The notes beneath the pieces are model-generated. The model was not told where the DNA came from. It was given only the letters and a program-made list of their open reading frames with translations, and did no database searches. Both the position numbers and the translations under genes were made by a program. This document shows positions 1 to 64,000 of a stretch of 64,000 bases of DNA, piece after piece (within the stretch, counting starts at the first letter, position 1; every line of letters starts with the position of its first letter). The DNA comes from a phage. The stretch is taken from the NCBI GenBank assembly GCA_033286805.1, contig GCA_033286805.1_4727.1. One strand, 5' to 3'.

Positions 1-1
1 T

Positions 2-1006
2 ATTAAGCTGCAGTTCAATCCACCGTCAAATGAACGTGTCGCAATTATGCATGAACGTATTGCACGCGATAAAATCCTGGGTGGACGTGATAGTACCGGT
101 TTCCTGTTTTCGGCAACCTCGATTATCACCATGAAGCACGCAATCGAATTAGCATTAGAATGCTGCTACATGGCCAACGTACCGAACCTGGATATCCAGC
201 GTTTGAAAGACATTATTCCGGTTACCGATGTTCCAGCACTGTTGTTGAACGTGCTGGTAACCATGTATCCGTACGGATATCCTTACGTACAGACCTGCTA
301 TCAGAATCCAGAAACCTGCGACTATCGTGTTGAAGATACCGTAAGCTTTGCGAAGCTCTATCAAGTTGACAACAGTGCGATTACCAAACGTATGCGACAG
401 ATCATGACCGAAGGTCCGGTCATGACCGATGAACTTTTGCGTGAGTATGCAAACGAACTGGGTGAAACAAACTCCCGTACGCTGGATCTGTCCGACAACG
501 GTTCTGTTATCATTGAACTTGAAGTACCGAAGATCTCACGACAAATCGCCATGGGCGAGCGCTGGTTAAGCGATACCCTGGAAGATCTGCGTGATATTCT
601 ATCGCGTCCGTCAATGACCGAAGAAGAGCGCGATCGTGTTATTCGTGAACGTCAGTTCTATAGCTGGATGCGTCAGTATGATGCATGGATCAAATCGATG
701 CATGTGTCAGTAAACGGCACCATGCGTCGTGTAAGCGATGCGGATACAGCAACGGTATTAGCGCAGCTGTCTCGTGATAGTGATCTTCGTGAACGCTATA
801 TCGATGGGTTGATGCAATTCATCGGTGATTCGACGATTGCGCTCGCAGCAATGCCTGCCTGGAAATGTCCGAAATGTAATGCCGATATTGCTGACAATCT
901 GCGTGACCAGAAATACTACGATCTGATTGCTTTGGATGTACCCCAGCTTTTTTTTACCCTAAACTCCGTCCAATCTCTTCAGGAGGGGATGGACGCGGTA
1001 TTCTAA
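2..1006 (+). CDS. hypothetical protein, 5' end truncated by window edge
   Basis: ORF 47..1006 has no in-frame stop upstream back to position 2, so the gene starts outside the window. No motif recognised. Confidence 0.5.
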   Translation: MKLQFNPPSNERVAIMHERIARDKILGGRDSTGFLFSATSIITMKHAIELALECCYMANVPNLDIQRLKDIIPVTDVPALLLNVLVTMYPYGYPYVQTCYQNPETCDYRVEDTVSFAKLYQVDNSAITKRMRQIMTEGPVMTDELLREYANELGETNSRTLDLSDNGSVIIELEVPKISRQIAMGERWLSDTLEDLRDILSRPSMTEEERDRVIRERQFYSWMRQYDAWIKSMHVSVNGTMRRVSDADTATVLAQLSRDSDLRERYIDGLMQFIGDSTIALAAMPAWKCPKCNADIADNLRDQKYYDLIALDVPQLFFTLNSVQSLQEGMDAVF

Positions 1007-1068
1007 TCGATCCGCGATACGGGTTACATGACGGACAACTTGTTCGTAATGATGGAAAAATCTGGGAA

Positions 1069-1428
1069 TTGCTGTTAGCGCGTAAAGGCGATGGTGGCAT
1101 GAAATTGAACATCGAAATGGGTATTGCGTACGATACCATGTTTGGTTTGTACGATCGGGTTAACGACTGGACGCCGTTGAAATGGGTGGCTCAGCACCCC
1201 GCTGAAGATCCCTGGGACAGATTAGGGATTAAACCCTTAATCGAGGATTATGTCCGATTCGGTATTAAAGAGTTCATGACGCTGGATGCGTTTTTAAAAG
1301 CACCGTATCCTTACGCGCAAACGGTACTCAAAATCGCACAAGACGAACTGCGGAAACGTAGTGCGGTACTGGACGACGATGAGGACAAGTTACGACGAGA
1401 AGAAGAACGTTTACGAAACGGAAAATAA
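1069..1428 (+). CDS. hypothetical protein
   Basis: 119-aa ORF; start may be the internal ATG near 1099. No motif recognised. Confidence 0.4.
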   Translation: MLLARKGDGGMKLNIEMGIAYDTMFGLYDRVNDWTPLKWVAQHPAEDPWDRLGIKPLIEDYVRFGIKEFMTLDAFLKAPYPYAQTVLKIAQDELRKRSAVLDDDEDKLRREEERLRNGK

Positions 1429-1429
1429 A

Positions 1430-1939
1430 ATGGCAAGATTTACCAGTTTGATTGGATTGGACATTTGGGAAACACCGGCTGACGTTCGGGTTATTCCTGT
1501 CAACACCGTCGGTGTGATGGGACGTGGTCTTGCCAAGCAGGCAGCCGATCGTGTGCCCGGTCTTCTTGAAGCGTACCGTAAGCAATGTCAAGATGGGTTT
1601 AAGGTGGGCGAAGTCGTGTCATATCAGCATGGCGAGAACGATCAGCTCACTTACGTGTTGTTTCCATCAAAATCGGATTGGCGTGAAAGAACACGACGCG
1701 AGTATATCGTTAACGGTTTACTGGCGTTAAAAGCATGGTTATTGGAGCTTCAGTTCGAAAGAGATGGCTTCTCATACCACCGTCCGGCTGAACCGTTGAT
1801 TGTCGCAATTCCTCCGGTTGGTTCTGGTTGCGGTAATATCGGTTACGGACAATCCGAAACAATCCAGCCTCAGTGGGTACGCGCACAAATCAAACAGTAT
1901 CTTGCCACCGTGCCGAACGTTCATTTCTACTTGTTCTAA
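1430..1939 (+). CDS. macro-domain-like protein (putative ADP-ribose binding/processing)
   Basis: ATG at 1430 follows the upstream stop at 1426-1428. N-terminal VNTVGVMGRGLAKQ glycine-rich loop resembles macro/TARG1-type ADP-ribose-binding motif. By-eye call only. Confidence 0.45.
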   Translation: MARFTSLIGLDIWETPADVRVIPVNTVGVMGRGLAKQAADRVPGLLEAYRKQCQDGFKVGEVVSYQHGENDQLTYVLFPSKSDWRERTRREYIVNGLLALKAWLLELQFERDGFSYHRPAEPLIVAIPPVGSGCGNIGYGQSETIQPQWVRAQIKQYLATVPNVHFYLF

Positions 1940-1955
1940 CGCAACGGTAACATAA

Positions 1956-1987
1956 CCCTCTCCCAACCCAGCAGGGAAGGGAGAGGG
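1956..1987. terminator. GC-rich nested stem-loop between convergent genes
   Basis: CCCTCTCCC / GGGAGAGGG arms around loop AACCCAGCAGGGAA; lies between plus gene end 1939 and minus gene end 2005; TTATG follows on minus strand. Confidence 0.45.
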
Positions 1988-2004
1988 CTTATGCTGTTAT
2001 GCTA

Positions 2005-2379
2005 TTAATGTTCGTTCCAGATGGCATCTTCCGGTGGAACAATAGGATCTTTCTTCGGCATTGATGGCACTTCATGACGATGTTTACGGAACTGCCTATC
2101 AATAACCTCACGAAGCCGGTACGCGTCAACCCATGTTGATTTATTGAACAGCTCCAATGTCACAGTTAATCGTGTTCTTGACATTGAATAGCTTTTCTTT
2201 GCAATCAAATTGGGATAATTCAGTTGAGCGAACCACGCACGTATTTGTGCTTCGGTAAAAGCGATGCTGTAATAACTAAGTTTACCGTCATTAAAATCGT
2301 GCGCGTGGGTGTAGCGTCCAGCGTAACGCCAGACAAGATGCACATTCAGATCGATCCATGGTGGGGTGGTATCAGCCAT
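2005..2379 (-). CDS. hypothetical protein
   Basis: 124-aa ORF, first gene of the long minus-strand run. Confidence 0.45.
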   Translation of the reverse strand: MADTTPPWIDLNVHLVWRYAGRYTHAHDFNDGKLSYYSIAFTEAQIRAWFAQLNYPNLIAKKSYSMSRTRLTVTLELFNKSTWVDAYRLREVIDRQFRKHRHEVPSMPKKDPIVPPEDAIWNEH

Positions 2380-2388
2380 GTGTTACCC

Positions 2389-2958
2389 TCAACGATTCTT
2401 CATCACTTTACCCAGGCTTTCGATATTATCCCAAAAGCGATTTTTACTTGGCGCATCGCCAACGATAACCGACATCAAATCGCGACGTTCGCGACTGATG
2501 ATGCCCTGTGATTTCCAGATCACCATCGTCCAGCAAGCTGCCAGAACGAACAGATGGTTAATGCTCGGTTTGGTTTGCGCGATGAACGCAAGCCATGCCC
2601 AGATACCGGTGTATACTATCGTCACTAAAAAGAGCGAGATTGTTGCAACGACAACAACGAAGTTTTGGACAGCGGGTTGATTAGCGTTATCATGAATAGC
2701 GGTAAGATCAGGAAGGTTACCTTCAACTGAACTCGTTTCATCGATTTCCAATTCTTCGATTTCTTTTCGTGTGTCGGGAGCTAATCCGGCATCATCAAGA
2801 TGCTTTTTTAACCGCTGTATACTTAATCGTTGACCGACAGGAATGTTGATGTTGTCGTAACTATTAAGCGCATCAACCAGGGAGCGTCCATCAACGAGAA
2901 CCAAGCTCGCGGTACCCATCGTTTGCGGTTTTATTTTGTAAAGGTCTTTTACTTTCAT
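2389..2958 (-). CDS. hypothetical membrane protein
   Basis: 189-aa ORF with hydrophobic C-terminal segments (VVVVATISLFLVTIVYTGIWAWLAFIA, LFVLAACWTMVIW). Confidence 0.45.
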   Translation of the reverse strand: MKVKDLYKIKPQTMGTASLVLVDGRSLVDALNSYDNINIPVGQRLSIQRLKKHLDDAGLAPDTRKEIEELEIDETSSVEGNLPDLTAIHDNANQPAVQNFVVVVATISLFLVTIVYTGIWAWLAFIAQTKPSINHLFVLAACWTMVIWKSQGIISRERRDLMSVIVGDAPSKNRFWDNIESLGKVMKNR

Positions 2959-2979
2959 GTAGACACCACCTCCAACGTG

Positions 2980-5592
2980 TTAAGCGTCCGGCGTAAAATC
3001 AAAAGGAATGTCCGTACGAATGATATCGTAACGTTTTCCTAGGAAATAAAACTCTTCGGGAACCTGACCAGGAATAATGCTATCGCCGATGAACTGCGGA
3101 TACGCCCAGATGTACTGAGTGAGTCCTTCGAACATATCCAGGTTATTTGCATGGTTACCCATGATACGTTTCCAGAGTTCGCGTTTATACGGTGTTTTAA
3201 CATCGAATCCATAAAGCGGTGCAAGATCTTCACCAGGAACAAATCCCAGGTAATAATGGATCTGACTAACCGGGAAACCAAGCGTATCTCGCGGAATGGT
3301 GATCGCTTGCTCTGCCTTGGTGACATGCGTCTCAATAATCCAGTCGTAGCACTCCGAATAGAACCGGTCGAATTTCTCTGGGTTATACCACGCTTTGGGA
3401 AGATTGAGTTTCTCCGTGAACGCGTTCGACATGATCGTCGGCAAGAACGGAAGAACACCGGTTTTGATCTGCGTGTATTTCGATTTTACCCGATTAACCA
3501 AATTCCAGCAACTGTATCCTAACTGTTCGTTACAAAACTCAACGTAGAGATCGTAGTCACCACCGGATAATGGGTTGTTAATATCACCGATGTCTGCGGC
3601 ATATTTGTTGGGATATCGGTTATTGAAAGCCAGTTTGGTTTGGTAATCGTAGATACACGGTTTGTTGTTCGCTGTATTGATCCACCACCAGGGTTCACCT
3701 ACTTGCACACAAATGTCCTGGACATGGGGGTAGATGATATCAGCAAACGCGGTTAACACATCCCCTAACCACGCCATCGCCTGTTGGTTACATGGAGACA
3801 GCAACCAGGACGGTGGTGTGTATCCGGTTGCTGCGATGTTTCCTTCCCAATCCTGCTGCGCCCACTCGAACGGGCAGGCTGTACTCATCAATTCGTAACT
3901 TAAACTGATGGTGACAGAGAAATGGTGTTTTGCGGCGTATGCAGCGAAAGCTTCATGCCATGCGATACAGGGTGGATTTAATACATCCGTGGTGTTCACC
4001 AGTAACTTACCTGCACTTGGCGTCCAGACAGTATCGTAGAAATGCGACATTCCAACATAGTGCACTAATTCATCCTGATATCCAGCATAAACCAGGTTTT
4101 CAAATACACGCTCTGGCGTGATGTTGTAATGGTCATCATAAGCGGTTATCGCACGAAGTTCGTGTGGCGTACAATGATGGCGATTAACCGTCATTTCCTG
4201 ATACACCCCATCGATAGGAAGAATCTCGAGGGTTAAACCAAGATCGATCGGTGTTTCCAGATAGGTCGTTTCTGTAGCACCTTCTTTATAATGTCGAGAA
4301 CTCATGCTGAACATCAACGACGTTACCGATTCGAGTTCGATAGGCTCGTCAGCATAGAACCCCGCCATTGCGTCATTGAAATCGATCGTTACGATTGCGC
4401 TTCTACCGTCTTCAGAGACATCGGTGGCGTATCGGGTTAATGAGATATACTGACGGCTATCGTCTTTGTGTACGACGGTTAAAACCGGCGGGTTTTCGGT
4501 ATCTGCAAAGTTACGCTGATCGCCAGTAAACGTGATCTTCGCTTTAAAGATCAAACCGAATAACGACGTCATGGGATCATACGCAATACAACCGTGATCC
4601 AGCGTATCCGTTGTCCGCCATTCTATCCCGACCAACCCGTTAGCGGTATGGCATCGCATATACGCATTAAGGACCATGTCTTCACTGACAACCGCGAAGT
4701 TCTCTGTTGACTGACCGTTGATAATCCAATACATCGGTTGCCAGAGGTTACGCGTACCTTTTGCGTAGCGGTAGGTTGGCGCGCCTTTAGGGTTGCCGTT
4801 ATTAAGATGGAATACAGCAGTACCTTGATAATGGTCGTTCGTATTAATCGGAACACTGTAAGCATCACCGAGATCCGTACGTTCCACCTTCTTGACTGTT
4901 GCGTTTTCAAATAACCCACGCAGCGCGGGTAAACCGATATCATCAGGCGCGTTTTCTCGACGAATCGCATCCGCGATGCGGTGGGCTAGGGCGGGGTAAA
5001 TGGTCTCACCCTGTTGTAGGTTTGCAAGACCTACAAAGCGATCGGGAGCGATGCCAGCAATCAATAACTCAACATCACCCTTCGTTCTATCGTCATTAAG
5101 ATATTTCAGTCCGGTAAGGTCAAGATGCTGAATAAGCGACAACAGGTTGTATTTACGGTTTTCAACAGTTAGTACAAGATCGCCTGCCCAAACCAAACTT
5201 CCCTCATCCGCTGTTACTTTAACGGATTGTCGGCCTGTGGTAGACGTTGTTGTCGTTTTATTTAATTGTCCTTGTAGGAAGTCGGTTGCGAGGTCAAAGG
5301 CAATACCGTAACGGTCAGCGACCGCTTGCATGATTTCACGTAACTGGGTATCTTCTTCAATGATAATCTTGACAGGTATTCCCAAGAACGCTTTAGCGAG
5401 GTCTCGTTTAACCAACGAGACGAATACGGATTTGTAGTATCGGCTTCCATCTTTCCCTTTAAAAAGAATGGAGGTTGTTTCGGGTGCCGATAGAACACGT
5501 GCAAATACAACATCGTCGGAAGTAAGAGAAAGTCCGTTTTTCTCGTTGACCAATCTTAGTATTTCATTTTGCGCGGTTTCATGTAACTTCAT
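2980..5592 (-). CDS. putative tail fiber/tailspike-like protein (shared N-terminal module, paralog A)
   Basis: 870 aa; N-terminal ~150 aa (KRDLAKAFLGIPVKI ... ADRYGIAFD) shared with ORFs at 11326, 15669 and 52039; large divergent C-terminus; sits beside the tail fiber genes. Confidence 0.55.
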   Translation of the reverse strand: MKLHETAQNEILRLVNEKNGLSLTSDDVVFARVLSAPETTSILFKGKDGSRYYKSVFVSLVKRDLAKAFLGIPVKIIIEEDTQLREIMQAVADRYGIAFDLATDFLQGQLNKTTTTSTTGRQSVKVTADEGSLVWAGDLVLTVENRKYNLLSLIQHLDLTGLKYLNDDRTKGDVELLIAGIAPDRFVGLANLQQGETIYPALAHRIADAIRRENAPDDIGLPALRGLFENATVKKVERTDLGDAYSVPINTNDHYQGTAVFHLNNGNPKGAPTYRYAKGTRNLWQPMYWIINGQSTENFAVVSEDMVLNAYMRCHTANGLVGIEWRTTDTLDHGCIAYDPMTSLFGLIFKAKITFTGDQRNFADTENPPVLTVVHKDDSRQYISLTRYATDVSEDGRSAIVTIDFNDAMAGFYADEPIELESVTSLMFSMSSRHYKEGATETTYLETPIDLGLTLEILPIDGVYQEMTVNRHHCTPHELRAITAYDDHYNITPERVFENLVYAGYQDELVHYVGMSHFYDTVWTPSAGKLLVNTTDVLNPPCIAWHEAFAAYAAKHHFSVTISLSYELMSTACPFEWAQQDWEGNIAATGYTPPSWLLSPCNQQAMAWLGDVLTAFADIIYPHVQDICVQVGEPWWWINTANNKPCIYDYQTKLAFNNRYPNKYAADIGDINNPLSGGDYDLYVEFCNEQLGYSCWNLVNRVKSKYTQIKTGVLPFLPTIMSNAFTEKLNLPKAWYNPEKFDRFYSECYDWIIETHVTKAEQAITIPRDTLGFPVSQIHYYLGFVPGEDLAPLYGFDVKTPYKRELWKRIMGNHANNLDMFEGLTQYIWAYPQFIGDSIIPGQVPEEFYFLGKRYDIIRTDIPFDFTPDA

Positions 5593-5614
5593 TAAAAACC
5601 TCAGCCCTTTAGAA

Positions 5615-6256
5615 TTAAATGTACTGCTTACCGCCCACGAAGGAAGTTAACCAGTTCCCGCTGACGAGTTGTGATACCCAGCCTGGAACGGCTCTACCAT
5701 TCTGGCTCATGATGTTACCACACCAACCAGGGAATCCGGGACGGATGTAATAGAAAGTTAAATTGTAGAGATGGCAATTCCATACCGCAACGTTATGTTT
5801 ACCAGAAACCGCTTTAAAGACAAACGCGACAGGTAACGGAGACGATAACAATTCGGTCACAGGGACGGCTGACCAGTTCGCATTCGCGTTCCATGGCTGC
5901 CAGGTATGGCTACGCGAGTCACCGTTAACGTTACCGTTGCTACCGCGTCCGCCCGCGTTCCACCATAGCGACGGACTCATGTTCTTAAGTGAGGTAAATT
6001 GCTGTGGTGGAATATTCGGAATGATAACAGGGTTGGTACCTTGTCCGTGTTTCTTTTCTTTTGCGTTCACATACCCGCTTATCGATTCCAGGTATTTGGT
6101 ACCAGGATAATTGTTCTGGACTTGTGTCGCAATATCACGAACGTCGAACGTCCAGCAGATCATGGTGTTGTAGTAAGCGTCGGTGTTATCGTGCCATGAG
6201 TTACCATCTTGTAAACGTGCGCCGCTATTCGGTGTTTTATCTGTGCTTATAGCCAT
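5615..6256 (-). CDS. hypothetical protein
   Basis: 213-aa ORF, Trp/Asn/Gly-rich; no motif recognised. Confidence 0.5.
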   Translation of the reverse strand: MAISTDKTPNSGARLQDGNSWHDNTDAYYNTMICWTFDVRDIATQVQNNYPGTKYLESISGYVNAKEKKHGQGTNPVIIPNIPPQQFTSLKNMSPSLWWNAGGRGSNGNVNGDSRSHTWQPWNANANWSAVPVTELLSSPLPVAFVFKAVSGKHNVAVWNCHLYNLTFYYIRPGFPGWCGNIMSQNGRAVPGWVSQLVSGNWLTSFVGGKQYI

Positions 6257-6438
6257 GGTGTTGTCCTATACGTTGGTGGTTGAGGTGGCGGATATCGGAT
6301 GCGTGTTGTCGTCAGGTAATACATACAGAAACGCCCACTGATAAAACAGTAGCTTCTTTTAAATGGAATTTAGATATCGCGTATTTCTACCTCGTTTCTA
6401 TTCTCAAAAAGGAAATTTCATACGATGACGCCATAGCA

Positions 6439-6468
6439 GCTCCTCCTTCCCTGACGGGTTGGAGGAGC
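6439..6468. terminator. GC-rich stem-loop
   Basis: GCTCCTCC / GGAGGAGC arms; loop TTCCCTGACGGGTT is the reverse complement of the loop of the hairpin at 41502; immediately after the stop of gene 6477..6983. Confidence 0.35.
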
Positions 6469-6476
6469 ATACTTAA

Positions 6477-6983
6477 TTACTTACTGATAACCTCAACGGA
6501 GTTGGGATCAGCGATCAATGCACGGTCGGTAGAACAATTGAAGAAGACCGTACCAACACCATCACCGTTCGAGTTCAGGGTTGAACTTGCGTAAGACAGG
6601 GTTGGTTTATTCATGCGGTAGAAGCGTTCGCTGGTTGCGGTATTGAACCCCAGGTCAACGTAGTCTTTCACCGTGGTATACAACTGGGTGGACTCGAAAA
6701 CGGTTACCGGAGAGTCGACGGTAAATTGACTGCCTTCGTCCACAACCAGAACTTTATCGTTCCAGATTTCAGTGGTTGAGAACTTCGGTTTCCAATGTTC
6801 GAATTCCTGGGTTGCACCCCAGCAAGAATACACAGCGAGATTGCTGTTCTTCTCGACAGGTTTCAACCCCACCAGTTGTGTCAGGTCTTTATCCAGGTTC
6901 GGTAAACCTTCCAGCGTAGCACACCCACCCAGAGAAAGCACCATTAGCATACCAAGAACGATCGCGCAAAGTTTCTTTGTCAT
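6477..6983 (-). CDS. putative lipoprotein
   Basis: N-terminus MTKKLCAIVLGMLMVLSLGGC has a signal peptide and lipobox-like LGGC; 168 aa. Confidence 0.5.
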   Translation of the reverse strand: MTKKLCAIVLGMLMVLSLGGCATLEGLPNLDKDLTQLVGLKPVEKNSNLAVYSCWGATQEFEHWKPKFSTTEIWNDKVLVVDEGSQFTVDSPVTVFESTQLYTTVKDYVDLGFNTATSERFYRMNKPTLSYASSTLNSNGDGVGTVFFNCSTDRALIADPNSVEVISK

Positions 6984-7024
6984 CGGATTTCCTCATGTGT
7001 TAACGGGAGTGATTTCCATAGTAA

Positions 7025-7441
7025 TTACACAGTTGTAGGAAATTCCGGCCAATCGATATTTGGTGCAGCATCGGTATCGACAGCAGTCACCGCATCAGTG
7101 TAATCCAAAACAGCATTAAGTCGGGTCGTTTCTTCCTGAGTCAGTTTTCGCCCAGCCCGTAATTTTAACTGAATAAGATCGATGGAAGCCAGCGCAGAAT
7201 CAATCAAAGATTGTTTTATCTGTTCTGCCTCGGCGACGAGATCTTCGTGTTGCCGCTCGGGTTCCGGAGGTGCGGTAAACTCACCATTTGAGTATGACCA
7301 ACCTATTCCAGGTGACACAGCCTCCTTATCGTCGATATGAACCAACTGCTGATTGTCGAATATATCGAGCTCTGCTTCACCGTCGTAAACAATCGTGTTT
7401 ACTACCACCCCATTTTCAATAACAGCGTATGATGTACTCAT
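7025..7441 (-). CDS. tail fiber assembly chaperone (Tfa-like)
   Basis: Start taken at internal MSTSYAVIENG (ATG ~7441), abutting the fiber gene stop. C-terminal region (LIQLKLRAGRKLTQEETTRLNAVLDYTDAVTAVD ... IDWPEFP) resembles lambda/P2-type Tfa proteins. Confidence 0.6.
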   Translation of the reverse strand: MSTSYAVIENGVVVNTIVYDGEAELDIFDNQQLVHIDDKEAVSPGIGWSYSNGEFTAPPEPERQHEDLVAEAEQIKQSLIDSALASIDLIQLKLRAGRKLTQEETTRLNAVLDYTDAVTAVDTDAAPNIDWPEFPTTV

Positions 7442-10400
7442 TACATAAACTCCTCGATGATGCAAATCCCATTAGCACCACGCCCACCAGGCTTAGCGGT
7501 TCCTGAGTAAGAGTTATCGTAAGCACCGCCACCACCCGAACCAGGCGCGAGGCCGTTATGGGCGGTGCCAACACCAGCGCGACCGCCACCGCCCCAATAT
7601 GACGCACCCCCACATCCACCGACGGCAAGAGTACCGGCTTGTCCATCGTTACCGTCTCCGCCCGGAATGCGTATATCCCCGGTAGTAGGTACGCCCCCAT
7701 AGCCACCGCCAGTGTTTGTGACAGTTGTTTTTCCTGCGCCTTGCCCGCCGGGAGCAGTTAGCAGGGATGCAAATTTACTATCCCCACCCCCGTTCCCAGA
7801 CGTCGCCCCAGAGCCACCGGAACCACCAGAACCAATTACAACAGAATAACTAGCAGCTGTTACCGTTATAACCGAAATTACTGTTCCGCCAGCGCCTCCC
7901 CCAGCGCCAAAAAACGTTTCGCTGTTGGAATAAGCCTGACAGCCACCGCCGCCACCGCCGCCACCGGTTATTGTTACTCTAATCCGTTTTGTTCCTTGTG
8001 TTGGGGTGTACGTCCCTGACGATGTGAAAACACGCATGTTCAGTAAACGTCCGACATATCCGCTAGAATCGGCTAAACCAAGATCTTTAGCTGCTAACGT
8101 GATATTAGCTGTACCGTCAAACGGTTTACCGTTAATCGTGCGCGCGGTCTGCAACTTCGTCGCCGTTGCTGCGTTTCCTGATGTGTTCTGGTTCCCCGCA
8201 GCGTTAACACCCGGCAGATTGATGTTCGCACTACCGTCGAAAGATACCCCACCAATGGTGCGGGCTGTTTTCAGTTTTGTCGCCGTGGCAGCATTACCGG
8301 TTGTGTCTTGGTTACCGGTGGTGTTTACCCCAGGCAGGTTGATATTTGCCGTTCCGTTAAATGAAACACCGCCAATCGTCCTTGCTGTTTGAAGCCTCGT
8401 CGCGGTAGCGGCGTTACCCGTCGTGTTCTGGTTTCCGGTTGTGTTCACACCAGGGATACTATCTTTCGAGGTGTAGATCTGTGCCCATTCTGACCAGTTC
8501 GAATCGGCCGCATCACGACGTGAACGTAGGTAAGCTGGAGCGTATGCACCTGAGGTACCTGACCACCCAATGAGGATTTCACCTTCACCGACCGATGAAG
8601 CCCCTTTAAGATGAATGACGTTACCATAAGCGGTGGGATACCCGTTATTGTACGCTTCATACATCTGGATGCCCGCATTGCTGCCCTGAGCCGTGTTAGC
8701 TAATGCCGTAACACGACCTTTGGAGGCGAGAGCGGTAATACTGAAGCTAATATCCTTAGTACCGTCAAAGGCGACCCCATTAATCTTCCGTGCTGTTTGG
8801 AGTTTCGTGGCGGTAGCCGCATTACCAGAGGTACTCTGATTACCTGCTTTGTTCACGCCAGGCAAATCAATGTTGGCTGTTCCATCAAAGGACACGCCCC
8901 CTATGGTTCTCGCTGTCTGGAGTTTTGTTGCTGAGCCAGCGTTTCCGGAAGTGCTTTGATTACCTGCCGCGTTGACACCTGGTAGGTTAATGCTAGCAGA
9001 GCCATCAAAAGAAACTCCACCGATCGTGATTGGTGTTTTCAATTTCGTGGCTGTCGCAGCATTACCCGTCGTATTCTGATTGCCAGCCGCATTAACGCCT
9101 GGTAATGCGATATCGGTCGTACCATCGAACGCGACACCACCGATTTTACGGGCAGTCTGTAGCTTGGTCGCTGTAGCCGCGTTGCCGCTGGTATTTTGCG
9201 TGCCCGCTTTATTTACGCCTGGTAAATCAATGTTCGCAGTACCATCAAAAGAAACACCCCCGATGGTTCTCGCGGTCTCAAGTTTGGTTGCGCTTCCTGC
9301 GTTTCCGCTGGTGTCTTGGTTTCCCGCTGCATCAACACCCGGTAGACTGATGCTGGCCGAACCATCGAAACTCACACCACCGATCGTAACAGCGGTTTTC
9401 AATTTCGTAGCGGTTGCAGCGTTCCCCGTGGTATTTTGGTTACCTGTCGCATTCACACCCGGTAATGCAATATCCGCTGTTCCGTCAAAGGCAACGCCAC
9501 CGATTCTACGTGCAGTTTGTAGCTTGGTTGCACTAGCAGCGTTACCGCTGGTATTCTGGGTGCCAGCTTTGTTAACACCAGGGAGATCGATGTTAGCAGA
9601 ACCATCGAAGCTAACGCCACCTATCGTTCTTGCAGTAGCAAGTTTAGCTGCTGTAGCAGCGGCGTTACCGACTTTTAACCATTCGCCCCATGGACCATCC
9701 TGGCCGTTCCATGATGCCGTTAAACTACGTACGTAAATATTGCCGGTACATACAGTGTAACGTTGCGTTCCACCGAATTGCCCGGTTGGGAGCACTTCAA
9801 TGTAACCTGCGGCATTTGCTTCAGGGAAATTGTGGGCGACGTCCGCGTTCGTTGATACTGGTTTAGACCAAATACCCACAGACGCTTCAACCGGACCGTA
9901 CGTATTCAGATTTGCGTCGGTGGGAAGTTGTCCTCGAAAACGCTGGAATTGTGTTGCCGATAACCCCAACGTTGTTTGCATGCTTTCAATGCTGGATTGC
10001 TGAAGTAACGTCCGTGCTGTCGACGTAATCACGGTAAGCGCAACTTTATTAACACCGGTGAAATACGGGAGTTTGTCTGCTGATGTCGCTAAACCTGAAA
10101 AGGCGGTCAGTAATGCGTTAAGGGGCTGCTTCCCAGCTAACGCATTTGTTACCGTCGTTGCGAAATTAGGATCACTTCCTATAGCTCGAGCCAGCTTATT
10201 AAGCGTATTTAGCGTCGCTGGTGACGAGTCGATCAGCGCCGTGATCGCACGCATCACAAATTCCGTGTTGGCTATCTGTCGACTGCTATTGTTAACTGCT
10301 GCGGTGGGCGCTGCTGGCGTACCAGTGAATACAGGGCTATTAAGATCCGCCTTGAGGGCGATGAGACGTTTAAGCGCTTCAACATCAACTTTCAGGTTTT

Positions 10401-11319
10401 CCCATCCGATGAGAGAACCACCACTGTTGGTATGATAACGGTTGTACCAGAAGTCACCGTTAACGCCAAAAAAGAATATACATTTCTCTTCGTTTTGTGG
10501 ACCGGAACTATTTCGTGATGAGTCGATATATTTGATTTCAATAAGACCGCTAAACACCACTCCTGGGATTATATTGTTGTCTCCAGCTGATTGTGATACT
10601 TGGTACATCCCCGGGGTTGCAGCTTTAACCCACGTTAAGAATTCTGTTACTCCAGCGTTACCGCTGAAACGCTTAACGTCGGTAAGTATCGCCCCATAAC
10701 CGAACATACCGGGTAAAGCAACTCGCCCATCGGTACGGTCACGAATATCTGTTGCAACAACAGGCAATTGTTTACGAACGGCATTAACCGCTTTAGGCGT
10801 GGCCGATTTTGTCTCGTCGTCGCTATCGGTTTCATTACTTAGAATAGTTAAACCGCGTGTAGTAGTAGTTGCATCAGGAAGAAATGCGTTATCCAACACC
10901 TTAAGCTGTACTGCACTCGTATTACTAACAACGACATGCACTTGACAGTTAAGAACGCTGGTTGCGCCTTCGGCAGGCGTAGGCTTATATCTTTCTGGTG
11001 CACTGCAGACGGCAATCAGAACACCTTGGTCGTCATACAGACCGATCTCACGTACCCAGAACCCACCTTGACCAGCAGGAATAATACCCTCAACGATAAT
11101 CCTAGTTGTGCTATCACCATCCGCATGGATATTAGAAACTTCCCCACGATAAACTTCGTGAACAAGCGCTGTTTGGCTGGCGGTAGGGGTTGGGATCGAG
11201 CCGTTACCATCACCAACGGCAAAGTGTGTGATTTTTAGTTTCTCACCGTCGGGAAGTAACGCAGCGGTGATACGTTCTGCTCCTTTATCGGTAACTACCG
11301 TTATATATGCTGTACTCAT
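7441..11319 (-). CDS. long tail fiber protein
   Basis: 1292 aa. N-terminal tail-fiber/collar-like domain (PTPTASQTALVHEVYRGE); eleven 39-aa tandem repeats; C-terminal polyglycine-rich region (GGGGGGGG ... GGGAGG). Confidence 0.75.
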   Translation of the reverse strand: MSTAYITVVTDKGAERITAALLPDGEKLKITHFAVGDGNGSIPTPTASQTALVHEVYRGEVSNIHADGDSTTRIIVEGIIPAGQGGFWVREIGLYDDQGVLIAVCSAPERYKPTPAEGATSVLNCQVHVVVSNTSAVQLKVLDNAFLPDATTTTRGLTILSNETDSDDETKSATPKAVNAVRKQLPVVATDIRDRTDGRVALPGMFGYGAILTDVKRFSGNAGVTEFLTWVKAATPGMYQVSQSAGDNNIIPGVVFSGLIEIKYIDSSRNSSGPQNEEKCIFFFGVNGDFWYNRYHTNSGGSLIGWENLKVDVEALKRLIALKADLNSPVFTGTPAAPTAAVNNSSRQIANTEFVMRAITALIDSSPATLNTLNKLARAIGSDPNFATTVTNALAGKQPLNALLTAFSGLATSADKLPYFTGVNKVALTVITSTARTLLQQSSIESMQTTLGLSATQFQRFRGQLPTDANLNTYGPVEASVGIWSKPVSTNADVAHNFPEANAAGYIEVLPTGQFGGTQRYTVCTGNIYVRSLTASWNGQDGPWGEWLKVGNAAATAAKLATARTIGGVSFDGSANIDLPGVNKAGTQNTSGNAASATKLQTARRIGGVAFDGTADIALPGVNATGNQNTTGNAATATKLKTAVTIGGVSFDGSASISLPGVDAAGNQDTSGNAGSATKLETARTIGGVSFDGTANIDLPGVNKAGTQNTSGNAATATKLQTARKIGGVAFDGTTDIALPGVNAAGNQNTTGNAATATKLKTPITIGGVSFDGSASINLPGVNAAGNQSTSGNAGSATKLQTARTIGGVSFDGTANIDLPGVNKAGNQSTSGNAATATKLQTARKINGVAFDGTKDISFSITALASKGRVTALANTAQGSNAGIQMYEAYNNGYPTAYGNVIHLKGASSVGEGEILIGWSGTSGAYAPAYLRSRRDAADSNWSEWAQIYTSKDSIPGVNTTGNQNTTGNAATATRLQTARTIGGVSFNGTANINLPGVNTTGNQDTTGNAATATKLKTARTIGGVSFDGSANINLPGVNAAGNQNTSGNAATATKLQTARTINGKPFDGTANITLAAKDLGLADSSGYVGRLLNMRVFTSSGTYTPTQGTKRIRVTITGGGGGGGGCQAYSNSETFFGAGGGAGGTVISVITVTAASYSVVIGSGGSGGSGATSGNGGGDSKFASLLTAPGGQGAGKTTVTNTGGGYGGVPTTGDIRIPGGDGNDGQAGTLAVGGCGGASYWGGGGRAGVGTAHNGLAPGSGGGGAYDNSYSGTAKPGGRGANGICIIEEFM
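8095..8454 (-). repeat. second block of the same 117-bp coding repeat, ~3 copies
   Basis: Fiber residues ~956-1075 repeat the same 39-aa unit after an intervening non-repeat domain. Confidence 0.6.
8740..9663 (-). repeat. in-frame tandem coding repeats, ~8 x 117 bp, inside the tail fiber gene
   Basis: Repeated unit encodes IGGVSFDGSANIDLPGVNKAGTQNTSGNAATATKLQTAR. The same periodicity produces spurious antisense ORFs at 9080..9736. Confidence 0.7.
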
Positions 11320-11325
11320 GGTGTT

Positions 11326-11853
11326 TTATCCTGGATAAATAGTGATGATATCACCAATGACGGTTGTGGCACCGGCGTAAAGATGAGCCGGAGATACATC
11401 ATGTTGGTTTGTCACAGTAAGATCCAATCGACCACGCCAAACCATGGAGGTATTCGCGATGGGGATAGAAATCTTTTTGGATATATCGTCACGAAAATCA
11501 ATAACAGTGGCAAGGGTAACCGCATCAAAATCAACATCGGGATCAAAGACGAACCCGTATTGATCTGAAATCGCCCGAATAATGGCATGTATAGTTGTTG
11601 TCTCAACAGACTCTAAAACGATTTTTACCGGTATTCCTAAAAATGCCTTCGCGATATCGCGTCGGGCGTAAACGATAAAGCATTCACCGCACCACTTTGT
11701 TCCTTCATTTGCTGTGACGATCACTTTTGCCCTGTTAGCACCAGAACTCCCATCCAAGGTTAATGTAAGATCGGAGTTGCTGAACACGCTACCGTTACGT
11801 TGGTTTATCAACGTAATCAGTTCGTCTTTCCATGGTGGGTAAAGTGAACGCAT
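11326..11853 (-). CDS. short paralog carrying only the shared N-terminal fiber/spike module (paralog B)
   Basis: Start set at MRSLYPPWKDEL (ATG verified at 11851-11853) by alignment with the other three paralogs; contains ARRDIAKAFLGIPVKI ... SDQYGFVFD. Confidence 0.5.
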   Translation of the reverse strand: MRSLYPPWKDELITLINQRNGSVFSNSDLTLTLDGSSGANRAKVIVTANEGTKWCGECFIVYARRDIAKAFLGIPVKIVLESVETTTIHAIIRAISDQYGFVFDPDVDFDAVTLATVIDFRDDISKKISIPIANTSMVWRGRLDLTVTNQHDVSPAHLYAGATTVIGDIITIYPG

Positions 11854-11966
11854 AAGCGCACCCTCCTCCAACAATCAAATTAAGATATATAACTCCTCGA
11901 AACCAAAGTGCGATTCGAGGTAAGCGTAAACAGTCCAGACGACCGCATAAAATTCCGCGCATATTA

Positions 11967-11998
11967 CCCCTCTACCCCGACAAAGCGAGATAGAGGGG
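11967..11998. terminator. GC-rich stem-loop
   Basis: CCCCTCTA / TAGAGGGG inverted repeat in the intergenic region downstream of gene 12059..15655. Confidence 0.4.
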
Positions 11999-12036
11999 AG
12001 GTTAATACGATTATGCTATTGCACTCCAAAGTTCAT

Positions 12037-12053
12037 GGGGCGGTAACCGCCCC
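12037..12053. terminator. short perfect palindrome hairpin
   Basis: GGGGCGG-TAA-CCGCCCC immediately after the stop of gene 12059..15655. Confidence 0.45.
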
Positions 12054-12058
12054 ATCGG

Positions 12059-15000
12059 TTAAATTGTCGGTTTTACATCACGTAATAAGGCAATATAATA
12101 GCCTAATCCTCGGAGGATCTCCCCACTCCAGAAACCAAAATACATTCCGTCTCTGCCGAGATTAGCGCTATCTGGTGCGGGACTCCACCCACCGTTCATT
12201 ACGTCATCAACGGTGTAGCGGTTGATGTAGTTCTCAACGATTTCGTTATACGCATTAACAGCAACAGAATAGCCTTTATCGTTGGGATGTCCGTACAACA
12301 TTGCTAACGACGCACCAGCCAACCATAATCCTGCCATGTGACCAGTAAAGTCATTAGGGATAAAAGCAGGGGGTTTATCCATCGGAAAATCCGTAGGAGA
12401 TTGATAGGCGTTTTCCTGTTGATACGTAAACAAGAAATCAATCCAATGACTGATGTAAGTGGTTAATTTCTCAGGGACGGCTAAACCACGATCAAGCAGT
12501 CCAGCATAAAGCCGCACCGCTGAAAAGAAAGCCCTCGGCTGATAACCAGACCATGCTGTCTGATCGCCGAAATGGTACATCGTAAAATCATTAACTTTTG
12601 ATCCGCTTGGCGCATCCCAACGATCCCACACGTACGCACTTGCCCCTGGCCCTAAAACCCCGAATTTCTGATAATACCACTGCTGCGAGTCATACCAGAA
12701 ATTCACAACATTCTGAATCATGAGGTCACGTCGTTCAGCCGATACGTCCATATCCAGGAAGACCCATGGATGTTGGTAGCCGGGATAAGGCTGACCACGC
12801 CAACTGTCGAACGTCGGTGCGTTAGGGATATAGTTGTTAGAGAACGGAATAATACCCGGAGTATAAGGCAATGGATCCAGACGTTGGTTGACAATCGTAC
12901 AATCGCCAACACGTAATGTTCCCTCCGCCTCAAAGGTTGCTTTTAACGTAAACAGCATGGTATATCCGTCATCCGTGGTGTAAGTTGACGGTGGATTGTT
13001 GATAGCGTAAAGCTTAAATACCCCTTCAGCGATATCGCTGTCATCAGGCAAGAACAGAATTTCAGTTGAGCCATCACCCCACACAGGTGCAGAAGGTTTA
13101 GGGTCAGTGTCAACATGGTTCGGTTGATACCCTGAGAGCGTCCACCCATTCGCCGAAAGCGTCAATGTATTTCTTGCTGTGGTGGCCGGTAGCATATACC
13201 ACCATCGCCAACCATTTGCATCTTCTACACGAACGTTGTAGTCAATCGACGCGAAATAACTGACCTGCCTTACGATCTGTTTTGCGGTTGGATTGAATTC
13301 AAATTGCCCGCCTGCCGCAGTAAGCTGCGCTTTTAGGAACAACCCATCCCAGGAATCTTCCACCGCTTCGCTGAATTCTGTTGTAATTGCGACATCGTCT
13401 TTCCAGCCGACTTTATCAGCCGATATCAACACAGAACCTGTAACAGCATCGCCGGTTGGCGTTGAAGCTTCATCAACCGCATCAGCAGGAATCAACGAGC
13501 CTATTTTGAAATCCCATTCTTTCGGCTCAGCACTGGAAGGTAATACCAGCTTGTATGTTTTGGCTTTCGCTTCGGTTTTGTCCAAAGAAAGCGATAATGA
13601 GATCTCAACCGGAATTGCAATACCTGCCGTATCCTTACCTCCGCAGGTTACACGAAGAATTGAATTACGATTGACACGGAACGGAATGGCCTGCTGTTCA
13701 AGATAAATTTGTGCTGAAGATGCTTGAATCACGATCCAGCCATCGGTATCACGTGTGATTGTGAACGGTGCTTTCGATGGGTACGTATACGTGTAAGCGA
13801 TACCGTCGGTGTCGTAACGATCGGTTCCTTTTACTTGACGGAAGAACTTATCGTTGGCGTCAATACGGGTATATTCTTCAATCGTAAACAAAGATGCCTT
13901 GTACGCTTTCTGATAACGCTCCTGCTGCGTTAAACGATATAAGGTGTAGGCTGCTTCACAAAACCATTGTTCGGCGTCTGACGCGTTTCCCATGTAGTCT
14001 CTGGTGACCGGCACCTGGATCGGTCGGTTATGCTGACACTCGTTCGTTTTGATGAGGTATCCGCCATATTCAACAGGAACACGCGGTGCCCATGCAACCA
14101 AGTAAGAACCGCTGACGGATTTATCTTTGAGTACGATGGTACCTACCTCATCGTCAGTACACGCTTCAAGATCGTCTCCGTCAGCACTTACGTAACGTTT
14201 TGTGCGTAACGCAACTTTCTCGATAGGGAACACCGTACCCTTTGTATCCCAGTCAATCGTCCCATCATCATTGGTTTTGAACACATCGGCGTTCAAATTC
14301 TGCCAGCCGAGTTTACCCTCATAGACCTGAACAACAAGATCCATGTATTCCCCGAACGTTGGTGCCCCATGTGTTATTTTTCCAATACCGTTGGTGAATG
14401 TAACCGCTGTGTCATGGAAACCGCCATGTGTTGGGTAATCGTCTTTTGCAAGAGGATAATGGGCCAACACAGGTTGTTTACCATTAACAATCCAGTTAGC
14501 GATCCAGCGTGTCGGTGTATCCGGTGGTTCAAGGCCTGCATAGAACGCTTTTATATACGCATCGAACGATGTCTCTGCTAATGTGAGATAATGCGCTTTA
14601 AGCTTGGTGTCATCCGTTGTATGACTGAATATACCCGCACCCAGAATTAACAACGACTGTCCTTCTGTTGTTGCGTCACCATCCGGTTGTGCTTCTTGTC
14701 GTGTTGCTGCAATGAAATGACGGTTGTTTACCATGACCCCGCTTTCATTTAACACGTAATGATCGGTTTCTGGGTCGGTAAACGTTCCTGTGTTTCGGGT
14801 TAAGAATCTTGCATGGCCATAACCAACGAAATTAACCGGCGACGCTGTAATCACCCATTTACCGATAAGTTGAGCAACATCATTATAACGCTCGGATGCG
14901 GTGATTTGTTTCACGTACCAGTCTTTATGGTTAAATGTCCAAAGCAGGAAGTAATAAGTTGTATCGATTTCCATCACTGGGAACGTCGGCGTTAACGGCT

Positions 15001-15655
15001 CCAGCATTAAGTAGTTGCTCCAGTCAATCTGTCCGCCAACAACCGATGGGGTAATCTCTAATAACTGACACCATTCATAACGGTCCGGTACACTACTGTA
15101 CGTTGTTGGTAAAGGTAACTTGTATACGCCAGTACGATTCAGATCGAACGCTTTTCTAGCCGATCCTAAATCAACATAAATACTCGACGATGTGCTTGCA
15201 TCAGATGCCTCCAAAGCACCTAACGTTGACCGATACATTGAGATGAACAACGTATCTTTCCAGTAAGGGTTATCCTTGATTGGTTCTAAAGCGATTTGTG
15301 CGGAGATGCTGTTCTGTGTCCCTAACTGGTATGTTGCATTTAAAGATTCTTCTGTGAAATAACTTTCTGCAATCGTCAGATGGAACTGCTCGTTCAATAA
15401 CGCGAGTGCGGCGCGGCCAGTAACATCCTCGTTACCGGTTTCTTTTTTCACGATCGCGCCGAACGGAAACAGTGTCGCGAATGACCGTTTTGGTTTATTA
15501 ACCGTAACCGTCCCTGTGTAATTTCCAACACCGTCAAGTTTTTGACTATCGCCAACAGCAGTGACTGCGATACCATCAGCCGGGATATTTGTTTTATTTA
15601 GCACATTGAGTTGGTCAACCAGATCCTGCTTATCGTCAGGTAAGAATGTCGCCAT
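12059..15655 (-). CDS. large hypothetical protein, probably structural
   Basis: 1198-aa ORF between fiber/spike paralogs; no catalytic motif recognised. Structural role inferred from context only. Confidence 0.55.
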   Translation of the reverse strand: MATFLPDDKQDLVDQLNVLNKTNIPADGIAVTAVGDSQKLDGVGNYTGTVTVNKPKRSFATLFPFGAIVKKETGNEDVTGRAALALLNEQFHLTIAESYFTEESLNATYQLGTQNSISAQIALEPIKDNPYWKDTLFISMYRSTLGALEASDASTSSSIYVDLGSARKAFDLNRTGVYKLPLPTTYSSVPDRYEWCQLLEITPSVVGGQIDWSNYLMLEPLTPTFPVMEIDTTYYFLLWTFNHKDWYVKQITASERYNDVAQLIGKWVITASPVNFVGYGHARFLTRNTGTFTDPETDHYVLNESGVMVNNRHFIAATRQEAQPDGDATTEGQSLLILGAGIFSHTTDDTKLKAHYLTLAETSFDAYIKAFYAGLEPPDTPTRWIANWIVNGKQPVLAHYPLAKDDYPTHGGFHDTAVTFTNGIGKITHGAPTFGEYMDLVVQVYEGKLGWQNLNADVFKTNDDGTIDWDTKGTVFPIEKVALRTKRYVSADGDDLEACTDDEVGTIVLKDKSVSGSYLVAWAPRVPVEYGGYLIKTNECQHNRPIQVPVTRDYMGNASDAEQWFCEAAYTLYRLTQQERYQKAYKASLFTIEEYTRIDANDKFFRQVKGTDRYDTDGIAYTYTYPSKAPFTITRDTDGWIVIQASSAQIYLEQQAIPFRVNRNSILRVTCGGKDTAGIAIPVEISLSLSLDKTEAKAKTYKLVLPSSAEPKEWDFKIGSLIPADAVDEASTPTGDAVTGSVLISADKVGWKDDVAITTEFSEAVEDSWDGLFLKAQLTAAGGQFEFNPTAKQIVRQVSYFASIDYNVRVEDANGWRWWYMLPATTARNTLTLSANGWTLSGYQPNHVDTDPKPSAPVWGDGSTEILFLPDDSDIAEGVFKLYAINNPPSTYTTDDGYTMLFTLKATFEAEGTLRVGDCTIVNQRLDPLPYTPGIIPFSNNYIPNAPTFDSWRGQPYPGYQHPWVFLDMDVSAERRDLMIQNVVNFWYDSQQWYYQKFGVLGPGASAYVWDRWDAPSGSKVNDFTMYHFGDQTAWSGYQPRAFFSAVRLYAGLLDRGLAVPEKLTTYISHWIDFLFTYQQENAYQSPTDFPMDKPPAFIPNDFTGHMAGLWLAGASLAMLYGHPNDKGYSVAVNAYNEIVENYINRYTVDDVMNGGWSPAPDSANLGRDGMYFGFWSGEILRGLGYYIALLRDVKPTI

Positions 15656-15668
15656 TATTTACTCCACC

Positions 15669-16499
15669 TTAATCGTAACTAAAATAAAGTTTGCTGCTGA
15701 CGCCGCTATCGGAATGAGGTTTTAATACCAGAACAGAGCTTCCGAACGACGGAAGTATTGGAACATCTAAATCGTTCGCATCGGCAACTTTTCCATTATA
15801 AACGACATTGGCTGTTGTGATGAGTTCCCAAGCTAAGGTATAACTCATTGAAATCAGCGACGAGGCTAAACGGAATGCGTTGTATCCTTCTGGAGTATCT
15901 CCAACCGACATCGAACGTATCGCATCTTGCGGTGGTAAATTTAGCTTGATGCCGTAGGTGCTGAATGTGTGGAAATCCCCTTGTTTACTATCTTCTGGAT
16001 AATACGAGGTTAGCGGTTCTCGCACCGTAATCAGTTCGCTAATATCGGTACTTACATCTTTTCGTGCGAGGAATTGAAACGTACCGTGCCATGATGCCGA
16101 TGCGTCAGAACGAACGGGAACAGATATGGTTTTCTCGCCGCTTTCAAATTTAACCTGTGATGCTAACGCTGAAGAATCAAAGATCGTTAAATCGATCTTC
16201 AACCCATATTTCTTAAACAGCTGCGTTAAGCAGTCTGCTATCGTCGTCTTATCAGCAACGACAATAAAAGGTTGGTGTTTGATAAAGAGCTTATTAATGT
16301 CTCGACGTTGAAGATAAACCTGTACGGGGTCTTCGACGTAGTAAACCGATTGTGGTGCGGGGGCTATAGAAAGGCGTAACCGACCCGATGCACCATACCA
16401 GGCTGGCGTTAACGTAACGTCTGACAGGGACAACGGATGCTGGAGATAGGCGTTTATTTTAGATAACACTTCCTCCTGCCATGATGCTTCAGGATACAT
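15669..16499 (-). CDS. paralog with shared N-terminal fiber/spike module (paralog D)
   Basis: 276 aa; LQRRDINKLF ... FKKYGLKIDLTIFD ... ISVPVRSDASASWHG aligns with the module in 2980, 11326 and 52039. Confidence 0.5.
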   Translation of the reverse strand: MYPEASWQEEVLSKINAYLQHPLSLSDVTLTPAWYGASGRLRLSIAPAPQSVYYVEDPVQVYLQRRDINKLFIKHQPFIVVADKTTIADCLTQLFKKYGLKIDLTIFDSSALASQVKFESGEKTISVPVRSDASASWHGTFQFLARKDVSTDISELITVREPLTSYYPEDSKQGDFHTFSTYGIKLNLPPQDAIRSMSVGDTPEGYNAFRLASSLISMSYTLAWELITTANVVYNGKVADANDLDVPILPSFGSSVLVLKPHSDSGVSSKLYFSYD

Positions 16500-16556
16500 G
16501 CTGACCTCATAGATGATCGTTGATAGGAAAGAGACCTAATTCATACCATGGGAACC

Positions 16557-16614
16557 TCAAAAAAAAAAACGAAAAATAGGGAAACGGTGTTCATCCTTTT
16601 TAGGGATGAACACC
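16557..16614 (-). terminator. rho-independent terminator
   Basis: 12-bp stem CGGTGTTCATCC / GGATGAACACCG, followed on the minus strand by a long U tract (complement of the A run at 16557-16569); just downstream of gene 16636..17211. Confidence 0.7.
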
Positions 16615-16635
16615 GCGTACCGTTATATCGAACGA

Positions 16636-17211
16636 TTAGTAAGGAATCAGATCGTTAAGCTTTTCTTCTTCAACGACAAAGAAGTTGTTCTGGTCGTCTA
16701 AATCTGTTAACAGGACTTGTCCGACAGTAAAGCAGGTGCCGCCCTTCTTAGGTATCCATACCGGCTCATTCGTTACCTTATCGGGATACCATTTGAAACG
16801 ATTGGTATCCAAGAAGAACGCTGCTTTGTTCGCTTTATCGGTTGAACGATAGCTAACCAACGCAGGCCACTCAATCCAGGTGTTTGTGCATGGTACATGT
16901 AAAGGATACCATGCGCGCCAGCGTTTGCCTGGGTTGCTAGGATCAACCCAATACTCGGCAGTCAATACAGCATCTTTATAATGTTTCTGCATTAACATTT
17001 CGAGCACAAGCTCATTACCTTTTGATGCATCTAAAGTCACTTCCGTCATATAAAGAGATTTAGGTAACTCAGACTGTTTTGCGGGTGTTACAACACCGGT
17101 AACCAACGGTCTGCTCGGTTTACGTTTCTGTTCTTTCCGACGTGTGTAAAAGAATAGTCCGACAGATACAGCAACAAGTACAATAAACAACACTACCTTA
17201 ATCCAATTCAT
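16636..17211 (-). CDS. hypothetical membrane-anchored protein
   Basis: N-terminal hydrophobic helix MNWIKVVLFIVLVAVSVGLFFY then basic stretch; 191 aa. Confidence 0.5.
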   Translation of the reverse strand: MNWIKVVLFIVLVAVSVGLFFYTRRKEQKRKPSRPLVTGVVTPAKQSELPKSLYMTEVTLDASKGNELVLEMLMQKHYKDAVLTAEYWVDPSNPGKRWRAWYPLHVPCTNTWIEWPALVSYRSTDKANKAAFFLDTNRFKWYPDKVTNEPVWIPKKGGTCFTVGQVLLTDLDDQNNFFVVEEEKLNDLIPY

Positions 17212-17948
17212 TCGTCAATGTCTCCTTCTGCAAACAGGGTCAATTTGATTTCGGGATCATAGAACATGGTGATCACACCATCTCGCTCTGCTGAACGCTG
17301 TGCTGTCCATATTAACTGTTCATCCCGAATATCAAACTTATACCGTTCGTCGCTAACCACCGCTTCCGCATCGACATAGTGATAAATGCCACCTTCAGGA
17401 TTCTCAATCCAACCACGTACCATCAGACGGTCTTTCTGCTTACGTGTGAAGAATCTATACGGATCTTCGCAGGTTTGCCAAACGTCACCGCTCTCGCTTA
17501 CCAGTTCGTCATACACCTTCGAAAGCTCGTCAGGCACTGGAATCAAAATGTTATCCTGATAGCCTGACCAGAAACGACGTACGTCTTGTAATAGATCGTC
17601 GCTTTGTAGTTTAACCACATGCGTGTGATTCGCAAAATCAGTTTTTGATTCGCTGAACCAAAACGCTTTTTCGTTCCCTACAACGACATCGATTCGATCA
17701 TGTTGAACACAAACCCACCCATAAATCCATCCGTAACCATCAACGTTATATAACGTTGTTTGGTAACTGACAATATCGATATCATCAAACGATGCTAATA
17801 AAGCTTTAGCCGCTAGAAGCGGGGAGAAGTTTTTCGATTGCGATGCTTTACGGATGTCTTCTTTGATGAGTAATTTACCGTGAATTGGATGTTCAATAAC
17901 AAAACCACAGGAGAGCATGATGCTTCCTTGATAACGTGCTTCTTGCAT
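17208..17948 (-). CDS. hypothetical protein
   Basis: 246-aa ORF; 4-bp overlap with the downstream gene. Confidence 0.5.
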   Translation of the reverse strand: MQEARYQGSIMLSCGFVIEHPIHGKLLIKEDIRKASQSKNFSPLLAAKALLASFDDIDIVSYQTTLYNVDGYGWIYGWVCVQHDRIDVVVGNEKAFWFSESKTDFANHTHVVKLQSDDLLQDVRRFWSGYQDNILIPVPDELSKVYDELVSESGDVWQTCEDPYRFFTRKQKDRLMVRGWIENPEGGIYHYVDAEAVVSDERYKFDIRDEQLIWTAQRSAERDGVITMFYDPEIKLTLFAEGDIDE

Positions 17949-18122
17949 TTCTATTCCTCAAATAAAGATTGTCTTTTAACGCGACATGATTACAAGTACA
18001 CAGGTTACTGGATTTCTGTAAAAGTTAATTTTCGTAAACTAAAAGAAAATGTATCCGTGTTTCTTGGTTCTTCCCCTCCACAGCCTCAGGAAGAGAAGAA
18101 CCGTTTGCTAAGTTGTTATGTA

Positions 18123-18380
18123 TTAAAATGCATTGATTGGACTGCTCAACGCTTTATCGCGGATTTGAATCGCCGCCAGCATTGCTTTCTGGTACGAATC
18201 GTAAGCATCAACAGAAACCGTCATATCAACCAATTTCTCTAATACGGATTCAGCCGCTTTTACACGAACGCGGAACTTGGTGATTGCGTTATCTTTGTTA
18301 CGATAAACCGTGATGTGGTGCAGCGGTTGAACGTTAGTTTTATTGGTTTTAACGGATTTAGTTGCTTTGATCGTTTTCAT
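18123..18380 (-). CDS. hypothetical small basic protein
   Basis: 85-aa ORF; imperfect hairpin downstream (~18060-18110). Confidence 0.4.
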   Translation of the reverse strand: MKTIKATKSVKTNKTNVQPLHHITVYRNKDNAITKFRVRVKAAESVLEKLVDMTVSVDAYDSYQKAMLAAIQIRDKALSSPINAF

Positions 18381-18434
18381 GATGATTTCCTTCTTTATTA
18401 GGATGATTACATTTAGTCAGTTTAACAGCATAAA

Positions 18435-18459
18435 CCCTTCCCGCCTTACGCAGGAAGGG
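18435..18459 (-). terminator. stem-loop terminator
   Basis: CCCTTCC / GGAAGGG stem followed on the minus strand by UUUAUGCUGUU; downstream of gene 18474..18971. Confidence 0.5.
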
Positions 18460-18473
18460 CATACGGATTTGTT

Positions 18474-18971
18474 TTACGTGTGTCGTCGTTTACCAAAGAA
18501 AATGTGGCTGTCTACCACGGTGATATTGGTAGCATGTTTTCTGAAATGTTTAGGGCGAAGATGTTTCGCGTTAAAGAATACGGCTCCTCGTGTTGGGTCG
18601 GCTTTATGGTAAGCCGCAATGTCAGTATAACGTAATGTTGCGACCTCTCGTGCTATTGCTCTTGCTCGCTCAAAAGCAGCATGATCGCGTATGACAATAC
18701 GCCTTTGTTTTGTCCAGGGGAATTGACCTCTTTGCAGTACGACGTCTCTGACGTTCGTAGGGAATCGGTAGTCCATAGATCGATTATGTATTAAAAACGC
18801 CACGGAGTATTGCCCTTTTACAGATTCGCCTCTGGCTTCCATATACACCGCACATGCGACGATCTCTTTCCGGCAATCGATTCTAGGCCCTGCGTTCACT
18901 GATGCTTGACTGAACGGTGTAATAAGCAGCATAACAAGCCCTAAAATCAACGTGTGTAAAATACCTTGCAT
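18474..18971 (-). CDS. SleB-like cell wall hydrolase with signal peptide (candidate endolysin)
   Basis: N-terminal signal sequence MQGILHTLILGLVMLLITPFSQA; motif ACAVYMEARGESVKGQYSVAFLIHNR resembles the SleB/Hydrolase_2 family. Confidence 0.6.
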   Translation of the reverse strand: MQGILHTLILGLVMLLITPFSQASVNAGPRIDCRKEIVACAVYMEARGESVKGQYSVAFLIHNRSMDYRFPTNVRDVVLQRGQFPWTKQRRIVIRDHAAFERARAIAREVATLRYTDIAAYHKADPTRGAVFFNAKHLRPKHFRKHATNITVVDSHIFFGKRRHT

Positions 18972-19223
18972 CTTAATAACCTCACGATAAGGTGCTGTCC
19001 ACTGGCGTCTTGATAACGCATCCCGTCATCGGGTTGTTCTATTCAGCGGGCAGCAGGTTAGCGTCAGATGTTTGCCCGACATCCACGACAGAAATAAACG
19101 GTACTGAAAATACGGTCTCCTCTGGTTTGGCAATAAACATAACGTTGGATAACAGAACCCATTTCCCGCATCCAACGCGGTAAAGGTGTACATCGTTTGA
19201 ATTCATATAGTTTCTCAAAGATG

Positions 19224-19544
19224 TTAACCTCTACCGTCGAGCCATAGGTTGTATTTATCCCGAATGTACGGATCACGATAAATACGTCGATAGACTTGAT
19301 GCGGTATAAACTTGCAATGTACGAGTTCGTCGCTTAATTTATGCCGTCGCTCCATACCGTTGTGAATACGACGTATCTCCCGGATATTAAAGGTTGTTTT
19401 ATTCAAGAGAATAGACATAATGGCGGATCGATGATCCAGATTAAAGATCGCCATCACGCTTCGTATCTCGCGTAAAACAACTTCTCTATCGACAAGGATG
19501 CGATTAGTTAACTTAAGATTCTCCGTGATACCCATAACCTTCAT
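19224..19544 (-). CDS. hypothetical protein
   Basis: ORF 19224..19628; start probably at an internal Met because the upstream ORF overlaps. Confidence 0.3.
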   Translation of the reverse strand: MKVMGITENLKLTNRILVDREVVLREIRSVMAIFNLDHRSAIMSILLNKTTFNIREIRRIHNGMERRHKLSDELVHCKFIPHQVYRRIYRDPYIRDKYNLWLDGRG

Positions 19545-19884
19545 CCTCGACACGTCGACACATCGGTAAAAATAAACACCAGCTTGTTGCACTGAGGATC
19601 GCCGTTGCGATGATATTTGCGATATCACTCAATCGAGCATCGGCTTGCCACATAACAAGCATGAAAAGAACGTACGCGAACCCATACACGACAAACCGTC
19701 TGATGTTACGCGTCGACCACGTACAAATATACAAAAGGGGAAGCTGCCCTATAACACAAACGATGGTTCGGATAACGTAATAAACGCGTTCCGTCGTTGT
19801 TTCAAAATCGATATTCGTTGCAGAAATCCCAATCATTATAAAAGTGAAAATGAAATAGATTTTTGCGTATGTCTTTAAACTCAT
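19513..19884 (-). CDS. hypothetical membrane protein
   Basis: 123 aa with several hydrophobic segments (IYFIFTFIMIGISA; VYGFAYVLFMLVMW). Confidence 0.45.
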   Translation of the reverse strand: MSLKTYAKIYFIFTFIMIGISATNIDFETTTERVYYVIRTIVCVIGQLPLLYICTWSTRNIRRFVVYGFAYVLFMLVMWQADARLSDIANIIATAILSATSWCLFLPMCRRVEDEGYGYHGES

Positions 19885-19900
19885 GGCTTTTCCCGATCGT

Positions 19901-20098
19901 TTATTTGTGTTTTCCTACATTCCTCAACAAGGTAACGATAACGAATACCGCTATCATCAAGAAGACGAACCATAACCCTACGTTAATTCGGGCAGCAGGT
20001 TCATCGACCATGAAGAACATCATCCCACAAAACCCAATGACCATCCATGCTAGAACCATCCCCGTTAATCCCCGTAGTAGCATATGTCCCATCATGAA
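19901..20098 (-). CDS. hypothetical small membrane protein
   Basis: ORF 19901..20134; start probably at internal MMGHM. Hydrophobic (LAWMVIGFCGMMFFMV; LWFVFLMIAVFVIVTLL). Confidence 0.35.
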   Translation of the reverse strand, partial: FMMGHMLLRGLTGMVLAWMVIGFCGMMFFMVDEPAARINVGLWFVFLMIAVFVIVTLLRNVGKHK

Positions 20099-20268
20099 CT
20101 CCTTCTTACTTTTTCTGATAAAGCGATGATTCAAATTTTAGAAACACCGCTAACGCGAATGCGAGTAATAACGCACGTACCCACATACCTCCTTGACAAC
20201 TGTTGTACAACATAAAGACCAGAGCAATGCCGCCCATATGTAGGCGGCACTTATCGAACAATGTTGGT

Positions 20269-20496
20269 TTATACATAAGAGATTAAACGTTGAATGATTT
20301 TTACTTTGCCTTTACCTGGACCTTTCTTGCGGCGATTCAACAGTCGGATACTGTTTCCAGTTACGGTGTCGCCATCATAATCAGCCCGGAACTGTGATAA
20401 AAAAGCAGGCTGTATCGGATCGACACCAGGATTGCTGTGGAAAGGATTGAGACTTAAAAGAGGGTTAGCTGGAATCATCGTATTGTCCTTACTCAA
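20269..20496 (-). CDS. small protein with KKGPGKGK basic motif
   Basis: 75-aa ORF; C-terminal RRKKGPGKGKVK matches the motif seen in three tandem small ORFs at 37615-38182. Confidence 0.35.
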   Translation of the reverse strand: MSKDNTMIPANPLLSLNPFHSNPGVDPIQPAFLSQFRADYDGDTVTGNSIRLLNRRKKGPGKGKVKIIQRLISYV

Positions 20497-20847
20497 TTAT
20501 TTACCCAGATAGAGATATTCACCGCCCTGAACAACACCGGTTGCAGGATCAACAAGTATACGAACCCGCGCGTAGGTCTTGAAAGAGGGGTTGAAAACTT
20601 CGAAGTCTGCCACTTTCAATTTCACGCTGGGGTTGGTAGGGTTCTTAACTCCGGGAAGTTCTTTCGGGGTACCGAAATCAACACCGCATTCTTCAAGGTC
20701 TGCTGGCGTCATGCTCTCCATGGCCATGTAGATTGCTTTCGCTTTATCGTAAACTTCTGGGCTATCCAGCAATCCAGCCTGCGCTGAACCGACAACACTA
20801 CCGAACAGAATAGCAACAGCAACAAACAATTTAGTTAACGTTTTCAT
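20497..20847 (-). CDS. hypothetical secreted protein
   Basis: Signal peptide MKTLTKLFVAVAILFGSVVGSAQA; 116 aa. Confidence 0.5.
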   Translation of the reverse strand: MKTLTKLFVAVAILFGSVVGSAQAGLLDSPEVYDKAKAIYMAMESMTPADLEECGVDFGTPKELPGVKNPTNPSVKLKVADFEVFNPSFKTYARVRILVDPATGVVQGGEYLYLGK

Positions 20848-20883
20848 GATATTTTCCTCGAAAGTAAAATGTTACAATACTTA

Positions 20884-21306
20884 TTAACGTACGGCCGCCA
20901 CACTGTTAGCGCATGCCTGAATATCATCGGTATTTACGATGATGGTTTCGTTAAACGCACGAATACGCGCACGACGTGCTTCTTTAAGGCTGGCGATTGC
21001 GCTAGCAGCTTGATCTGTATTCGCAAGGCTAATAACCGGGATCAAACGCATGTCAGGACTGCAGATATTCAATGCTTGGTATACACGTCCATTGATTCCT
21101 ACGGTATCAGACATCGGATAGTGCGCACGGCATTGAAATTGACCCATGACAACAAGCGAACGATCGGAGATACCAATCTGATAACGACCGTCTTCGCTGT
21201 AGGCGTAGCAGTTATTCCCACGAGCCATCCAGTTAGCCTGTGCTTGCGTGCTAACAAAAGCCAGGGTGGTGACGATAGCGAATACGATATTTTTGAACAG
21301 TTTCAT
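20884..21306 (-). CDS. hypothetical secreted protein
   Basis: Signal peptide MKLFKNIVFAIVTTLAFVSTQAQA; 140 aa with several Cys; ATG verified at 21304-21306. Confidence 0.5.
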   Translation of the reverse strand: MKLFKNIVFAIVTTLAFVSTQAQANWMARGNNCYAYSEDGRYQIGISDRSLVVMGQFQCRAHYPMSDTVGINGRVYQALNICSPDMRLIPVISLANTDQAASAIASLKEARRARIRAFNETIIVNTDDIQACANSVAAVR

Positions 21307-21341
21307 GATAAAGATCCTTATTGAAATAAAATCGGTATAAA

Positions 21342-21361
21342 GGCCCCCATTTAGGGGGACC
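21342..21361 (-). terminator. stem-loop terminator
   Basis: CCCCC / GGGGG stem followed on the minus strand by UUUAUACCGAUUUUAUUU. Confidence 0.5.
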
Positions 21362-21364
21362 TGA

Positions 21365-21682
21365 TTAGTTTGCGCGTAAGAAATGACCCAGAACCGTTAC
21401 GATTGGAAACAGCCCTGTAACAGTATCATCGCCCGAAAACATCATCATTGTTCCGTTAACGGTGATGAAACGGATGTCGGTTGCGGACCCATCGATAGCG
21501 ACAAAACGCATCGAGTTCGGTGGAAGGTCCTCAACCACTTCCACGAGATACTCGCGATTATCAAAGGCTTCTTTAACACGACGCATGAAACGAATCAGTG
21601 TTCCTTCCGCGTCGGCTTCCAAATGACCTAAGATATCGCGATTATTACGAATAGCAAATACAGCCATTTTAAACATACACAT
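21365..21682 (-). CDS. hypothetical protein
   Basis: 105-aa ORF. Confidence 0.45.
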   Translation of the reverse strand: MCMFKMAVFAIRNNRDILGHLEADAEGTLIRFMRRVKEAFDNREYLVEVVEDLPPNSMRFVAIDGSATDIRFITVNGTMMMFSGDDTVTGLFPIVTVLGHFLRAN

Positions 21683-21747
21683 CTTGACATCCTTTTATAT
21701 TGGATTGATTGCTAATAATTCAAGGTGAAGCTGATTACTGTATTGCT

Positions 21748-21772
21748 TCACCTAGGTAATATAGCCGTGAAA
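21748..21772. promoter_or_regulatory. conserved 25-bp intergenic motif, copy 1
   Basis: CACCTAGGTAATATAGCCGTGAAA, near-identical to the motif at 49690-49714; 66-90 nt upstream of minus gene start 21682; adjacent to hairpin GGTGAAGC..GCTTCACC. Confidence 0.3.
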
Positions 21773-21790
21773 ATTAATGTATTAACCTAT

Positions 21791-22747
21791 TCACGCTTTT
21801 GCTGAGTAGGGTTGGATCTCATTAATTCGTTTAACCACAACCTCAGGGAAAAGTTTGAGTATCTCATCAGGTGGTATCGCACCTTCTGTCCAACGATAAC
21901 GTTCAACCATCTCGATGCGTGGACTCCCTCCGACGTCAGCGATACGAAAGATGCAGGCGATGCCTAAATCGAAGCATACGCTGTAAATATCTTCCGTACC
22001 TCCTTTATCTGCAAGTATTTTCGCAAAATGCTCGTTATCAGGAAGAATGGCTAAATTACGGATACACCAAACATTATTCCCCATTTCTTCAAGTTTTGGG
22101 TAGGTTAAAGTGTGCCCGTATTGTGTTAACCATCGATGATTTTCGAGGTAGAAGTCCTTATCTCCGGGTCGATAACTCCGTAACACCGCCGTGTAGAAGA
22201 GATTGGGCATATCGAGCAGTTCTTGAATCGTTGGACCCGTATGCTCCCAGAGACAGATTTGTTTACGGTCTATATCGTAATCTGTGACGTTACTCACCTC
22301 CCAACTTATCGTAAGTTCATCGGCAACATGCCAACCTAAAGCCTGTTCACCACCAAGCAGATTAACAATGGCTGTTATTTCATACTTGTCAAATACGCCT
22401 AAATTACGCGGCGGCTGCATCGTACGTAATGGCTCCCACAGCACACTGTAATCATAGAGCAAATGGCGACATAAACTTTTTGTTAGAGGTGTCTGTTCAG
22501 TGAACAGTGGAAGAATCACCGTATCCAATAACGGGCGTAACGGATGACCATTCGGTGGTAACGGGGCAGCCAGCCGACCTCCTTCTTTGGGGTAATCGAA
22601 ACCAAACCCGTAACGCTCCGAAATGAGTGCAATCAGCACTTTTGCTACGCGGTTACGTAGCATGCGATGGATGTCATCACTGTAACTGAATTTCGGTTTA
22701 TTACCGCAAACGAAGGTGAAGTATCTGGGCGTTAGCGCAGCCATCAT
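21791..22747 (-). CDS. hypothetical protein
   Basis: 318-aa ORF. Confidence 0.5.
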   Translation of the reverse strand: MMAALTPRYFTFVCGNKPKFSYSDDIHRMLRNRVAKVLIALISERYGFGFDYPKEGGRLAAPLPPNGHPLRPLLDTVILPLFTEQTPLTKSLCRHLLYDYSVLWEPLRTMQPPRNLGVFDKYEITAIVNLLGGEQALGWHVADELTISWEVSNVTDYDIDRKQICLWEHTGPTIQELLDMPNLFYTAVLRSYRPGDKDFYLENHRWLTQYGHTLTYPKLEEMGNNVWCIRNLAILPDNEHFAKILADKGGTEDIYSVCFDLGIACIFRIADVGGSPRIEMVERYRWTEGAIPPDEILKLFPEVVVKRINEIQPYSAKA

Positions 22748-22754
22748 CTTTCCC

Positions 22755-23201
22755 TCAATCTAAATAGTACGTGATGGATAGGTCTTTTCCATCGAATACG
22801 ATATCCGTGCAATCGTGGATCGTCGGTAATACCATTTTTGCTGCTATTGGGACGTATGCCTGCAGTTCCATGAAGTTATTCATGCGGAACGCACGACGTA
22901 CCATCAGCGGTGTTAGTGTAAACGTTACGCTGACGTTACCGCTTGGGAGCAGGTGCATTATCGCATGCCCGTGATCGCACCAGCAATGGTTTTCGATCCA
23001 TCCGGTGTAAATCAGAATATCTTTATCTTCGTCGTAATAAGCAATGCCGGTCTGCTTTAAGTGGCTGGTAAATCGAGAGGCTTGCTCGTAGCCTGCACGC
23101 AACATTCGAGCAACCAGTCGAGTATTGTTGGCGATTCGATTCTGTTCGTTGGTTTTTGTGGTTTTGAAAATTTCGATACGTTCTGCTTTTGTAATTTGCA
23201 T
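22755..23201 (-). CDS. hypothetical protein
   Basis: 148-aa ORF. Confidence 0.5.
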   Translation of the reverse strand: MQITKAERIEIFKTTKTNEQNRIANNTRLVARMLRAGYEQASRFTSHLKQTGIAYYDEDKDILIYTGWIENHCWCDHGHAIMHLLPSGNVSVTFTLTPLMVRRAFRMNNFMELQAYVPIAAKMVLPTIHDCTDIVFDGKDLSITYYLD

Positions 23202-23283
23202 GATTACTGTCCTTTTGAAATATGTTTAGATAAGGAGGATTTACCGGGTATTAAAAAGTTATTTGGTATGTAATGTTTTTTTT

Positions 23284-23883
23284 TTACTTAGGTTCCAGTA
23301 TTGGTCCGAACAACCAGAATGTCAGACGCTGGTAAACCTGTTCGATGACTGCGGCTTCTGTTTGCTCTTCTAGCGCTTTCCCTTTCTTATGTTGTATTTC
23401 TGGCGGGATGTCGCCGTTGTAAACATACCCTGCTGAGAAGTCCCACGCCAGCCGTTTACCGAAAGTAGGTAAGAACACCTCTTCGAATCGGAACGCTTTC
23501 GAATTCCAATGAAGCAGCTGATCGGATTCAACATGTAAAGCTTTATTACGTTTGCTTGGCATGTTTCCGAAGTACTGAACGATAGCTGATTTCATAACCC
23601 GATCTGCGAAGTCTTTGGCTTCGACCTCATCGAGGGGAGGCAGACGATGCGATAGATTCAGCTTGCGTTGTTCAACATCTATCTTACGCATCGCTTTAAT
23701 CAAATCACCAGGAACGATTTTACCCTTATGGCCTTCCTGTCGGTGTATGAAACACCCCTGGAATAGCACGCAAAGTTCTTGAGGTGCTGTACTTTCCATT
23801 CGTCCGTAAGCAACGATCACCGAACGACGACGATCAATAACTTCGCGGATAAACCGCGGCTCAGTAATACTCACCACTGTCAT
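23284..23883 (-). CDS. hypothetical protein
   Basis: 199-aa ORF. Confidence 0.5.
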   Translation of the reverse strand: MTVVSITEPRFIREVIDRRRSVIVAYGRMESTAPQELCVLFQGCFIHRQEGHKGKIVPGDLIKAMRKIDVEQRKLNLSHRLPPLDEVEAKDFADRVMKSAIVQYFGNMPSKRNKALHVESDQLLHWNSKAFRFEEVFLPTFGKRLAWDFSAGYVYNGDIPPEIQHKKGKALEEQTEAAVIEQVYQRLTFWLFGPILEPK

Positions 23884-23927
23884 TTAAAGCCCTCTTTATC
23901 TTTTTCCATTTCTCTTTACATAACCAC

Positions 23928-24653
23928 TTAAGACGTTGCCATCTTATCTTCCAGAGACTTCTTCGGTAAACCATGGATAACTCCTTCCGGGGTTAAGAAC
24001 ACACAGTCTGGATTCTGCGTTCGCGAACGGTCTTCTGGGCTGTTCAACGAGAACAGCAACGCAGAAATACCTTTTGTCCGATTTAACGTTGCGACGATCA
24101 CATCAAGCTGCCGTAGCGCATCCGATACCGTTCGATGAGGAACGATTCGCGACTGTTTGAAGCTGGCTAACCGCCAAGTCTCGAACAAACAACGCAGTTT
24201 AAACACGTCGGACGGAATAGCTGTAGATCCCTGTTCGATAACCTCAACCCGATCAGCTTCAGGATAACCTACAGCAACCGCACTAAAGTGTCTTACCCCA
24301 TTATGAAAATCATTGATAGACGCTTCGGCGTATTTACATACCGTACCAGAAACGACCATCACTTTTGCTAAACCGCGATAATTGATCGTTAACGGAATAC
24401 GAAATACACGTAAAGCATGTTCCGGATTTAATGAGACGTCATTCACTTTCGCAGATACCAGCGCACCTCGTTCATATCGAGCTTTGAACGGCAGCCCATT
24501 ATAAACGGGGTTGATTACAACGCCCCCTGGGGAGGCGTTAGCGTTAAGATGAGTGTTAAGCCAATCGGATACTTCCTGCCTGCTGGTTACGATTAACATA
24601 AAACGGTCCTCCATTTCTTTTCCTTCATTCATGGCGCATATCTTCCAAATCAT
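23928..24653 (-). CDS. hypothetical protein
   Basis: 241-aa ORF; 29-bp overlap with the upstream gene. Confidence 0.5.
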   Translation of the reverse strand: MIWKICAMNEGKEMEDRFMLIVTSRQEVSDWLNTHLNANASPGGVVINPVYNGLPFKARYERGALVSAKVNDVSLNPEHALRVFRIPLTINYRGLAKVMVVSGTVCKYAEASINDFHNGVRHFSAVAVGYPEADRVEVIEQGSTAIPSDVFKLRCLFETWRLASFKQSRIVPHRTVSDALRQLDVIVATLNRTKGISALLFSLNSPEDRSRTQNPDCVFLTPEGVIHGLPKKSLEDKMATS

Positions 24654-25275
24654 CCTTTTGTTTTGTAAATTCTGATTGCTTGCGATAAACCTCCCATGAG
24701 TCGTATATACCGTAAAAGTTCAAATGGCGTGCATTTAAGTTCACAGTAAATTCTTCCACAGAGGCAAAATCCGAACGAAGCATCGAATGGAAGGTGTCAT
24801 CTCCAGTGCAGCCTCCGTATCCTTCACCCTGATAGACCAAAAGCTGGTGAGGTTGGATACGTGCGGCAACCAATGCAGCTTGTGGTTCGTCGTAAGGTGG
24901 CCATGACAGTAGAATAACGTCGTACTGTGAAAGATCGATGTTTGTGTAGTCGGCTTGCTGAATGTCCTCGATAAACGGGTGGGGATGTAATTCCGTATCG
25001 TAAGCGGTAATGTCCTCAACACCAAGTTTACGCAACACATAGGTCAGGTAACCTGTCCCACAACCCAGGTCAGCAACACGTCGCCCGTAACAGATGTTCG
25101 CTAACTGGAGTGCGGTATCCATGGTTAACAACGACCATCCAACGTGCTGGGTATATTCTTCACGGACAATCCATTGTTGATGGTGCGTCATCGGTTCTAA
25201 GATAGCAGCAAGCTGCTGGTACGGCAACGGCATTTTGGTTTCGCCTTGCGTGAGTAATGCGATAACATCGTTCAT
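24625..25275 (-). CDS. SAM-dependent methyltransferase-like protein
   Basis: Motif I VADLGCGTGY and SWPPY (D/N/S-PP-Y/F-like amino-methyltransferase motif). Start set at MNDVIALL (ATG 25273-25275) because the longer ORF runs into the upstream hairpin; an in-frame ATG inside TTATG at ~25296 is an alternative. Confidence 0.5.
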   Translation of the reverse strand: MNDVIALLTQGETKMPLPYQQLAAILEPMTHHQQWIVREEYTQHVGWSLLTMDTALQLANICYGRRVADLGCGTGYLTYVLRKLGVEDITAYDTELHPHPFIEDIQQADYTNIDLSQYDVILLSWPPYDEPQAALVAARIQPHQLLVYQGEGYGGCTGDDTFHSMLRSDFASVEEFTVNLNARHLNFYGIYDSWEVYRKQSEFTKQKDDLEDMRHE

Positions 25276-25298
25276 TTTGTTTCCTTTTATCGGCATAA

Positions 25299-25319
25299 GC
25301 CCTCCCATGTCGGGAGGGT
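25299..25319 (-). terminator. stem-loop
   Basis: GCCCTCCC / GGGAGGGT stem with TTATGCC following on the minus strand; between genes 25324..25752 and 24625..25275. Confidence 0.45.
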
Positions 25320-25323
25320 ACGA

Positions 25324-25752
25324 TTATTCATTTTCAATAACTTTAAGATTCGGTGTACCGAGCGTTTTCTTCACCAACGCCTCAGCGACGCGTTTCTCGA
25401 TGAAATCGGTCGCATTGCTTCCGTCTATCGTACGCATATCACCACGGAAATTGTTGAAGACCATAAACAAGTCACAACCGTCGATAGGTATCGCAAGATC
25501 ATAACTGACTTGTGATGCGGTGAAATGGACACCCACGACAACGGCGGGAACGAATTTAACCGCTGTGTTATCTCCTTCTTCTCCGGTTCCGAACGGAAGC
25601 TCAACACGATCACCGATAGAGAACTGTGAGACATCATTAATCGCGTGAGTTAGTGCGATTCGTTGCATGTCGGCGATCTTTTCCTTATTCGCGTCGCAAG
25701 GTAGGTCCAAGACTTCTTCCAACGTGAAGAATTTACGATCGAACCAGCTCAT
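25324..25752 (-). CDS. hypothetical protein
   Basis: 142-aa ORF. Confidence 0.45.
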   Translation of the reverse strand: MSWFDRKFFTLEEVLDLPCDANKEKIADMQRIALTHAINDVSQFSIGDRVELPFGTGEEGDNTAVKFVPAVVVGVHFTASQVSYDLAIPIDGCDLFMVFNNFRGDMRTIDGSNATDFIEKRVAEALVKKTLGTPNLKVIENE

Positions 25753-25753
25753 G

Positions 25754-26287
25754 TTAAGCTCCTTTGTGTTTTACGGACGATGTTAACCAGGACGATCTTA
25801 CCGTGAAACCCTCAGACTCGTAGAACGCCTGGGCTTCAGCGTTATCAGCACGAACATCCAGACCAATAGAATGCCCGCCGCATCGGTAAGCGATGTTGCG
25901 CGCTTCATTCATCAAGGCATGACCGATCCCACGTCCGCGATATTCGGGTTTTACAATAATCGATGTAACGTCATGAATGCCCATATGGCTCTCTGTATTC
26001 ACTTCCAAGAGGCCTACCGGTATCGAAGCGATAGCATCGATCATAACGACCAACATTGCAGTATCTGGTAAACGCTTTTCTAATTCTAAAGCATCGTACT
26101 CGCGTTTTAAATCGGGGATATTCTCAAACATAAACGTGGTAGCCCATGCCTCTGATTCTACATCGTCGAGAATACGGTACAGCTCACGAATCTGTCGTTT
26201 ATGTGGGTAAAGGTGTGGATCGGCAGCCGTTGAGGCGATAACGCAATAGAACTGTCGTTCATTAATAACTACTGTTTTGATGCTCAT
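25754..26287 (-). CDS. GNAT-family N-acetyltransferase
   Basis: Acetyl-CoA binding motif VKPEYRGRGIGHALMNEA and C-terminal AQAFYESEGF. Confidence 0.6.
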   Translation of the reverse strand: MSIKTVVINERQFYCVIASTAADPHLYPHKRQIRELYRILDDVESEAWATTFMFENIPDLKREYDALELEKRLPDTAMLVVMIDAIASIPVGLLEVNTESHMGIHDVTSIIVKPEYRGRGIGHALMNEARNIAYRCGGHSIGLDVRADNAEAQAFYESEGFTVRSSWLTSSVKHKGA

Positions 26288-26790
26288 GCTAAAATTCCCT
26301 CATTACCTAACAGTCGATTACGATGACGTCGGTACATTTGACAAAGTGTTGTGATTTGATAATGTTTGTTGTAACGTACCTCGATACGTTTTTGCACCTC
26401 TTTCCATGGAAGTTTATCGTATTGCCGATAACGATGGATTTCATTTAACATACGAAGACGAGTAGGATCGGTGTTCTTTATCGTCGTGAGCTTCACACGT
26501 TGATATCCACGCTGTAGTCCTGATTCGGAATACGTGACGTCAAACTCATCTTGAATGATGGTAATGATCTCCCGCCACCGACGGTTCTCGCCGTCACGTA
26601 AATGGACAACCCGCGATAAGATATCGTTCCGATTACGATGACTCAGTTTAATGTTAAGCATTGAAGCAATCGCGCTAATTGCTCTCTGACTCCGTCCTAA
26701 CGCTTCACCTATTTCTTTCGATGTCATGACGCCCGCGTTTCGGCGTATGAATGCGATTTCGGTTGTTGTGTATTCTTTACCTGCTGCCAT
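26284..26790 (-). CDS. Myb/SANT-like HTH protein, tandem paralog 1 of 6
   Basis: Modules YTTTEIAFIRRNAGVMTSKEIGEALGRSQRAISAI and WREIITIIQDEFDVTY shared with the five upstream ORFs; ATG verified at 26788-26790. Confidence 0.5.
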   Translation of the reverse strand: MAAGKEYTTTEIAFIRRNAGVMTSKEIGEALGRSQRAISAIASMLNIKLSHRNRNDILSRVVHLRDGENRRWREIITIIQDEFDVTYSESGLQRGYQRVKLTTIKNTDPTRLRMLNEIHRYRQYDKLPWKEVQKRIEVRYNKHYQITTLCQMYRRHRNRLLGNEGILA

Positions 26791-27254
26791 TTCTTACCAC
26801 GTGTGTTATAATAGTAACGCTGACAAAGATGTGTGTGACGGTACTCCCGTTTGAACTCGACGCTGATAATGCGAGCAACTTCTCTCCAGTTAACTCCTTC
26901 ATGCCGAAGTGCTGTAATACGGTCTGAAATTTTGCACCATTCATCTGGGTCGTATCGTCGTAGCTTGAGTCGTCGTATTACGGAGGCGACACTCGCTCTC
27001 GATCGGCCAAGATGATTTGACAGTTGTTTAACCGAGTATCTGTGGATATTGTCGCGAATATAGGAAATCTCGTTGTTCGTATATGCCTCATTGGTTCTCG
27101 ACGAAGGGAACAGCATATACAACTTATTCTTAATCGCGCTTTCTGTGCGTTGAAATACAATAGCCAGATCACTAACCGGTGGTCTGGGTATCTGATCCGC
27201 GTAACTCTCGAGGCGTGAGAGTTCCTCATCTGTCCAGCGACGGTATTTGCGCAT
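26724..27254 (-). CDS. Myb/SANT-like HTH protein, tandem paralog 2 of 6
   Basis: Start set at MRKYRRWTDEELSRL (ATG 27252-27254, preceded by AAAGGAG). Modules YTNNEISYIRDN..SVKQLSNHLGRS and WREVARIISVEF. Confidence 0.5.
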   Translation of the reverse strand: MRKYRRWTDEELSRLESYADQIPRPPVSDLAIVFQRTESAIKNKLYMLFPSSRTNEAYTNNEISYIRDNIHRYSVKQLSNHLGRSRASVASVIRRLKLRRYDPDEWCKISDRITALRHEGVNWREVARIISVEFKREYRHTHLCQRYYYNTRGKKWQQVKNTQQPKSHSYAETRAS

Positions 27255-27729
27255 AGGCAACTCCTTTGTTTTTCGTGTAGTAACACCAACGTTGATACAA
27301 CGCATGTTTATTCGTTGTAATCCCAAATTTAACAACAACGTCGTATGTGATAACATTCCAATTTTGGGTAACGTTAAGTCGTTCCGCGATAAACGCGATA
27401 ATCGCTTCCCGTTCTTGCTTGGTGAGCGCACGACGAATTCCATTAAGCCGTATAAACTGACGAACCGAGTCATACGAACGGTTTAAATCGTACGCAATCT
27501 CACGCAGCGATTTTTGTTTGATTACGGACTTGATGTACGCGCGTTCTTCTTCCGTATAAGGTCGATGCTTTTGGCGTTGACGTATTCCCAAACGTCCCAG
27601 ACGCGCGTCGATGCTGGCGCGTGTTCGTCCTGTCCGTTGTGCGATTTCATCAATCGTCATCGATGTGTTTAAGTACAGATGCGTGACGTCTTTCAGCTCG
27701 TCGTCACGCCATGGTTGAGATCGTCCCAT
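27226..27729 (-). CDS. Myb/SANT-like HTH protein, tandem paralog 3 of 6
   Basis: PWRDDELKDVTHLY; YTEEERAYIKSVIKQKSLREIAYDLNRS; WNVITYDVVVKF. ATG verified at 27727-27729. Confidence 0.5.
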   Translation of the reverse strand: MGRSQPWRDDELKDVTHLYLNTSMTIDEIAQRTGRTRASIDARLGRLGIRQRQKHRPYTEEERAYIKSVIKQKSLREIAYDLNRSYDSVRQFIRLNGIRRALTKQEREAIIAFIAERLNVTQNWNVITYDVVVKFGITTNKHALYQRWCYYTKNKGVAYAQIPSLDR

Positions 27730-28207
27730 CTTGTATCCCTCTTTTCTTTCTATGATGCCACCAACGCTGATAGACAGCCTGCTTCGTACGTGTTATACCG
27801 AAATGCGCATTAACCCGTTCAGCAATGTGGTGCCAATCCTGTGTTTCTTCCAACAATGTATCAACGAAGGCTACGAAGATCTTAGTATCAGCCTCGCTTA
27901 ACCGCTTGAAACCATGACGGTGTGCTATCGTTCTAATACTGTTTGGATCCCTGTTTAAATCGCGTGCGAGTTGTTTGTAACTTTTGTGTTTGCAGTGTGC
28001 TCTGATATATTCCAACTCATCGACACTGAAACGTTTATGCGGTTTACGACGTTCAACATTTAAGTATATCAACCTCGATTTAATTGCACCGTACGTTGTT
28101 TCCATGATTTCTGCGATTTCACGGATTTTTAATTTCGGGTGACGATAGTACAATTCCAGCAACTGTTCATCATCCTTACGATTCCATCGTCGTACTGGAG
28201 GTTTCAC
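27704..28207 (-). CDS. Myb/SANT-like HTH protein, tandem paralog 4 of 6
   Basis: RRWNRKDDEQLLELYY; FSVDELEYIRAH..SYKQLARDLNRD; WHHIAERVNAHF. First codon at 28207 appears to be GTG, so the start is uncertain. Confidence 0.45.
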   Translation of the reverse strand: MKPPVRRWNRKDDEQLLELYYRHPKLKIREIAEIMETTYGAIKSRLIYLNVERRKPHKRFSVDELEYIRAHCKHKSYKQLARDLNRDPNSIRTIAHRHGFKRLSEADTKIFVAFVDTLLEETQDWHHIAERVNAHFGITRTKQAVYQRWWHHRKKRGIQDGTISTMA

Positions 28208-28220
28208 AACGAGATTTCTC

Positions 28221-28688
28221 CTATTCTGCGCGTTTTAATGCTTGAGTGTAGTAGAGGCTATGAACACCGCTTAACGTGTAATGGGTGTTAAATTCGTTAT
28301 TGATGATATTCCGTATTCTCTCCCAGGTGTTATTCTCTTTTCTAAGGGTGTGTATTCGATAATAAATCATCTCTCGACGTTGCGCTTTGCATGCAACAAT
28401 ACCGTAACGGTAGCAGAGTTTAGCGATTGCATCCACGCTACGATTGAACATCACTGCGGCTTCTTTTACGCTATGCGTCTTAAGATAATCAGCTAACATC
28501 ACGCGTTCTTCGAAACAGCAATAGCGGTGACGCGACGTGAGTTTCCAACGCTTGCGATTACGGTTAATTCGACCTTGAACAGAGCCTTCTGTTCGGTCAA
28601 GCCGTGCCGCAATCTCTTGCATCGGGATACCGTTTCGGTACAGAGTAATCAATATCGCGTCTTCTTCGGGTGTCCAGTCCTTGACCAT
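28221..28688 (-). CDS. Myb/SANT-like HTH protein, tandem paralog 5 of 6
   Basis: DWTPEEDAILITLYRNG; CFEERVMLADYLKTHSVKEAAVMFNRS; WERIRNIINNEF. ATG verified at 28686-28688. Confidence 0.5.
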   Translation of the reverse strand: MVKDWTPEEDAILITLYRNGIPMQEIAARLDRTEGSVQGRINRNRKRWKLTSRHRYCCFEERVMLADYLKTHSVKEAAVMFNRSVDAIAKLCYRYGIVACKAQRREMIYYRIHTLRKENNTWERIRNIINNEFNTHYTLSGVHSLYYTQALKRAE

Positions 28689-28700
28689 AGTGCCACCCCA

Positions 28701-31391
<2,691 letters not shown>

Positions 31392-31471
31392 AAAATTGTC
31401 AAAATGTACATCAGCATAACGCCCGTGCCCGCCCGCGATGGGAGGGACACAGGCAATACGCTTTTATTTCA

Positions 31472-32104
31472 TCAAGACTTCACAACACATTCGACTTCGT
31501 CGTTCATATAAGCTTCGTATAACGACAGCACTTCCTTCATTTTAATTTCAGGTAGCGCGACGGAACGAATCGCTTTCAGGATATTCCGTGTTTGATGGTG
31601 TTTAACCTTCGCTTCACGTAGTTTACAGAATTGACGGATGCAGGTATTAACCTTACCCCCTTCCGCACGTTCGAGGGCGACATGCAGTTTCAGGTCCAGT
31701 AATACTTCCGTGAGTTCCTGGGTGGCAGGATCGTTACGAATAAGCCGTACTGTACGTTCATCCGGATTCAGCATCTCGAGATACTGAAGCTTGATATGTT
31801 CAGGTACGGGTTTCGTGTTCATCATGATGGCATCAAGCTGTTCCTTAACACCCAACTCATTGAACACGTAACGTTCGATGTTTACGACATGTGCTTTTCC
31901 TGACTCACCATAAACCGCCATCGCACGATAGTCATCAAACAGCACAGCATACAACAAATCCTGTTCCGGTCCGATGGTACCATCGATGAGCTTCGGCGCA
32001 TGCTTCTTTAAGAAGCCATAGCGAACAGCCTCATCCGGCATGAGCGTCCACGCATTAACGGGTTGCTTTACGAGTTCCATGTAACACCTCATCAAGATTA
32101 TCAC
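31472..32104 (-). CDS. hypothetical protein
   Basis: 210-aa ORF; start may be internal MELVKQ. Confidence 0.5.
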   Translation of the reverse strand: MIILMRCYMELVKQPVNAWTLMPDEAVRYGFLKKHAPKLIDGTIGPEQDLLYAVLFDDYRAMAVYGESGKAHVVNIERYVFNELGVKEQLDAIMMNTKPVPEHIKLQYLEMLNPDERTVRLIRNDPATQELTEVLLDLKLHVALERAEGGKVNTCIRQFCKLREAKVKHHQTRNILKAIRSVALPEIKMKEVLSLYEAYMNDEVECVVKS

Positions 32105-32375
32105 TTACACCTGGCGGTACCACGATACCGGTACGAATCACAGCAGCAACTTCCTGCATGCCTTTACCCTTCAACGCATAGGTTTCATATACCTTATTAC
32201 GTCGCGTCGTTAATCCAACAAATTTACATACGACCATGTTGTTTTCTGAAAGGTAGGCGGTGTCGAGTTCACCATGCAACAATTCTTTCTCTTTGGTATC
32301 AATACCCAATAACGCAATTTGATAAGCTGAAAGTTTCCAATAGCGCATGTTATCACCCAAACTGTTAAGAAGCAT
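32055..32375 (-). CDS. hypothetical protein
   Basis: 106-aa ORF overlapping its neighbours; start uncertain. Confidence 0.4.
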   Translation of the reverse strand: MLLNSLGDNMRYWKLSAYQIALLGIDTKEKELLHGELDTAYLSENNMVVCKFVGLTTRRNKVYETYALKGKGMQEVAAVIRTGIVVPPGVSDNLDEVLHGTRKATR

Positions 32376-32781
32376 CCTGTTTAATGTCGATGAGTATTTC
32401 CGTTCGAACCGGATTAGTCAGCACAGCACGCATGCGTTCAAGCATCATTGGGTTATCCGTAACCACCACATCGGCGTAACACAATGGATGACTTTCGAAT
32501 GCTTCGGTGTCACTTACTAACATAACGCCCATCACATTTACGTATTGCGGTATGCGTCCACGGATGCGCTGCCACATGTCTTGAGTAAGGTCTTCGTTTT
32601 CTAATGCAACCACGATGACAGGACTGATATTTACCGGGAAACGCGGATGCGCCGTGCGGCGAAAGGTCACCCAGCTTTCGACGTGGGATAATGCAAGTTC
32701 AAGAGAACAGCACTTTGGAGAAATCTGTATGTTTATTTGCTGAATCAATGAAAGGGGGTTTTGTACAGTCGCTTCAGCCAT
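32365..32781 (-). CDS. hypothetical protein
   Basis: 138-aa ORF. Confidence 0.5.
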   Translation of the reverse strand: MAEATVQNPLSLIQQINIQISPKCCSLELALSHVESWVTFRRTAHPRFPVNISPVIVVALENEDLTQDMWQRIRGRIPQYVNVMGVMLVSDTEAFESHPLCYADVVVTDNPMMLERMRAVLTNPVRTEILIDIKQDAS

Positions 32782-33759
32782 TTACTTTTTCCTGAAAATT
32801 AATGTCGGTAAGCCATTTCTTACAGCATAATACAACACTAAGAGGTTAATCTTGCCTGCGGATACCGTAAGCATTTTACGACGACGTGGTAAACTAACCG
32901 GTACGGTAGATGCCATCGTCGCACTGTTCTTGAACGTTTGGGAATAACGTCGCAGCGATGCTTCACCTAACAATGGAAGGAACAGATCCTCAGTAAGAAT
33001 ATCATCGCAGATATACGTAATCGCAAGTAACGGCGGATTCCACTCGTTCAGGAACTCGAAAATCTCGTTTGCGATACCCAGCGCGTTATTGGGAAGCGGA
33101 ACCTCACGAACGTATTTCTGATTGCCTTTATCCAGCAGGATTCTTGACATACAGTAATCGTGGATTATACCCGAAATATCATCCGCTGTTTCTGCGCTCT
33201 GCATCAACGCCTGTGCTTCTTCCCAGGTCAGTTGACGTTTTGTTTCGTAGTAGGTTGGTTTCAAAACCGCGTAAAAATCGTGGATTAAGCGACCAACGTC
33301 CCCACGGGTTTTCTCTGCCAACGCGATTGCGTACGCTTTCTTCTCCGCATCCGTTAAGATCTGATTACGCCACAACTCGTATTCGTCTAACAGCTCGGTG
33401 TATTTGGCTGTCCATTCAGAGGAAAGATAATAACCAATACTGTCAATCAATGCGTGCGTTAAAACACCCAGACGCTCGCGTCTTGGATCGACCGACGGCT
33501 CATAAACAAAAGGTAGCTTCGGTTTTTCAAAGCCGCTGGCTACAACGGTATCTGAAAAAGCGTTAGCGAAAACACCCATCGGTTTCCACGACGTAAGGAG
33601 ATCCTGATACAGCATCGGATGAACATTATTAATCGCTGTGAGTTTATCATCGAAAAGACTCACGCTTGGATGTTCGGCATTCGCAAGCTCAAAATAAATT
33701 CTTTCGAGCAACGCCTTTACCGCATCGCGTGTCTTATCGATTGGGCCAACAGAAGCCAT
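32782..33759 (-). CDS. hypothetical protein
   Basis: 325-aa ORF abutting the previous gene. Confidence 0.5.
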   Translation of the reverse strand: MASVGPIDKTRDAVKALLERIYFELANAEHPSVSLFDDKLTAINNVHPMLYQDLLTSWKPMGVFANAFSDTVVASGFEKPKLPFVYEPSVDPRRERLGVLTHALIDSIGYYLSSEWTAKYTELLDEYELWRNQILTDAEKKAYAIALAEKTRGDVGRLIHDFYAVLKPTYYETKRQLTWEEAQALMQSAETADDISGIIHDYCMSRILLDKGNQKYVREVPLPNNALGIANEIFEFLNEWNPPLLAITYICDDILTEDLFLPLLGEASLRRYSQTFKNSATMASTVPVSLPRRRKMLTVSAGKINLLVLYYAVRNGLPTLIFRKK

Positions 33760-33773
33760 GTAAATTATCCTCG

Positions 33774-34040
33774 TTAAAAAGTACCCATGATCGATAGGGC
33801 AATATGGTCTTTGTTCGCACGCGCTTGTAACGACATATCAAGACCGCTTTTCTTAATATGCCAGCGTGCCACCAGTTCCGGTTGGTCAACGGAATACAGC
33901 CCTTCTCGATGTTGATTCAACCATTTAGCAATCGGATGCAATTTATCGGGATTGACCACACCCAATTCCAAGCCGCCAGGTGTTAATGGTTTAGAATAAA
34001 AGTCAAGTGCGTTCCGTAAAAAGTCATCCTCGATGCTCAT
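33774..34040 (-). CDS. hypothetical protein
   Basis: 88-aa ORF. Confidence 0.45.
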   Translation of the reverse strand: MSIEDDFLRNALDFYSKPLTPGGLELGVVNPDKLHPIAKWLNQHREGLYSVDQPELVARWHIKKSGLDMSLQARANKDHIALSIMGTF

Positions 34041-34153
34041 CGTAGCATACCTACCATGCCAATTACGGCAAACAGTACGCCGACGGCGCTATACGCAAGC
34101 AGCGCTTTAGCAGCCCAAGATTTTATTTCCGTAAGCTCGTCATTATTCACCAT
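34037..34153 (-). CDS. putative small membrane protein, not in ORF track
   Basis: 38-aa ORF MVNNDELTEIKSWAAKALLAYSAVGVLFAVIGMVGMLR; ATG at 34151-34153 preceded by GAGGTG; its stop overlaps the next start in an ATGA arrangement. Confidence 0.35.
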   Translation of the reverse strand: MVNNDELTEIKSWAAKALLAYSAVGVLFAVIGMVGMLR

Positions 34154-34204
34154 GTTTCACCTCGTTCGGTTGTTGTCTGATCTCATACCTTTACTTAAGC
34201 GTAT

Positions 34205-34225
34205 CCCCCGTCATTAAGACGGGGT
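34205..34225. terminator. stem-loop
   Basis: CCCCGTC / GACGGGG inverted repeat immediately after the stop of gene 34231..34605. Confidence 0.35.
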
Positions 34226-34230
34226 GCTTA

Positions 34231-34605
34231 TCACCAGAGACGATTACCTTCCTCGTCCCACCAAGCAATCGCTTGTGTCGACTCGAATGTGTTAGGGCGT
34301 AATGTCATACCCTTGCGGTCAACGATTAACCGCAACTCGGTACCGAACCATTCAATCGAGATAAACAAACCCTTCCGAATGATTGCTTGATAACCTGATA
34401 GCCGCTCAAAGAGTCGTTGAAAGATCTCATCATGCCCACACGACACTAATGCTTCTGAATAGCGTCGCATCGATTTTGCATCGCTAGGTAAGCGTGTTTT
34501 ACAGTCCCACCATAACACAGCGTACATCAATGCGGCATTACGCAATCGTAACGATTGAACTGGTGTTAGCTGTCGTCCTTCAACATCATCGATAATAACG
34601 TACAT
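34231..34605 (-). CDS. hypothetical protein
   Basis: 124-aa ORF. Confidence 0.5.
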   Translation of the reverse strand: MYVIIDDVEGRQLTPVQSLRLRNAALMYAVLWWDCKTRLPSDAKSMRRYSEALVSCGHDEIFQRLFERLSGYQAIIRKGLFISIEWFGTELRLIVDRKGMTLRPNTFESTQAIAWWDEEGNRLW

Positions 34606-34838
34606 TGCGTCTTATTCCGCGTTTGTTTCCTTAACATGGACACATTCCGCATCGATAGTCACACCGGTAGAACGATGGGTCTCGCTGGTAGAATCAAATC
34701 CGCTGTTGAACAACATGGCGAACGTGTTATTATCCATACGAGCAAAGGTCTCCGCAATACGATCGGGATGAAAATCGGTGCGGTTGATGGTCGATTTCAC
34801 AAAAACTCCTATAAACAATTTAATTATTGGTATTAAGA

Positions 34839-35324
34839 TTAAAGCAGAATCTGCGGACAGCAGCATGATTCGTAACCACCTTCATGTGGTAACGTATTGC
34901 TGGTGTCAGGCCAAACAAGCTGGATACCTGCAACTTTTTTACCATAACGAGCGAAAGCCGATATCGCATACACTTCGTTGAAGGATTCAATATCCTCAAT
35001 TTCGCGCACGTCAAGACGCAAGGTTTCACCCGTACCCTTCAAAGTCAGATTGCCATCGAACGCGCCTAACGGGATGGTCTTTGCCTTCACCATGAAGTTA
35101 CCCAGTTTGTTGATTGCTGAACCAAGGGCAGGGCAGTAACCGGATACGAAGATTTCCGGCATTCCGTGTTCGGTTAGACCAACAGTATACATAAAGCCAG
35201 GCTCGTCGCTTCCCTCATCAGGAGCGACACTGATAATAGCCCATTGCTTTTTCTCGATATATTCTTCGATAAAATCGTCCAGTTTTGAAAAATTGTTTTC
35301 ATTAAGCTTAACTGTGTTACTCAT
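34839..35324 (-). CDS. hypothetical protein (DUF4262-like by eye)
   Basis: 161 aa; motif DEPGFMYTVGLTEHGMPEI recalls the YTVGL signature of DUF4262. By-eye call only. Confidence 0.45.
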   Translation of the reverse strand: MSNTVKLNENNFSKLDDFIEEYIEKKQWAIISVAPDEGSDEPGFMYTVGLTEHGMPEIFVSGYCPALGSAINKLGNFMVKAKTIPLGAFDGNLTLKGTGETLRLDVREIEDIESFNEVYAISAFARYGKKVAGIQLVWPDTSNTLPHEGGYESCCCPQILL

Positions 35325-35610
35325 GTTCTTTATCCTTTAATGCATTTTCTAACCAGCGGACATAACTTTCACGATAAAGGTGAATATGTCTTTTACCGTC
35401 GCGAAAGTTAGGGTCAATAAGATGAATCGCAGCATGGGTTGAAGTCATCGCATGCTGTAAATGTTTTCGTGTTAATCGCCCAAGTTTTACCCAGCGTTGA
35501 ATATACCGTGCGTCTGCCGCTAAACAGGTACGTTCATCGATGAAAGGTACCAATACCTGAACGATACTACCGTAATACACCATCGAACTGTTGAACATCT
35601 GCGTCTCCAT
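35317..35610 (-). CDS. hypothetical protein
   Basis: 97-aa ORF. Confidence 0.45.
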   Translation of the reverse strand: METQMFNSSMVYYGSIVQVLVPFIDERTCLAADARYIQRWVKLGRLTRKHLQHAMTSTHAAIHLIDPNFRDGKRHIHLYRESYVRWLENALKDKEHE

Positions 35611-35628
35611 GCAAATGGATGGGGCGGA

Positions 35629-35937
35629 TTAGTGAAGAATTACTGTTTGCGACCCTTTCTCGTATTCGGTAAGTAACTCGTCGTACCGACGATCGACTGC
35701 CTTGATTGCATTATCGATCTCCGACATATCTGATACAACAGATCGTTTCGCTTCCAGTCGATATACTAACGCATCACGCATACCCTCGGCTGCAGCGAGT
35801 TCGCAAGTTGCTTGATGTTTATTATCCGAAAAGACGAAGAATGGTTTGTTCTCTTCATCAGCCAGGAAGTAGTTACGAATCTCAACCAACCTTTCTTCTG
35901 GAACCAGTTCACAATTGTTTTCGTTCATTTTCATCAT
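35629..35937 (-). CDS. hypothetical protein
   Basis: 102-aa ORF. Confidence 0.45.
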   Translation of the reverse strand: MMKMNENNCELVPEERLVEIRNYFLADEENKPFFVFSDNKHQATCELAAAEGMRDALVYRLEAKRSVVSDMSEIDNAIKAVDRRYDELLTEYEKGSQTVILH

Positions 35938-35942
35938 CTCTC

Positions 35943-36275
35943 TTAAAGTTTTAACGTATTGACGCCGCTTATAAAGGCGTTGATTTCATTGTCGATGTTA
36001 CCGGTTTGCTCGATAATCTTCTCCACCATCAATCTTGGTTTGTTATAAGCAATACTTACAGCATCGGGACCATTCCCATACATGCTCGCCACGTAAATTC
36101 GAAGTTCTTTTAAACGATCAAGTAACAACTGCGCGATTTCCAGAACTTCTTCTGTAGCGGTCTGTACGTTGCATTCGCGTAACTTGTGCTCTAACAGCGA
36201 TGTCGCGGCATCGAGCATGGATGTGTATTTACGATAGTTATAAATATCAATTATAGCTGTCTGATTCATATACAC
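35943..36275 (-). CDS. hypothetical protein
   Basis: 110-aa ORF. Confidence 0.45.
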   Translation of the reverse strand: MYMNQTAIIDIYNYRKYTSMLDAATSLLEHKLRECNVQTATEEVLEIAQLLLDRLKELRIYVASMYGNGPDAVSIAYNKPRLMVEKIIEQTGNIDNEINAFISGVNTLKL

Positions 36276-36280
36276 GTTAT

Positions 36281-36649
36281 TTATTTATCGGGGTCTGGAA
36301 AATAGTAAAATCGCCAATGCAACATAGAGATCGCATTTCTTATTTGATTCGCACGAACACAGCGTCCGAGAAAGGACTTGTAGCAAGAATCGCAATCCAT
36401 GAACAACTCATGGCTCGATTTCATCAGAACCACGATGTCTCTTATATACGAATTGCAGTACTCGATAAACGGGTCTGTATCGTACGTATATTTCCTCGCA
36501 CTACCTATCCCCAACTCTCTATTTAACTCACGACAATTTATCATGAGCTTCACATAACGGATAAGCCGAACGAAGTCACGTAAATTACGATTAAACCAAT
36601 ATCGATACCAAAATGACTGTATACTCCGAACAGTTCTATTTAACTTCAT
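36281..36649 (-). CDS. hypothetical protein
   Basis: 122-aa ORF in a lower-GC stretch. Confidence 0.4.
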   Translation of the reverse strand: MKLNRTVRSIQSFWYRYWFNRNLRDFVRLIRYVKLMINCRELNRELGIGSARKYTYDTDPFIEYCNSYIRDIVVLMKSSHELFMDCDSCYKSFLGRCVRANQIRNAISMLHWRFYYFPDPDK

Positions 36650-37280
36650 TGATACCTTCTATTAGTTGTACAGCAACTTCTTTTTCGGTGCTATAAAAGA
36701 ACTTGCGGTGGAACTGAACAAGAAGCTTTTCGAATTTACATTGAACGATCTTTTTGCGTTCGATATGACCCAGGGAGAGCAAAGCACCCATGCAACGTAC
36801 CGCTTGTTCGAGAACCTGTTTCGCGGTATCGTGATCGTCCGGTAACGGTAAATCTTCCTCGTCATCTTTAGCGATAAGACGTCTAATGATGTTATCGATA
36901 CGTATCTCATCACCGTTAATGAAAGCGCCTTTCTCCCATTCATCAAATCGTTGATGGATTCGACGTTGTAAGTTGGCCCTGTCTTCCGTTAACTCTTTCA
37001 ACTGGCTTTCTAAGTGGGATACGGTACGGCGGTCGGTTTCAGTGAAGTTTTCCGATTCTTTGTACCACCAATCGTTACGCGCTTGTAAGTCATTAATGCG
37101 AGAAATCGTCCGACGACACTCGTTAACAAACGCATCGCCGTTCGATAGCTCCGTACCGAAATAGCATTTGTATTTATAACGCATAACACGGATTAAACGT
37201 TTCGTTAGAAAACCTTGTTTCTCCAGTTTCTTCTTCAGTTGGGTGTATTTCTCTTCTTTTGTTTCCGCGATATCTTTCAT
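36636..37280 (-). CDS. hypothetical protein
   Basis: 214-aa ORF, charged and helical in character. Confidence 0.45.
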   Translation of the reverse strand: MKDIAETKEEKYTQLKKKLEKQGFLTKRLIRVMRYKYKCYFGTELSNGDAFVNECRRTISRINDLQARNDWWYKESENFTETDRRTVSHLESQLKELTEDRANLQRRIHQRFDEWEKGAFINGDEIRIDNIIRRLIAKDDEEDLPLPDDHDTAKQVLEQAVRCMGALLSLGHIERKKIVQCKFEKLLVQFHRKFFYSTEKEVAVQLIEGINEVK

Positions 37281-37627
37281 GCCATATTCTCCGTTATATG
37301 CTTTAAACTGTTACGTATACTTTTCAATCGGTGGTTAAATCCGGAACGATAACATTTCCGTACAACCCTTGGCGCTCGCGCTTTATTCGCCTGATGAAGC
37401 TGTTCATTCACCTGCGACGCTATACGTAAACGCTCTAATAAAGAGCTCAACCGAATGACAACCAACGGTTGTTCTTTCACCTTCTCTAGTTTGAGTAAAG
37501 AGTCAATATGAAACTTTATATCGATAATCTGATTCCTGTTTTTGCGGTACTGATGAATATACCAGCATCGACGAAAATAGGCGATGCTAAGCATAGGGTG
37601 GATCCTCTTCAACGCTATCTCCAACAA
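37277..37627 (-). CDS. hypothetical protein
   Basis: 116-aa basic ORF. Confidence 0.4.
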   Translation of the reverse strand: MLEIALKRIHPMLSIAYFRRCWYIHQYRKNRNQIIDIKFHIDSLLKLEKVKEQPLVVIRLSSLLERLRIASQVNEQLHQANKARAPRVVRKCYRSGFNHRLKSIRNSLKHITENMA

Positions 37628-37812
37628 TACATCGGATTAGGTGATTTATGGCATTTATAAATACCTACTTTCTTCTGTCTACCTTTACCTGGGCCTCGTT
37701 TAACGCGTTTGTTATAAACACGACCCAAATATCGAGTGACGATAGATCGGGATAAATACATCGGATCGATATAATCCAGAGTACCCGCTTCTGTTTCTTC
37801 GAGGCATTGCAT
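37615..37812 (-). CDS. small basic protein with RGPGKGRQKK motif
   Basis: 65 aa; ATG verified at 37810-37812 with GAGGAG upstream. Confidence 0.4.
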   Translation of the reverse strand: MQCLEETEAGTLDYIDPMYLSRSIVTRYLGRVYNKRVKRGPGKGRQKKVGIYKCHKSPNPMYCWR

Positions 37813-37838
37813 GCGTAACTCCTCTTTCCTCTAAGAAG

Positions 37839-38042
37839 TCAATCCAGCATAAGCCACGGCATCGCTTTCGCGATAGAATCCACCGCAGCATTTGCGATCC
37901 TTCGTTCAGTCGTTGGTACCACGTGCGCCACGAACCGTTTCCCTTTATTGCAACCTTTCTTGTGTTTTCCTTTGACCAAACGAACACCAATCATGTCGTT
38001 GATAACATGATTTAGTATGTGGCGCTGTAGAGAATTAATCAT
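37839..38042 (-). CDS. small basic protein with KGKHKKGCNKGKR motif
   Basis: Track ORF begins at a GTG (38045); ATG at 38040-38042 taken as the start. Confidence 0.4.
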   Translation of the reverse strand: MINSLQRHILNHVINDMIGVRLVKGKHKKGCNKGKRFVAHVVPTTERRIANAAVDSIAKAMPWLMLD

Positions 38043-38182
38043 CACTTTTACTCCAGGCAGAGAAGATTCTCGGTTTTAGTTCTATCTGTCCGCATATCCA
38101 GGTGTATCTCCATTTACCTTTACGAGGACCTTTCTTATTTTTAACACCTATCAGAATACGATAGGGGTACGACCAAGTCATT
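38036..38182 (-). CDS. small basic protein with KKGPRKGK motif, not in ORF track
   Basis: 48-aa ORF MTWSYPYRILIGVKNKKGPRKGKWRYTWICGQIELKPRIFSAWSKSDD; ATG at 38180-38182 preceded by AGGAG at 6-nt spacing. Confidence 0.35.
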
Positions 38183-38210
38183 GTAAACTCCTAAATAAAT
38201 CTCAATGTTC

Positions 38211-38471
38211 TTAATGCAGTTGCTTCTTAAAACCTAATTTAAGAAGCGTCATTCTCTTGTCGATGGTATCTAATGCTTCCAGCAAGGATTCACGCTGTTC
38301 TTTCGTAAGCATATCGACGCGTAGACGTTCGTTAATTTCTGCTTTAAGCTGTATAGGAAGGGTTTGTGTAAGTATGCTATCAGCCTCCATCTCGTAACTA
38401 TTTTTCGGTGTGGGTAATGCTTCAGTAACACCGGTGAGATAAAAACCGATAGTGGTTACTCGTTCATCCAT
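38211..38471 (-). CDS. hypothetical protein
   Basis: Track ORF to 38537 begins with a non-ATG codon inside a hairpin; start taken at internal MDERVTT. Coordinates approximate. Confidence 0.4.
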   Translation of the reverse strand: MDERVTTIGFYLTGVTEALPTPKNSYEMEADSILTQTLPIQLKAEINERLRVDMLTKEQRESLLEALDTIDKRMTLLKLGFKKQLH

Positions 38472-38521
38472 TGCTTCTAGCAGTTCAGAACTTACTTCAT
38501 CCACGATAGTTCTCCGTATTA

Positions 38522-38539
38522 GGGTGGGCGTACCCACCC
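38522..38539. terminator. short stem-loop after thyA
   Basis: GGGTGGG-CGTA-CCCACCC palindrome just downstream of the thyA stop (38552). Confidence 0.3.
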
Positions 38540-38551
38540 TCGGTTGTTAAT

Positions 38552-39571
38552 TTACACCGCCACCTTAGCCTTGATAGCGGGGTGTGATTGATATCCGACG
38601 AACACAAAGTCTTCGTAACGGTAATCCGTAATACTTTCCGGTTTACGTACGATTGTTAGCTTCGGTAATGGGTACGGCTCACGGCTGAGCTGCTCTTTAA
38701 CCTGTTCGAAGTGGTTATGATAGATGTGGCAATCTCCACCCGTCCACACGAACTCACCAACGTCCATATTCAGCTGTTGGGCAAGCATATGCGTCAGCAA
38801 CGAATATGAGGCGATGTTGAACGGTGTTCCGAGCAACACGTCCTGTGATCTGGCTAACAGCATACAAGACAAGGCACGTGTTGGTACGTTATGCGCATTC
38901 AACCAAAGTTCCGTTTCACTATGTCGTACATCATCCGTAACCCACTGGGTTCTTAATACGTCGTTGCGTTGAACATAATCAACGCGTTCATCGACTGTGA
39001 GTTCGTGGGTATAGAACTGATAGAAACTGTGGCATGCTGGAAGCGCCATATCGTCTAAATCGCCTACGTTCCACGCGCTAACGATGATCCGTCGAGAATC
39101 AGGATCTTCTTTAAGCTGACGCATCACGTTTGCGATTTGGTCGTGGTGTTTAACATACAAGAGATGTTTGACCATACCGGCGTCAACAACACCGCAATAC
39201 TCATAGCCGCGTTGCATCAACTCACGAGTACGTTCTGTATCGTGCGGGACAACCATTTTGTAGTCGATCCATTCCCGCCATTGTTTGCCGTAAATAGGTC
39301 CTAGATTCCCTTCTTCGTCAGCCCACTCATTCCAGATGCGAACACCGTTATCCTGAAGATAAGCAACGTTTGTATCACCATTAAGAAACCAGAGCAGTTC
39401 GTGGATAACGCTCTTAAGGTGAATCTTCTTGGTGGTTACCAGCGGGAATCCTTTCTTCAAGTCAAAACGCATCTGACGTCCGAATACGGAACGGGTCCCG
39501 GTGCCTGTACGATCAGCTTTATCACGACCATTATCCATGATGTCTTGCAAAAGGTCCAAATACTGTTTCAT
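38552..39571 (-). CDS. thyA: thymidylate synthase
   Basis: 339 aa; near-colinear with bacterial ThyA ([27 protein letters not shown]; [13 protein letters not shown]; catalytic-region [10 protein letters not shown]; [16 protein letters not shown]) plus a ~30-aa internal insertion. ATG verified at 39569-39571. Confidence 0.9.
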
Positions 39572-39771
39572 TTTAATCCTCTAAGTGTTTCAAGTAGTTC
39601 CTGAAATTTATAACGATATTTAGGATCGCTTAACGTGTAGCAGCAACCATGTAACACGTTATACGCGAAATCGGCTTGTAAACCACGAACCTTCGGATCC
39701 AATGATAGATTCAACGGCGCATCATCAAAAATCCACGCCTCAATGTTCTTCTTGGATTCCTTCGTTAACAT
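39568..39771 (-). CDS. hypothetical protein
   Basis: 67-aa ORF; 4-bp overlap with thyA. Confidence 0.4.
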
Positions 39772-39903
39772 CGTTGTTCACCTCGTCGTAAAAGTAAATA
39801 GAGTTTTGTCGAGACGCCCTAATTACTTACAACGTCGGTTCTCCCGGCTTCAGAGAATTCTTAAAATCCGTTAGTTTTGATAGATAGGGTAAGACGGCAT
39901 AAA

Positions 39904-39924
39904 AGCCTCCCATTACGGGAGGCT
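39904..39924 (-). terminator. stem-loop terminator
   Basis: 8-bp stem AGCCTCCC / GGGAGGCT, loop ATTAC, followed on the minus strand by UUUAUGCCGUCUUACCC. Confidence 0.5.
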
Positions 39925-39936
39925 CCATCAATCAAC

Positions 39937-40485
39937 TTACTTCACGAGAACAGCGAATTCGAGAACGTAAATAGTCTCGTCATCCATCGGATTTGTTGTG
40001 GTATAGCCAGCAAATTGATAGCCCATATCCACGATAAACTCGCTAAGTTTATCGATGACTGATACCCCGATACGATCGTCAACAGACAGACGACATTTAC
40101 GGGTTATGTTTTGCCCGCGAGGAACGCCAGCTAACACGGATAGGAAATGTACGATCCGGTTATTGGTTGCGAACTGCTTGAAATCGTCGTAGTGTTTAAG
40201 GTCTTTCATCGCAGACTCTACAGTCATCCGGCGACCAGGTGATACATACTCAGAATAAGAATAAGCTGCAATCGTGCGGCGGTCTTCAGTGAGGTAAGTG
40301 TTCCCATCAGGATGATAACTTTCGATTGTTCCGTCTTCATAGGCGACGGTCACAACAGGTGCGCCGTATTCGTCGCGACCGAAATCAACTTTACATTTGT
40401 CCGAAAGCGGTAGAATCGTACAAGGCTTTGCATTGTTCTCATCAGGGAGATCGTAACCACTCATCATTTTCAAGAACATAGACAT
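39937..40485 (-). CDS. hypothetical protein, tandem paralog
   Basis: 182 aa; shares N-terminal NNAKP and C-terminal IVK-ending regions with gene 40572..41105. Confidence 0.5.
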   Translation of the reverse strand: MSMFLKMMSGYDLPDENNAKPCTILPLSDKCKVDFGRDEYGAPVVTVAYEDGTIESYHPDGNTYLTEDRRTIAAYSYSEYVSPGRRMTVESAMKDLKHYDDFKQFATNNRIVHFLSVLAGVPRGQNITRKCRLSVDDRIGVSVIDKLSEFIVDMGYQFAGYTTTNPMDDETIYVLEFAVLVK

Positions 40486-40537
40486 AATAGAACCTCATGA
40501 TAATAGATAATAGAAATGATAGATAGTACAGCAAAAT

Positions 40538-40561
40538 GAGGGGGTATTATCCCACCCCCTC
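40538..40561 (-). terminator. stem-loop terminator
   Basis: GAGGGGG / CCCCCTC stem followed on the minus strand by a U-rich stretch. Confidence 0.5.
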
Positions 40562-40571
40562 GCAGGGATTA

Positions 40572-41105
40572 CTACTTAACGATCGCGATGATTTTACCGC
40601 CCGCACCGGCGTAATATGCCGTTAAATTACCAGTAAACAACTCTTGTAAAAGACGATTTACGTGACTAACAAAGTTAGGATTGTCTGATTTTACAAACTC
40701 GATGTGACGCGTTTGTTTTATATCACGATCGATTAAGCGTATTTCCAACAACGCACGAATGAGGTTATCGTCAAGTTTACCACTTGCATCCAGCACTTCC
40801 CCATACGTCGTAGCACGGACGTCTGCATACATACGGTCAACATCATCCTTCCCAAAACCACAGGAATAGGCATACGTTGCGATGGTATTACCATTATCCA
40901 TCACGTAAACGTTACCGCCTGGGTAATCGATAAATCGTTGATCCTTATCACCATGAGCGACGAACTCCAGTGTCGGTCTACCTAGTGAATCACGATTGAA
41001 TTCGATAGTTGTCAAACGGTCAGGCACCACATGTAACGTAAACGGTTTTGCATTGTTACGATCGCTAGTATCGCAGTTGCCCATTACTTTTACGATAACA
41101 CTCAT
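40572..41105 (-). CDS. hypothetical protein, tandem paralog
   Basis: 177 aa; paralog of 39937..40485. Confidence 0.5.
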   Translation of the reverse strand: MSVIVKVMGNCDTSDRNNAKPFTLHVVPDRLTTIEFNRDSLGRPTLEFVAHGDKDQRFIDYPGGNVYVMDNGNTIATYAYSCGFGKDDVDRMYADVRATTYGEVLDASGKLDDNLIRALLEIRLIDRDIKQTRHIEFVKSDNPNFVSHVNRLLQELFTGNLTAYYAGAGGKIIAIVK

Positions 41106-41179
41106 GTTTTATTCCTTAGTAGTCCTAGTAGTAGTATTGAGGAATTTCACCTCATTAGATAGTCTATTTTGGTAATGTT

Positions 41180-41479
41180 TTACTGAAACAAGACATTAAA
41201 TTCGACGAGATACCCATCGGATCTATCACCACGATATCTGTTGCAGAAAACACCGAATTTCATCAAAAACACACATAACTCTTCGGCTTTGTATAGCGGA
41301 ATACGATTTTCGTCGAGCAGGGGGCACTTATGGCTAACCCGCTCCGACGAATCAACACAACACAAATAAAGAAGGAACCGAACGATGGCTCGGTTCTTAG
41401 TGAAGCTCTCGAATTCACCTGCGGTTCTGAACTCATCGAGGAGCTTTGTCGTTTTCTTCAATCGTTCACGATCAAGCAT
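41180..41479 (-). CDS. hypothetical protein
   Basis: Track start is a TTG inside the hairpin; ATG at 41477-41479 (MLDRERLKK) preceded by GAGG. Confidence 0.45.
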   Translation of the reverse strand: MLDRERLKKTTKLLDEFRTAGEFESFTKNRAIVRFLLYLCCVDSSERVSHKCPLLDENRIPLYKAEELCVFLMKFGVFCNRYRGDRSDGYLVEFNVLFQ

Positions 41480-41501
41480 GTTAACCTCAATACGAACATA
41501 A

Positions 41502-41533
41502 CCCTCCTCCAACCCGTCAGGGAAGGAGGAGGG
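41502..41533. terminator. GC-rich nested stem-loop
   Basis: CCCTCCTCC / GGAGGAGGG 9-bp stem around loop AACCCGTCAGGGAA; near-copy of the element at 1956..1987; TTATGTT follows on the minus strand. Confidence 0.45.
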
Positions 41534-41542
41534 GATATGCCG

Positions 41543-41857
41543 TTATTCTGTTTTCGGTGTTGAACCGTTCTTCTTGAAGTCGGATTCGTATTTCACGTTA
41601 GAATCGAGAACCTCACGAACGGTTTTATCCGTACAACCACGGGCGATGTATGCATTAAGATCGTCGCGTAATTTACGCATCGTTGTTTTATCCGCATCAG
41701 AAACATCTGACTTGGTAAGACGGAATGCGATTGCATCACGAATTTTATTCAGCGTTGCTGGGTTATTACGCTGCTCTGCAAATACCGCTTTGATGAATGT
41801 ACCGCTATCTTTCGAAGCGATGGCTGCATCAAGAATCTCAATATGCTTTTCAGACAT
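41543..41857 (-). CDS. hypothetical protein
   Basis: 104-aa ORF. Confidence 0.45.
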   Translation of the reverse strand: MSEKHIEILDAAIASKDSGTFIKAVFAEQRNNPATLNKIRDAIAFRLTKSDVSDADKTTMRKLRDDLNAYIARGCTDKTVREVLDSNVKYESDFKKNGSTPKTE

Positions 41858-41908
41858 CTTCTTTCCTTTAATAAACGATCATCGTCATATTCATTGCGCA
41901 GGACGCTA

Positions 41909-43162
41909 TCACTTCGGAAGCTTAGACACCGCCATGCTTCGCGCCATCGCAACGTCATACGCATCCATGATTGCATCACCGATAGCGGTATGACGGATCA
42001 ACGGAATACCCATATCTGGATACTCTTTGGTGCCTAAGATGGATACCGGTTTGTCTTGATATGCGGCAATCATCGAACGAATATCCTGAACCTGGTTATA
42101 ACGGCAGATTGGTTTGAAGCCTGCCTTACGGAACCAATGTTCTAATTGAGGCCAATCTGTTTCACCACGAGCAAGATAATAGAAGGTATCCTTACCGTAG
42201 TAATCAGTAAGCACATCACGAATTGTGTTAACAAACACGTTTACTTCGGTGATGGCTTCTTTATAACCCACCACCTTACAATGTTGAAAACAATAGTCAC
42301 GCGCTTCCTTCGGTGCTTTGGTTTGCCACCATTCTACTGTTGATTCACTGATGCGACCACCGTCAGCGATTTGACCATGAATGTCAGGGAAGATATCTAT
42401 ACGCGGGCCGTTAATAACAGATTCTGGGTTAGCTAGATCGAAGAACACCATACCGATTTCCAGCAGTACCCCGTTCTTTTCCAGACTGAGATTCTCAACA
42501 TCCAGACAAAAAGCGGGCTTCTCTACCGTTGAAAAATCAAAGCGTCCCTCATATCGTGGTGCTAGCTTAGCACCAAGGAACGTCTCTTGGATGAACTGGG
42601 AGAATGTTATATTCTCTGCTACTAAATCAATACCCAATTTACTTAGCAAAGGTATAAGTTCACGGTAGTTCTGCTTAATTAGCAACATTACTTGGTCGTT
42701 GACACAACAACTAATTGAGTAAAAGATATAAAAGATATCTAACGGTTTGTATGGAGCCTCAAAAATATGTTCCTGGAACGATTGGGCCAGCGCTTTATGT
42801 GTTTCCTCACGATGATTCATCAGTCGGTAAATAGCGCAACGCAGATAATGTCGAAGTGTTATCTCGTGAAGATGCGACGTATCTTCTTGAAATAACGTCA
42901 TGAAACCGTGATACGTATAATACTCTCCTCTTTTAATTTCTTCGTGGAGTTCTTTGTTCCCCTTTATTTCTTCTGGTGTTATCGGGTCGATCTGATCATG
43001 GATAATGTTGAGTAGATCGTCGCTGTGTACCTTAAACAGTTTTTCAGCGTCAAGATTAGGTAATGTCGCAATTGCTGCGTACATTAATGTTTCTGCGGGA
43101 TTAAGTTCTTTATTGTCGATTGTGATGGTTAAAGCCATTTTATTATACCTCATCGAAATCAA
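41909..43162 (-). CDS. putative 3'-5' exonuclease-domain protein
   Basis: 417 aa; C-terminal half has DEDDh-like motifs (FCLDVENLSL; IRHTAIGDAIMDAYD); N-terminal half unassigned. Confidence 0.45.
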   Translation of the reverse strand: MISMRYNKMALTITIDNKELNPAETLMYAAIATLPNLDAEKLFKVHSDDLLNIIHDQIDPITPEEIKGNKELHEEIKRGEYYTYHGFMTLFQEDTSHLHEITLRHYLRCAIYRLMNHREETHKALAQSFQEHIFEAPYKPLDIFYIFYSISCCVNDQVMLLIKQNYRELIPLLSKLGIDLVAENITFSQFIQETFLGAKLAPRYEGRFDFSTVEKPAFCLDVENLSLEKNGVLLEIGMVFFDLANPESVINGPRIDIFPDIHGQIADGGRISESTVEWWQTKAPKEARDYCFQHCKVVGYKEAITEVNVFVNTIRDVLTDYYGKDTFYYLARGETDWPQLEHWFRKAGFKPICRYNQVQDIRSMIAAYQDKPVSILGTKEYPDMGIPLIRHTAIGDAIMDAYDVAMARSMAVSKLPK

Positions 43163-43163
43163 A

Positions 43164-43505
43164 TTAGTTCAGTTCTGGTTTATTAGCAGCCAGACCAAGT
43201 CCAGCTAATATCACGTAGTCGTACCAAGTTTTTACTTTTGCTTTCGCTTCATCTAAACTATCTGCGTTGATGTGCTGAAACTCATCGTTGACTGGGAAAG
43301 GTAAATCGCAGTCGTAGCTGGTATAATCCTTCCAACCTTTCCATTCGATAGTTAAAGAACCAAAAACGGTCTCAGCGACAACATGGTTATAGCGACAGTT
43401 TTCACATGGCGTACGCTCTTCCGACCAAACAAGCTCATGCTGCGCTAAAAGTTGTTGTACGACCGATAACGGCTGCTCTTCATTAAGTTCGATACTGTCT
43501 ATCAT
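43164..43505 (-). CDS. hypothetical protein
   Basis: 113-aa ORF. Confidence 0.45.
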   Translation of the reverse strand: MIDSIELNEEQPLSVVQQLLAQHELVWSEERTPCENCRYNHVVAETVFGSLTIEWKGWKDYTSYDCDLPFPVNDEFQHINADSLDEAKAKVKTWYDYVILAGLGLAANKPELN

Positions 43506-44098
43506 CGCATACCCTCCTTTTCCTTATCGTAATCACTGCAAATATTGACAAACGCCGTATTATCAGACAGCCTGCTGACCATCTGACGGATTGCGGCCAA
43601 CGGTTCAAGTTTAGGATTGATTGATTCACCGGTCAACGCGCTTATCGCTCGTGTGATCTCAACCAAATCAACGTTCGGGTCTTTGTCATCAATAATGAGT
43701 AAACTCTTCGCCGGTTTCTGACGACGTTTGATGATCAACAAATACGTGATGAGGTTCTCACGCCAAGCGTCAGAATCCAGATTGCGTATCAGGGTTAACG
43801 CACGACGTTCTTCCGCCCACGATGGTTTCTCACGGATAACAGGCATGTAAGATAATTGCTCAGCAAGCCCTTTCAAGCTGACACGGTTGGTGCCGCCAGG
43901 ATGCTCGCTAATCCGCAACATCTCGGTTAACAGACGGACATAGGCGGCTGTTGTCGAAACACCCCTCAGCGGCAGAAACACATTATGTCCTGGAACCCCA
44001 TCGTGACTCAGCGGTGCGATATACGCCATGAATCGCCGAATATCATCATCGGTCTGTTCTCCAGCAACGAACTTAAACGCTTCACGTAAAACGCTCAC
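43502..44098 (-). CDS. hypothetical protein
   Basis: 198-aa ORF. Confidence 0.45.
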   Translation of the reverse strand: MSVLREAFKFVAGEQTDDDIRRFMAYIAPLSHDGVPGHNVFLPLRGVSTTAAYVRLLTEMLRISEHPGGTNRVSLKGLAEQLSYMPVIREKPSWAEERRALTLIRNLDSDAWRENLITYLLIIKRRQKPAKSLLIIDDKDPNVDLVEITRAISALTGESINPKLEPLAAIRQMVSRLSDNTAFVNICSDYDKEKEGMR

Positions 44099-44384
44099 TA
44101 TGAAGTCTCCTTAATGTTTCTTGCATACGTAGTCTCTCCGGCAGGTACAGACGTTTGTATAGATCAATTAACAGATAACGCATAACAGAAGCGACCACCA
44201 GGTATTCACCTTCAGCTTCCGAATAACGTATCATGTTAATTGGGTAATTCAAATAAGAATAAGAAAAGAGATCATCGTTGGTAAGGTGATGATCTTCAAG
44301 ATACTGACGAAACAATTTTGCTAAGGCATCGTACTCCATTCCGTAGTAACACAACGACACCTGTCTTGCAGATAGTCGTTTCAT
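44082..44384 (-). CDS. hypothetical protein
   Basis: 100-aa ORF. Confidence 0.4.
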   Translation of the reverse strand: MKRLSARQVSLCYYGMEYDALAKLFRQYLEDHHLTNDDLFSYSYLNYPINMIRYSEAEGEYLVVASVMRYLLIDLYKRLYLPERLRMQETLRRLHSERFT

Positions 44385-45223
44385 GCTGGGTTACCTTTTA
44401 GTTTTCCACGTAACATGTCGACAACGCGTGAGGGATCAGAAATAACATTGGCGATAAGATGATCGATAGGTAGGTCGAGAATGATATTCTTCAGCTGGAA
44501 AGCCGTATCTTTACGACGCACGCCGTAGAACACGCCATCTTTAAACACAACCTCGTACGAAATGGGGAGCTGGCTAATAACCGTGTTAGCGTAATCACCC
44601 AACCACATCGACCCCGCCATCAGATGCGCACAAACAGCATGACTAATACGCACATCTTTGTTCTTCCGGTTAACGTCTTTGGTTTTCGACATGGTAACCA
44701 GAAGCTCACCGATCTTACTCAGCATATCGTCGTATACCCCAAAGAACTTAATCAGTTGTCGGGCACCTAACGATATATATGTTTCTCGTGGTAAGACACA
44801 ACACACCTGCGGTAACGTTCCAACACCATAGACACAACTGTGTGGTGATAATGGAAGCAAATCAGCAACCGCGTTCTTGATGTTGTTATACTCAACGATA
44901 TCGTTGAACGGTGAAAGACCTTTCGTAATCGGTTTATCAATCGCCACATCGAACTCCGCGAACGTCCATGCTGCTTTACGCGGTTCCCCTTTCTGGTACG
45001 GTGGAGCCAGTACCGCGACAACACGAAGTCGATGTTCATGGGTATCACGTAGCTTAAGTTGGATACCCTCACCGTCACCCTCACGCACAAGTGAGTAGCG
45101 GCTTGCGCAGTCATCACATACCACCGTTGGTTCGTGTTGACCGTATGCTGCAAGCATCGGTTTACTAAGATCTTTATCACAGTGTTTACAGCGATGATCC
45201 TGTTCCTGATAACTGATTTTCAC
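44381..45223 (-). CDS. hypothetical protein with N-terminal Cys4 zinc-ribbon-like motif
   Basis: CKHCDKD ... CDDC near the N-terminus; 280 aa. Confidence 0.5.
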   Translation of the reverse strand: MKISYQEQDHRCKHCDKDLSKPMLAAYGQHEPTVVCDDCASRYSLVREGDGEGIQLKLRDTHEHRLRVVAVLAPPYQKGEPRKAAWTFAEFDVAIDKPITKGLSPFNDIVEYNNIKNAVADLLPLSPHSCVYGVGTLPQVCCVLPRETYISLGARQLIKFFGVYDDMLSKIGELLVTMSKTKDVNRKNKDVRISHAVCAHLMAGSMWLGDYANTVISQLPISYEVVFKDGVFYGVRRKDTAFQLKNIILDLPIDHLIANVISDPSRVVDMLRGKLKGNPA

Positions 45224-45238
45224 ACCGAGACCCCTTTG

Positions 45239-46195
45239 TTAATGCAAGACACGATCTGCTGGAATTATCGAGGCATTGCTGTCGGACAGATTCGTCGCTT
45301 TACGATCAGGACTGAATCGACGAGCGTTCTCTTCATGGTAGTTGACGGGGTTATCCTGTTTTAACAGTTCCATTGCCTCATCAAACGTTAGTTCCCGAAA
45401 TCCTCTTGGATAGAGGAACAGGGGTTCATCAACATCCAGCCCTTTAACAAACCCGTGTGACAACCAGACGCTACCATCAGCACTGTAAAGAACCGGCTCA
45501 ACGTCATAATCCAAGACGTATTGATACCAGTAATTAAACAGTTGGGCGATCCATCGATTACGTAATAAATAATCGATTACAACCGCACTACGCACGCTGT
45601 GGCACCAGCCGATCTTACCATCAACTTTCTGCAACAACGTACCCTCATTTGCTTGATGAATAACCGCATTAAATAACCACGCGAGATCGGTTGCGAAAAG
45701 TGCGGCTTCTTGAATATCGCTAATGTAACGCACGGGTATCGTCAGATGCGTGCGGTAATGCGACATCGCCTCTTCGTAGTTGTCTCCTTCGATGCAGAGA
45801 GTCCCGTTTGGTGACAGATGTCCCTGATTCAACGACTGACCAATATAAAGATCAGCGATCGCGTTAATATATTCGACGGTGCCCAAGGTTAACTCAGACA
45901 TAAAAGAATCGACATCAACAGCCATCGATGTGCTGGAAACAAACGGATTGGTTGGGCGAGTTGTATTAGAGAAAATAATCGACCAAATCGCTTCGTGTTT
46001 TTCATCCGATGGCATAAACGAAATATGGCGTTCCGCGCTATTATCGACAACAAATACCTTTACGGTTTTCAAGCAGTTAGTACAAACATAGCACGTGTTC
46101 GGCAACGGCATATCCGAAAACATATCGTAACGAATAGATGCCAGCGAAATGTCATGTCCGCAATGAGGGCATGTCGTATCAATAAGCGTTTTCAT
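45239..46195 (-). CDS. hypothetical protein with N-terminal Cys4 zinc-ribbon-like motif
   Basis: CPHCGHD ... CYVCTNC near the N-terminus; 318 aa. Confidence 0.5.
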   Translation of the reverse strand: MKTLIDTTCPHCGHDISLASIRYDMFSDMPLPNTCYVCTNCLKTVKVFVVDNSAERHISFMPSDEKHEAIWSIIFSNTTRPTNPFVSSTSMAVDVDSFMSELTLGTVEYINAIADLYIGQSLNQGHLSPNGTLCIEGDNYEEAMSHYRTHLTIPVRYISDIQEAALFATDLAWLFNAVIHQANEGTLLQKVDGKIGWCHSVRSAVVIDYLLRNRWIAQLFNYWYQYVLDYDVEPVLYSADGSVWLSHGFVKGLDVDEPLFLYPRGFRELTFDEAMELLKQDNPVNYHEENARRFSPDRKATNLSDSNASIIPADRVLH

Positions 46196-46425
46196 TATTG
46201 AATTCCTTTTGATAAGAATAACTGAATATCGGTAAACTGTTCTTCAGGAACATCGTCAGCAGCCGTTAGAACCTTAGAGCCATGTTCATTGAGGTAAGCT
46301 TCCCGTAGACAACGATGACGTCGATTGGCTTCCTGGAACTCAGTGTCCGTCATGTAAACCAGCGTAAACTTCGAACGTTTATTCGGATTGTATCTCTTAT
46401 TACGTTTCTTTGGTTTCTTCGCCAT
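46195..46425 (-). CDS. hypothetical small basic protein
   Basis: Start taken at MAKKPKKRNKRYNPNKR because the longer ORF runs into the upstream hairpin; coordinate approximate. Confidence 0.4.
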   Translation of the reverse strand: MAKKPKKRNKRYNPNKRSKFTLVYMTDTEFQEANRRHRCLREAYLNEHGSKVLTAADDVPEEQFTDIQLFLSKGIQ

Positions 46426-46438
46426 AATAGCCTCGTGA

Positions 46439-46464
46439 AGGTGGATGGATACACCCATCCACCT
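46439..46464. terminator. stem-loop
   Basis: AGGTGGATGG / CCATCCACCT 10-bp stem immediately downstream of gene 46474..46995. Confidence 0.4.
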
Positions 46465-46473
46465 TCCTCCATG

Positions 46474-46995
46474 TTAAAGTGCGTTCAATTCTTCAGGTGT
46501 ACGTACAGTACGCGTGTTGGGATCAACCATTGCTGGCACACCCGCTGGACATTTACGGACATCGATCCGCATCTCCGGTTCGATCGGACGAACGCGATAC
46601 GTTTTGCCATCATCGGTTAACACCGAAATGGTCAACGCTTGGTTCAATTCACTAACGAAGTTCACCAAACGTTGTTGTCCGCCCTTCGACCAGAAGTTAA
46701 GATCGGTTTCTCCATTGAAATAACTGATTCCATCAGCGGTTCCAATCGTGATTTTAACGATACCCGGATAGTCACGAAGAAGAGGTGCCTGATAACCTTC
46801 ATCTTCCGTATCCAGTTTTACCCACACGCCTCCCGTAGACAAACAGTTAACTTCCAAGGCGGTTGGTGCGCTGACTTCCGCCGATGACCAGGTATACATC
46901 GTGCCTAGTTTAGCGTGTCCGGTTTCCAGCTCGCTGTAATCCCAAGCATGTGCTGATGCCGTAACAAATAAAGCCGCAAGAAACAACTTTTTCAT
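46474..46995 (-). CDS. hypothetical secreted protein
   Basis: Signal peptide MKKLFLAALFVTASAHA; 173 aa. Confidence 0.5.
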   Translation of the reverse strand: MKKLFLAALFVTASAHAWDYSELETGHAKLGTMYTWSSAEVSAPTALEVNCLSTGGVWVKLDTEDEGYQAPLLRDYPGIVKITIGTADGISYFNGETDLNFWSKGGQQRLVNFVSELNQALTISVLTDDGKTYRVRPIEPEMRIDVRKCPAGVPAMVDPNTRTVRTPEELNAL

Positions 46996-47050
46996 TCTTT
47001 TCGATTCCTATTAAAAGTGACCGATTTCTGTGGTCGAGATTGCTAATAAA

Positions 47051-47512
47051 TTAATTCCGGTTTTGTTTCCGTATTGCACGGTTACGTTTACGTTCTTGGT
47101 CTTTGACTGTACCAAGAAACTTCTTTAATTCTGACGGTTCGAGTGTACCCTCACGTACCACACCGTTTTGTTCGATATGGTACGACCAATAACCAACTTC
47201 AGCCGTTAAGGATAACGTTGTCGGTTGTTCGTCAGGTAACGATCGGGGTGAGAAAATAAAGAGTAATTCAAAAGGCGTTTCTCGGCTGATGGTGGGACGG
47301 ATACTAACGTCAAGACCCTCCCATCGCTGAGGTTTAAATATTCCTCCAGCAGCAATGATTGTCTCCGAGCGTTGATCTACAAGCTCGGCTAATTCACGAT
47401 CATCGTTGAAATAAATATCGTGAAGAATATCTGTGTCGATAAAAAACCCGCGTTCCAAATCGTGACGAACAATGGAATTCTTCATTCTGCTGCCTTTGTT
47501 GTTTGTTTTCAT
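47051..47512 (-). CDS. hypothetical protein
   Basis: 153-aa ORF with basic C-terminus. Confidence 0.45.
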   Translation of the reverse strand: MKTNNKGSRMKNSIVRHDLERGFFIDTDILHDIYFNDDRELAELVDQRSETIIAAGGIFKPQRWEGLDVSIRPTISRETPFELLFIFSPRSLPDEQPTTLSLTAEVGYWSYHIEQNGVVREGTLEPSELKKFLGTVKDQERKRNRAIRKQNRN

Positions 47513-47561
47513 GTCCTATACGAACACGAAAAACCGTTAATTTTTACCATAACCACATGCG

Positions 47562-47837
47562 TTAAAATTCCACACCGCGACCCGTCATCGACGAAGGAAC
47601 CGCGCGATAATAGAAGTAGATGTAATGGTCACGATGGCTAAAATAGTTTTTGCAAGCATAGAACTCTCCAGATCCAATGAATGATTTAATACGTGTAACT
47701 TGAGGGTGTCGTGCGATTAACGCCTGTATGACGATTTCCATTTGGTGTGCGCTCAAACCAGGTCGAGCTGCAACATGATAATGAAGCTCCCTAAGAAATC
47801 GTTTCCAGGGATCAGGTTGTGTCGATGATCGAGACAT
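47562..47837 (-). CDS. hypothetical protein
   Basis: 91-aa ORF; ATG verified at 47835-47837 with AAGGAG upstream. Confidence 0.4.
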   Translation of the reverse strand: MSRSSTQPDPWKRFLRELHYHVAARPGLSAHQMEIVIQALIARHPQVTRIKSFIGSGEFYACKNYFSHRDHYIYFYYRAVPSSMTGRGVEF

Positions 47838-47874
47838 CTTTATCTCCTTAACGGTTGCTGGTAACGCGGCATAA

Positions 47875-47894
47875 ACCCTCCCCGAAGGGAGGGT
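47875..47894 (-). terminator. stem-loop terminator
   Basis: 8-bp stem ACCCTCCC / GGGAGGGT with CGAA loop; TTATGCC follows on the minus strand. Confidence 0.45.
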
Positions 47895-47903
47895 GATTAA
47901 CGA

Positions 47904-48461
47904 TTACTCCATCCATACTTCTTCGTCGTAATGATTTTCTATCGCATTACGCCAAAAACGCACGGTGTCCAAACTAATCGGCGCATAAAAATGCTGATCA
48001 ACGCCGACATTAAGTCCGTTGGCCTTCGCTAACATACAGCGATGAATATGACCGAATAGATTGAAGTAGCCTGGGTTTCTTTCGCTGGGCTTATGGCATA
48101 GCCAGTAGGATTCGTCATTGCTAATCGGCAACACCAACGGATGTTCATAAACCGCAGCAAACCCCATACCGAGCAATTTATCACGCCATGCTTCAAAGCT
48201 TAATCCTGTTGCTTTGTATGCGTCTTCGTCCCAATTCCCCAATACCAATTGAACCTGGATATCAGAACGAATGGCTTCCACGAACTCGAACTTACCCCAA
48301 TCACCTAAATGCCATAACACACTGTTCTTTGGAAGCTTGTTGATGGCTTTCAGCATATGCTGGTTCATATCGGCGACGCTTGCGAACGGACGGCGTGAAT
48401 ACGTCCATGTACGCTCGCTATCAAAATGGGTATCCGACATAAAGAAGATGGACGGGGTCAT
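47904..48461 (-). CDS. calcineurin-like metallophosphoesterase
   Basis: Ordered motifs FMSDTHFD, LWHLGDWG, LVLGNWDE and FGHIH match the D-x-H / GD / GN-[HW]-D/E / GH-x-H phosphoesterase signature. Confidence 0.65.
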   Translation of the reverse strand: MTPSIFFMSDTHFDSERTWTYSRRPFASVADMNQHMLKAINKLPKNSVLWHLGDWGKFEFVEAIRSDIQVQLVLGNWDEDAYKATGLSFEAWRDKLLGMGFAAVYEHPLVLPISNDESYWLCHKPSERNPGYFNLFGHIHRCMLAKANGLNVGVDQHFYAPISLDTVRFWRNAIENHYDEEVWME

Positions 48462-48940
48462 TGATCTAATTGCTCCAGAAATGCACGACCCGATTTACTT
48501 GCTTTTAAATGCTGTTCTGCGGAAGTAAGCAGAAGATCGGTTGGTGTATATGCAGCGCTACCTTTCCACGCTGTTTTCAGTTTACCCTTTTCGATACTGA
48601 ACTGAATCAGTTGTTGGGTACCGAAGTTAAGCGTGTTCGTCGCGGCGCTAAATACACCACCCATCATGCTGTAACCAAAGACTTTCACGTTTTCCGTGTA
48701 GAAGTCATTGTCGATCAATTTGTTCTGGAGCTCGAGTTGGTCGGACGGCAGCAATCCCCCATCGAAGACGCTTAAAATACCAGCCAGGCGATACATACTC
48801 ACCTTTCCTGAAACGCCCACCACGTAGTTGCCGTACACGGTTTCTTCCAGTTTAGCAACAACGGTGCGATCGTCGGAGGTTTTCATCGAAACCTCAATAC
48901 CATCACCAACTTCTGTTAACGTTAAATCAACGATACTCAT
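48458..48940 (-). CDS. hypothetical protein
   Basis: 160-aa ORF; 4-bp overlap with the downstream gene. Confidence 0.45.
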   Translation of the reverse strand: MSIVDLTLTEVGDGIEVSMKTSDDRTVVAKLEETVYGNYVVGVSGKVSMYRLAGILSVFDGGLLPSDQLELQNKLIDNDFYTENVKVFGYSMMGGVFSAATNTLNFGTQQLIQFSIEKGKLKTAWKGSAAYTPTDLLLTSAEQHLKASKSGRAFLEQLDQ

Positions 48941-48962
48941 TCATTATTCTCCGCTTTCATGT

Positions 48963-49649
48963 TTAACACATGATTTCACCATGTTTCTTTTCAACATACG
49001 TATAAACGTCATCCAAATAAGCAATGAGTTTATCACGATCCGCACAGAGCGATTTAATCATCGCAATCTCTTTCATATAAAGCTGCTGACCTAACGCCGG
49101 ATAGGTAATCCAAGCGTAGCCGTCAGGCGCAAATTTAGAAATAAGATAATCGGCGGTTTCCTGTAATGCGAACTCTTTGCTCATCTGGCCGTAACGATGT
49201 TCGATTGCACGGATACCAAAACGTTCGCTATCGAGACGACCCATATCCGCCAGACGAAGCACCTGAGAAGCAACAGAACTACGTGGACCAGAGTGCGAGG
49301 CACGATGTTCAGCAATAAGTACGCGTATCTCCTCGATGTCTTCCGGTGTGAAAATATCCTGCTCGTTACGAAGCAGGATAACCGATGCACGAATACCACC
49401 GATAAGGTGGTGGTATGTTCTGTTTTCGTGGCAAGCGATATCATGCATAAAAGCAGCGGTTAATAGACGACGACGTTCCGTGGGTCTGATGATCCCAACC
49501 ACATCAGCAAGTTCATTTGCCAGTTCAACAACAGCAAGCACATGTTCTTCTTGATGTGCAAGATCGTTCTTCCGAATATTTTCAATTACTTCAGCGCGAG
49601 TTTCCTGAGATAAGAAATTTAAACAATCCAACGAATATAAAGATTTCAT
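48963..49649 (-). CDS. HD-domain phosphohydrolase
   Basis: His ... His-Asp pattern (HQEEHVLAVVELANEL ... AAFMHDIACHE) typical of the HD superfamily; first gene of the minus-strand run. Confidence 0.55.
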   Translation of the reverse strand: MKSLYSLDCLNFLSQETRAEVIENIRKNDLAHQEEHVLAVVELANELADVVGIIRPTERRRLLTAAFMHDIACHENRTYHHLIGGIRASVILLRNEQDIFTPEDIEEIRVLIAEHRASHSGPRSSVASQVLRLADMGRLDSERFGIRAIEHRYGQMSKEFALQETADYLISKFAPDGYAWITYPALGQQLYMKEIAMIKSLCADRDKLIAYLDDVYTYVEKKHGEIMC

Positions 49650-49689
49650 CGCACGTACCTCTTTGAATCTATTAATAAATTTTCTTTAC

Positions 49690-49714
49690 TCACGTAAGTA
49701 ATATAGCCGTGAAA
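49690..49714. promoter_or_regulatory. conserved 25-bp intergenic motif, copy 2
   Basis: TCACGTAAGTAATATAGCCGTGAAA in the divergent region between minus gene start 49649 and plus gene start 49858; matches 21748..21772. Confidence 0.3.
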
Positions 49715-49793
49715 GGATTTGTGTTGGTCCGTTTCGATGCCCATCGTATTTTATGGATTGTCGAATGACGTCATTTTAAGGGACATCCCCGGC

Positions 49794-49829
49794 CTCCTCC
49801 CCAGGAAAGGTGTGGGGAGGAGTTTTTAT
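49794..49829 (+). terminator. terminator-like hairpin with T tract in the divergent region
   Basis: 9-bp stem CCTCCTCCC / GGGGAGGAG followed by TTTTTAT on the plus strand, ~30 nt upstream of the helicase ATG (49858). Confidence 0.45.
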
Positions 49830-49857
49830 CATACATTCTATTAAATCGAGCGCGATT

Positions 49858-51939
49858 ATGTTGGATAGAATCAATCGTTTAATGAACCGAATAACGGTTA
49901 AAAATCAGAGTAACAATACCGTGCATATCGGGGGTATCGATGCCTGGCGTCTTTCAGATGACATTCAGCGAATATGGGGTACCTCCCGATTTATGAAACA
50001 TATGTTTCGTAATTTCTCTTCTAGTGGACTCAGTCTCCACAATTTTTACCTTCCCGATTTCGTTTATATTCTCGAAACGATCATCGAAGCAAAGAATACC
50101 CGCAGTAATAAACGCATGCTGAAACACCTTATTGAGGTACTGCTGCAGGAAACCTGGTTGCAAAATACCACAATCGAGCAACCTGCAATCCTCGATAAAG
50201 CACGCATGAACAAAATGCTAACGCTCTCCCTGTTCGATTATCAAGATGAGTTTATCGACATCTATAACCGTAACGTACCTAAATATCGACTGAAAGGATA
50301 CGTGTGTGCGATGGGTGCGGGTGCTGGTAAAACAATCACCGCATTGGCTTTAAGCGCCGCAATGAACGTCGACGTATTTGTGGTCTGCTGTCCTAAGAAC
50401 ACCATGCGTTCAGCATGGCAATCCGATGTAAACAAAGCCATCGTTGACCCCGCAACAGAAACCGCATTCTGGTCAGATACAATGCCACCATCACAGCTGC
50501 AGAAAAGCGATAAGTATTATTTTCTGCATTACGAGTCGATGGGTTTATTAAACGATGTAATGATCAAGCATAAACGCACCGCGAAGCGAGTTCTTATTGT
50601 TGTTGACGAAAGCCATAACTTCAACGACAAGAACAGCCAACGTTCCCAACGACTGGTTGATCTCGTACAGACGATGCGTCAGACCATGAATGCTGATGTT
50701 CATGTCTTGTTTATGTCGGGTACGCCTGTTAAACAAATGGGTTCTGAGATGATCCCGTGTTTAGGTTGTATTGACCCAATGTTCCAAGGACAGGTGGTCG
50801 ATAGCTTCAAAGCAATTTACGGTTTAACCAGCAGTCGCGCTAACGATATCCTCAGACATCGTCTTGGGTTCATGATGCATGTCGTACCTAAAGAGGCTTA
50901 TCGTAAAACCCGTCCGGAAGTTCAGGACGTTTACGTGAAGCTCCCTAACGGTAGCGATTATACCATCTCAAGTATCCGCGACGACATGGCGATATTTGTA
51001 CGCGATCGGGCAAAGTATTACAAGGATAACTGGGGGCATTACAGAAAGATTTTTGATGACGCCTTGGACTACTATCGTAAGACTATTCGTACCGATGGTG
51101 AACGTAAAGAGCTATCTCGATACGAATCGATTGTTGCTCGTTTCCAGAAAGGTTACGACCCCGTCAGAGACAAAGAAGATGCGATGTTCTGCAACGCGTT
51201 TGAAAAACGTTCCATCATGCCGGTTCTTCCTTCCGATTTAAGGGTTGCTTTCAAAGACGCCAAGAGCGTCATCAAGTACGTTGGGTTGAAAATTCAGGGT
51301 GAAGCGTTGGCACGTGTTCTAGGTGCAGCCCGCATTCGGTGTCATGTCGACATGGTGGAGTACATCGACTTCGAAGGGTACATCAATAACGCCGAAGCCA
51401 AAGTGTTGATCTTCACGTCGTACGTTCAGGTGGTTGAACGCGTCGACAACATGCTTCGTGATGCGGGTTTCTTACCTGAACCCATTTACGGGAAGACCAA
51501 CAAGAACATCAACCAAATACTTGCTCGTCTACGCGATGATCCTGACAGCGGTCCCGCTATCGCAACATTTGATAGCTTAGCTGAAGGGGTTCCGATGCTG
51601 ATGTGTAATGTCGGCCTTTTCCTGAACAATCCATGGCGTTCATCCGATGAAATCCAAGCCATCAGCCGTCTCGATCGTGTAGGGCAAACGCAGCCCGTTC
51701 GGATTTATCGTTTCATGTTGGATACAGGAAGCGAGGGTAACGTTTCTACACGTAGCCACGAAATCATGGAGTTAAGTCGACAGCTTGTTGAAGAAATCAC
51801 GGGTGTCAAATATGTAGTGAACAAGCAAGACGATGTTAACTTGCAAGAAACGTTGGCGATGGAAGGATACGATCAATACGTTACCGTAAACACCACGGAA
51901 TACGATATTAAACCGCGACCTGCATTCTTGGAATGGTGA
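49858..51939 (+). CDS. SF2-type helicase/ATPase
   Basis: Walker A-like CAMGAGAGKTITAL and DExH-like box VLIVVDESHNF. Start set at ATG 49858 (MLDRINRL); the longer track ORF starts at a GTG inside the hairpin. Confidence 0.55.
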   Translation: MLDRINRLMNRITVKNQSNNTVHIGGIDAWRLSDDIQRIWGTSRFMKHMFRNFSSSGLSLHNFYLPDFVYILETIIEAKNTRSNKRMLKHLIEVLLQETWLQNTTIEQPAILDKARMNKMLTLSLFDYQDEFIDIYNRNVPKYRLKGYVCAMGAGAGKTITALALSAAMNVDVFVVCCPKNTMRSAWQSDVNKAIVDPATETAFWSDTMPPSQLQKSDKYYFLHYESMGLLNDVMIKHKRTAKRVLIVVDESHNFNDKNSQRSQRLVDLVQTMRQTMNADVHVLFMSGTPVKQMGSEMIPCLGCIDPMFQGQVVDSFKAIYGLTSSRANDILRHRLGFMMHVVPKEAYRKTRPEVQDVYVKLPNGSDYTISSIRDDMAIFVRDRAKYYKDNWGHYRKIFDDALDYYRKTIRTDGERKELSRYESIVARFQKGYDPVRDKEDAMFCNAFEKRSIMPVLPSDLRVAFKDAKSVIKYVGLKIQGEALARVLGAARIRCHVDMVEYIDFEGYINNAEAKVLIFTSYVQVVERVDNMLRDAGFLPEPIYGKTNKNINQILARLRDDPDSGPAIATFDSLAEGVPMLMCNVGLFLNNPWRSSDEIQAISRLDRVGQTQPVRIYRFMLDTGSEGNVSTRSHEIMELSRQLVEEITGVKYVVNKQDDVNLQETLAMEGYDQYVTVNTTEYDIKPRPAFLEW

Positions 51940-51946
51940 TTAAGAA

Positions 51947-51970
51947 GCTCTGCCTGACATCAGGCAGAGC
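51947..51970 (+). terminator. rho-independent terminator
   Basis: Perfect 10-bp stem GCTCTGCCTG / CAGGCAGAGC with ACAT loop, followed by TTCATGCTGTATTTGTTG; 8 nt after the helicase stop. Confidence 0.6.
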
Positions 51971-52038
51971 TTCATGCTGTATTTGTTGCAAGATCGTATG
52001 ACGTATATGCGTTGTACTTATTTAATAAGGCAGAATAA

Positions 52039-53490
52039 ATGAAACTTAAACAAAGCTGGAAAGACGAACTTCTCGCGTTAGTAAATAGCAAAAACAGTTT
52101 ACAGCTGACATTAGCCGACGTAAAATTTGAGTTAACTGAACCGGTAAGCGAAGTGCCCGGAACGGTTGTTGTTACGATCAAACCGAACGATGATAGCCGT
52201 TACTTTAACGAGCAGTCTCTGACCTACATTCGTCGAGACATCGCTAAAAACTTCACCGGGATCCCGTTACGGGTTATCGTTAAAAATGATACCGCCGTAA
52301 GGGATATCATCAACACGATCGCTGAACGTTACGGATTGGTATTTGACACAACCGTCGACTTCCTCGAATCCGAACTGAATAAACAAATTACGTTCGAAGA
52401 CACCGGTATTAAAGACATTACGGTTCCGGTTGCAAACACGTCTTATGTTTGGGCTGGTAATCTTCAGTTCAATATCGCTAACGATACGTTGAGCTTGATT
52501 ACGATCATCAAGCAAACCAATCTTACGAATCTGGTTTATCTGGATGGTGTTGAATCTAACACATCGGGTTCGTTACTATTAGCAACGACCTCGGTTATCG
52601 GCGAAAACGGAAATGCCGAAACAACTGAAGGTGTCCTTGACGCCGCGTACTTCCAGAATATCCTGAACGTCATGGTTCGTTATGGTGATATTACCAGCGA
52701 ACAAATGCAACAAGCAATGCAGACAATTAACGGAAGCGAAGACGCTCGTAGAGTAGAGGTGCGGTCATACGGTGACGCCGAATTATTGGTAACCACCAAG
52801 AAAGATTGGGTTATCGGTAGCCTTAAGGGTGCTATGGTTGTTGGTCACGCTTCACCTAAACCAATCCAATACGTTCTTAAAACAAAAGGCGGCACCATTA
52901 TATTGTCATTAGATGGTTGGACAAATGTCAATATCGATTGGGGTGATGGGAATAAGACGACGCAGGACTCCGGCGATAATGAATATCAGCACAATTACGC
53001 GGACACTACAGAACGTACGATCGTCGCTACGGGTACCCCTACCAACGTTGAAGATACAGACGTACAGCAAAGCTTCACCGGTGGTAACATCACTGAAATC
53101 GTTGACTGGAACAACGGATTACCTAAGGCCCCATCATTACTTGCGGCGAACAGTTTAATTAAGGTTCCCGATTATATCCCGGCATACTGGACATCGTTAG
53201 AAGGTATGTTTACGCGATGCAGCGCTATTAACGACGTGAACATCACCAAATGGAACACCCGCAACATTACTTCAATGAAGGACCTCTTCTACGGTTGCGC
53301 TACGTTCAACCAACCGATCGGTTCGTGGGATGTTTCGTCTGTTAAGAATGCAGACAATATGTTGTCTGGGTGCTTCGCGTTCAATCAGGATCTGAGTGGT
53401 TGGACATTCCCGGCAGGCACTTCACACATCAACTACGACGCCATGACCGCCGCATGGCAGGCTGGTTATAAACCACACTTCACCGAGTAA
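52039..53490 (+). CDS. fiber/spike-module paralog C with BspA/DUF285-like C-terminal repeats
   Basis: N-terminal module (RRDIAKNFTGIPLRVI ... AERYGLVFD ... VPVANTSYVWAGNL) shared with 2980, 11326 and 15669. C-terminus has MF..C..FNQ..W[DN]VS repeats typical of DUF285/BspA-type repeats. Confidence 0.6.
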   Translation: MKLKQSWKDELLALVNSKNSLQLTLADVKFELTEPVSEVPGTVVVTIKPNDDSRYFNEQSLTYIRRDIAKNFTGIPLRVIVKNDTAVRDIINTIAERYGLVFDTTVDFLESELNKQITFEDTGIKDITVPVANTSYVWAGNLQFNIANDTLSLITIIKQTNLTNLVYLDGVESNTSGSLLLATTSVIGENGNAETTEGVLDAAYFQNILNVMVRYGDITSEQMQQAMQTINGSEDARRVEVRSYGDAELLVTTKKDWVIGSLKGAMVVGHASPKPIQYVLKTKGGTIILSLDGWTNVNIDWGDGNKTTQDSGDNEYQHNYADTTERTIVATGTPTNVEDTDVQQSFTGGNITEIVDWNNGLPKAPSLLAANSLIKVPDYIPAYWTSLEGMFTRCSAINDVNITKWNTRNITSMKDLFYGCATFNQPIGSWDVSSVKNADNMLSGCFAFNQDLSGWTFPAGTSHINYDAMTAAWQAGYKPHFTE

Positions 53491-53512
53491 AAAAAAAAAA
53501 ATAGATAGCATA

Positions 53513-53547
53513 TCTTCCTCCCTACCCATAACGGGCGGGGAGGAAGG
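53513..53547. terminator. bidirectional terminator between convergent genes
   Basis: A11 run, then nested hairpin CTTCCTCCC / GGGAGGAAG, then TTTATGTCAATTTAATTT; between plus gene end 53490 and minus gene end 53564. Confidence 0.6.
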
Positions 53548-53563
53548 TTTATGTCAATTTAAT

Positions 53564-53902
53564 TTAGAACCAGAGTTCTTTCATGAGGTAAGCTTCCATA
53601 TCGTAGATAAGCCACTCGTCAGGGATTTCTAAAGGATCGTCTTCGGTTAAGGTCAGCATGTGCAGGGCGAACGCACGCTTAATATCGTTCAGCAGTTTTT
53701 CGTCGTCGTAACCTTCTGGTAGTTTACGGTCTACCAGCTGGGTTTGTTTATAGACATCGCGGAATGCTTCAGGGCTGTGTTTGTCCATCGGAAATTGTTC
53801 AGCAGCCTGAACCATAGAAAGCGTCCAGCTTACAACATTGTAACGCTCACCGTTAATTTCACTGAACTGATCATCGATTAAACAGATTTGTTGTACATTC
53901 AT
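53564..53902 (-). CDS. hypothetical protein
   Basis: 112-aa acidic ORF. Confidence 0.45.
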   Translation of the reverse strand: MNVQQICLIDDQFSEINGERYNVVSWTLSMVQAAEQFPMDKHSPEAFRDVYKQTQLVDRKLPEGYDDEKLLNDIKRAFALHMLTLTEDDPLEIPDEWLIYDMEAYLMKELWF

Positions 53903-54792
53903 TCATTTTCTCCATTCTTATCTTGGTCGCAATCACACTCTTCGACGTCTTTCTTACTTAAACGTAAGACGCCGAGTGCGGCATGCTTGAGTTCTTGCAA
54001 CGCGCTTTTCAGCTGACCTTCTTCATCGAAATCAAAATACTTCTCGTTGTAGCTTAACGCTGGAATCATATTTACGAGAGGTTCGATGGCGGGCATCAGC
54101 ATTTCAATGACGACCTTAGGATCAACAAAGCGTTCGAACCCTTCAGGAAGTTTGCTCGCTACAACCTTATCGTTTTTGATGTAGAATTTGTTCTTGAACA
54201 AATCGTCAAGAATAGCATTCTCTTCATCCGTACGTTTTGCGTGAGGACGATCGATCATCTGCACAAACACATCGCTCAACGCTTCAGGCAACGTCGGATT
54301 TTCACGAAGATAAGTTCCGGCTGGAATTTCAATATCGATCTTCGTCCACTCAACAACCTGGTGGTCTCGCGTATAGATGACGTCAACTTCCCATGCCAGG
54401 CCATCAGCGCTTTCTACGGTGTAACGTGTTTTCGCCTGGCCTTCAGGAGCCATGCGTTCGATCGCGTCAAACATCTCGACTGGGATTTCGACTTCGCTTT
54501 CCGTCGCATCACCTGGACCACGATACACCTTCGTGGTCATGATGTATTTCGGCTCTTCGTTATCGATCTGGATCGCACGTGCGCGCACCTGACCTTTCAC
54601 GCCACCAACGGCCGTGTTATCAAACAACCACTGATGTTGCACCATATGTTCGATTTTTGATGCGACTTGACGAAGACGTTCAACACCGTCTTCAGCCAGT
54701 TTACCAAAGAAGACCAGCTCACGTTCCTGCTGTGTCTCACCACTTAACATCATTAAATTGGCGATTTGTTTCACGCCTCTTACTTGTGACAT
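53899..54792 (-). CDS. hypothetical protein
   Basis: 297-aa ORF; 4-bp overlap with the downstream gene. Confidence 0.5.
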   Translation of the reverse strand: MSQVRGVKQIANLMMLSGETQQERELVFFGKLAEDGVERLRQVASKIEHMVQHQWLFDNTAVGGVKGQVRARAIQIDNEEPKYIMTTKVYRGPGDATESEVEIPVEMFDAIERMAPEGQAKTRYTVESADGLAWEVDVIYTRDHQVVEWTKIDIEIPAGTYLRENPTLPEALSDVFVQMIDRPHAKRTDEENAILDDLFKNKFYIKNDKVVASKLPEGFERFVDPKVVIEMLMPAIEPLVNMIPALSYNEKYFDFDEEGQLKSALQELKHAALGVLRLSKKDVEECDCDQDKNGENE

Positions 54793-54860
54793 ACATGCTC
54801 CGGTTATAAGGGCCTACATCGAGGCCCCTCATTGATTTTTGATTCCACCAAACGCTATCG

Positions 54861-57491
54861 TTACAATTCAAAATCTTCATCGATAACACGCTGGGTAAGC
54901 ACTTTGTCGCTGAAGAACTCCACCTTGCGCTGATGGTATTTACGGTGCGCTTCGATAGAAGTACATACCAGATACCAGAACGTTGGCGTCATTCCTTCAA
55001 ACTTCCCTTTCAGCTGACGCAGTCGTCCCAACACCTGAATGTTGCCGGTTCGTGACCCCATCGCTAACGTCATGAACGTCATCACCAAGTCAGGAAGGTC
55101 GATACCGGTACCTGCCGATTTCACGGTTGTAACGCTAATATCGTTATCCAGCAAGACCATGAAATCTTCTTCAGCAGTATAAGGACCGATCTCTAGCTCA
55201 GGAATACGTTCACTGAGATAATGCGACAACGACTTACACATATCAACGGTTGCACAATACACCAGCATCTTCATACCTTCCTGATACTGGTTCATAAAAC
55301 CTTTGATAATAACGGTATAGATGAAGTTAAAGTACGCGAGTTTGAGTTGCTTGTTCTTCATGATAGACTGTTCAAATATCGTGTGCGAATAAGCTCCACC
55401 AAACCCTTTGTATCTGACTTTATCTGTACTGCGTAGTCGATATGTTACCGCATTTACCGCAATGTATTTCTTGTATTCGCCTTTCGCATAACGGGCTTCT
55501 TTCGGATACATCAAATACAGCATCTGTTCGATAAACGGATCATCGGATACCGCTGTTGCCGACAGATAAATGATTTCCGGAATATTGGCGTAACACTTGA
55601 CCTTAAACAAGAAATGCAATGCTTCGTGACACTCGTCATGAATCAGCAAACCTATGCCGGTCTTTTCCCAAAACTCAGCGGGATGGAAGGCATATGGCGC
55701 AACGCAGTTATTCTTCTCGTAGTCCGCAATATAACGTTGGAACATGTTCAAGGAGAACAATGCGATTTTGAAGTCGAGTTCACCCTGTTCAACCAAGGTT
55801 TGAAACTCCAGCATGCTGTAACGAGGAATGTCGGGATGCGGTGGATCCTCCTTAGCGTTCCCGCGTATCTCGATAACATCCCCTGGTTCCATCCCGAAGA
55901 AGTTCAGCAGCGAGCTTCGCCAACCTGGCATATACCGTGGAGAAAGTATAATGCCTGTGCGCACACCCCGTCTAAACACGATTTCCTGCGACATCGCGGT
56001 GTTGTGTGTGACGATAAAGTCTTTCACCACAAACAACGCTGAAGGATCATCGATCGTAATGCAACGTGCATCCGCAACACGGGAAGGTTTGATTGACAGT
56101 ACACGCAGCATACTTTCGAAGTATTGTCCGTCGACAGGACAACGTTCCAGCTTCTTCGGAAGTGTAACGATTTCATGTGGACGTTTATACCGTATCGTAA
56201 CCATGTACGCCAATCGTCCCTTATGTCTTTCCCCCTTGTAGGTGTAATACGGTTGTTTAATACGTAGACGAGCATATCCACCGATCGAACGAACCAAGTA
56301 GATAACGTCATCTGAAAGCTGTTTGCTCGAAGTACAGAAAACAATAGATCCGCCTTTATCTACCGTTCCGTCGGTATCGATAAGACCTGCAAGTATTTCG
56401 CAACGCTGTCTATGCGACGCCATCATGTACTGTTTCGGAACAAACTTCTCCCAGGCTCGTTTACCCATCAACCCCAACTGATCAAGCGCGGATGCTGTCT
56501 CCGACCGCCCACCGTAATTGATTAACGTTGCGGCAGGCGTCTTCGTTACCGCATAGTCGTATTTGTCACGGTACTGTATTTCACAGTCATCAGGAAGACG
56601 ACTTAACACCTTATTCAAGATGAAATCGTCAGGAGTTGTAATGATTGGAGATGTCGTTAAATGACCGTCCCCTAACAGAACACCAAGCACGTACGGATCA
56701 AGCGGTAAATCTGCATCAGGAGTATCCTCAGACTCACAATACGGAATGTAAAGTCGTTTATTGGACAGCTCCAGGATACGAATCATCTCAAGTGTATTGA
56801 TAACCCGCATGGGATAAGGATTGTTTTTGTCCCATCCCCAGTTAGGTCTCATGCACGCCCAGAGATGCTCGCCGCAGGCTTCAACACGACGACCGTCAGC
56901 AAAGACAATCTCATAGAGCTGTTTTGCTTTATGGTCGAAGATATTGGTTACCTTCGTTGGTCGGCCATTAGCAGCCGTGATGGTATCACCTAGCTTCAAA
57001 TCGCCTAATTGACGCCATCCGCCAGGGACTTTTACGAGCGTGGTAAGCGGATTCGCTTTACCAGACCCCGTTTGAGCGGTGTTTAGGCTCATTCTGAAGG
57101 GGGTATCCTTACCCCCGTTCATGTACTCCAGCCATTCTTGTTGATCTTCACGCCACGGAAACTTCCATTTCTTTACGAACTCCACTTCCTTACCTGGTAC
57201 CGGATCGTGATAAACGATTTCCAACCACTCTTTTCGGATTCCTCGAGAGAAGATAAAATCCAAAAACGATTTCAACTGTTCGCGGAGTAAGTATACCTCG
57301 CTATAATCGCTTCTCGCTGCGGCGTAGGTGTTAATGGTATCGGTGACCATTCTCCGTGTACGAGGGTCGCGTCGTTTCCGTAGATGCAAACAACGGTCTC
57401 GAAGGTAATGGCCAATCAAATGGGCAAATCGAAGTCCGTATCCGCTCAGCCTCATGCCATGCGAGAAGACGTCGATACGAGCTAACTTCAT
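54861..57491 (-). CDS. SF2 helicase-like ATPase interrupted by an intein
   Basis: Motif I AQTGSGK is followed by ~352 inserted residues ending HN, then T and the rest of the extein including DExH box LLIHDECHE. ATG at 57489-57491 overlaps the beta-prime stop (ATGA). Confidence 0.65.
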   Translation of the reverse strand: MKLARIDVFSHGMRLSGYGLRFAHLIGHYLRDRCLHLRKRRDPRTRRMVTDTINTYAAARSDYSEVYLLREQLKSFLDFIFSRGIRKEWLEIVYHDPVPGKEVEFVKKWKFPWREDQQEWLEYMNGGKDTPFRMSLNTAQTGSGKANPLTTLVKVPGGWRQLGDLKLGDTITAANGRPTKVTNIFDHKAKQLYEIVFADGRRVEACGEHLWACMRPNWGWDKNNPYPMRVINTLEMIRILELSNKRLYIPYCESEDTPDADLPLDPYVLGVLLGDGHLTTSPIITTPDDFILNKVLSRLPDDCEIQYRDKYDYAVTKTPAATLINYGGRSETASALDQLGLMGKRAWEKFVPKQYMMASHRQRCEILAGLIDTDGTVDKGGSIVFCTSSKQLSDDVIYLVRSIGGYARLRIKQPYYTYKGERHKGRLAYMVTIRYKRPHEIVTLPKKLERCPVDGQYFESMLRVLSIKPSRVADARCITIDDPSALFVVKDFIVTHNTAMSQEIVFRRGVRTGIILSPRYMPGWRSSLLNFFGMEPGDVIEIRGNAKEDPPHPDIPRYSMLEFQTLVEQGELDFKIALFSLNMFQRYIADYEKNNCVAPYAFHPAEFWEKTGIGLLIHDECHEALHFLFKVKCYANIPEIIYLSATAVSDDPFIEQMLYLMYPKEARYAKGEYKKYIAVNAVTYRLRSTDKVRYKGFGGAYSHTIFEQSIMKNKQLKLAYFNFIYTVIIKGFMNQYQEGMKMLVYCATVDMCKSLSHYLSERIPELEIGPYTAEEDFMVLLDNDISVTTVKSAGTGIDLPDLVMTFMTLAMGSRTGNIQVLGRLRQLKGKFEGMTPTFWYLVCTSIEAHRKYHQRKVEFFSDKVLTQRVIDEDFEL
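56001..57056 (-). mobile_element. intein with LAGLIDADG homing-endonuclease domain (in-frame within the helicase)
   Basis: Two LAGLIDADG-type motifs (VLGVLLGDGHL; ILAGLIDTDGTV), Hint-like N-terminal block (LKLGDTITAANG) and C-terminal VTHN followed by Thr. Residues ~146-497 of the host ORF; first intein residue appears to be Ala, so the N-boundary is tentative. Confidence 0.65.
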
Positions 57492-59494
57492 AACGTGATT
57501 ACATCCTCCGGTTTAGGTTCTTTACGCGGTAAAAGCATGTAGTCGATCGGATGATCCGGCTTCATGGTTGGGATATAACTGTTCGGGTTTTGGAACGCAT
57601 CCAGTTGCTCTTGGTGAGCGAACTTCATACTCAAGGAGCGCATGTTCATGTTCTTCTTGAAGGTACTGAAGTATCGTGTTGTTCCCTGTTTCGGCATGCG
57701 ATAATCTTTCGTGTGTGGCGAACGAATCATGCTGGCGTAGAGAATAACGTCGAGATGCGAAAGGTTCATTCGCAGACGCTGGGCACACAGGCGATGCCAA
57801 TAATACAGCACGTTTGCAACTTCTTCCGGTGTTGCTTCGTCTTCCGAGAGGAATCCGGCACTGAAAGAACCTTTCCCGAATTTGAACTCACGTTCGATTT
57901 CTTTTGCGTATTCCATCATGTTTTTGTGGATTAACGGCATCTGGAATAACGTACGTGAATTGTCCCAATGTTTCAAGTCGAAAATCACAATCCCGTCAGA
58001 CGTCACTTCCCAGCTATGGCGTTTAAGATAACGGATAAACGCTTTACTCGGGACGACGGGACGTCCACAGAAATCGAAATTGACTTTGAGCTTACGATAG
58101 CTTTCATCTTTCCTGTCGTAAATCTCCATATCACAAAGCGTCATGTTAAACAGACGTTGCGGTATCAGCGAACTGATTTCTTCCGCTTCGGCTACATCGT
58201 ACAACATGTTCGCAAGACCTAACTTCATCTTAATCAGCACGTGTTTACCTTTCAGCTCACGTGCGAGTTTGATGTCGTTCATGTTCTGGCTGTAGCGAAG
58301 GATATGTTGATATTCCGGCGGGATTGGTGCTGTGGATACCGTTGACGAACCATCGTGGTGTTTGGTGGAAAGAATGTTCTGCGTTACCTGTTGCGAACAG
58401 GTACGCGCTGCGCCATCGCCAACATTATCGGTTAGTGCGAAGTTATGACTTAATTCACCATAACACGTTGTACATACCCCAGCAGGATCGGGATGATGAC
58501 AATAGTTAACGGAGCGCATGCGTACCGTCGTGCCGATCAATTCTTTCATGTGTGGTTGTATAGCTACCAACGAACCGTCATCACGAATAATGAATCGACC
58601 ATGGAAGCCACGCAGGTCGGTCTCATCGCGGATTGGCATCGGGATGGTCTCTTTACTACCACAATCACCAGGATGAAGTCGTTGTACAACCGCTGTCGCT
58701 ATCTGAAGTTCACGACCGAAATATTCAGACTTTTTAATCTGCTCTTTGTTGAACAGCAACGATTTCGCCGCAGAACGACTTTCTTTCAAGCTGTCGGGAA
58801 GAGAGATCAAACCAGCTGCGTATGACCGCATTACTGGATCACGGAATATCTCGGAGTTAATATCAGTCAAGAATCCACGCATCCCAATACACTGTAGCAC
58901 CTGCCCAATCGAAACGTGTTCGGTTCTTACCGCACGTGCAATAGGGTTTGCATGTAACGTTTTATCGGTGCTCAGTACCTTCGTCAGTTTCTTGTATGCG
59001 CTTTCGATACCTTCGCGGGTGGGTTCCGCTTCAGCGATGATTTTCTTAACTTCAGGGTGTACAGTAATCTGATAAAAATCATCCGCACAAATAGTTGTTA
59101 CGTATTCCTCCAACGCATACGTAAAGAAGTTATACACATTGTTAAACATATCGAACAATGCTTTCCAGAGAACCTCGCGATTCTCTTGTGGGTAAGCATA
59201 CATACATTGACGATACGCTGCGCTTTGCAACGCAACCGACGAACCAGCAGTAAACTTGCGTTTATCGACCAGGTTCTCTTTTGTCAACGGTGTCTCAGGA
59301 TACATGCGATGCACAGACCAATGCATGTAACTAAAGAAAATGCGTCGCGCACGTAATTCATGAACGCCATCGTCCATCTCGATATATACACGGTCATTAG
59401 GCTGTGCCCATTCGAACACCTCATCAACCGGCCAGTGCATAAGCTCGCGTGCCCTCACACGACGTTTCGTGGTGGTCGTCTGTGTTGTATTCAT
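57488..59494 (-). CDS. divergent multisubunit RNA polymerase beta-prime subunit fragment (C-terminal portion)
   Basis: RMRSVNYCHHPDPAGVCTTCYGELSHN aligns with E. coli beta-prime [26 protein letters not shown]; the following GDGAARTCSQQVTQNILSTKHHDG aligns with trigger-loop region [24 protein letters not shown]. ATG verified at 59492-59494. Confidence 0.65.
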   Translation of the reverse strand: MNTTQTTTTKRRVRARELMHWPVDEVFEWAQPNDRVYIEMDDGVHELRARRIFFSYMHWSVHRMYPETPLTKENLVDKRKFTAGSSVALQSAAYRQCMYAYPQENREVLWKALFDMFNNVYNFFTYALEEYVTTICADDFYQITVHPEVKKIIAEAEPTREGIESAYKKLTKVLSTDKTLHANPIARAVRTEHVSIGQVLQCIGMRGFLTDINSEIFRDPVMRSYAAGLISLPDSLKESRSAAKSLLFNKEQIKKSEYFGRELQIATAVVQRLHPGDCGSKETIPMPIRDETDLRGFHGRFIIRDDGSLVAIQPHMKELIGTTVRMRSVNYCHHPDPAGVCTTCYGELSHNFALTDNVGDGAARTCSQQVTQNILSTKHHDGSSTVSTAPIPPEYQHILRYSQNMNDIKLARELKGKHVLIKMKLGLANMLYDVAEAEEISSLIPQRLFNMTLCDMEIYDRKDESYRKLKVNFDFCGRPVVPSKAFIRYLKRHSWEVTSDGIVIFDLKHWDNSRTLFQMPLIHKNMMEYAKEIEREFKFGKGSFSAGFLSEDEATPEEVANVLYYWHRLCAQRLRMNLSHLDVILYASMIRSPHTKDYRMPKQGTTRYFSTFKKNMNMRSLSMKFAHQEQLDAFQNPNSYIPTMKPDHPIDYMLLPRKEPKPEDVITL

Positions 59495-59639
59495 TATTGC
59501 TTTCCGATTTAAATGGTTTTATCATACGGTTTACCAAATCCGTTGGACTTTACTATCGTTGTGATAGCATCGGGAATCCCTTCCCTTAGGTTATGTAGGT
59601 GTTAATATATCTCCACTGCTGGCCTTTATGTCGGCAGCA

Positions 59640-60125
59640 TTATCCAGCTTTCTGTTGTAAAGCGTATGGATCCATAGCGTCAGACATATCCGCAAAAACG
59701 GTGAGAATAAACCCCTTTATCTGTCTCACCTCGGTTACACGAAGCCCTTTATCATTGCGATATACGTTTTCTTCACCGACCAACTTTGGTCGAATAACAT
59801 AAACTCCATCAACAAGCGGGAATGTCGGATACGGATAAATACCGATACGAATGATGTTTGGGTGATCGCCTAGAAGGTCACGTCCAAACTTATCGACTCG
59901 ACCATAAATCGCCCCATCCACACCTTCCACTTCAATGAGATCGTTTCGAATATCCTGAAATAGCTGCTCTAACGTGTCGGCGGGGTACGTATATGCGACA
60001 CCTAACGCTGGATCCTCAATGGTTTTGACACTGAATCCGTTAAGCCAAACAATCTGTTCATCCGCCCATGTTTCTTCATATACCGTTAATCCATCGCCGT
60101 ATATGTTGGCGTGTGCTATCTCCAT
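59640..60125 (-). CDS. hypothetical protein
   Basis: 161-aa ORF between the RNAP subunit genes. Confidence 0.45.
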   Translation of the reverse strand: MEIAHANIYGDGLTVYEETWADEQIVWLNGFSVKTIEDPALGVAYTYPADTLEQLFQDIRNDLIEVEGVDGAIYGRVDKFGRDLLGDHPNIIRIGIYPYPTFPLVDGVYVIRPKLVGEENVYRNDKGLRVTEVRQIKGFILTVFADMSDAMDPYALQQKAG

Positions 60126-60239
60126 AATCTCATTTCCTCTTATACGTTAGGATAGATGACATGTTGGATATACGTTGCCTTTGCATATATTGCTTTATTT
60201 CCGTCAGAAATAACGGAAAATAAAAACAACGACATAATT

Positions 60240-60269
60240 CCCTCCCACCTCCACATGGGAGAGGGAGGG
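60240..60269 (-). terminator. rho-independent terminator
   Basis: CCCTCCC / GGGAGGG stem followed on the minus strand by GAAUUAUGUCGUUGUUUUUAUUUUCC; just after the stop of gene 60283..60645. Confidence 0.55.
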
Positions 60270-60282
60270 TTATTCGTGTTTA

Positions 60283-60645
60283 TTATTCTACGCTGTCTTC
60301 TTCCGTATCTTCCTCTTCGGAACCATCGAATGTTTTCATTGTGACGGTGGTATCCCAGTTAGCCGCGTAATCAGCCATCGCTTCACGCAGCGCTTCTTCA
60401 CCAGCATCACCAGCCAGGTCAAGTACAACCAAACCCTGTGCGACGTTTTGAGCAACGGTATCAATAACGGTTGCATCTTCTTCAAAACTACGTACGGGTT
60501 CAATGGTACCTACATCAACAGCGTAGTTCGTGGTTGCTGTAAACACGGCGACTTGTAGCGCATTGCTATCTTCATCATGCAGTGCTGCTTCAATACCGAT
60601 CGGACGAGCCAGTTCTTGTAGTGTTAATTTGCGAATTAAGTTCAT
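60283..60645 (-). CDS. hypothetical acidic protein
   Basis: 120-aa ORF with highly acidic C-terminus (SEEEDTEEDSVE). Confidence 0.45.
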   Translation of the reverse strand: MNLIRKLTLQELARPIGIEAALHDEDSNALQVAVFTATTNYAVDVGTIEPVRSFEEDATVIDTVAQNVAQGLVVLDLAGDAGEEALREAMADYAANWDTTVTMKTFDGSEEEDTEEDSVE

Positions 60646-60677
60646 TATGTTTTCCTCAGGTGAATGTTAGCAATCGT

Positions 60678-61103
60678 TTAAAACTTTAAAACTTTTTCGA
60701 TACGATGGTTGACGAGTTCATTGAACGACTCTTCAGCTTGTTCGATGATTTCATCAACGTCGATATCTAATTGTTGGGGTTGGATAACATGCTCTTTCAT
60801 GGTTTCCAGCCAGTATTCGGCTTTAATCATGACGTTAGCGACGTGTTCGACCTGGCTGCGTATGTCGACGATCTGGCAGTCAGGATTGTTAATATCGATG
60901 ATGTGTCCGTGGTGGTTGATAAAACCTAGCTTATTTGATGCCCTTACCGCATCGCGGGTAAGTTCTTGCAAGATTAAATTATTAACGTAGTTCACTGCTA
61001 CGGAACGATTTTCGTTATCACTCATACCAGGGATCCTCTTTAAGTCATCACATTCTAGTGTTAAGCAGTTAAAATAAACCGTTCCTTTTATCAGCATAAA
61101 CAT
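60678..61103 (-). CDS. hypothetical protein
   Basis: 141-aa ORF; ATG at 61101-61103 directly abuts the upstream hairpin, so the second ATG at ~61097 may be the real start. Confidence 0.45.
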   Translation of the reverse strand: MFMLIKGTVYFNCLTLECDDLKRIPGMSDNENRSVAVNYVNNLILQELTRDAVRASNKLGFINHHGHIIDINNPDCQIVDIRSQVEHVANVMIKAEYWLETMKEHVIQPQQLDIDVDEIIEQAEESFNELVNHRIEKVLKF

Positions 61104-61132
61104 CCTCCTCCCACCACATGGGTAGGAGGAGG
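61104..61132 (-). terminator. stem-loop abutting a start codon
   Basis: CCTCCTCC / GGAGGAGG stem; on the mRNA the 3' arm GGAGGAGG is followed immediately by AUGUUUAUG. Confidence 0.4.
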
Positions 61133-61143
61133 CGTAATATGCA

Positions 61144-61554
61144 TCAGAAAGGAGGACGATCTTTAAATTCTAGCAACGTGTCTTCGAAGCAAGCGATGAG
61201 TTCAGACTGCAATTCGGTACGGCCTTGTTCACCGAAGAGTTCCAGCAACATTAACCCCCGAGCGGTCTTCGTAGCAACCTCTTCGCAGATGCGGAGATCG
61301 CGAACTTCATCATCGCCGACATCTTTACGTAACTGCGCTGCAATGGGCTTAAGATTACCGTTTTCATCGTGTTCGTCACGAAATGCATCATAAGCCGCAT
61401 CGATGTTCGCGATCCGTGTCAACCCTTCAGAATCCCGCCAGTCTCGATATAATCCAAGCAGACGGTTATGATTCTTCGTTTTGACGTTCGGTGCTGGAAG
61501 GTTGCGCAACAGATGTGGTGTAATCATTGCTATCACGCTATCCGAATGATCCAT
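61144..61554 (-). CDS. hypothetical protein
   Basis: 136-aa ORF. Confidence 0.45.
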   Translation of the reverse strand: MDHSDSVIAMITPHLLRNLPAPNVKTKNHNRLLGLYRDWRDSEGLTRIANIDAAYDAFRDEHDENGNLKPIAAQLRKDVGDDEVRDLRICEEVATKTARGLMLLELFGEQGRTELQSELIACFEDTLLEFKDRPPF

Positions 61555-61565
61555 CGTATACCTCG

Positions 61566-63899
61566 TTAGCTTTCGCAGTCATCTGCGTCGATGATTTGTC
61601 CGCCAGCAACGTTCAGTTGATGATACAGAATCCTCAACGCACGGTTGCCGCCAATGGGATACTTCTCGAAGTTGGTCGCAATAGGAATCGCTGACGGTTT
61701 ATCGGTCGCATAGATGCTTTCAGTGATGCTATCCACCTGTTTTGGATTGTTCGCATAATCCATAAAGACGCTTGCGAACCATCCGCCAGCAAAGGCGGTA
61801 ACTTCGCGATGTTCAGATTCACCACAGTAACGAGTTGGTTGCTCTTTACCCGGAGAACTGTATTTATCGCTATTACTGAGTTTCGACGGTAATCCATGCG
61901 CTTGCAGTTTAGGGATGCCCACCGCTGACCAGTCGTTCGCCGTCTTCTCCAACATCATGATGTACGTGTCACCGATCGCAATATCGTTCTTGGTTGTCCG
62001 CCATTGCCCAGAACGTCCACGATACCGTACAGGACCTTTCTTCAACGGGAACTCACGAATCAGATTCTCCATACGTTCTGAACCTGCTGCGATACTGTCC
62101 GTCGGGATATAAACTTCCGTACCGTGGCGCTGTACGTACCGTAAATGATCCCATTTATCCTCATCCGTGATACAGTATTTTTCAACAACCTGTTCCACGA
62201 ACTCAGGACTGACGATATAGTAGTAGCGCATCAGTGTGTTCCAAGCGGTCTCCAGATCGCCTGCATCCATCACCGGTTTCAGTTCACGCATGATCTGATC
62301 ACCAACGCCGTTGATGTACGGTGCGTTAACACGACTTAAACTCATCCTTTTGATTACCGTACTATCGTCGAACATGAAGTCCGCAACGTTACCCCATTGG
62401 TCGACCGGCATTTCATCGTCTTCCATGATGTCGGTTACGACGAATTTATCACCCGCCATACCGGTGAATTTAAACCCGATACCTGGAACGACGTCGTACG
62501 TGTACGTGATGGTCACACGCCAATCATCGAGATTCTCTTTGCGGTAATCGCGAGTCGGTAGCACATGACGTAGCTGTCCGTTGGGATTGCGGATATCAAT
62601 ACCATGTTCAGCATCAGCCAGGTTCAACCACCACATCACCGTTTGATGATGACGTATCGGCGTACCAACGCGTTCACGTTCGTACTTACGAACAGCATCC
62701 TGAATCCGGGTGTAAAGCAAACCGATTGCGTTCTCGTATTTCAGGAATTGACGATACGGAGGACGCATCTTCTCTTCCATCATAATCGCACGCTCGCGGG
62801 CTTGACGTCCAGAACGACGATGTCGATCGCTGACAACATCGATATCCGTTACACGCGCATTCGGTTCCGCGTAAGTGAGGTCATCGTAAACATAATCCAC
62901 GCGCTGAAGATTACACGTCATCATGTCAACAACGCTAAGGATAGGATCGATTTCGCGTGTTGCTGCGAGTAACCCATCCTTACGAATACGCTCACCGTTC
63001 TCGGGTATTGCTTGATATACCTCGTCATCACCGTAGAGATTGATTGGGTATCGCGATTTACCTGACGTGATTGTTCGCTTCTCAATACCGGTACTGGTGA
63101 AATGCTTCAATACACCACGACGGGCAACGCCACCATCTTCAATACACTGATAGAAGCTACCGAAACACACCTTGCAATCGCGACCGTAGCCCCACTCGCG
63201 CGTTTCTTGATTGATCGCTGGGCTTTCCATCAAACGAGAATATCGCGGTACGATCTGGCCTCGACGGAGGGAATGGAACAAGTTGGTTGGTCGAAAACGG
63301 AAACCGTACTGCTGATGCATGATGTGATGCTCAGGCACTTCGAGCAAACGCAGTTCGTGACGGTTACCATCCTCTTGGTTTTCATACAGCACGTAATGCA
63401 TCGTGTTTGTTTTGATGCTGTTTGCTGTATGCCCCGGTTGGAAACGTGGGATGATATCTATGATGCGAGATTCAACTGGAAACTCTACTGACCACGTGTT
63501 CTGTCCGTACTGGTATTCGATCCCCGTCGTCAGTCGGGACGGTTTCGCATCTTTGATAACCAACGCTTGGCTAAGATGTCCACCAAACATCGCAGCGCGC
63601 TGTGCTGAGTTATAATGCAATAGCCCGTTAAGTCCTGTCCCTACGCCAGTATACTCCTGTTTAATGGGAATGATTTTACCTTCAGCGATTGCCTGCTTCA
63701 CAGATTCATAAAGAGGTTTTTCTTTATAATGCATAGGACTTCCTATTATCGAATTGAGGTACGTCATGTCTAACACGCCCCTGAACGACTTTCTTAAGAC
63801 AAACCCCGATGACCTCATCCACGATCTTGATTTCAGGAACGTTGTTGAGATGCATCTGGAATATTTCAAAAATGCCGGACTGGTCTCTACGATAGACAT
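61566..63899 (-). CDS. divergent multisubunit RNA polymerase beta subunit fragment (C-terminal portion)
   Basis: [20 protein letters not shown] aligns with E. coli beta [46 protein letters not shown] with [52 protein letters not shown] with [22 protein letters not shown]. Start could be 63899 or the internal ATG at ~63734. Confidence 0.7.
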   Translation of the reverse strand: [777 protein letters not shown]

Positions 63900-64000
63900 A
63901 CCACCCGAACGCGCCTACGAATTCGATGGTAACTTTTATGGATTGTGTCGTGTTCTGCTCGGTGAGGGCAGTGAACCAATGCACTGGATAACCATGAGAC

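What the first reader, a model, noticed from the sequence alone, without database searches (positions are those of the whole stretch)
6477..6983. Lipoprotein gene embedded in the tail fiber module
A signal-peptide/lipobox protein is encoded between the Tfa gene and the tailspike-like gene. In T5 the receptor-blocking lipoprotein Llp is encoded next to the receptor-binding protein gene, so this could be an analogous superinfection-exclusion or receptor-masking factor, though it is larger (168 aa) and has no obvious sequence similarity.
Basis: inference. Interest (0 to 1): 0.45.

Follow-up and report, generated by a model that had tools for sequence, protein, structure and literature searches.

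The report
Conserved jumbo-phage outer-membrane lipoprotein gene
The gene is real and encodes the only lipoprotein of a Goslar-like nucleus-forming jumbo phage. It belongs to a small family of unknown function found in related giant phages, and it is a stable backbone gene, not a partner of the neighbouring tail fibre as Llp is in phage T5.

Summary
The window is about 95% identical to E. coli jumbo phage Goslar. The ORF at 6477-6983 (minus strand, 168 aa) is Goslar gp088. It has a textbook lipoprotein signal (MTKKLCAIVLGMLMVLSLGG|C, Cys21, no Asp at +2) and a GAGGA ribosome site.

It belongs to a narrow family (phrog_9559) of about 37 clusters, all from roughly 240-kb phages of the Goslar, SPN3US and Erwinia groups. 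The lipobox is kept in 31 of 32 aligned members and two further cysteines are invariant. dN/dS is 0.03-0.09. The predicted mature protein is a flexible tether plus a small beta-barrel with no significant relative among solved structures.

The Llp analogy is weak:
- The lipoprotein evolves like backbone genes (86% identity where the fibre tip and its chaperone are replaced).
- In six other phages examined it lies next to head-protein and endolysin genes, not fibre genes.
- Goslar's receptor in genetic screens is the LPS core, with no protein receptor found.
- The upstream motif is the late-type TATG, not the early TATATTAC.
- The SPN3US homologue is absent from the virion.
- SPN3US-type phages also carry a separate spanin-like pair, so this is probably not an o-spanin.

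Function stays unproven. My best guess is that it binds a conserved periplasm-facing envelope component late in infection.

The parts
6477..6983 (-). Lipoprotein CDS (168 aa plus stop), orthologue of Goslar gp088 and member of phrog_9559
   Evidence: ORF list. 98.8% identity to Goslar. phrog_9559 at E=3e-20. dN/dS 0.03-0.09.
6924..6983 (-). Signal peptide, residues 1-20 (n-region MTKK, hydrophobic core)
   Evidence: Hydropathy and the PS51257-type pattern.
6921..6932 (-). Lipobox L18-G19-G20-C21. Cys21 is the predicted lipidated first residue of the mature protein, and residue +2 is Ala
   Evidence: L18, G20 and C21 are kept in at least 90% of 32 members. No member has Asp at +2.
6849..6920 (-). 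Predicted flexible tether, residues 22-45
   Evidence: AF2 pLDDT 45-61 over residues 19-45. The segment varies in length between clades.
6519..6848 (-). Predicted antiparallel beta-barrel domain, residues 46-155
   Evidence: AF2 block pLDDT 79-94 over residues 41-150, with nine strands. Only weak, generic barrel matches among solved structures.
6822..6824 (-). Invariant Cys54, in the first barrel strand
   Evidence: Invariant in 32 of 32 members. Strand E50-62.
6534..6536 (-). Invariant Cys150, in the last barrel strand; inferred disulfide partner of Cys54
   Evidence: Invariant in 32 of 32 members. Strand E142-151. The disulfide itself is inferred, not shown.
6990..6994 (-). Shine-Dalgarno GAGGA, 6 nt before the ATG
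   Evidence: Read from the sequence.
7017..7020 (-). TATG motif (ACTATGGAAATC), 37 nt before the ATG and 5 nt after the Tfa stop; candidate late-type (nvRNAP) promoter and start site
   Evidence: TATGG(G/A)AA is conserved in the window, Goslar, L006 and L007. TATGAC is present in six SPN3US-type and Erwinia phages. The same motif lies upstream of Goslar late genes. phiKZ late promoters use TATG with the G as +1 (PMC4666361).
6439..6468 (-). GC-rich hairpin 8 nt after the stop codon; probable terminator or 3' end of the transcription unit
   Evidence: Fold of -28.3 kcal/mol, z = -3.2. An equivalent hairpin follows the gene in all ten other loci inspected (Goslar, L006-L008 and six annotated phages). 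An identical 28-nt copy lies at 41504-41531.
7025..7441 (-). Context: tail-fibre assembly protein (Caudo_TAP), 138 aa from the ATG start
   Evidence: Pfam PF02413 at 7.7e-21. Matches Goslar gp089.
7441..11319 (-). Context: long tail fibre (P1 gpS-like N-terminus, repeats, Gly-rich C-terminus)
   Evidence: Pfam Phage_tail_fib, Phage_fiber_2 and Gly_rich_2. Only 83% identical to Goslar gp090.
5615..6256 (-). Context: 213-aa ORF between the lipoprotein and the 870-aa gene; no family match
   Evidence: Its conserved C-terminus is shared with a 255-aa protein in L008.
2980..5592 (-).
   Evidence: Pfam.

Best explanation
What it is (high confidence). This is a conserved accessory gene of one branch of nucleus-forming jumbo phages: the Goslar-like, SPN3US-like and several Erwinia genera. 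[quoted passage not shown] A tether of about 25 residues holds a soluble, acidic beta-barrel of about 110 residues in the periplasm. An invariant Cys54-Cys150 pair probably staples the barrel's first and last strands. The protein is not built into virions. It appears to be transcribed from its own late-type TATG promoter and to end at a hairpin terminator. It is a backbone gene that happens to sit inside the variable adhesin and fibre region; it is not part of the swappable fibre cassette.

How it most likely works (inferred, low confidence). The tethered barrel binds a conserved periplasm-facing envelope component shared by E. coli, Salmonella and Erwinia. Alternatively it binds a conserved part of the jumbo-phage penetration machinery. 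Either way the infected cell, and later its debris, would stop supporting productive DNA delivery by related phages. The logic is Llp-like or Ltp-like, but the mechanism is independent of the fibre receptor and does not mask a receptor.
For: Lipoprotein signal and conservation:
- Pattern match, Cys21 and the ribosome site.
- Lipobox kept in 31 of 32 members; Cys54 and Cys150 invariant; no Asp at +2.

Real, constrained and narrowly distributed:
- dN/dS of 0.026-0.091, matching the endolysin's 0.086.
- 37 clusters in 5.8e9 proteins.
- 15 representatives in 1.84e9 proteins, the readable ones all from jumbo-phage-sized contigs.

Fold:
- AF2 core pLDDT of about 90, all-beta.
- Its closest predicted-structure neighbours are family members and other phage 'lipoproteins'.

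Not in the virion: SPN3US gp159 is missing from the 86-protein virion list, although its neighbours gp157 and gp160 are there.

Own transcription unit: a TATG motif upstream in 10 of 11 loci and a hairpin downstream in 11 of 11. The early motif TATATTAC is found upstream of chimallin instead, and TATGG or TATGAC upstream of capsid and sheath genes.

Backbone behaviour: lipoprotein identity tracks the endolysin and other backbone genes, while the fibre, Tfa and p213 are exchanged.

Not the spanin: SPN3US has a separate pair of an N-terminal-TMD protein plus an LLTGC lipoprotein at 180017-180976. That lipoprotein occurs in 73 phage records and coexists with this family in every listed lineage checked.

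Precedent: the characterised non-spanin outer-membrane lipoproteins of coliphages (Llp, Cor) are exclusion proteins that act from the periplasmic face (PMC9586334).
Against: - No experiment and no identified binding partner.
- A late-type promoter is an odd fit for exclusion. Llp is made early.
- The family is absent from phiKZ-like chimalliviruses, which have homologous tails.
- In SPN3US-type and Erwinia phages the gene lies 1-3 kb from the endolysin cluster. Goslar has no other lipoprotein and no recognisable spanin pair. A lysis-related role is therefore a serious alternative.
- The timing inference rests on a 4-6 nt motif, by analogy with phiKZ.
Confidence: 0.3

Rival explanations
1. Llp- or Cor-type receptor masking matched to the neighbouring tail fibre. 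The lipoprotein would bind the fibre's outer-membrane receptor from the periplasm and make it unrecognisable.
For: - It is an outer-membrane lipoprotein whose cysteine pair brackets the folded domain, as in Llp (PMC9586334).
- In the window, Goslar and L008 it lies directly downstream of the fibre and its chaperone.
Against: - Goslar's screens hit only LPS-core genes and no outer-membrane protein.
- The lipoprotein stays 86% identical while the fibre tip and chaperone are replaced.
- It is not next to a fibre gene in the six other phages examined.
- The mature protein is 148 aa, against 61 aa for Llp.
- No sequence or fold match to Llp or Cor.
- Late-type promoter motif.
Confidence: 0.07
2. 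Lysis or egress accessory. A late outer-membrane lipoprotein would help to breach or loosen the outer membrane, or would regulate lysis timing, possibly replacing the missing spanin in Goslar-type phages.
For: - Late-type TATG motif.
- It is the only lipoprotein in Goslar, and no i-/o-spanin pair was found there.
- In SPN3US-type and Erwinia phages it lies within 1-3 kb of a GH108 endolysin, a tiny TMD ORF and, in some, an M15-like peptidase.
- Periplasmic cysteines are typical of o-spanins (PMC6139136).
Against: - No adjacent or overlapping i-spanin in any lineage, although the o-spanin gene is 'invariably' next to the i-spanin gene (PMC12894885).
- It is a folded barrel with 4% Pro, not a short Pro-rich or unstructured o-spanin.
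- It coexists with a separate spanin-like pair in every SPN3US-type or Erwinia lineage checked.
- In the window the endolysin and holin-like cluster is about 12 kb away. Goslar's GH108-type endolysin is about 80 kb away.
Confidence: 0.2
3. Periplasmic inhibitor of a peptidoglycan hydrolase, an MliC/PliC-like barrel with a T4 Spackle-like role. It would neutralise the tail lysozyme of superinfecting phages or restrain the phage's own secreted endolysin.
For: - MliC is itself an outer-membrane lipoprotein (my own knowledge).
- The window endolysin has an N-terminal signal or SAR-like segment.
- Goslar gp204 carries a lysozyme-like domain.
Against: - Foldseek-PDB finds no inhibitor.
- No Pfam or PDB sequence signal for MliC or PliC.
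- From memory, the conserved residues do not resemble the MliC/PliC loop motifs.
- The endolysin type differs between lineages (Hydrolase_2 versus GH108) while the lipoprotein is conserved.
Confidence: 0.1
4. Not a functional gene: a chance ORF or a decaying remnant.
For: None beyond the lack of any database annotation.
Against: Strong purifying selection, conservation across genera at about 30% identity with an intact lipobox, and a ribosome site, promoter motif and terminator.
Confidence: 0.01

Closest known systems
T5 Llp and the Cor family (small superinfection-exclusion lipoproteins of coliphages)
   Same: A phage-encoded outer-membrane lipoprotein with an intramolecular cysteine pair bracketing the folded part. 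It is non-virion and, in this phage, encoded downstream of a receptor-binding fibre and its chaperone. The general logic, a periplasm-facing protein acting on the envelope, is plausible.
   Different: - The mature protein is 148 aa against 61 aa.
- No sequence or fold similarity.
- It does not co-vary with the fibre, and in the six other phages examined it is not adjacent to a fibre gene.
- The phage's receptor is the LPS core, not a TonB-dependent transporter.
- Late-type rather than early expression signals.
o-spanins (lambda Rz1, phiKZ gp141.1)
   Same: An outer-membrane lipoprotein made late, with periplasmic cysteines. phiKZ's o-spanin is also fairly long at 120 codons.
   Different: No neighbouring i-spanin. 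It is predicted to be a folded barrel with low proline content. It coexists with a separate spanin-like pair in SPN3US-type and Erwinia phages.
MliC/PliC lysozyme inhibitors (and, by function, T4 Spackle)
   Different: The similarity is no better than to many unrelated barrels. There is no sequence signal, and no activity has been tested.
Ltp of Streptococcus phage TP-J34
   Same: A lipoprotein thought to block DNA injection by acting on the incoming phage's tail machinery and not on the receptor. That is the receptor-independent logic proposed here.
   Different: It comes from a prophage of a Gram-positive host, has an unrelated helical fold, and is expressed from the prophage. This comparison rests on my own knowledge and was not tested here.

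Membership tests
Bacterial-type lipoprotein (SPase II / Lgt substrate) | Positively charged n-region, hydrophobic core, and a lipobox [LVI][ASTVI][GAS]C with Cys at position 15-35 | tested here: met
   MTKK + AIVLGMLMVLSL + GGC. The PS51257-type pattern matches with Cys21. The lipobox is kept in 31 of 32 homologues. SignalP and LipoP were not available.
Bacterial-type lipoprotein (SPase II / Lgt substrate) | Outer-membrane sorting: no Asp at +2 (E. coli Lol-avoidance rule) | tested here: met
   Residue +2 is Ala in the window and A, S, K, V, T or Q in the rest of the family, never Asp. The rule itself is established knowledge.
Bacterial-type lipoprotein (SPase II / Lgt substrate) | Actual lipidation and globomycin-sensitive processing | not testable with these tools
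   Needs labelling and fractionation experiments.
Llp/Cor superinfection-exclusion lipoproteins | Sequence or fold similarity to Llp or Cor | tested here: not met
Llp/Cor superinfection-exclusion lipoproteins | Small size (about 60-80 aa mature) | tested here: not met
   The mature protein is 148 aa, against 61 aa for Llp (PMC9586334).
Llp/Cor superinfection-exclusion lipoproteins | Encoded directly downstream of the receptor-binding protein and exchanged together with it | tested here: not met
   It lies downstream of the fibre and chaperone in the window, Goslar and L008. It stays at backbone-level identity while the fibre tip and chaperone are swapped, and it is not next to a fibre gene in the six other phages examined.
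Llp/Cor superinfection-exclusion lipoproteins | The phage uses an outer-membrane protein receptor that can be clamped from the periplasm | tested here: not met
   The Goslar RB-TnSeq screens hit only LPS-core genes, and the receptor is assigned as LPS GluII. Caveat: essential outer-membrane proteins are invisible to such screens.
Llp/Cor superinfection-exclusion lipoproteins | Early expression | tested here: inconclusive
   Upstream there is a late-type TATG motif and no TATATTAC early motif. This is an inference from motifs, and no transcript data were available.
Llp/Cor superinfection-exclusion lipoproteins | Confers resistance or blocks adsorption when expressed | not testable with these tools
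   Needs an experiment.
Two-component spanin, o-spanin subunit | Gene embedded in, overlapping or immediately after an i-spanin gene (N-terminal TMD plus a coiled-coil periplasmic domain) | tested here: not met
   The neighbours are Tfa and a 213-aa protein without a TMD. No such partner exists in SPN3US, Kwan, ChrisDB, Asesino, SPAsTU or Huxley.
Two-component spanin, o-spanin subunit | Short, largely unstructured, often proline-rich periplasmic part | tested here: not met
   Six Pro in 148 residues (4%), and a confident nine-strand barrel model.
Two-component spanin, o-spanin subunit | It is the phage's lipoprotein for outer-membrane disruption, with no other candidate | tested here: inconclusive
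   Goslar has no other lipoprotein and no spanin pair was found. SPN3US and relatives have a separate spanin-like pair as well as this family.
Unimolecular spanin (T1 gp11 type) | N-terminal lipobox plus a C-terminal transmembrane domain | tested here: not met
   The only hydrophobic segment is residues 1-27.
MliC/PliC lysozyme inhibitors | Significant sequence or structure match to the family | tested here: inconclusive
DUF2846 (annotation given to one homologue, pEa_SNUABM_43) | Pfam match | tested here: not met
   None of the 32 members hits DUF2846 even at E <= 10. The label appears only in one GenBank record.

The most novel reading that the evidence does not exclude
Goslar-type nucleus-forming phages may have no spanin at all. 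Their single, strongly conserved barrel lipoprotein could then be a new kind of envelope effector. One possibility is a spanin-independent factor for outer-membrane disruption or egress. Another is an exclusion protein that jams a conserved essential outer-membrane machine (such as LptD or BamA) or the jumbo-phage penetration apparatus, independently of the fibre receptor.
Probability: 0.15. Interest if true: 0.7.

Novelty: new variant of a known kind. Interest (0 to 1): 0.4.

Why it matters
How nucleus-forming jumbo phages interact with the host envelope is poorly understood, whether in entry, exclusion or lysis. The 2026 review of jumbo phages read here mentions no lipoprotein, spanin or superinfection exclusion at all.

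This gene is the only lipoprotein Goslar encodes. It is under selection as strong as the endolysin's, and it defines a family restricted to one branch of these phages. It is also a small target that can be expressed or knocked down on its own. Testing it would show one of two things. Either these phages practise receptor-independent exclusion, or Goslar, which lacks a recognisable spanin pair, breaches the outer membrane in another way.

The result also carries a caution for annotation. A lipoprotein gene next to a tail fibre is not automatically an Llp analogue.

Tried and rejected
- Pfam, NCBIfam and PADLOC scans of the protein gave nothing. A Pfam scan of all 32 members at E <= 10 gave only noise and a weak LPAM_1 hit.
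- A profile search against PDB sequences gave nothing meaningful.
- An exhaustive HMM search of 1.84e9 representatives found no bacterial relatives, only the same phage family.
- I considered the conserved 189-aa two-TMD protein (2389-2958) as a membrane partner, because it lies directly after the lipoprotein in L006. I rejected it because its homologues occur in chimalliviruses that lack the lipoprotein and are absent from the SPN3US type.
- I considered gp094 (16636-17211, N-terminal TMD) as an i-spanin. I rejected it because of the strongly positive stretch after the TMD and because it is not adjacent.
- The 39-aa lipobox ORF at 45388-45507 is embedded out of frame in a gene without a TMD. 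I judged it a chance match.
- The sigma-70 promoter scan found nothing, and it is not relevant to a phage that uses its own RNA polymerases.
- Literature searches found no functional data for Goslar gp088 or SPN3US gp159. The SPN3US infection time-course proteome (J Virol 2019) is not held.

Full report
**Source and observation.** The window is a close relative of Escherichia phage vB_EcoM_Goslar, a nucleus-forming jumbo phage of the Chimalliviridae. Identity is 95% over the first 25 kb. The ORF named in the finding is exactly at 6477-6983 on the minus strand, has 168 codons, and corresponds to Goslar gp088, annotated 'hypothetical protein'.

Its N-terminus, MTKKLCAIVLGMLMVLSLGG|CATLEG, has every element of a lipoprotein signal:
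- two lysines;
- a hydrophobic core;
- an L-G-G-C lipobox with Cys21 that matches the PROSITE-type rule;
- Ala at +2;
- a GAGGA ribosome site 6 nt before the ATG.

It is the only convincing lipobox ORF in the 64-kb window. Its Goslar homologue is the only annotated lipoprotein CDS in 234.9 kb of that genome. One correction to the finding: a 213-aa ORF (5615-6256) lies between this gene and the 870-aa protein. Pfam scores the 870-aa protein as DUF7941 + NCTSP_N + TIM-barrel_NCTSP, not as a tailspike.

**The gene family.**
- Pfam, NCBIfam and PADLOC return nothing. PHROGs places the protein in phrog_9559, of unknown function.
- tblastn finds 55 phage records, all jumbo phages of about 200-250 kb infecting Escherichia, Salmonella, Erwinia or Proteus, at about 30% identity outside Goslar.
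- A profile search of 5.8e9 proteins finds 37 clusters. An exhaustive HMM search of 1.84e9 representatives finds only 15. No bacterial relatives were found.
- In a 32-sequence alignment the lipobox is kept in 31. The exception is a 471-bp Proteus contig.
- Cys54 and Cys150 are invariant, as are Y52, D82, G84, R120, Y122, S134, G140 and G142. No member has Asp at +2.
- dN/dS is 0.026-0.091. That equals the endolysin (0.086) and is far below Tfa (0.36).

The gene is therefore real and strongly constrained.

**Structure.**
- AlphaFold2 on the alignment gives a mean pLDDT of 76.5, with the core (residues 45-155) near 90. The model has a signal helix, a low-confidence tether (residues 19-45) and nine beta-strands.
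- Cys54 lies in the first strand and Cys150 in the last. A disulfide closing the barrel is a reasonable inference but is not shown.
- Foldseek against the PDB is not significant: best E is 5e-3 and TM is at most 0.35, with LolA, Alt a 1 and lipocalins on top.
- In BFVD the neighbours are family members and a few other phage 'lipoproteins'.
- Llp appears in none of these lists.

The fold is a generic small barrel and does not assign a function.

**Context across phages.** On the minus strand of the window the order is:
- fibre (7441-11319);
- Tfa (7025-7441);
- lipoprotein;
- p213;
- the DUF7941 TIM-barrel protein.

Three Goslar-like metagenome loci show the same gene inside a hypervariable block. 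The block holds DUF7941-N-terminal proteins with different C-terminal domains (LRR_5, DUF285/BspA, TIM barrel) and different fibres.

The lipoprotein itself behaves like a backbone gene. "-" means no figure was obtained for that pair.

| Comparison with the window | Lipoprotein | Endolysin | Fibre | Tfa / chaperone | Other genes |
|---|---|---|---|---|---|
| Goslar | 98.8% | - | 83% | 92% | - |
| L008 | 86% | 88% | only the first 183 aa shared | different family (DUF4376) | p213 38% |
| L006 / L007 | 49-50% | 46% (L006) | - | - | p189 43-44% |

In SPN3US, Kwan, ChrisDB, Asesino, SPAsTU and Huxley the homologue is a single gene. It is transcribed divergently from one to four gp160-like (DUF7941-related) genes. 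It sits 1-3 kb from a GH108 endolysin, a tiny TMD ORF and a DUF1353 protein.

SPN3US gp160 is a capsid protein present in more than 300 copies, and gp157 is also a head protein (PMC5694885). The homologue gp159 (SPN3US_0159) is absent from the 86-protein virion list.

**Expression signals.**
- A strong GC-rich hairpin starts 8 nt after the stop codon (6439-6468; -28 kcal/mol, z = -3.2).
- An equivalent hairpin, often followed by a T-run, follows the gene in all ten other loci inspected.
- Upstream, the six SPN3US-type and Erwinia phages all carry TATGAC 42-64 nt before the ATG, inside intergenic regions of about 125 nt.
- The window, Goslar, L006 and L007 carry TATGG(G/A)AA 37-40 nt before the ATG. 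L008 has only a 16-nt gap and no such motif.
- In phiKZ, TATG with the G as +1 defines late promoters of the non-virion RNA polymerase (PMC4666361).
- In Goslar the same motif precedes the major head, sheath and other virion genes.
- The early gene for chimallin is preceded instead by GGTTATATTACCTAGGTGAA. TATATTAC occurs ten times in Goslar, always on the minus strand. It occurs at 21756 and 49698 in the window, and not near the lipoprotein gene.

The inference is that the gene is a late-type transcription unit of its own. This rests on motifs, not on transcript data.

**Testing the Llp analogy.** Llp is 61 aa when mature. It is made early, is encoded next to pb5, and clamps the periplasmic face of FhuA (PMC9586334). 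Here the facts differ:
- the mature protein is 148 aa;
- it is unrelated to Llp in sequence and fold;
- it does not co-vary with the fibre;
- in the six other phages examined it is not next to a fibre gene;
- its expression signals are of the late type.

Most tellingly, two replicate genome-wide transposon screens with Goslar recovered only LPS-core genes (galU, hldE, waaC/F/G/O/P/Q/Y, rfaH). The receptor was assigned as the LPS outer core (GluII) and no outer-membrane protein was hit (bioRxiv 10.64898/2026.04.02.716166). A periplasm-facing lipoprotein cannot mask a sugar on the outer leaflet. The caveat is that essential outer-membrane proteins cannot be scored in such screens.

**Testing the spanin alternative.**
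- phiKZ has an overlapping i-/o-spanin pair beside its holin and endolysin, and the o-spanin gene is always next to the i-spanin gene (PMC12894885; PMC6139136).
- The window gene has no such neighbour in any lineage. It is a folded barrel with 4% proline and has no C-terminal TMD.
- A scan of the SPN3US genome found a second lipoprotein (LLTGC, 159 aa, 9% Pro). It lies 10 nt after a 156-aa protein with an N-terminal TMD, at 180017-180976, which is the topology of a separated spanin pair.
- That lipoprotein occurs in 73 phage records, including every SPN3US-type or Erwinia lineage checked that carries the family studied here. It is absent from Goslar.

The family therefore coexists with a probable spanin and is unlikely to be one. 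Goslar has no recognisable spanin pair, so a non-canonical lysis role in that clade cannot be dismissed.

The window's lysis-like cluster is about 12 kb away. It comprises:
- a signal- or SAR-bearing Hydrolase_2 endolysin (18474-18971);
- a 3-TMD protein (19513-19884);
- small TMD proteins;
- a secreted 116-aa protein.

**Conclusion.** With high confidence, this is a conserved, probably late-expressed, non-virion outer-membrane lipoprotein with a tethered periplasmic barrel. It is a backbone gene of one branch of the Chimalliviridae. What it does is not known.

I rank the explanations as follows:
- 0.30: a receptor-independent block of entry or a guard against re-adsorption, by binding a conserved envelope or penetration component;
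- 0.20: a lysis or egress accessory role;
- 0.10: a peptidoglycan-hydrolase inhibitor;

The remaining probability is for functions not foreseen here. Simple expression and knock-down experiments would separate these.

Noticed in passing
window 6440-6467 (+) and 41504-41531 (-): An identical 28-nt GC-rich palindromic element, CTCCTCCTTCCCTGACGGGTTGGAGGAG, occurs twice in opposite orientation (0 expected by chance). One copy lies just after the lipoprotein gene and the other upstream of the gene at 41180-41479. Many intergenic hairpins in the window are followed directly by (T)TATG, which suggests terminator-promoter junctions.
   Followed up: partly
window 21756-21766 and 49698-49708 (- strand); Goslar 172971 region: GGCTATATTAC lies in two intergenic regions. 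The same motif (GGTTATATTACCTAGGTGAA) precedes Goslar chimallin. TATATTAC occurs 10 times in Goslar, always on the minus strand. It is a candidate early (virion RNA polymerase) promoter consensus for Goslar-type phages.
   Followed up: partly
window 2980-5592, 11326-11853; loci L007 3084-7520, 8098-9912, 10623-12341; L008 3180-4934: A DUF7941 N-terminal module stands alone (175 aa) or is fused to very different C-terminal domains (TIM barrel, LRR_5, DUF285/BspA-like). The related SPN3US protein gp160 is a head protein present in more than 300 copies. These could be capsid-anchored fibres or adhesins with exchangeable tips.
   Followed up: partly
window 5615-6256: This 213-aa ORF matches no family. 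Its C-terminal ~40 residues (GFPGW.GNIMSQNG.AVPGWVSQLV.GNWLTSFVGGKQY) are conserved in a 255-aa protein of L008, while the rest is only about 38% identical. It sits in the fibre region and could be a fibre accessory or tip protein.
   Followed up: no
window 18474-18971, 19513-19884, 20106-20276, 20497-20847: A lysis-like cluster: a Hydrolase_2 (SleB-like) endolysin with an N-terminal signal or SAR-like hydrophobic segment, a 3-TMD protein, a small TMD protein, and a secreted 116-aa protein with a classic AQA| cleavage site. No spanin pair was found beside it or elsewhere in Goslar.
   Followed up: partly
SPN3US NC_027402 180017-180976 (locus L020 30017-30976): An unannotated spanin-like pair: a 156-aa protein with an N-terminal TMD, followed 10 nt later by a 159-aa LLTGC lipoprotein (phrog_8719 and phrog_8165, both 'unknown function'). 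The lipoprotein is conserved in 73 phage records of the SPN3US, Erwinia and CR5 groups but not in Goslar.
   Followed up: partly
window 2389-2958: A 189-aa protein with a ~95-aa N-terminal soluble part and two TMDs is 100% identical to Goslar gp085. Homologues occur in other chimalliviruses (PCH45, PhiEaH1, Moabite), usually next to thymidylate kinase. Its topology recalls holins with a large cytoplasmic domain.
   Followed up: partly
window 7441-11319 versus Goslar gp090: The long tail fibre is only 83% identical to Goslar's and differs in length (1292 versus 1324 aa), while the flanking genes are 98-100% identical. This points to local mosaicism in the repeat-rich fibre and its Tfa (92%).
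   Followed up: no
window 45388-45507: A 39-aa ORF with a lipobox (LMVASGC) is embedded out of frame in a 318-aa zinc-finger-like gene. It is conserved in Goslar only because the host gene is conserved, and the host gene has no TMD. It is probably a chance match.
   Followed up: yes

Follow-up and report, generated by a model that had tools for sequence, protein, structure and literature searches.

The closest described counterpart of the locus analyzed here is found in the Escherichia jumbo phage Goslar (vB_EcoM_Goslar, NC_048170), whose tail fibers could not be resolved in a recent cryo-EM study and for which mass spectrometry of purified virions (Table S4 of 10.64898/2026.04.21.720040) has recorded the fiber protein gp090, including a peptide from within its tip. 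Two other phages serve as reference points: in cyanophage Pam3, a tip domain of the type considered below is fused to a trimeric fiber, with a Tfa-like chaperone binding it 3:3 (PMC9608196), and the Tfa of phage Mu has been reported to stay bound to the fiber tip (PMC10579305).

The window (the whole 64,000-nt stretch of phage DNA analyzed, contig GCA_033286805.1_4727.1) carries the same two genes at the same genomic position as Goslar gp090/gp089 (90.4% nt identity to Goslar 98483-102861, annotated as a tail fiber protein; Table 1), and the flanks are shared as well, comprising a short DUF7941 gene, a 168-aa lipoprotein-like ORF, and a gene for a DUF7941 plus NCTSP TIM-barrel protein. As this nucleotide identity is accompanied by the same flanking genes and by the presence of the Goslar fiber in virions, the genes are identified as those of a tail fiber and its assembly protein, just as the first-pass annotation, which had proposed a long tail fiber followed by a Tfa-like gene, had it. 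Profile searches agree: the fiber matches PHROG tail-fiber families with E-values down to 1e-275, and the Tfa matches Pfam Caudo_TAP (PF02413; E 7.7e-21, 75.1 bits, cut-off 22.1) and PHROG tail fiber assembly families (E 2.5e-26), with each of the PF12571, PF03406, PF21722, and PF02413 matches lying above the curated Pfam cut-off. The ATG at 7441, rather than the TTG of a 146-aa ORF, is the likely Tfa start; Goslar gp089 has the same start, and its alignment covers all 138 aa. This start overlaps the fiber stop in the sequence TAATG (7439-7443), and the Tfa gene is presumably coupled translationally to the fiber gene. Both genes are real. The explanation as a whole, namely, that they encode a long tail fiber and its cognate assembly chaperone in a Goslar-like chimallivirus (a jumbo phage) of E. 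coli/Salmonella, is one that we consider quite probable.

Table 1. Coordinates of the tail fiber and Tfa genes and of the fiber modules within the window.
Feature	Coordinates	Strand	Details
Tail fiber CDS	7441..11319	-	single 1292-aa ORF, stop codon 7441-7443; allele of Goslar gp090
N-terminal attachment domain, Phage_tail_fib, P2 gpH-like	10897..11319	-	aa 1-141; PF12571, E 1.6e-41
Phage_fiber_2 motif, single	10774..10869	-	aa 151-182; PF03406, E 5.5e-9
Mosaic patch	9922..10122	-	aa ~400-466; ~65% nt identity to Goslar (protein and nt alignments)
Repeat block 1, eight 40-aa units	8707..9666	-	aa 552-871; last unit degenerate
Non-repeat insert between repeat blocks	8419..8706	-	96 aa, aa 872-967
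Repeat block 2, three 40-aa units	8059..8418	-	aa 968-1087; last unit degenerate
C-terminal tip, predicted TNF-like beta-sandwich and glycine-rich (polyglycine-type) domain, PF21722	7444..8058	-	aa 1088-1292; ~11-12 glycine-rich motifs
Tfa (Caudo_TAP) tail fiber assembly protein	7025..7441	-	138 aa; PF02413, PHROG tail fiber assembly families

Judging by sequence comparison, the fiber is a mosaic of known fiber modules, which temperate enterobacterial phages possess as well. Its first 456 residues are ~49% identical to P2/Wphi gpH (tblastn), and this P2 gpH-like N-terminus would anchor what is most likely a homotrimer at the baseplate periphery, with the shaft beyond it presumably made up of globular inserts and P1 gpS-type 40-aa repeats (8+3 here). 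The insert between the two repeat blocks ends C-terminally in a partial unit tail, IPGVNTTGNQNTTG, and is missing in relatives of 956 and 996 aa, in which block 1 abuts block 2. A Pfam search did not find a Peptidase_S74 domain (PF13884) in the window fiber; such a C-terminus is carried by alternative alleles of the fiber gene in other Goslar-like genomes. Compared with Goslar, the tip is 97-100% identical at the nucleotide level, with only five amino-acid changes, whereas the shaft shows only 80-92% DNA identity; the Goslar fiber further has 32 extra residues in the diverged patch (aa ~400-466), and its repeats are arranged 7+4 instead of 8+3, via two clean 40-aa indels.

The shaft had initially been described as eleven near-identical 39-aa repeats, eight and three copies on either side of a non-repeat domain, whose high DNA identity would suggest a recent expansion. 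While this layout holds, with all eleven units in register, the repeats have a period of 40 aa (120 nt; block 1 unit consensus GNAATATKLQTARTIGGVSFDGTANIxLPGVNxAGNQxTS), and the units are not nearly identical at either level: protein identities span 42-92% (65-92% for full units, 42-65% for the last unit of either block), DNA identities between units are 44-78%, and identity at third codon positions is 20-48%, which is near random. Exact in-register runs shared by two units reach at most 14 nt, and across the whole fiber CDS the longest exact repeat, located within the poly-Gly run, measures 16 nt; Tandem Repeats Finder did not detect the array. Because the units differ this much in their DNA and are near random at third positions, the repeats are old and diverged at synonymous sites, with no recent expansion. 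The closest resemblance among units is within the sets 1/4/7, 2/5, and 3/6, i.e., there is a super-period of three units. A 160-aa repeat stretch matches the fiber genes of P1, P7, RCS47, and SSU5 at 68-77% identity, and the repeat type is common to P1/P7 gpS, SSU5, 9g, T4-like Acinetobacter/Aeromonas phages, and cyanophages, while the unit profile matches the C-terminus of phage L Dec (6e3c) weakly (E 0.0017).

The length variation that had been expected among related phages is, on the other hand, evident, as copy number differs among 120 Goslar-like fibers, and does so by whole units only. Block 1 comprises 3-8 units and block 2 comprises 3-4, or the latter is missing along with the knob between the blocks, so that the compositions include 8+3, 7+4, 7+3, 6+4, 5+4, 5+3, 4+3, and 3+3, as well as single blocks of 5 or 6; fiber lengths proceed in steps of 40 aa, and every indel relative to the window fiber corresponds to whole units or to unit-to-unit junctions. 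Recombination in register from one repeat unit to another would shift the shaft length in just such steps. Whole-unit differences between close relatives are also what might be expected of a recently expanded, DNA-identical array that is unstable within the population through frequent homologous recombination, but the divergence of the units at the DNA level, the shortness of their exact in-register runs, and the failure of Tandem Repeats Finder to pick up the array make this highly improbable. Moreover, the additional three-unit super-repeat in the 8-unit form is only ~70-78% DNA-identical to its paralogue and therefore old, and 5+3 is the commonest composition across all tip types, which argues for units having been deleted or exchanged and not recently duplicated. 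In-register recombination between old units remains the preferred reading, against which it counts that in-register indels are frequent even though exact in-register identity between units does not exceed 14 nt.

The glycine-rich C-terminal domain noted in the first-pass annotation is borne out. This 205-aa region is 31% glycine (runs G8, G4, G4, G3, G3, and G3) and matches PF21722 Gly_rich_2 at 45.5 bits (cut-off 24.3; E 1.2e-11) over aa 1100-1289 and nearly the whole profile (2-224/226). The family numbers 7519 cluster representatives at E<=1e-3, in the best 150 of which the domain is almost always at the extreme C-terminus, and in the window fiber the PF21722-type domain likewise runs to the last residue. 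A monomer prediction from a deep alignment has a pLDDT of 96.2, and the predicted fold matches the Pam3 gp24/Bxb1 gp33/ALK type (a TNF-like plus a glycine-rich domain): a beta-sandwich is followed by a stacked glycine-rich lattice, and the model can be superposed on a solved member. Each chain would thus end in a TNF-like beta-sandwich from which the strands run on into a lattice made up of ~12 stacked glycine-rich motifs, resembling that of Pam3 gp24, with the variable segments between the motifs forming a putative distal receptor-binding surface. That the region could instead lack a defined fold, as a flexible and disordered linker or a tail of low complexity, might be suspected from its glycine content and from a shallow-alignment AF2 run yielding a pLDDT of 39.6 (the good model depends on the deep alignment), yet this notion is already contradicted by the folded model, and we give it next to no credence. 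The modelling supports a tip domain that is folded and belongs to the fiber chain. Of the two findings that the first-pass annotation had named as its refutation, a disordered linker and an invariant repeat number, neither holds.

The polyglycine runs had also been likened to those of T-even gp38 adhesins, which proves correct as regards the shared stacked glycine-rich (polyglycine II) motifs and not as regards any specific kinship. In S16 gp38 (PDB 6F45), conserved glycine-rich motifs, with variable segments between them, form a stacked polyglycine-type lattice serving receptor recognition, and the motifs of the window tip are parted by variable segments, too; the Pam3 glycine lattice superposes partly on S16 gp38 (2.7 A over 52 C-alpha; PMC9608196), and Pam3, Bxb1 gp33, and S16 gp38 have been grouped together as polyproline-II/polyglycine bundle domains (PMC13243192). 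All of this would be compatible with the tip being a gp38-type adhesin, homologous to that of T2/T6/S16, that became fused to the fiber. However, gp38 is a separate monomer that caps gp37, the trimeric distal fiber, and has no TNF-like sandwich, whereas the window tip is the C-terminus of the fiber ORF itself; no GP38 family is among the Pfam matches of the fiber at E<=0.01, and 6F45 is absent among the fold matches listed for the tip model. Homology to gp38 therefore seems very unlikely, and a tip of the Pam3/Bxb1/ALK fold type is the assignment adopted here.

In Goslar-like phages, the tip and the Tfa are co-inherited as a cassette: genomes with the glycine-rich tip (L010 and L011) have the 138-aa Caudo_TAP gene immediately downstream, whereas those with Peptidase_S74 or other tips (L007-L009) have no Tfa gene in otherwise syntenic flanks. 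Fibers of Klebsiella Jedunaviruses, however, have a 62% identical tip and no Tfa gene downstream, which means that such a tip can in some cases dispense with an adjacent Tfa. No solved relative of the Tfa profile was found by sequence; the protein would most likely be a trimer clamping three tips and driving their folding and trimerisation. It probably also remains on the mature fiber: the Goslar mass spectrometry estimates are 35-82 copies of gp089 and 29-68 copies of gp090, although the former come from two peptides, the preparation also contained non-virion assemblies, and the Pam3 chaperone is released. This roughly equimolar detection, along with the exchange of tip and Tfa always as a pair and the suggestion that the tip-bound Tfa of Mu binds LPS (PMC10579305), raises the idea that a retained Tfa is the actual adhesin contacting the receptor and the glycine-rich domain mainly its docking platform. 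We deem this unlikely, albeit not outlandish, as the Jedunavirus tips do without a downstream Tfa, the Tfa family is best known for chaperones, and the Pam3 chaperone gp25 is released and absent from virions, the distal glycine-rich loops being the proposed binding site there (PMC9608196). Host range and reach may evolve both through swaps of whole tips or tip plus Tfa cassettes and through changes in shaft length.

Taken further, and only tentatively, the Goslar-like long fiber might be viewed as a host-range device that can be tuned through two independent controls, swappable tip cassettes (at least four types) and a shaft length adjusted by 40 aa at a time (4+3 to 8+4), in which a virion-retained Tfa would form part of the adhesin together with the polyglycine tip, and in which recombination in register would continue although the DNA has diverged strongly. 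If true, the latter would imply either selection for length diversity, the length changes then being adaptive, or a recombination route that needs only ~10-14 nt of identity. The confidently predicted tip fold provides a concrete model for the putative receptor-binding end of a chimallivirus fiber, one also informed by the Tfa travelling with the tip and by the mass-spectrometry hint of Tfa in virions. In addition, the natural allele series (four types of tip, with shafts that number 5 to 12 units when counted by profile, the partial unit preceding block 2 included) offers a possible panel for host-range studies and fiber engineering.

When set against the known systems, the fiber is ordinary in kind, and the variability of its modules is clearly visible in the comparisons. 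Pam3 gp24/gp25 (PDB 7YPX/7YFW; PMC9608196) represent the minimal version, gp24 having ~250-280 residues and an alpha-helical stalk only, whereas ~1090 residues (P2/P1-type attachment, knobs, and repeats) precede the tip in the window fiber. The extracellular TNF-like plus glycine-rich (TG) domain of ALK/LTK, which belongs to an animal receptor tyrosine kinase ectodomain and binds cytokines, is only 21-24% identical over the aligned part, and no functional equivalence is implied. A cassette in E. coli Mu-like prophages has the same order and an overlapping junction, with a 308-aa Gly_rich_2 fiber followed by a 136-aa Caudo_TAP, the window tip and Tfa being 71% and 67% identical to this pair, respectively (the 308-aa protein is, incidentally, often mis-annotated as a “carbohydrate kinase”). 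That short fiber, however, is placed after Mu gp48-like baseplate genes and adjoins an alternative Tfa plus tip in inverted orientation as well as a remnant of a resolvase, reminiscent of the invertible G segment, an arrangement not seen at the locus analyzed here. P1/P7 gpS and P2 gpH, finally, share the 40-aa shaft repeats and the N-terminal half, respectively, yet have other repeat numbers and tips and belong to small temperate myoviruses, as opposed to a ~237-kb nucleus-forming jumbo phage. The understanding of tail fibers as such is left unchanged, with their known modular principles extended to a jumbo phage.

The two genes studied here are an allele of the fibre genes annotated in Escherichia phage vB_EcoM_Goslar (NC_048170), a 237-kb, nucleus-forming jumbo phage, and add a member to known families. 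The stretch 7025-11319 is 90.4% identical to Goslar DNA over its whole length, the flanking genes are the same in both phages, Goslar's annotation names the products "tail fiber protein" (gp090) and "tail fiber assembly protein" (gp089; Tfa), and the PHROG matches of both proteins are exclusively to tail fibre and tail fibre assembly families; Pfam (see the table), PHROG and Goslar homology alike bear out the fibre and Tfa pair that the first-pass annotation had spotted. Tfa most likely begins with the ATG at 7441, so that its start and the stop codon of the fibre overlap (TAATG) and its product has 138 aa, matching Goslar. The sole match of the full fibre in a PDB sequence search was Bxb1 gp4 (over aa 357-416), PDB searches with Tfa, as a single sequence and as a profile alike, found nothing, and an IMG/VR scan for more fibre relatives recovered Goslar alone.

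Features of the fibre region and of the related loci compared with it (window coordinates unless a locus or protein is named)
Feature	Location	Strand	Basis or remark
870-aa protein	2980-5592	-	N-terminal DUF7941, NCTSP_N and "non-contractile tail sheath protein" TIM-barrel (PF23845, E 3.5e-85)
168-aa ORF directly downstream of Tfa	6477-6983	-	hits only phrog_9559 (unknown function)
Small ORF downstream of fibre (Tfa)	ends at 7025	-	ORF call; Caudo_TAP, Pfam E 7.7e-21
Tail fibre ORF, 1292 aa	7441-11319	-	ORF call
Phage_tail_fib	fibre aa 1-141		Pfam E 1.6e-41
Phage_fiber_2	fibre aa 151-182		Pfam E 5.5e-9
Gly_rich_2 (PF21722)	fibre aa 1100-1289		Pfam E 1.2e-11
Short DUF7941 protein, immediately upstream of fibre	11326-11874	-	182 aa from TTG start; 175 aa in relatives
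E. coli Mu-like prophage fibre region	L003 6001-8292		fibre, Tfa, inverted Tfa', inverted alternative tip (Gp53-like_C), 42-aa resolvase remnant
Goslar-like fibre genes with other tips	L007 4001-7798; L008 4001-7315; L009 4001-7807		Tfa gene absent in all three

The shaft carries eleven repeat units in register, eight at aa 552-871 (block 1) and three at aa 968-1087 (block 2), parted by a 96-aa non-repeat insert, so that the 8 + 3 layout with its separator had been read correctly at first pass, but the units recur every 40 aa (120 nt) rather than every 39 aa, and they are not the near-identical copies they had been taken for. Full units share 65-92% protein identity, the final unit of either block is degenerate, and likeness is highest among units 1/4/7, 2/5 and 3/6, which amounts to a super-period of three units. 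In DNA, the units are 44-78% identical to each other, with near-random agreement (20-48%) at third codon positions, and the longest in-register exact run between any of them is at most 14 nt, for which reasons the repeats are old and conserved in protein, and the recent expansion once proposed from their supposedly high DNA identity is unsupported. The longest exact repeat in the fibre gene (16 nt) lies within poly-glycine codons, and Tandem Repeats Finder, run over 6000-12500, reported only a 9-nt Gly-codon repeat and missed the 120-nt array because it is too diverged. The repeat type itself is common (e.g., P1/P7 gpS, SSU5, 9g, T4-like Acinetobacter and Aeromonas phages, and cyanophages); when a unit profile was searched against the PDB, the only hit was a weak one, to the C-terminal portion of phage L Dec. 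An antisense ORF of 218 aa at 9080-9736 (+), itself repetitive, lies inside block 1 and was rejected as a gene, being a by-product of the opposite-strand repeats.

Copy number nevertheless varies by whole units among relatives, a comparison that supports the earlier suggestion of the repeats as a substrate for length variation, although the DNA-identity reason given for it was wrong. Goslar has 7+4 units against the 8+3 of the window (one fewer in block 1, one more in block 2), and both indels are clean and 40 aa long. Among 120 full-length fibres retrieved by searching a large protein collection, many of them from 235-247-kb contigs in E. coli, Salmonella and Shigella samples, lengths go down in 40-residue steps (1324, 1292, 1252, 1212, 1172, 1132, 996 and 956), block 1 has between 3 and 8 units and block 2 has 3 or 4 (by motif and profile counts, the latter including a partial unit before block 2, which puts its totals one above the full-unit count), and some alleles have block 1 joined straight to block 2 without the 96-aa insert; the window fibre sits at the long end of the repeat-number range. 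Alignment of the relatives with the window shows that the repeat region differs only by 40, 80, 120 or 160 aa, or by a unit-to-unit junction (256 or 336 aa). The commonest five-unit form, which corresponds to units 1, 2, 3, a 4/7 hybrid and 8, amounts to the loss of one three-unit super-repeat.

The final 205 residues of the fibre, 31% of which are glycine, form the tip. A first AlphaFold model built with 38 close homologues (~70% identical) reached a pLDDT of only 39.6 and was discarded; a second, whose alignment consisted of 131 diverse family sequences, reached pLDDT 96.2 and pTM 0.90. The family is large, an exhaustive profile-free search giving 7519 cluster representatives at E<=1e-3, and, judging by the best 150 of these 7519 matches, the domain is almost always at the extreme C-terminus of proteins that vary widely in length. 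Searching the PDB by sequence with a tip profile found nothing, and a literature search for PF21722 or Gly_rich_2 under those names returned only irrelevant plant papers. The best Foldseek match of the second model in the PDB is the cyanophage Pam3 fibre (7ypx_A; E 1.2e-9, TM 0.74), followed by Mycobacteriophage Bxb1 tail-tip chains and, lower, LTK/ALK. In the Pam3 fibre, the strands of a TNF-like sandwich run on into a lattice in which twelve glycine-rich motifs are arranged in four layers, the distal tip is variable and is the proposed receptor-binding site, and a Tfa-like chaperone encoded alongside embraces the fibre 3:3 (PMC9608196). Structure prediction, which had been recommended as a check on the glycine-rich region, thus yields a confidently modelled folded domain, which on the strength of this model and its Foldseek match is assigned to the Pam3-type family. 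The kinship with gp38-type adhesins suggested earlier did not hold up: the fibre has no match to the Pfam GP38 family, S16 gp38 is absent among the fold matches listed for the tip model, and the likeness is confined to the polyglycine-type stacking that both use, i.e., it is analogy, not homology.

The tip has its closest relatives in E. coli Mu-like prophages: the tip region of a 308-aa fibre there is 71% identical to it, and the next gene encodes a Caudo_TAP protein of 136 aa that is 67% identical to the window Tfa, in an arrangement resembling an invertible G segment (L003 in the table). The name widely given to this glycine-rich 308-aa prophage fibre in annotations, "carbohydrate kinase", looks to be an error that has propagated. 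Fibre C-termini of Goslar-like phages come in at least four kinds: glycine-rich, one with an FAG...NQGY ending (...FAGTAGATNQGY, without a Pfam match), and two with Peptidase_S74. In two Goslar-like genomes with the glycine-rich tip (L010, L011), a 138-aa Tfa gene lies directly 3' of the fibre, whereas in three with other tips (L007, L008, L009) the fibre runs straight to the conserved 168-aa ORF. As Tfa gene and tip type co-vary in this manner, there is good comparative evidence that Tfa serves the glycine-rich tip specifically; Klebsiella Jedunavirus fibres, however, with a tip 62% identical and no downstream Tfa, call for caution here.

Tail fibres were not resolved in the Goslar cryo-EM preprint, the virion mass spectrometry of which gives estimated copies per virion of 29-68 for gp090 and 35-82 for Tfa gp089 (Table S4, 10.64898/2026.04.21.720040). 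With fibre and Tfa present in about the same quantity, Tfa may well remain on the fibre, as it is reported to do in Mu (PMC10579305); the evidence for this retention comes from two peptides and from a preparation that also contained non-virion assemblies. Removal of the tip by maturation cleavage, in the style of S74 chaperones, was considered and rejected: the fibre has no S74 domain, and a peptide from deep within the glycine-rich domain was detected in Goslar virions, meaning that the tip is not cleaved off. Six trimeric fibres would account for 18 chains; the estimate for the Goslar fibre (L001, the Goslar fibre region, 5989-10379) is higher, which hints either that a baseplate carries more than six fibres or that the quantification is in error.

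Every Goslar-like genome examined keeps the 168-aa ORF behind its fibre gene, regardless of which tip the fibre bears. Pfam gives no match for this ORF, and its N-terminus (MTKKLCAIVLGMLMVLSLGGC...) resembles a lipoprotein signal. A lipoprotein adjoining a receptor-binding gene would recall receptor-masking or superinfection-exclusion lipoproteins such as T5 Llp. On the other side, the short DUF7941 gene is always directly upstream of the fibre gene. Its product probably does not serve as a stoichiometric fibre adaptor, since mass spectrometry puts gp091 at an estimated ~1 copy per Goslar virion (Table S4, 10.64898/2026.04.21.720040); DUF7941 proteins are proposed in the same preprint to form a "fiber cloud". 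Other Goslar-like genomes (L007-L011) carry an extra 584-aa DUF7941 + DUF285 gene between a 1198-aa gene and the short DUF7941 gene, in place of which the window (11875-12058) and Goslar have a short intergenic stretch. The 870-aa protein is a homologue of Goslar gp086.

Going by the homologous Pam3 and Mu systems, the fibre would be a trimer anchored by its P2-type N-terminus, bearing three Pam3-type tips whose variable inter-glycine segments may touch the receptor, with the translationally coupled Tfa acting as the presumed chaperone that folds these tips and probably remains on them afterwards; the number of 40-aa units would set the length of the shaft. Two results go beyond the existing annotation: the fold of the tip is assigned with confidence, and fibres across a jumbo-phage lineage are seen to vary in length by whole units and to exchange tip and Tfa as a cassette. 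When the fibre gene of the window is compared with that of Goslar, DNA identity is 97-100% at either end, 80-92% in the shaft and ~65% in a patch at aa 400-466, which also has a 32-residue indel. The make-up of the fibre is mosaic with respect to known systems as well: its N-terminal half (aa 1-456) is ~49% identical to P2 gpH, its shaft repeats resemble those of P1 gpS, and its tip and Tfa resemble genes of Mu-like prophages.

Follow-up and report, generated by a model that had tools for sequence, protein, structure and literature searches.

Exported SleB-type hydrolase behind an ultraconserved leader, and a predicted early envelope operon, in Goslar-like jumbo phages

Goslar-like jumbo phages appear to carry a conserved envelope module in two units: an early envelope operon, and after it a muralytic effector whose translation may be gated and which would not depend on a holin. 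We do not believe that this is a canonical holin-endolysin-spanin cassette. We hold this reading tentatively, with somewhat less than even confidence. The module lies in a stretch of 64,000 nucleotides of phage DNA (the window), which shares ~94% identity with Escherichia phage Goslar, an E. coli jumbo phage that forms a nucleus.

All of the ORFs in the region are on the minus strand (Table 1); within the module, starts and stops overlap or are coupled. Ten other Goslar-like genomes have the same gene order, and so does the distant relative L031, where it runs from the promoter motif through a gp104-gp103 fusion, two-TM ORFs with an o56 homologue, and the leader to a Hydrolase_2 gene. When TM and signal-peptide genes are counted in runs of 12 genes over the whole Goslar genome, the density peak (6 of the 12; permutation p=0.018) is exactly this stretch, and gp104 adjoins it. 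We called TM segments and signal peptides heuristically, by inspecting the sequence and scanning it for Kyte-Doolittle hydropathy. Scans of all the small ORFs against Pfam and PHROGs gave zero matches, holin and spanin families included, and a tRNA/tmRNA scan found none. Our search of the Goslar literature found no lysis, expression or transcript-timing, genetic or virion-proteome data.

The first-pass annotation placed the ORFs correctly to within 2 nt and described the hydrolase as being followed by small hydrophobic ORFs. Three small membrane ORFs are indeed there, but the hydrolase gene comes last in transcription order, it is set apart from the other ORFs by a 252-nt non-coding gap (18972-19223), and two ORFs without membrane character (19224-19535 and 20269-20478) are interspersed among the membrane ORFs.

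Table 1. Features of the locus, in transcription order (window coordinates).
Feature	Coordinates	Strand	Basis or remark
Predicted early (virion-RNAP type) promoter motif AATACATTAATTTTCACGGCTATATTACCTAGGTGAAG	21746..21783	-	74 nt upstream of gp105-like start codon
gp105-like ORF, 105 aa, cytoplasmic, first gene after promoter	21365..21682	-	dN/dS 0.09 vs L025
gp104-like secreted protein, 140 aa, 4 Cys	20884..21306	-	signal peptide 1-24, cleavage between AQA and N
gp103-like secreted protein, 116 aa	20497..20847	-	signal peptide 1-24, cleavage between AQA and G
gp102-like small basic protein, 69 aa from ATG, motif KKGPGKGKVK, no TM segment	20269..20478	-	sequence
o56, unannotated 56-aa inner-membrane TM-hairpin protein	20106..20276	-	sequence, conservation
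gp101-like 65-aa protein, two TM segments, basic C-terminus (RNVGKHK), class-II-holin-like topology	19901..20098	-	sequence scan
gp100-like 123-aa protein, ~4 TM segments, variable accessory gene	19513..19884	-	sequence scan
gp099-like 103-aa basic cytoplasmic protein	19224..19535	-	sequence
Ultraconserved structured leader, ~280 nt	18957..19235	-	conservation, fold prediction
Sec-exported single-domain SleB-type (Hydrolase_2) peptidoglycan hydrolase, 165 aa	18474..18971	-	Pfam, PHROG, SleB alignment
gp094-like 191-aa protein, N-terminal TM anchor and periplasmic domain	16636..17211	-	three genes downstream of hydrolase

The sequence supports reading the last gene of the group as an exported muralytic enzyme. 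It matches Pfam PF07486 Hydrolase_2 over residues 48-159 of 165 (E=3.7e-16; 60 bits, with a cutoff of 27), it matches PHROG 938 ('endolysin'), and in an alignment with SleB catalytic domains (4F55 and 4FET) it retains the AVYxExRGE motif (the conserved Glu motif, ExRGE). The N-terminal peptidoglycan-binding domain of Bacillus SleB is missing, and a signal peptide alone precedes the catalytic domain. The N-terminus reads MQGILHTLILGLVMLLITPFSQA up to the cleavage point and SV after it, so that the signal peptide is residues 1-23 (nt 18903-18971). The N-terminal stretch ILHTLILGLVMLLITPF is Leu-rich with a Kyte-Doolittle mean of 1.97 and leads into P-F-S-Q-A followed by S, a signal-peptidase-I type site on a heuristic reading. 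With the Pfam match, this Leu-rich core and the S-Q-A type site bear out the proposal, made at first pass, of a SleB-like hydrolase with an N-terminal signal sequence. The signal is not of the SAR type; an uncleaved, weakly hydrophobic anchor rich in Gly, Ala and Ser is not what we see. The protein is 98.8% identical to Goslar gp098 and has a dN/dS of 0.09-0.18. We infer that its chemistry would be that of a lytic transglycosylase.

The leader upstream of the hydrolase varies in 7 of 252 columns across six genomes, against 12-44% in the neighbouring genes. Nine pairwise comparisons give 0-2 differences per 40 nt, and the leader is near-invariant in 11 genomes. Compared with L025 the neighbouring genes have reached a dS of 0.7-1.1, yet the leader is ultraconserved. 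Some gene callers place a 55-aa ORF inside it; we rejected this ORF as the cause of the conservation because the few substitutions have no synonymous pattern.

The leader contains three elements: a terminator-like hairpin with GUUAUGUUUAUUGCCAAACC after it, a second hairpin whose loop is CGGGCAA, and a 3' domain. The 3' domain has a predicted folding energy of -33.6 kcal/mol in the window (-23.1 kcal/mol in L031). In this fold CACCUUAUCGUGAGG, the segment that carries the Shine-Dalgarno (SD) sequence, is base-paired with CUGACGCUAACCUG, and the masking helix would form between the strand CUGACGCUAACC and its partner CCUUAUCGUGAGG. The leader is thus predicted to mask the ribosome-binding site of the hydrolase. 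Folding is strand-specific, with z=-2.1 for the sense strand and z=-0.3 for the antisense strand. Sequence blocks and helices of the leader recur in L031 with compensatory changes, three pairs in the CGGGCAA hairpin and two in the GCUGCCCGCUG/CAGUGGACAGC helix, and the hairpin before GUUAUGUUU is rebuilt there from different sequence; this covariation derives from that single diverged relative. The anti-SD and SD blocks are invariant, L031 included, and because both strands are invariant there is no covariation for the helix that they form.

We searched for the leader elsewhere. Neither the region nor the leader matched an Rfam family, the one hit being a chance miRNA (E=4); Goslar was the sole match among phage records and in 5,426 E. 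coli genomes, and a pattern search in GTDB genomes returned nothing. Two viral contigs, L032 and L033, matched a two-block pattern, but they belong to unrelated GOLLD/tRNA-rich phage with no hydrolase downstream, and ~0.35 chance matches were expected, so we do not count them as carriers. A consensus scan for canonical intrinsic terminators gave none that was convincing, with counts equal to those of shuffled controls.

At the other end of the module, the small ORFs stand directly downstream of a predicted early promoter. The motif, TTTCACGGCTA(T/C)ATTAC(C/T)T..GTGA, has ~14 copies in Goslar, all of them intergenic and on the gene strand, and one of these is ~80 nt upstream of the gene for chimallin, the nuclear shell protein. 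The copy in the window scores 48.5 bits with a matrix built from eight Goslar sites, that of the chimallin gene included. The motif is kept at the gp105 position in L015, L016, L018, L020, L024 and L025, and L031 has an equivalent copy. Sigma-70-like sites are depleted (15 found, 33 expected). Early promoters of jumbo phages are conserved and AT-rich, and bioinformatic searches can detect them (PMC7598289); the gene group has the mark by which that work defines an early operon, namely such a motif, common to known early genes, upstream and on the gene strand. Early timing of the first unit is a prediction from the one motif that it has in common with the chimallin gene.

Among the small membrane ORFs, o56 and gp101 are real genes under purifying selection, as the comparison of relatives shows. 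The first-pass annotation had pointed to an untracked ORF of ~57 aa, and this is o56. It is without annotation in the Goslar RefSeq and GenBank records, its start overlaps the gp102 stop codon, and it is intact in every Goslar-like genome that covers its position. Against L025 it has 21.5 synonymous and 12.5 non-synonymous differences (dN/dS 0.09), and its homologue in L031 is a 66-aa ORF with 43% identity (E=7e-13). Its hydrophobicity profile has one weak and one strong segment. gp101 has a dN/dS of 0.07 against L025 and is present in all Goslar-like genomes that cover its position. A longer TTG start is broken in L015, and the apparent dual start at MMGHM is not kept, as L015 reads MIWLK. 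We found no sequence homologue of gp101 in L031, where two-TM ORFs of 79 and 67 aa flank the o56 homologue. By predicted size and topology gp101 and o56 would both suit a holin, with no match to a holin family. Conservation in relatives, on which the first-pass lysis reading had been made to depend, holds for the small membrane ORFs in general but not for the four-TM ORF gp100, which is missing from L015 and L024 and has 47-48% identity in L022 and L025. Its dN/dS is 0.31 and its variable sites have no codon-position bias.

Two secreted proteins had been proposed within 20497-21306, and both gp104 and gp103 have the signal peptides to match. gp104 has a dN/dS of 0.11 and an AlphaFold model of low confidence (pLDDT 60); gp103 is modelled with a cystatin/PepSY-like alpha+beta fold. 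In the remote homologues P0009 and P0010 a gp104-like domain is fused to a gp103-like domain, and the pair is probably a two-part periplasmic protein that is a single fused polypeptide in relatives. The P0009 fusion is encoded on a mobile island of enterobacteria together with anti-restriction, RadC and CbtA/CbeA genes, and one gp103 homologue adjoins peptidoglycan O-acetylation genes. Profile searches with gp103 in GTDB genomes and a protein database gave no further relatives, and the E. coli island that bears P0008 is in no complete E. coli genome.

The basic and cytoplasmic neighbours evolve at different rates. The gp105-like ORF has no family match. gp102 is variable (72-91% identity among relatives, with an insertion in L018), and L031 has several paralogues of it with a KRGPGKGK motif. 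gp099 is fast-evolving save for its C-terminus (57-96% identity among relatives, dN/dS 0.17). On the far side of the hydrolase, the gp094-like protein is conserved in Goslar-like genomes without a family match, and possibly belongs to the same envelope module.

We propose the following for how the two units may work. The first (21783 to 19224) would be an operon under the virion-RNA-polymerase-type promoter, and would supply gp104 and gp103, o56, gp101, the variable gp100 and the small basic cytoplasmic proteins. The terminator-like hairpin in the leader would end or attenuate this early transcript. In the second unit, the long-range leader helix would occlude the ribosome-binding site, and synthesis of the enzyme would wait until the block is relieved, presumably late. 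Exported by Sec and cleaved by signal peptidase, the SleB-type enzyme could reach the peptidoglycan without a holin. Its most likely role would then be that of an auxiliary effector of lysis, which weakens the wall independently of a holin and alongside a cytoplasmic GH108 candidate, gp024.

gp024 is the GH108-type endolysin candidate of Goslar (PHROG 315, E=3.6e-40). It is outside the window, has no signal peptide and sits among late structural genes, with an annotated terminator downstream of it; Goslar-like contigs conserve it. We found no holin for it anywhere, nor a holin-like gene near it. The tail-lysin candidate of Goslar is gp204 (2252 aa, with a COG3179 lysozyme domain). For spanins, no ORF with a lipobox or o-spanin character was found in any frame of the region, and neither a spanin pair nor a unimolecular spanin was found at the locus. 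Across the Goslar genome, lipobox scans at strict and relaxed settings gave gp088 as the only credible lipoprotein; it is at 6477-6983 in the window, adjoins tail-fibre genes and has no i-spanin partner. We could not map the PCH45 'gp54 spanin' onto a homologue of window ORF 2389-2958, as the PCH45 record is without locus tags. A tblastn search of phiKZ gp139-144 against Goslar and the window found no gp141-144 homologue, with nothing below E=0.2 for these, while phiKZ gp139 matches Goslar gp032.

Parts of the module resemble known systems. The closest enzymes are the secreted SleB-like proteins of Pectobacterium phage CB7 (gp83), Cronobacter phages (CR3_087/CR9), rV5-like Vequintavirinae, T5-like Klebsiella phages and Salmonella phage Arash, which are likewise Hydrolase_2 proteins of ~150-170 aa with a classical N-terminal signal peptide, although identity to the hydrolase here is only 29-46%. 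A tblastn search with the hydrolase matched 1035 phage records. The rV5-like, T5-like and Arash enzymes sit among early or DNA-metabolism genes and, unlike here, have no conserved leader and no o56, gp103 or gp104 neighbours. CB7_83 bears a signal peptide and was reported to be toxic on expression in E. coli, and in rV5-like phages the SleB-like enzyme coexists with other candidate lysis enzymes (PMC7344957). Bacillus SleB-YpeB is a more distant comparison: the spore cortex cannot be the substrate here, and gp103 has no sequence similarity to YpeB, the fold match being weak and generic. The phiKZ gp141/141.1/142/143/144 cassette is also an envelope-gene cluster of a nucleus-forming jumbo phage that ends in a muralytic enzyme. 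phiKZ lyses its host with a cytoplasmic transglycosylase together with a class IIIb holin and a spanin pair (PMC12894885), whereas here the enzyme is exported, and there are no spanin pair and no gp141-144 homologues. The T4 lysozyme gene e offers a parallel: a muralytic gene downstream of early transcription, with a ribosome-binding site that RNA structure is predicted to hide. In T4 the block is relieved by late promoters inside the structure; the leader here is much larger and ultraconserved, and we identified no relieving promoter or factor.

A different reading is that the locus is a genuine, if unusual, lysis cassette. The hydrolase would be the endolysin, gp101 and/or o56 would be pinholin and antiholin that collapse the membrane potential to activate it, and gp103 and gp104 would be periplasmic regulators (RI-like) or spanin substitutes. 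We consider this unlikely, but with a real chance of being right. Because no holin was found for gp024, o56 or gp101 could be the holin of the phage and the locus would then be its lysis locus; that phiKZ gp141-143 homologues are missing argues in the same direction. So do the export of the enzyme, the class-II holin topology and basic C-terminus of the small gp101, the weak and strong segments of o56, the strong purifying selection on both, the coupled or overlapping start and stop codons, and a leader that suggests delayed expression. Systems of secreted endolysin and holin are also established elsewhere: phage 21 (R21/S21) and P1 (Lyz) with their SAR endolysins and Oenococcus phage fOg44 with Lys44 export a muralytic enzyme by Sec before lysis and encode small two-TM proteins nearby. 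Here, however, the enzyme is of SleB rather than T4-lysozyme type, its Leu-rich signal has an S-Q-A cleavage site in place of an uncleaved Gly/Ala-rich SAR anchor, and the candidate pinholins match no family, with a predicted early-type promoter placed directly ahead of the membrane ORFs. The missing spanin pair, the loss of the apparent dual start of gp101 in L015, the undetected gp101 homologue in L031 and the coexistence of this enzyme family with other candidate lysis enzymes in rV5-like phages also count against it. Of the lysis cassette proposed at first pass, then, the exported muralytic enzyme and the conserved small membrane genes stand, but no spanin pair was found, no small ORF matches a holin family, the promoter motif is of the early type, and gp024 is a separate endolysin candidate. 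A more elaborate version has Goslar-like lysis working unlike that of phiKZ, with a SleB-type transglycosylase held in check by a new class of riboregulatory leader that masks the ribosome-binding site and by a co-evolving PepSY/cystatin-fold partner, gp104 plus gp103, as a YpeB analogue, and with the o56 and gp101 hairpins as the trigger; we regard this as a long shot.

The early promoter motif also suits a role away from lysis, in which the membrane and periplasmic proteins would take over the envelope early and exclude superinfecting phages by blocking DNA entry or the tail lysins of competitors (by analogy with T4 Imm and Sp), and the hydrolase would remodel the wall, for example for cell enlargement around the phage nucleus. 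The fast evolution and presence/absence variation of gp100, gp099 and gp102 are typical of conflict genes, and the mobile island of the P0009 fusion, the O-acetylation genes beside a gp103 homologue, and the early or DNA-metabolism settings of the T5-like and rV5-like hydrolases would all fit. However, an enzyme meant for early action would have little need for a masked ribosome-binding site, early unregulated export would endanger the infection because a homologue is toxic on expression, and there is no homology to any known exclusion protein in Pfam or PHROGs. We think such a role rather improbable. The first-pass annotation held that the hydrolase could equally be virion-associated, and we no longer see the two as equal. 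An entry enzyme with unrelated neighbours would fit the position of the hydrolase gene, which has tail and tail-fibre genes a few kb downstream of it, and has a precedent in phiKZ gp144, an endolysin that is also annotated as virion-associated. A virion role is nonetheless very improbable because the cleavable Sec signal would direct the hydrolase into the periplasm, whereas virions assemble in the cytoplasm; in addition, the hydrolase is small and single-domain, Goslar has a tail-lysin candidate in gp204, and distant relatives keep the hydrolase in synteny with the exported proteins.

Lysis by nucleus-forming jumbo phages has only recently been worked out, for phiKZ. Goslar is the E. coli model of the nucleus-forming group and is without the phiKZ lysis genes gp141-144, so if the locus is truly part of its lysis system, lysis strategies would not be conserved within the family. 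As a lysis module it would bring together an exported, holin-independent enzyme from a family found in ~1000 sequenced phage genomes, a candidate new cis-regulatory RNA of extreme conservation, and a conserved membrane protein gene, o56, that was previously unannotated. If it serves early envelope takeover instead, its genes would be defined candidates for superinfection exclusion in jumbo phages.

Over positions 17000–22000 the window shares 93.9% identity with Escherichia phage vB_EcoM_Goslar, which is a nucleus-forming jumbo phage of 237 kb, and overall it corresponds to approximately 91.5–156 kb of Goslar. The genes of interest are all on the minus strand, and we name them after their Goslar counterparts. 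The hydrolase gene was already known: the Goslar annotation lists it as a putative cell wall hydrolase or endolysin. Together with the exported and membrane proteins it is part of a conserved module, made up of an early-type operon and an enzyme gene that is predicted to be gated separately. Goslar gp096 is absent from the window (a 473-nt gap relative to Goslar, at approximately 18036, between 17949 and 18122). It is also missing in L015, while a gene of ~166–176 aa is at that position in L016, L017, L018 and L025.

Features in the window, with the module in order of transcription; dN/dS is against L025, the most divergent Goslar-like genome (dS 0.7–1.1)
Feature	Position	Strand	dN/dS	Remark
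~35-nt motif	21746-21783	-		
gp105-like	21365-21682	-		first transcribed
gp104-like	20884-21306	-	0.11	
gp103-like	20497-20847	-	0.25	
gp102-like	20269-20478	-		
o56	20106-20276	-	0.09	56-aa ORF, unannotated
gp101-like	19901-20098	-	0.07	
gp100-like	19513-19884	-	0.31	
gp099-like	19224-19535	-		followed by 252-nt gap
Leader	18957-19235	-		~280 nt, non-coding; near-invariant, predicted sense-strand structure
Hydrolase (gp098-like)	18474-18971	-	0.09	
gp097-like	18123-18380	-		
~35-nt motif	49688-49725	-		
gp088	6477-6983	-		lipoprotein
189-aa protein	2389-2958	-		
Small cytoplasmic protein	2005-2379	-		

The first-pass annotation described a secreted hydrolase, small membrane ORFs and two secreted proteins, and this was correct. 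Pfam places the hydrolase in Hydrolase_2/SleB (E=3.7e-16), its AVYxExRGE motif is intact when aligned to SleB crystal structures, and it begins with a Leu-rich signal, MQGILHTLILGLVMLLITPFSQA, with a signal-peptidase-type site before SV. There are about four TM segments in gp100 and two in gp101, o56 is hairpin-forming, gp103 and gp104 both have textbook signal peptides, and gp099 and gp102 are basic and soluble. This stretch is the densest 12-gene window of TM- or signal-bearing genes in the Goslar genome (permutation p=0.018). The proposed grouping therefore stands, but the gene order does not, as the hydrolase is the last gene and a long non-coding stretch separates it from the rest.

We looked for these genes in ten further Goslar-like genomes or contigs (L015–L018 and L020–L025). 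None of those that cover the position lacks the hydrolase, gp101, o56, gp103, gp104 or gp105. Conservation of the small ORFs thus held for o56 and gp101 and failed for gp100: L015 and L024 lack it, and in L022 and L025 identity is down to 47–48%. Both gp099 and gp102 vary among the genomes. The ORF that had been noticed as untracked, o56, has no annotation in Goslar records, and its conservation and strong constraint (table) show that it is a genuine gene.

Two octamers, CTATATTA and TATATTAC, are enriched 19–23 times in Goslar intergenic DNA, and their sites have in common a ~35-nt motif, TTTCACGGCTA(T/C)ATTAC(C/T)T..GTGA (also written TTTCACGGCTATATTAC(C/T)TA.GTGA), that apparently has no annotation in the Goslar record. 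There are about 14 Goslar sites, each intergenic and on the gene strand. One of the two copies in the window is directly upstream of gp105, is kept there in all relatives, and has an equivalent in L031, a 49-kb contig from a distantly related phage. Since another Goslar copy precedes the gene for chimallin, which is an early gene, the motif probably serves Goslar-like phages as the early promoter for virion RNA polymerase. Early promoters of jumbo phages are conserved AT-rich motifs (PMC7598289). Sigma-70-like promoter matches are depleted in window 1-19999 (15 observed vs 33.4 +/- 5.3 in shuffles), as would fit transcription independent of the host RNA polymerase. A GC-rich hairpin, CCTCCTCCAACCC-GTAA-GGGAAGGAGGA, has about 8 Goslar copies (loci L001–L007) that coincide with annotated terminators, and the stretch from the putative early promoter at 21763 to the tail genes contains none.

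With gp104 as query, a full HMMER search returned two remote homologues (P0009 and P0010; 26–27% identity). Each fuses a gp104-like N-terminal half to a gp103-like C-terminal half, which points to gp104 and gp103 as two parts of one functional unit. The neighbours of P0009, on a mobile island of enterobacteria, include anti-restriction, RadC and CbtA/CbeA genes. P0010 is on L031, where the module order is the same as in the window: the promoter motif, one gene and P0010; a 79-aa 2-TM ORF, a 66-aa o56 homologue (43% identical; E=7e-13) and a 67-aa 2-TM ORF; several gp102-like KRGPGKGK proteins and a 270-nt gap; and a Hydrolase_2 gene that encodes a signal and shares 46% identity with the window hydrolase. 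Four tandem paralogues there (L031 9323-11506) belong, like gp102, to a family of small basic proteins marked by the motif K(R/K)GPGKGK. A 54%-identical gp103 homologue, P0008, directly follows patA/patB(DUF459)/ape1-like peptidoglycan O-acetylation genes (L029 1-3142, E. coli assembly GCA_013055565.1). P0008 is possibly a lipoprotein (LFSC) and has an integrase nearby; its island is rare and was in none of 5,426 complete E. coli genomes.

No other DNA in the region is nearly as conserved as the leader upstream of the hydrolase. Across six genomes just 7 of 252 columns vary, vs 12–44% in surrounding genes and 16–19% in other intergenic spacers, and nine pairwise comparisons gave 0–2 differences per 40 nt, vs up to 21 in adjacent gp099. 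It is nearly invariant in eleven Goslar-like genomes, with synonymous sites of the flanking genes close to saturation. We rejected a 55-aa ORF inside it as the cause because the substitutions have no synonymous-site pattern, so the constraint acts on nucleotides. Compared with shuffled controls, folding is better for the sense strand (z=-2.1) but not for the antisense strand (z=-0.3). An Rfam scan gave no family match, and the sequence was absent from the other phages and E. coli genomes searched. A probable chance pattern match drew in an unrelated freshwater phage contig, L033, which has a GOLLD RNA (1777-2241; 200 bits) within a tRNA cluster.

The 270-nt spacer of L031 retains the leader blocks GTTATGTTT(A/G)TTGCCAAACC, CGGGCAA, CTGACGCTAACCTG and CACCTTATCGTGAGG. 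A strong hairpin directly before GUUAUGUUU recurs there, built from different sequence, and we found three compensatory pairs in the CGGGCAA-loop hairpin and two in the helix GCUGCCCGCUG/CAGUGGACAGC. In the 3' domain of both leaders (-33.6 kcal/mol in the window, -23.1 kcal/mol in L031), CUGACGCUAACC is predicted to pair with CCUUAUCGUGAGG and bury the Shine-Dalgarno sequence; as this helix is invariant, the evidence for it is the prediction itself. The terminator-like hairpin and predicted masked ribosome-binding site suggest that the hydrolase is kept deliberately silent on early read-through transcripts. This would parallel T4, which keeps its lysozyme gene silent on early read-through transcripts.

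The first-pass annotation also proposed an endolysin with holin, antiholin or spanin candidates. A conserved module of exported and membrane proteins is there, but a canonical lysis cassette is not what we see. The probable early promoter directly upstream of gp105 speaks against one. As regards spanins, no ORF in any frame of the region encodes a lipoprotein. The only credible Goslar lipoprotein, gp088 (168 aa, lipobox LGGC, PHROG 9559 of unknown function), has no i-spanin partner and is directly downstream of tail-fibre assembly and tail-fibre genes, a position reminiscent of T5 Llp and other exclusion lipoproteins that block receptors. Goslar has no homologues of the phiKZ lysis cassette, which was defined by experiment (PMC12894885), and it encodes a second, conventional endolysin candidate outside the window. 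This is gp024, a signal-less GH108-type enzyme (PHROG 315, E=3.6e-40) with structural genes around it and an annotated terminator downstream; it is conserved in Goslar-like contigs. The SleB-like family also argues against such a cassette: tblastn found secreted members in 1035 phage records, and in the examples inspected (Arash, rV5-like UPEC06, T5-like DevonBitter) their neighbours are early or DNA-metabolism genes. The homologue in rV5-like phage CB7 carries a signal peptide and is toxic to E. coli; that phage separately encodes a T5-endolysin-like peptidase, as well as a virion lysin and an Rz/Rz1 pair (PMC7344957).

A true secreted-endolysin/pinholin cassette is nevertheless a serious rival, if a rather unlikely one, because we located no holin for gp024 and both o56 and gp101 look suitable; the early-type motif upstream of gp105 counts against it. 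The 189-aa protein, with a ~100-aa cytoplasmic N-terminal domain and then TM segments, is an alternative holin-like candidate. Its architecture is loosely like that of phiKZ gp142/gp143, with no sequence similarity detected. It is conserved in the chimalliviruses PCH45, PhiEaH1, 2050HW and Moabite, where it adjoins thymidylate kinase, and it is followed by the small cytoplasmic protein and an annotated terminator. We give a still smaller chance to a module for exclusion or remodelling that has nothing to do with lysis, and think a virion role for the hydrolase very improbable. Our literature search found no experiments on Goslar that address its lysis, the timing of its transcripts or the make-up of its virion.

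The reading we tentatively favor, as the likeliest of these, is of a regulated muralytic effector that contributes to lysis independently of a holin. The early envelope operon would be expressed first, its products may control the enzyme or the cell surface, and the gated hydrolase would then act without a holin. The new observations are the architecture of the module, the o56 gene that lacks annotation, the split or fused gp104–gp103 pair, the probable early promoter motif and the ultraconserved leader.

Follow-up and report, generated by a model that had tools for sequence, protein, structure and literature searches.

The analysed stretch of DNA (hereafter, the window) comprises 64,000 nucleotides of a phage genome and is 96-98% identical to the Escherichia jumbo phage Goslar (Chimalliviridae). 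Its longest exact direct repeat is a 17-bp sequence, GTAATATAGCCGTGAAA, which lies on the plus strand at 21756-21772 and 49698-49714 and has only these two matches in the window, even when three mismatches are allowed. The similarity extends to 25 bases, TCACCTAGGTAATATAGCCGTGAAA (21748-21772, site 1) and TCACGTAAGTAATATAGCCGTGAAA (49690-49714, site 2). Both 25-base sequences were found at the positions given in an earlier note on this DNA, which had estimated their identity at about 24 of 25 and had quoted site 1 without its leading T; a recount gives 23/25 (92%). The ORF map confirms the description in that note of both sites as intergenic and as lying 40-90 nt ahead of a minus-strand gene start: site 1 separates two minus-strand ORFs and precedes the ATG at 21682 by 66-90 nt, and site 2 precedes the ATG at 49649 by 41-65 nt and occupies the divergent gap at a strand switch, with a plus-strand helicase gene on the other side of the gap. 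The features at the two sites, and at a doubtful third one, are as follows.

21748-21772, minus strand: site 1, complete putative promoter element TTTCACGGCTATATTACCTAGGTGA, spanning -23 to +2 as predicted
21756-21763, minus strand: core of site 1, TATATTAC, a -10-like box at predicted positions -14 to -7, identical to the published phiKZ early-promoter core
21749, minus strand: predicted transcription start of site 1, the G of the conserved TGA, which would leave a 67-nt 5′ UTR (AR9/phiKZ/phiR1-37 rule)
21724-21752, minus strand: possible 5′-terminal hairpin of the site 1 transcript, read from the sequence (GGTGAAGC, 13-nt loop, GCTTCACC)
21365-21682, minus strand: first gene downstream of site 1, encoding a 105-aa protein, orthologue of Goslar_00105 (no Pfam match)
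49690-49714, minus strand: site 2 (strand switch), complete putative promoter element TTTCACGGCTATATTACTTACGTGA, spanning -23 to +2 as predicted
49698-49705, minus strand: core of site 2, TATATTAC, predicted positions -14 to -7
49691, minus strand: predicted transcription start of site 2, the G of TGA, which would leave a 42-nt 5′ UTR (same rule as for site 1)
48963-49649, minus strand: first gene downstream of site 2, encoding an HD-domain hydrolase (Pfam HD, E = 4e-8), orthologue of Goslar_00159 and head of a long minus-strand gene run extending towards site 1
59582-59606, minus strand: doubtful third copy with core CTACATAACCT (one mismatch), 94 nt upstream of a gene resembling gp74 of nvRNAP, the non-virion RNA polymerase

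The third copy is probably a chance match: its PWM score is 15, compared with at least 42.8 for each of the 12 Goslar copies from which the matrix was built, its core carries a mismatch, and it overlaps a degenerate plus-strand copy of an unrelated hairpin repeat.

Taken alone, the window offers only suggestive evidence, because an exact 17-mer repeat also occurs in 23 of 200 (11.5%) first-order Markov random sequences of the same length and composition. This frequency is what speaks for regarding the repeat as a functionless coincidence, a reading whose probability is practically nil. Both copies are intergenic although 91% of the window is coding, and the match continues beyond the 17-mer to 23 of 25 positions; furthermore, 13 co-oriented copies are present in its relative Goslar, and the element fits a published family of motifs. 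Once the matching flanks, the placement of both sites between genes and the 11 additional Goslar copies are considered together, chance becomes untenable, and the Goslar family has already refuted it.

Genome-wide copy numbers were taken from close relatives, the count of two strong copies referring to the window only. The complete Goslar genome contains 13 strong copies, all on the gene strand; the 13th, at 187624, has an intact core and lies outside the 12-copy matrix. Their consensus is TTTCACGnCTAYATTACYTnnGTGA. Twelve of the 13 are located in annotated intergenic DNA and one lies within a 62-aa hypothetical ORF. Every copy is found 25-205 nt upstream of a minus-strand gene, five of them at divergent strand switches. 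The box TAYATTAC is invariant in all 13 and, over the whole genome, occurs 22 times on the gene strand versus once on the other strand. TTTC occupies predicted positions -23 to -20 in 10 of the 13 copies as well as at both window sites, and TGA stands at the start spacing in 12 copies and is replaced by TGG in one. The orthologue of site 1 lies at 113782-113806 in Goslar and is also present in UViG 3300011560; site 2 is identical in Goslar (142785-142809) and in that UViG. When the three genomes are aligned, only the degenerate Y at -6 differs within the site 1 element, whereas variation is seen in the coding DNA immediately upstream. Further copies, on which the earlier note had made its proposal depend, do exist in relatives: 11 more in Goslar, at least nine in a 237.5-kb relative and at least five in a 183-kb relative. 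The exact degenerate 25-mer also occurs in contigs of jumbo-phage genome size that are unlike Goslar, among them a 211,215-bp contig, presumably of phage EL, whose sequence fits the published EL consensus.

The two sites are best explained, with a probability of roughly 0.85, as an early promoter of Goslar-group jumbo phages that is read by vRNAP, the multisubunit RNA polymerase carried inside the virion. Of the two possibilities raised in the earlier note, a phage-specific promoter or a regulator binding site, the first is favored by the co-orientation of all 13 strong Goslar copies with the gene immediately downstream and by a position-by-position fit to the early consensuses of phiKZ-like phages. 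The minus-strand reading around the core TATATTAC proposed there likewise agrees with the orientation of every Goslar copy relative to its downstream minus-strand gene. On the minus (gene) strand, the element reads TTTCACGGC-TATATTAC-yTAnGT-GA. It can be divided into four: a block rich in T (about -23 to -20), the invariant box TAYATTAC (-14 to -7), a spacer of 6 nt, and a conserved TGA. Transcription is predicted to begin at the G of this TGA (21749 and 49691, minus strand), because the AR9 rule, TATATTAT-(6N)-G+1, and the start of phiKZ and phiR1-37 transcripts 6 nt downstream of the element place it there. In the proposed mechanism, vRNAP would arrive in the virion and begin transcription at these sites immediately after DNA injection, independently of the host RNA polymerase. 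From site 2, transcription would enter the long leftward block headed by the HD-domain hydrolase gene, and site 1 would start or reinforce transcription of the 105-aa gene and the genes that follow. The motif family, its uniform orientation, its location between genes and its agreement with published consensuses are observed; which polymerase reads it, that it acts early and at which nucleotide transcription starts are inferred by analogy, and the preference for vRNAP over nvRNAP or the host enzyme likewise draws on similarity to the promoters of other phages. All five vRNAP subunits have been detected in Goslar virions by mass spectrometry (2026 preprint). The vRNAP genes are located outside the window, and the window carries nvRNAP subunit genes, namely homologs of phiKZ gp74 and gp71-73 (E ~1e-86).

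A plus-strand reading was prompted by an annotated plus-strand terminator hairpin (~49789-49826) about 75 nt beyond site 2. A small plus-strand transcript was ruled out by the co-orientation of every family member with a minus-strand gene, and the terminator is one of a distinct group of GC-rich hairpins located between genes.

According to reviews, every jumbo phage that encodes an RNA polymerase has such a motif, centered near -10 and assigned to vRNAP. Published early consensuses, predicted or validated, that can be aligned with the present element include those of phiKZ (TATATTAC), 201phi2-1 (TATATTACDWHDGTG), N1M2 (TTTCARRYAKATATTATYWAAGTGWA), OBP and EL. In phiKZ, the early (vRNAP) promoters number 28-32 copies and have the core TATATTAC with a T-rich block upstream of -19. 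Goslar and phiKZ share all 8 nt of the core as well as a T-rich upstream block, and in both the element lies between genes, at the front of dominant-strand operons, and the genome encodes virion and non-virion multisubunit RNA polymerases. In the Goslar group, conservation covers a longer span of 25 nt, which takes in CACG (-20 to -17) and the GTGA that marks the start, and strong copies are fewer (13 versus about 30); the starts of this element, moreover, are predicted. The layout also corresponds, nearly position for position, to that of N1M2/OBP (TTTCARRYAKATATTATYWAAGTGWA) and 201phi2-1 (TTTRARR_BTATATTACDWHDGTG); these promoters are themselves bioinformatic predictions. The arrangement common to Goslar, N1M2/OBP and 201phi2-1 is TTTCA, 4-5 nt, TATATTA(C/T), Y plus 3-4 nt, and GTG(A). 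The last core base, C in Goslar, is T in N1M2/OBP, which also show a longer A/T-rich upstream tract that in Goslar is seen in only some copies (172963, 201929, 226680 and 43251).

The AR9 early promoter, AAATATATATTAT-(6N)-G+1, was mapped by dRNA-seq and primer extension, and shares with the present element the core TATATTA(T/C) followed by 6 nt and a conserved G, the spacing on which the start sites predicted here are based. AR9 differs in being a uracil-DNA Bacillus phage outside Chimalliviridae, and its element has neither the TTTCAC block nor the GTGA context.

The element would have to be reassigned if it were a host sigma-70 promoter, with TATATT as the -10 hexamer, a -35 hexamer 16-18 nt away and early transcription carried out by E. 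coli RNA polymerase. TATATT does agree with TATAAT at five of six positions, and site 1 holds a weak 9/12 match, TTAATA-16-TATATT; therefore, the statement in the earlier note that sigma-70 spacing is lacking is correct for site 2, which has no match at all, but not strictly for site 1. That single match, however, equals the number expected in shuffled sequences, and conservation across the 13 copies falls on -23 to -18 and on TGA at +1 rather than on the -35 region. In addition, phages of the phiKZ group develop without the host RNA polymerase according to the literature, and the presence of the 25-mer in the contig of presumed Pseudomonas phage EL and in other contigs dissimilar to Goslar counts against this reading. 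A sigma-70 promoter is accordingly very improbable.

Another proposal concerns the symmetry of the sites. The partial inverted repeat TCAC-N15-GTGA could serve as an operator for a phage or host regulator, with transcription starting elsewhere, and TCAC(G)...(C)GTGA does form a 4-5-bp dyad at both window sites. However, the dyad is retained in only five of the 13 Goslar copies and compensatory changes are found in none, while the most invariant part of the element is the asymmetric TAYATTAC. All copies share a single orientation towards the downstream gene, which disfavors a symmetric operator because such strict orientation is needed by a promoter but not by an operator of that kind. The regulator binding site suggested in the earlier note thus finds little in its favor and is an exceedingly remote prospect. 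The same dyad invites comparison with phage N4, in which, as in the mechanism proposed here by analogy, early genes are read by a virion-delivered polymerase. The N4 virion polymerase recognizes a short hairpin in the DNA. It is a single-subunit enzyme, in contrast to the multisubunit vRNAP, and the motif described here has no conserved hairpin (the dyad being limited to five of 13 copies); as an N4-type hairpin promoter, its DNA arms would be too short and its loop too long.

A further proposal concerns the choice between the two phage polymerases. A promoter of the same general kind might be read by nvRNAP, as a member of the middle class, or by both phage enzymes rather than by vRNAP alone. 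In its favor, one phiKZ gene carries both early and middle promoter motifs, and several Goslar copies precede genes that lie beside structural genes, as at 43251, where the copy is downstream of the gene for the major head protein. Against it, the middle and late motifs of phiKZ (TACT near -22; TATG at +1) and the non-early motif of AR9 (AACA-6N-TA/G) are unlike the element, whereas the published early motifs match it closely, so that a role for nvRNAP appears improbable and the vRNAP-read early promoter is preferred.

Expression data for Goslar bear indirectly on the timing. One of the Goslar copies lies 66 nt upstream of the chimallin gene (Goslar_00189, identical to PDB 7SQT), and chimallin mRNA has been detected 5 min after Goslar infection. 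The motif-bearing chmA is expressed at 5 min and also in an infection arrested at the vesicle stage. The published account displays the chimallin start site within a sequence beginning 91 nt upstream of the ATG. The transcripts of 175 Goslar genes have been detected at 5 min after infection, compared with 13 strong copies of the element; this disparity, a point against the preferred reading, implies either very long transcripts or other start signals that also act early.

The 5′ ends of the predicted transcripts may have a structure of their own. In the possible hairpin at 21724-21752, both stem arms are invariant among three related genomes while the loop varies. A hairpin starting exactly at +1 is found in six of the 13 predicted Goslar transcripts versus 13% of controls (p = 0.004, post hoc). 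However, the folding energy of the predicted Goslar transcripts overall is no lower than that of random windows (p = 0.11), and the +1 pattern was not replicated in 18 sites of other lineages (8/18 versus 37% of controls). A general, conserved 5′-terminal hairpin on early transcripts is therefore unproven. As to known structured RNAs, a search of Rfam gave no family match at the gathering score anywhere in the window. It is tempting to speculate, as a rather doubtful extension of the promoter reading, that the 25-nt span forms a two-part recognition surface bound by a specificity subunit or a co-injected factor of the virion polymerase, and that the +1 stem-loops act as a functional 5′ tag of the mRNA, for example in stability or in export from the early-infection vesicle. 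The recognition surface is proposed because the long span (TTTCAC at -23 to GTGA at +1) is nearly unchanged between Goslar and the presumed EL contig, which in other respects seem unrelated, and because it also matches the published OBP/N1M2 and 201phi2-1 consensuses.

The observation is genuine but unremarkable, since the probable promoter type has already been described in related giant phages and nothing about it is conceptually new. Nevertheless, we found no published promoter consensus for Goslar in the literature, and in the GenBank record of Goslar terminators are annotated whereas promoters are not. Our search of the literature likewise yielded no description of the mechanism by which vRNAP recognizes promoters, and according to the AR9 paper (2017) the purification of a vRNAP from this group of phages had yet to be achieved. 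The practical value lies in annotation and engineering. A defined 25-nt early promoter with predicted starts would aid the interpretation of existing Goslar RNA-seq data, and in vitro studies of the virion polymerase could use it as their template. It would also guide the positioning of early-expression cassettes in an E. coli chimallivirus, a purpose for which the consensus early promoter of phiKZ has already been used. Apart from the putative promoter, the window contains a second repeat family, made up of intergenic hairpins, and a helicase gene with an insertion that resembles an intein.

The window contains exactly two copies of the 17-mer GTAATATAGCCGTGAAA, on the plus strand at 21756-21772 and 49698-49714; this 17-mer is its longest exact direct repeat, and a scan of the window allowing up to three mismatches found no third match. 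The surrounding 25-mers, referred to as sites 1 and 2, had been proposed in an earlier note as a phage-specific promoter or regulator binding site. The repeat has the sequence described there at both positions, except that the first quoted string lacks its leading T and that the 25-mers agree at 23/25 positions, not at the ~24/25 claimed. The note's placement of both copies in intergenic DNA upstream of minus-strand gene starts, with site 2 in a divergent region, was borne out:

21748-21772, read on the minus strand: site 1, in a 108-nt gap separating two minus-strand ORFs; the ATG at 21682 lies 66-90 nt downstream
49690-49714, read on the minus strand: site 2, in a divergent gap followed by a plus-strand helicase gene; the ATG at 49649 lies 41-65 nt downstream

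Because some exact 17-mer repeat was also present in 23 of 200 window-sized first-order Markov random sequences, the repeat is unconvincing by itself. It gains weight from the additional matches flanking it and from the location of both copies between genes when 91% of the window is coding; comparison with related genomes settles the matter.

Two 4-kb stretches around the sites show 96.3% and 97.6% identity to Escherichia phage vB_EcoM_Goslar (Goslar), a jumbo phage of 237,307 bp that is assigned in the literature to the nucleus-forming Chimalliviridae, and the window corresponds approximately to Goslar 92-157 kb. It also encodes homologs of subunits of the phiKZ non-virion RNA polymerase (nvRNAP):

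57488-59494: homolog of the nvRNAP subunit phiKZ gp74 (E about 1e-86)
61566-63899: homolog of the nvRNAP subunit phiKZ gp71-73 (E about 1e-86)

A candidate third copy, at 59582-59606 ahead of the gp74-like gene, was rejected: it is weak, with a mismatched core position and an overlap with a degenerate member of another repeat, and it probably arises by chance.

The whole-genome motif search suggested in the earlier note was performed by scanning the entire Goslar genome with the 25-mer, and further copies were found, giving 13 in total. Sites 1 and 2 are kept at 113782 and 142785, and ten further close copies are located at 2552, 15052, 43251, 49717, 86690, 160776, 166054, 172963, 201929 and 226680. 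In a position weight matrix made from these 12 copies, each scored 42.8 or more and the best other match scored 15, a separation that is partly built in because the matrix was fitted to those same copies. The 13th copy, at 187624, retains an intact core (CTACATTACCT). All 13 lie on the strand holding 206 of the 241 modelled genes, 25-205 nt from the downstream minus-strand gene; 12 are in annotated intergenic DNA, the remaining one is within a 62-aa hypothetical ORF, and five occupy divergent strand switches. One copy is located 66 nt upstream of the chimallin gene (Goslar_00189, identical to PDB 7SQT). The gene-strand consensus is TTTCACGnCTAYATTACYTnnGTGA, and its bare 8-mer TAYATTAC occurs 22 times on the gene strand of Goslar versus once on the other strand. 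Searching IMG/VR with the degenerate 25-mer identified at least nine copies in a 237.5-kb Goslar relative, at least five in a 183-kb relative, and one or two exact matches in each of about a dozen non-Goslar-like contigs of 211-276 kb, one of which is taken to be phage EL from its length (211,215 bp) and the fit of its sequence to the published EL consensus. When site 1 is aligned across three genomes, the element is unchanged except for the degenerate Y at -6, and the adjoining 3′ end of the upstream gene contains many substitutions; the alignment of site 2 is uninformative because all three genomes are identical there and in its surroundings.

The strict orientation of the family favours a promoter over an operator. 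A TCAC...GTGA dyad, as expected of an operator or hairpin promoter, is present in only 5/13 copies, without compensatory changes. A sigma-70 promoter was likewise rejected: site 2 has no match, the single 9/12 match at site 1 equals the shuffle expectation, and family members do not share a conserved -35 region. A plus-strand reading, suggested by a plus-strand terminator-like hairpin beside site 2, conflicts with the opposite orientation of every family member. No Rfam family matched anywhere in the window.

The element fits, position by position, the layout of the predicted promoters published for phiKZ-like phages, namely N1M2 (TBYAWWWWWTTTCARRYAKATATTATYWAAGTGWA), OBP (...TTTYARRYAKATATTATYWWADTG), 201phi2-1 (...TTTRARR_BTATATTACDWHDGTG), EL (WTTTYAAACCTACATTATY) and phiKZ (TATATTAC) (PMC7058600), with TTTC at -23 to -20 as the counterpart of the phiKZ T-rich block upstream of -19. 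According to reviews, such a motif precedes early operons in every RNAP-encoding jumbo phage, is the early-promoter consensus wherever transcripts have been profiled, has an AT-rich core centred near -10 and must be recognized by the virion RNA polymerase (PMC7598289). The mapped early consensus of AR9 is AAATATATATTAT-(6N)-G+1, and transcription of phiKZ and phiR1-37 starts 6 nt downstream of the element (PMC5312081). Judging by AR9, single changes in the core would be expected to abolish activity. Applying this spacing places the core TATATTAC at -14 to -7 and makes the G of the conserved TGA +1; the TGA has this spacing in 12/13 Goslar copies. This predicts a start for site 1 at 21749, with a 67-nt leader, and for site 2 at 49691, with a 42-nt leader; the Goslar equivalents would be 113783 and 142786.

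By analogy with these phages, we infer the exact start nucleotide, the early timing and the assignment to the virion-packaged multisubunit RNA polymerase (vRNAP) for sites 1 and 2. After injection, the packaged vRNAP would bind the element and begin minus-strand transcription. From the strand switch, site 2 would drive a long leftward block whose first gene, with a Pfam HD match, encodes an HD-domain hydrolase; site 1 would initiate or increase transcription of a 105-aa gene and those following it. Three observations in Goslar lend indirect support. All five vRNAP subunits have been found in Goslar virions, and 175/249 Goslar genes are detected 5 min post-infection. The motif-carrying chmA is also transcribed in infections halted at the vesicle stage; the preprint of Armbruster et al. 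displays the chmA start site in a sequence beginning 91 nt upstream of its ATG. The nvRNAP may recognize the element instead; however, the published middle and late motifs are wholly unlike it.

A stem-loop begins exactly at the predicted +1 in 6/13 Goslar copies versus 13% of controls (p = 0.004, post hoc test), and about half of the predicted Goslar early transcripts have one at or a few nt from +1. The window contains a possible structure of this kind at site 1:

21724-21752, minus strand: 5′ stem-loop of site 1, 8-bp stem with conserved arms and variable loop in the three-genome alignment

The pattern was not reproduced at 18 sites of other lineages, and the folding energies of the predicted Goslar transcripts were not unusual.

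This kind of element is well known. No Goslar promoter consensus was found in the literature, and the GenBank record of Goslar annotates only terminators, without promoters; the element is therefore a further example of an established promoter type, of use to annotation and engineering but no surprise.

A second family of intergenic repeats, with no relation to the promoter motif, forms a GC-rich hairpin, (ATAACAGCATAttc) CCTCCTCC-TTCCC-ttac-GGG-TT-GGAGGAGG, followed by (T)TATG:

about 1949-2006 (-), 41495-41552 (-) and 6420-6475 (+): copies in the window
about 47892 (-), 60268 (-), 18437 (+), 53517 (+) and 49789-49826 (+): looser relatives in the window
134607, 72012, 27768, 93467, 63737, 61031, 49798 (-) and both genome ends: examples in Goslar

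Goslar contains 16 strict copies, 13 of them on the gene strand, and some copies are annotated as terminators. The hairpin is supported as real because its stem changes are compensatory (CCTCCTCC/GGAGGAGG, CCTCTCCC/GGGAGAGG, CTTCCTCC/GGAGGAAG). The invariant TATG directly after it recalls the phiKZ late promoter T(-3)ATG(+1). Three copies lie 35-40 nt upstream of an early-promoter copy, with which they may form combined terminator/promoter modules. At the Goslar ends (1-60; 237254-237307), an identical copy is followed by a long A-run (CCTTCCCTGATGGGTTGGAGGAGGGTTATGCCGTCAAGCAAAAAAAA...), which suggests either a short terminal repeat or a record opened at an arbitrary point within one repeat copy.

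A strong plus-strand stem-loop followed by a T-run (49789-49826; CCTCCTCCCCA...TGGGGAGGAG-TTTTT) separates site 2 from the helicase start at 49858 and is a terminator in the Goslar annotation. It lies about 30 nt upstream of a plus-strand gene, with none before it; Goslar 10008-10026, ahead of Goslar_00013, has a matching arrangement. The stem-loop could be a 5′-UTR structure or could terminate antisense or divergent transcripts. The SF2 helicase ORF at 54861-57491 (-) encodes 876 aa, whereas its Goslar counterpart (Goslar_00164) has 525 aa; LAGLIDADG and homing-endonuclease Pfam matches at residues about 353-435 fall within the additional ~350 aa, which suggests an intein or fused homing endonuclease present here and absent from Goslar. 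Finally, a tandem array with a 120-nt period at 8102-9649 (seven copies of a 300-nt register, 61-73% identity) lies within a 1292-aa ORF (7441-11319, -), a large tail-fibre repeat protein gene orthologous to Goslar_00090.
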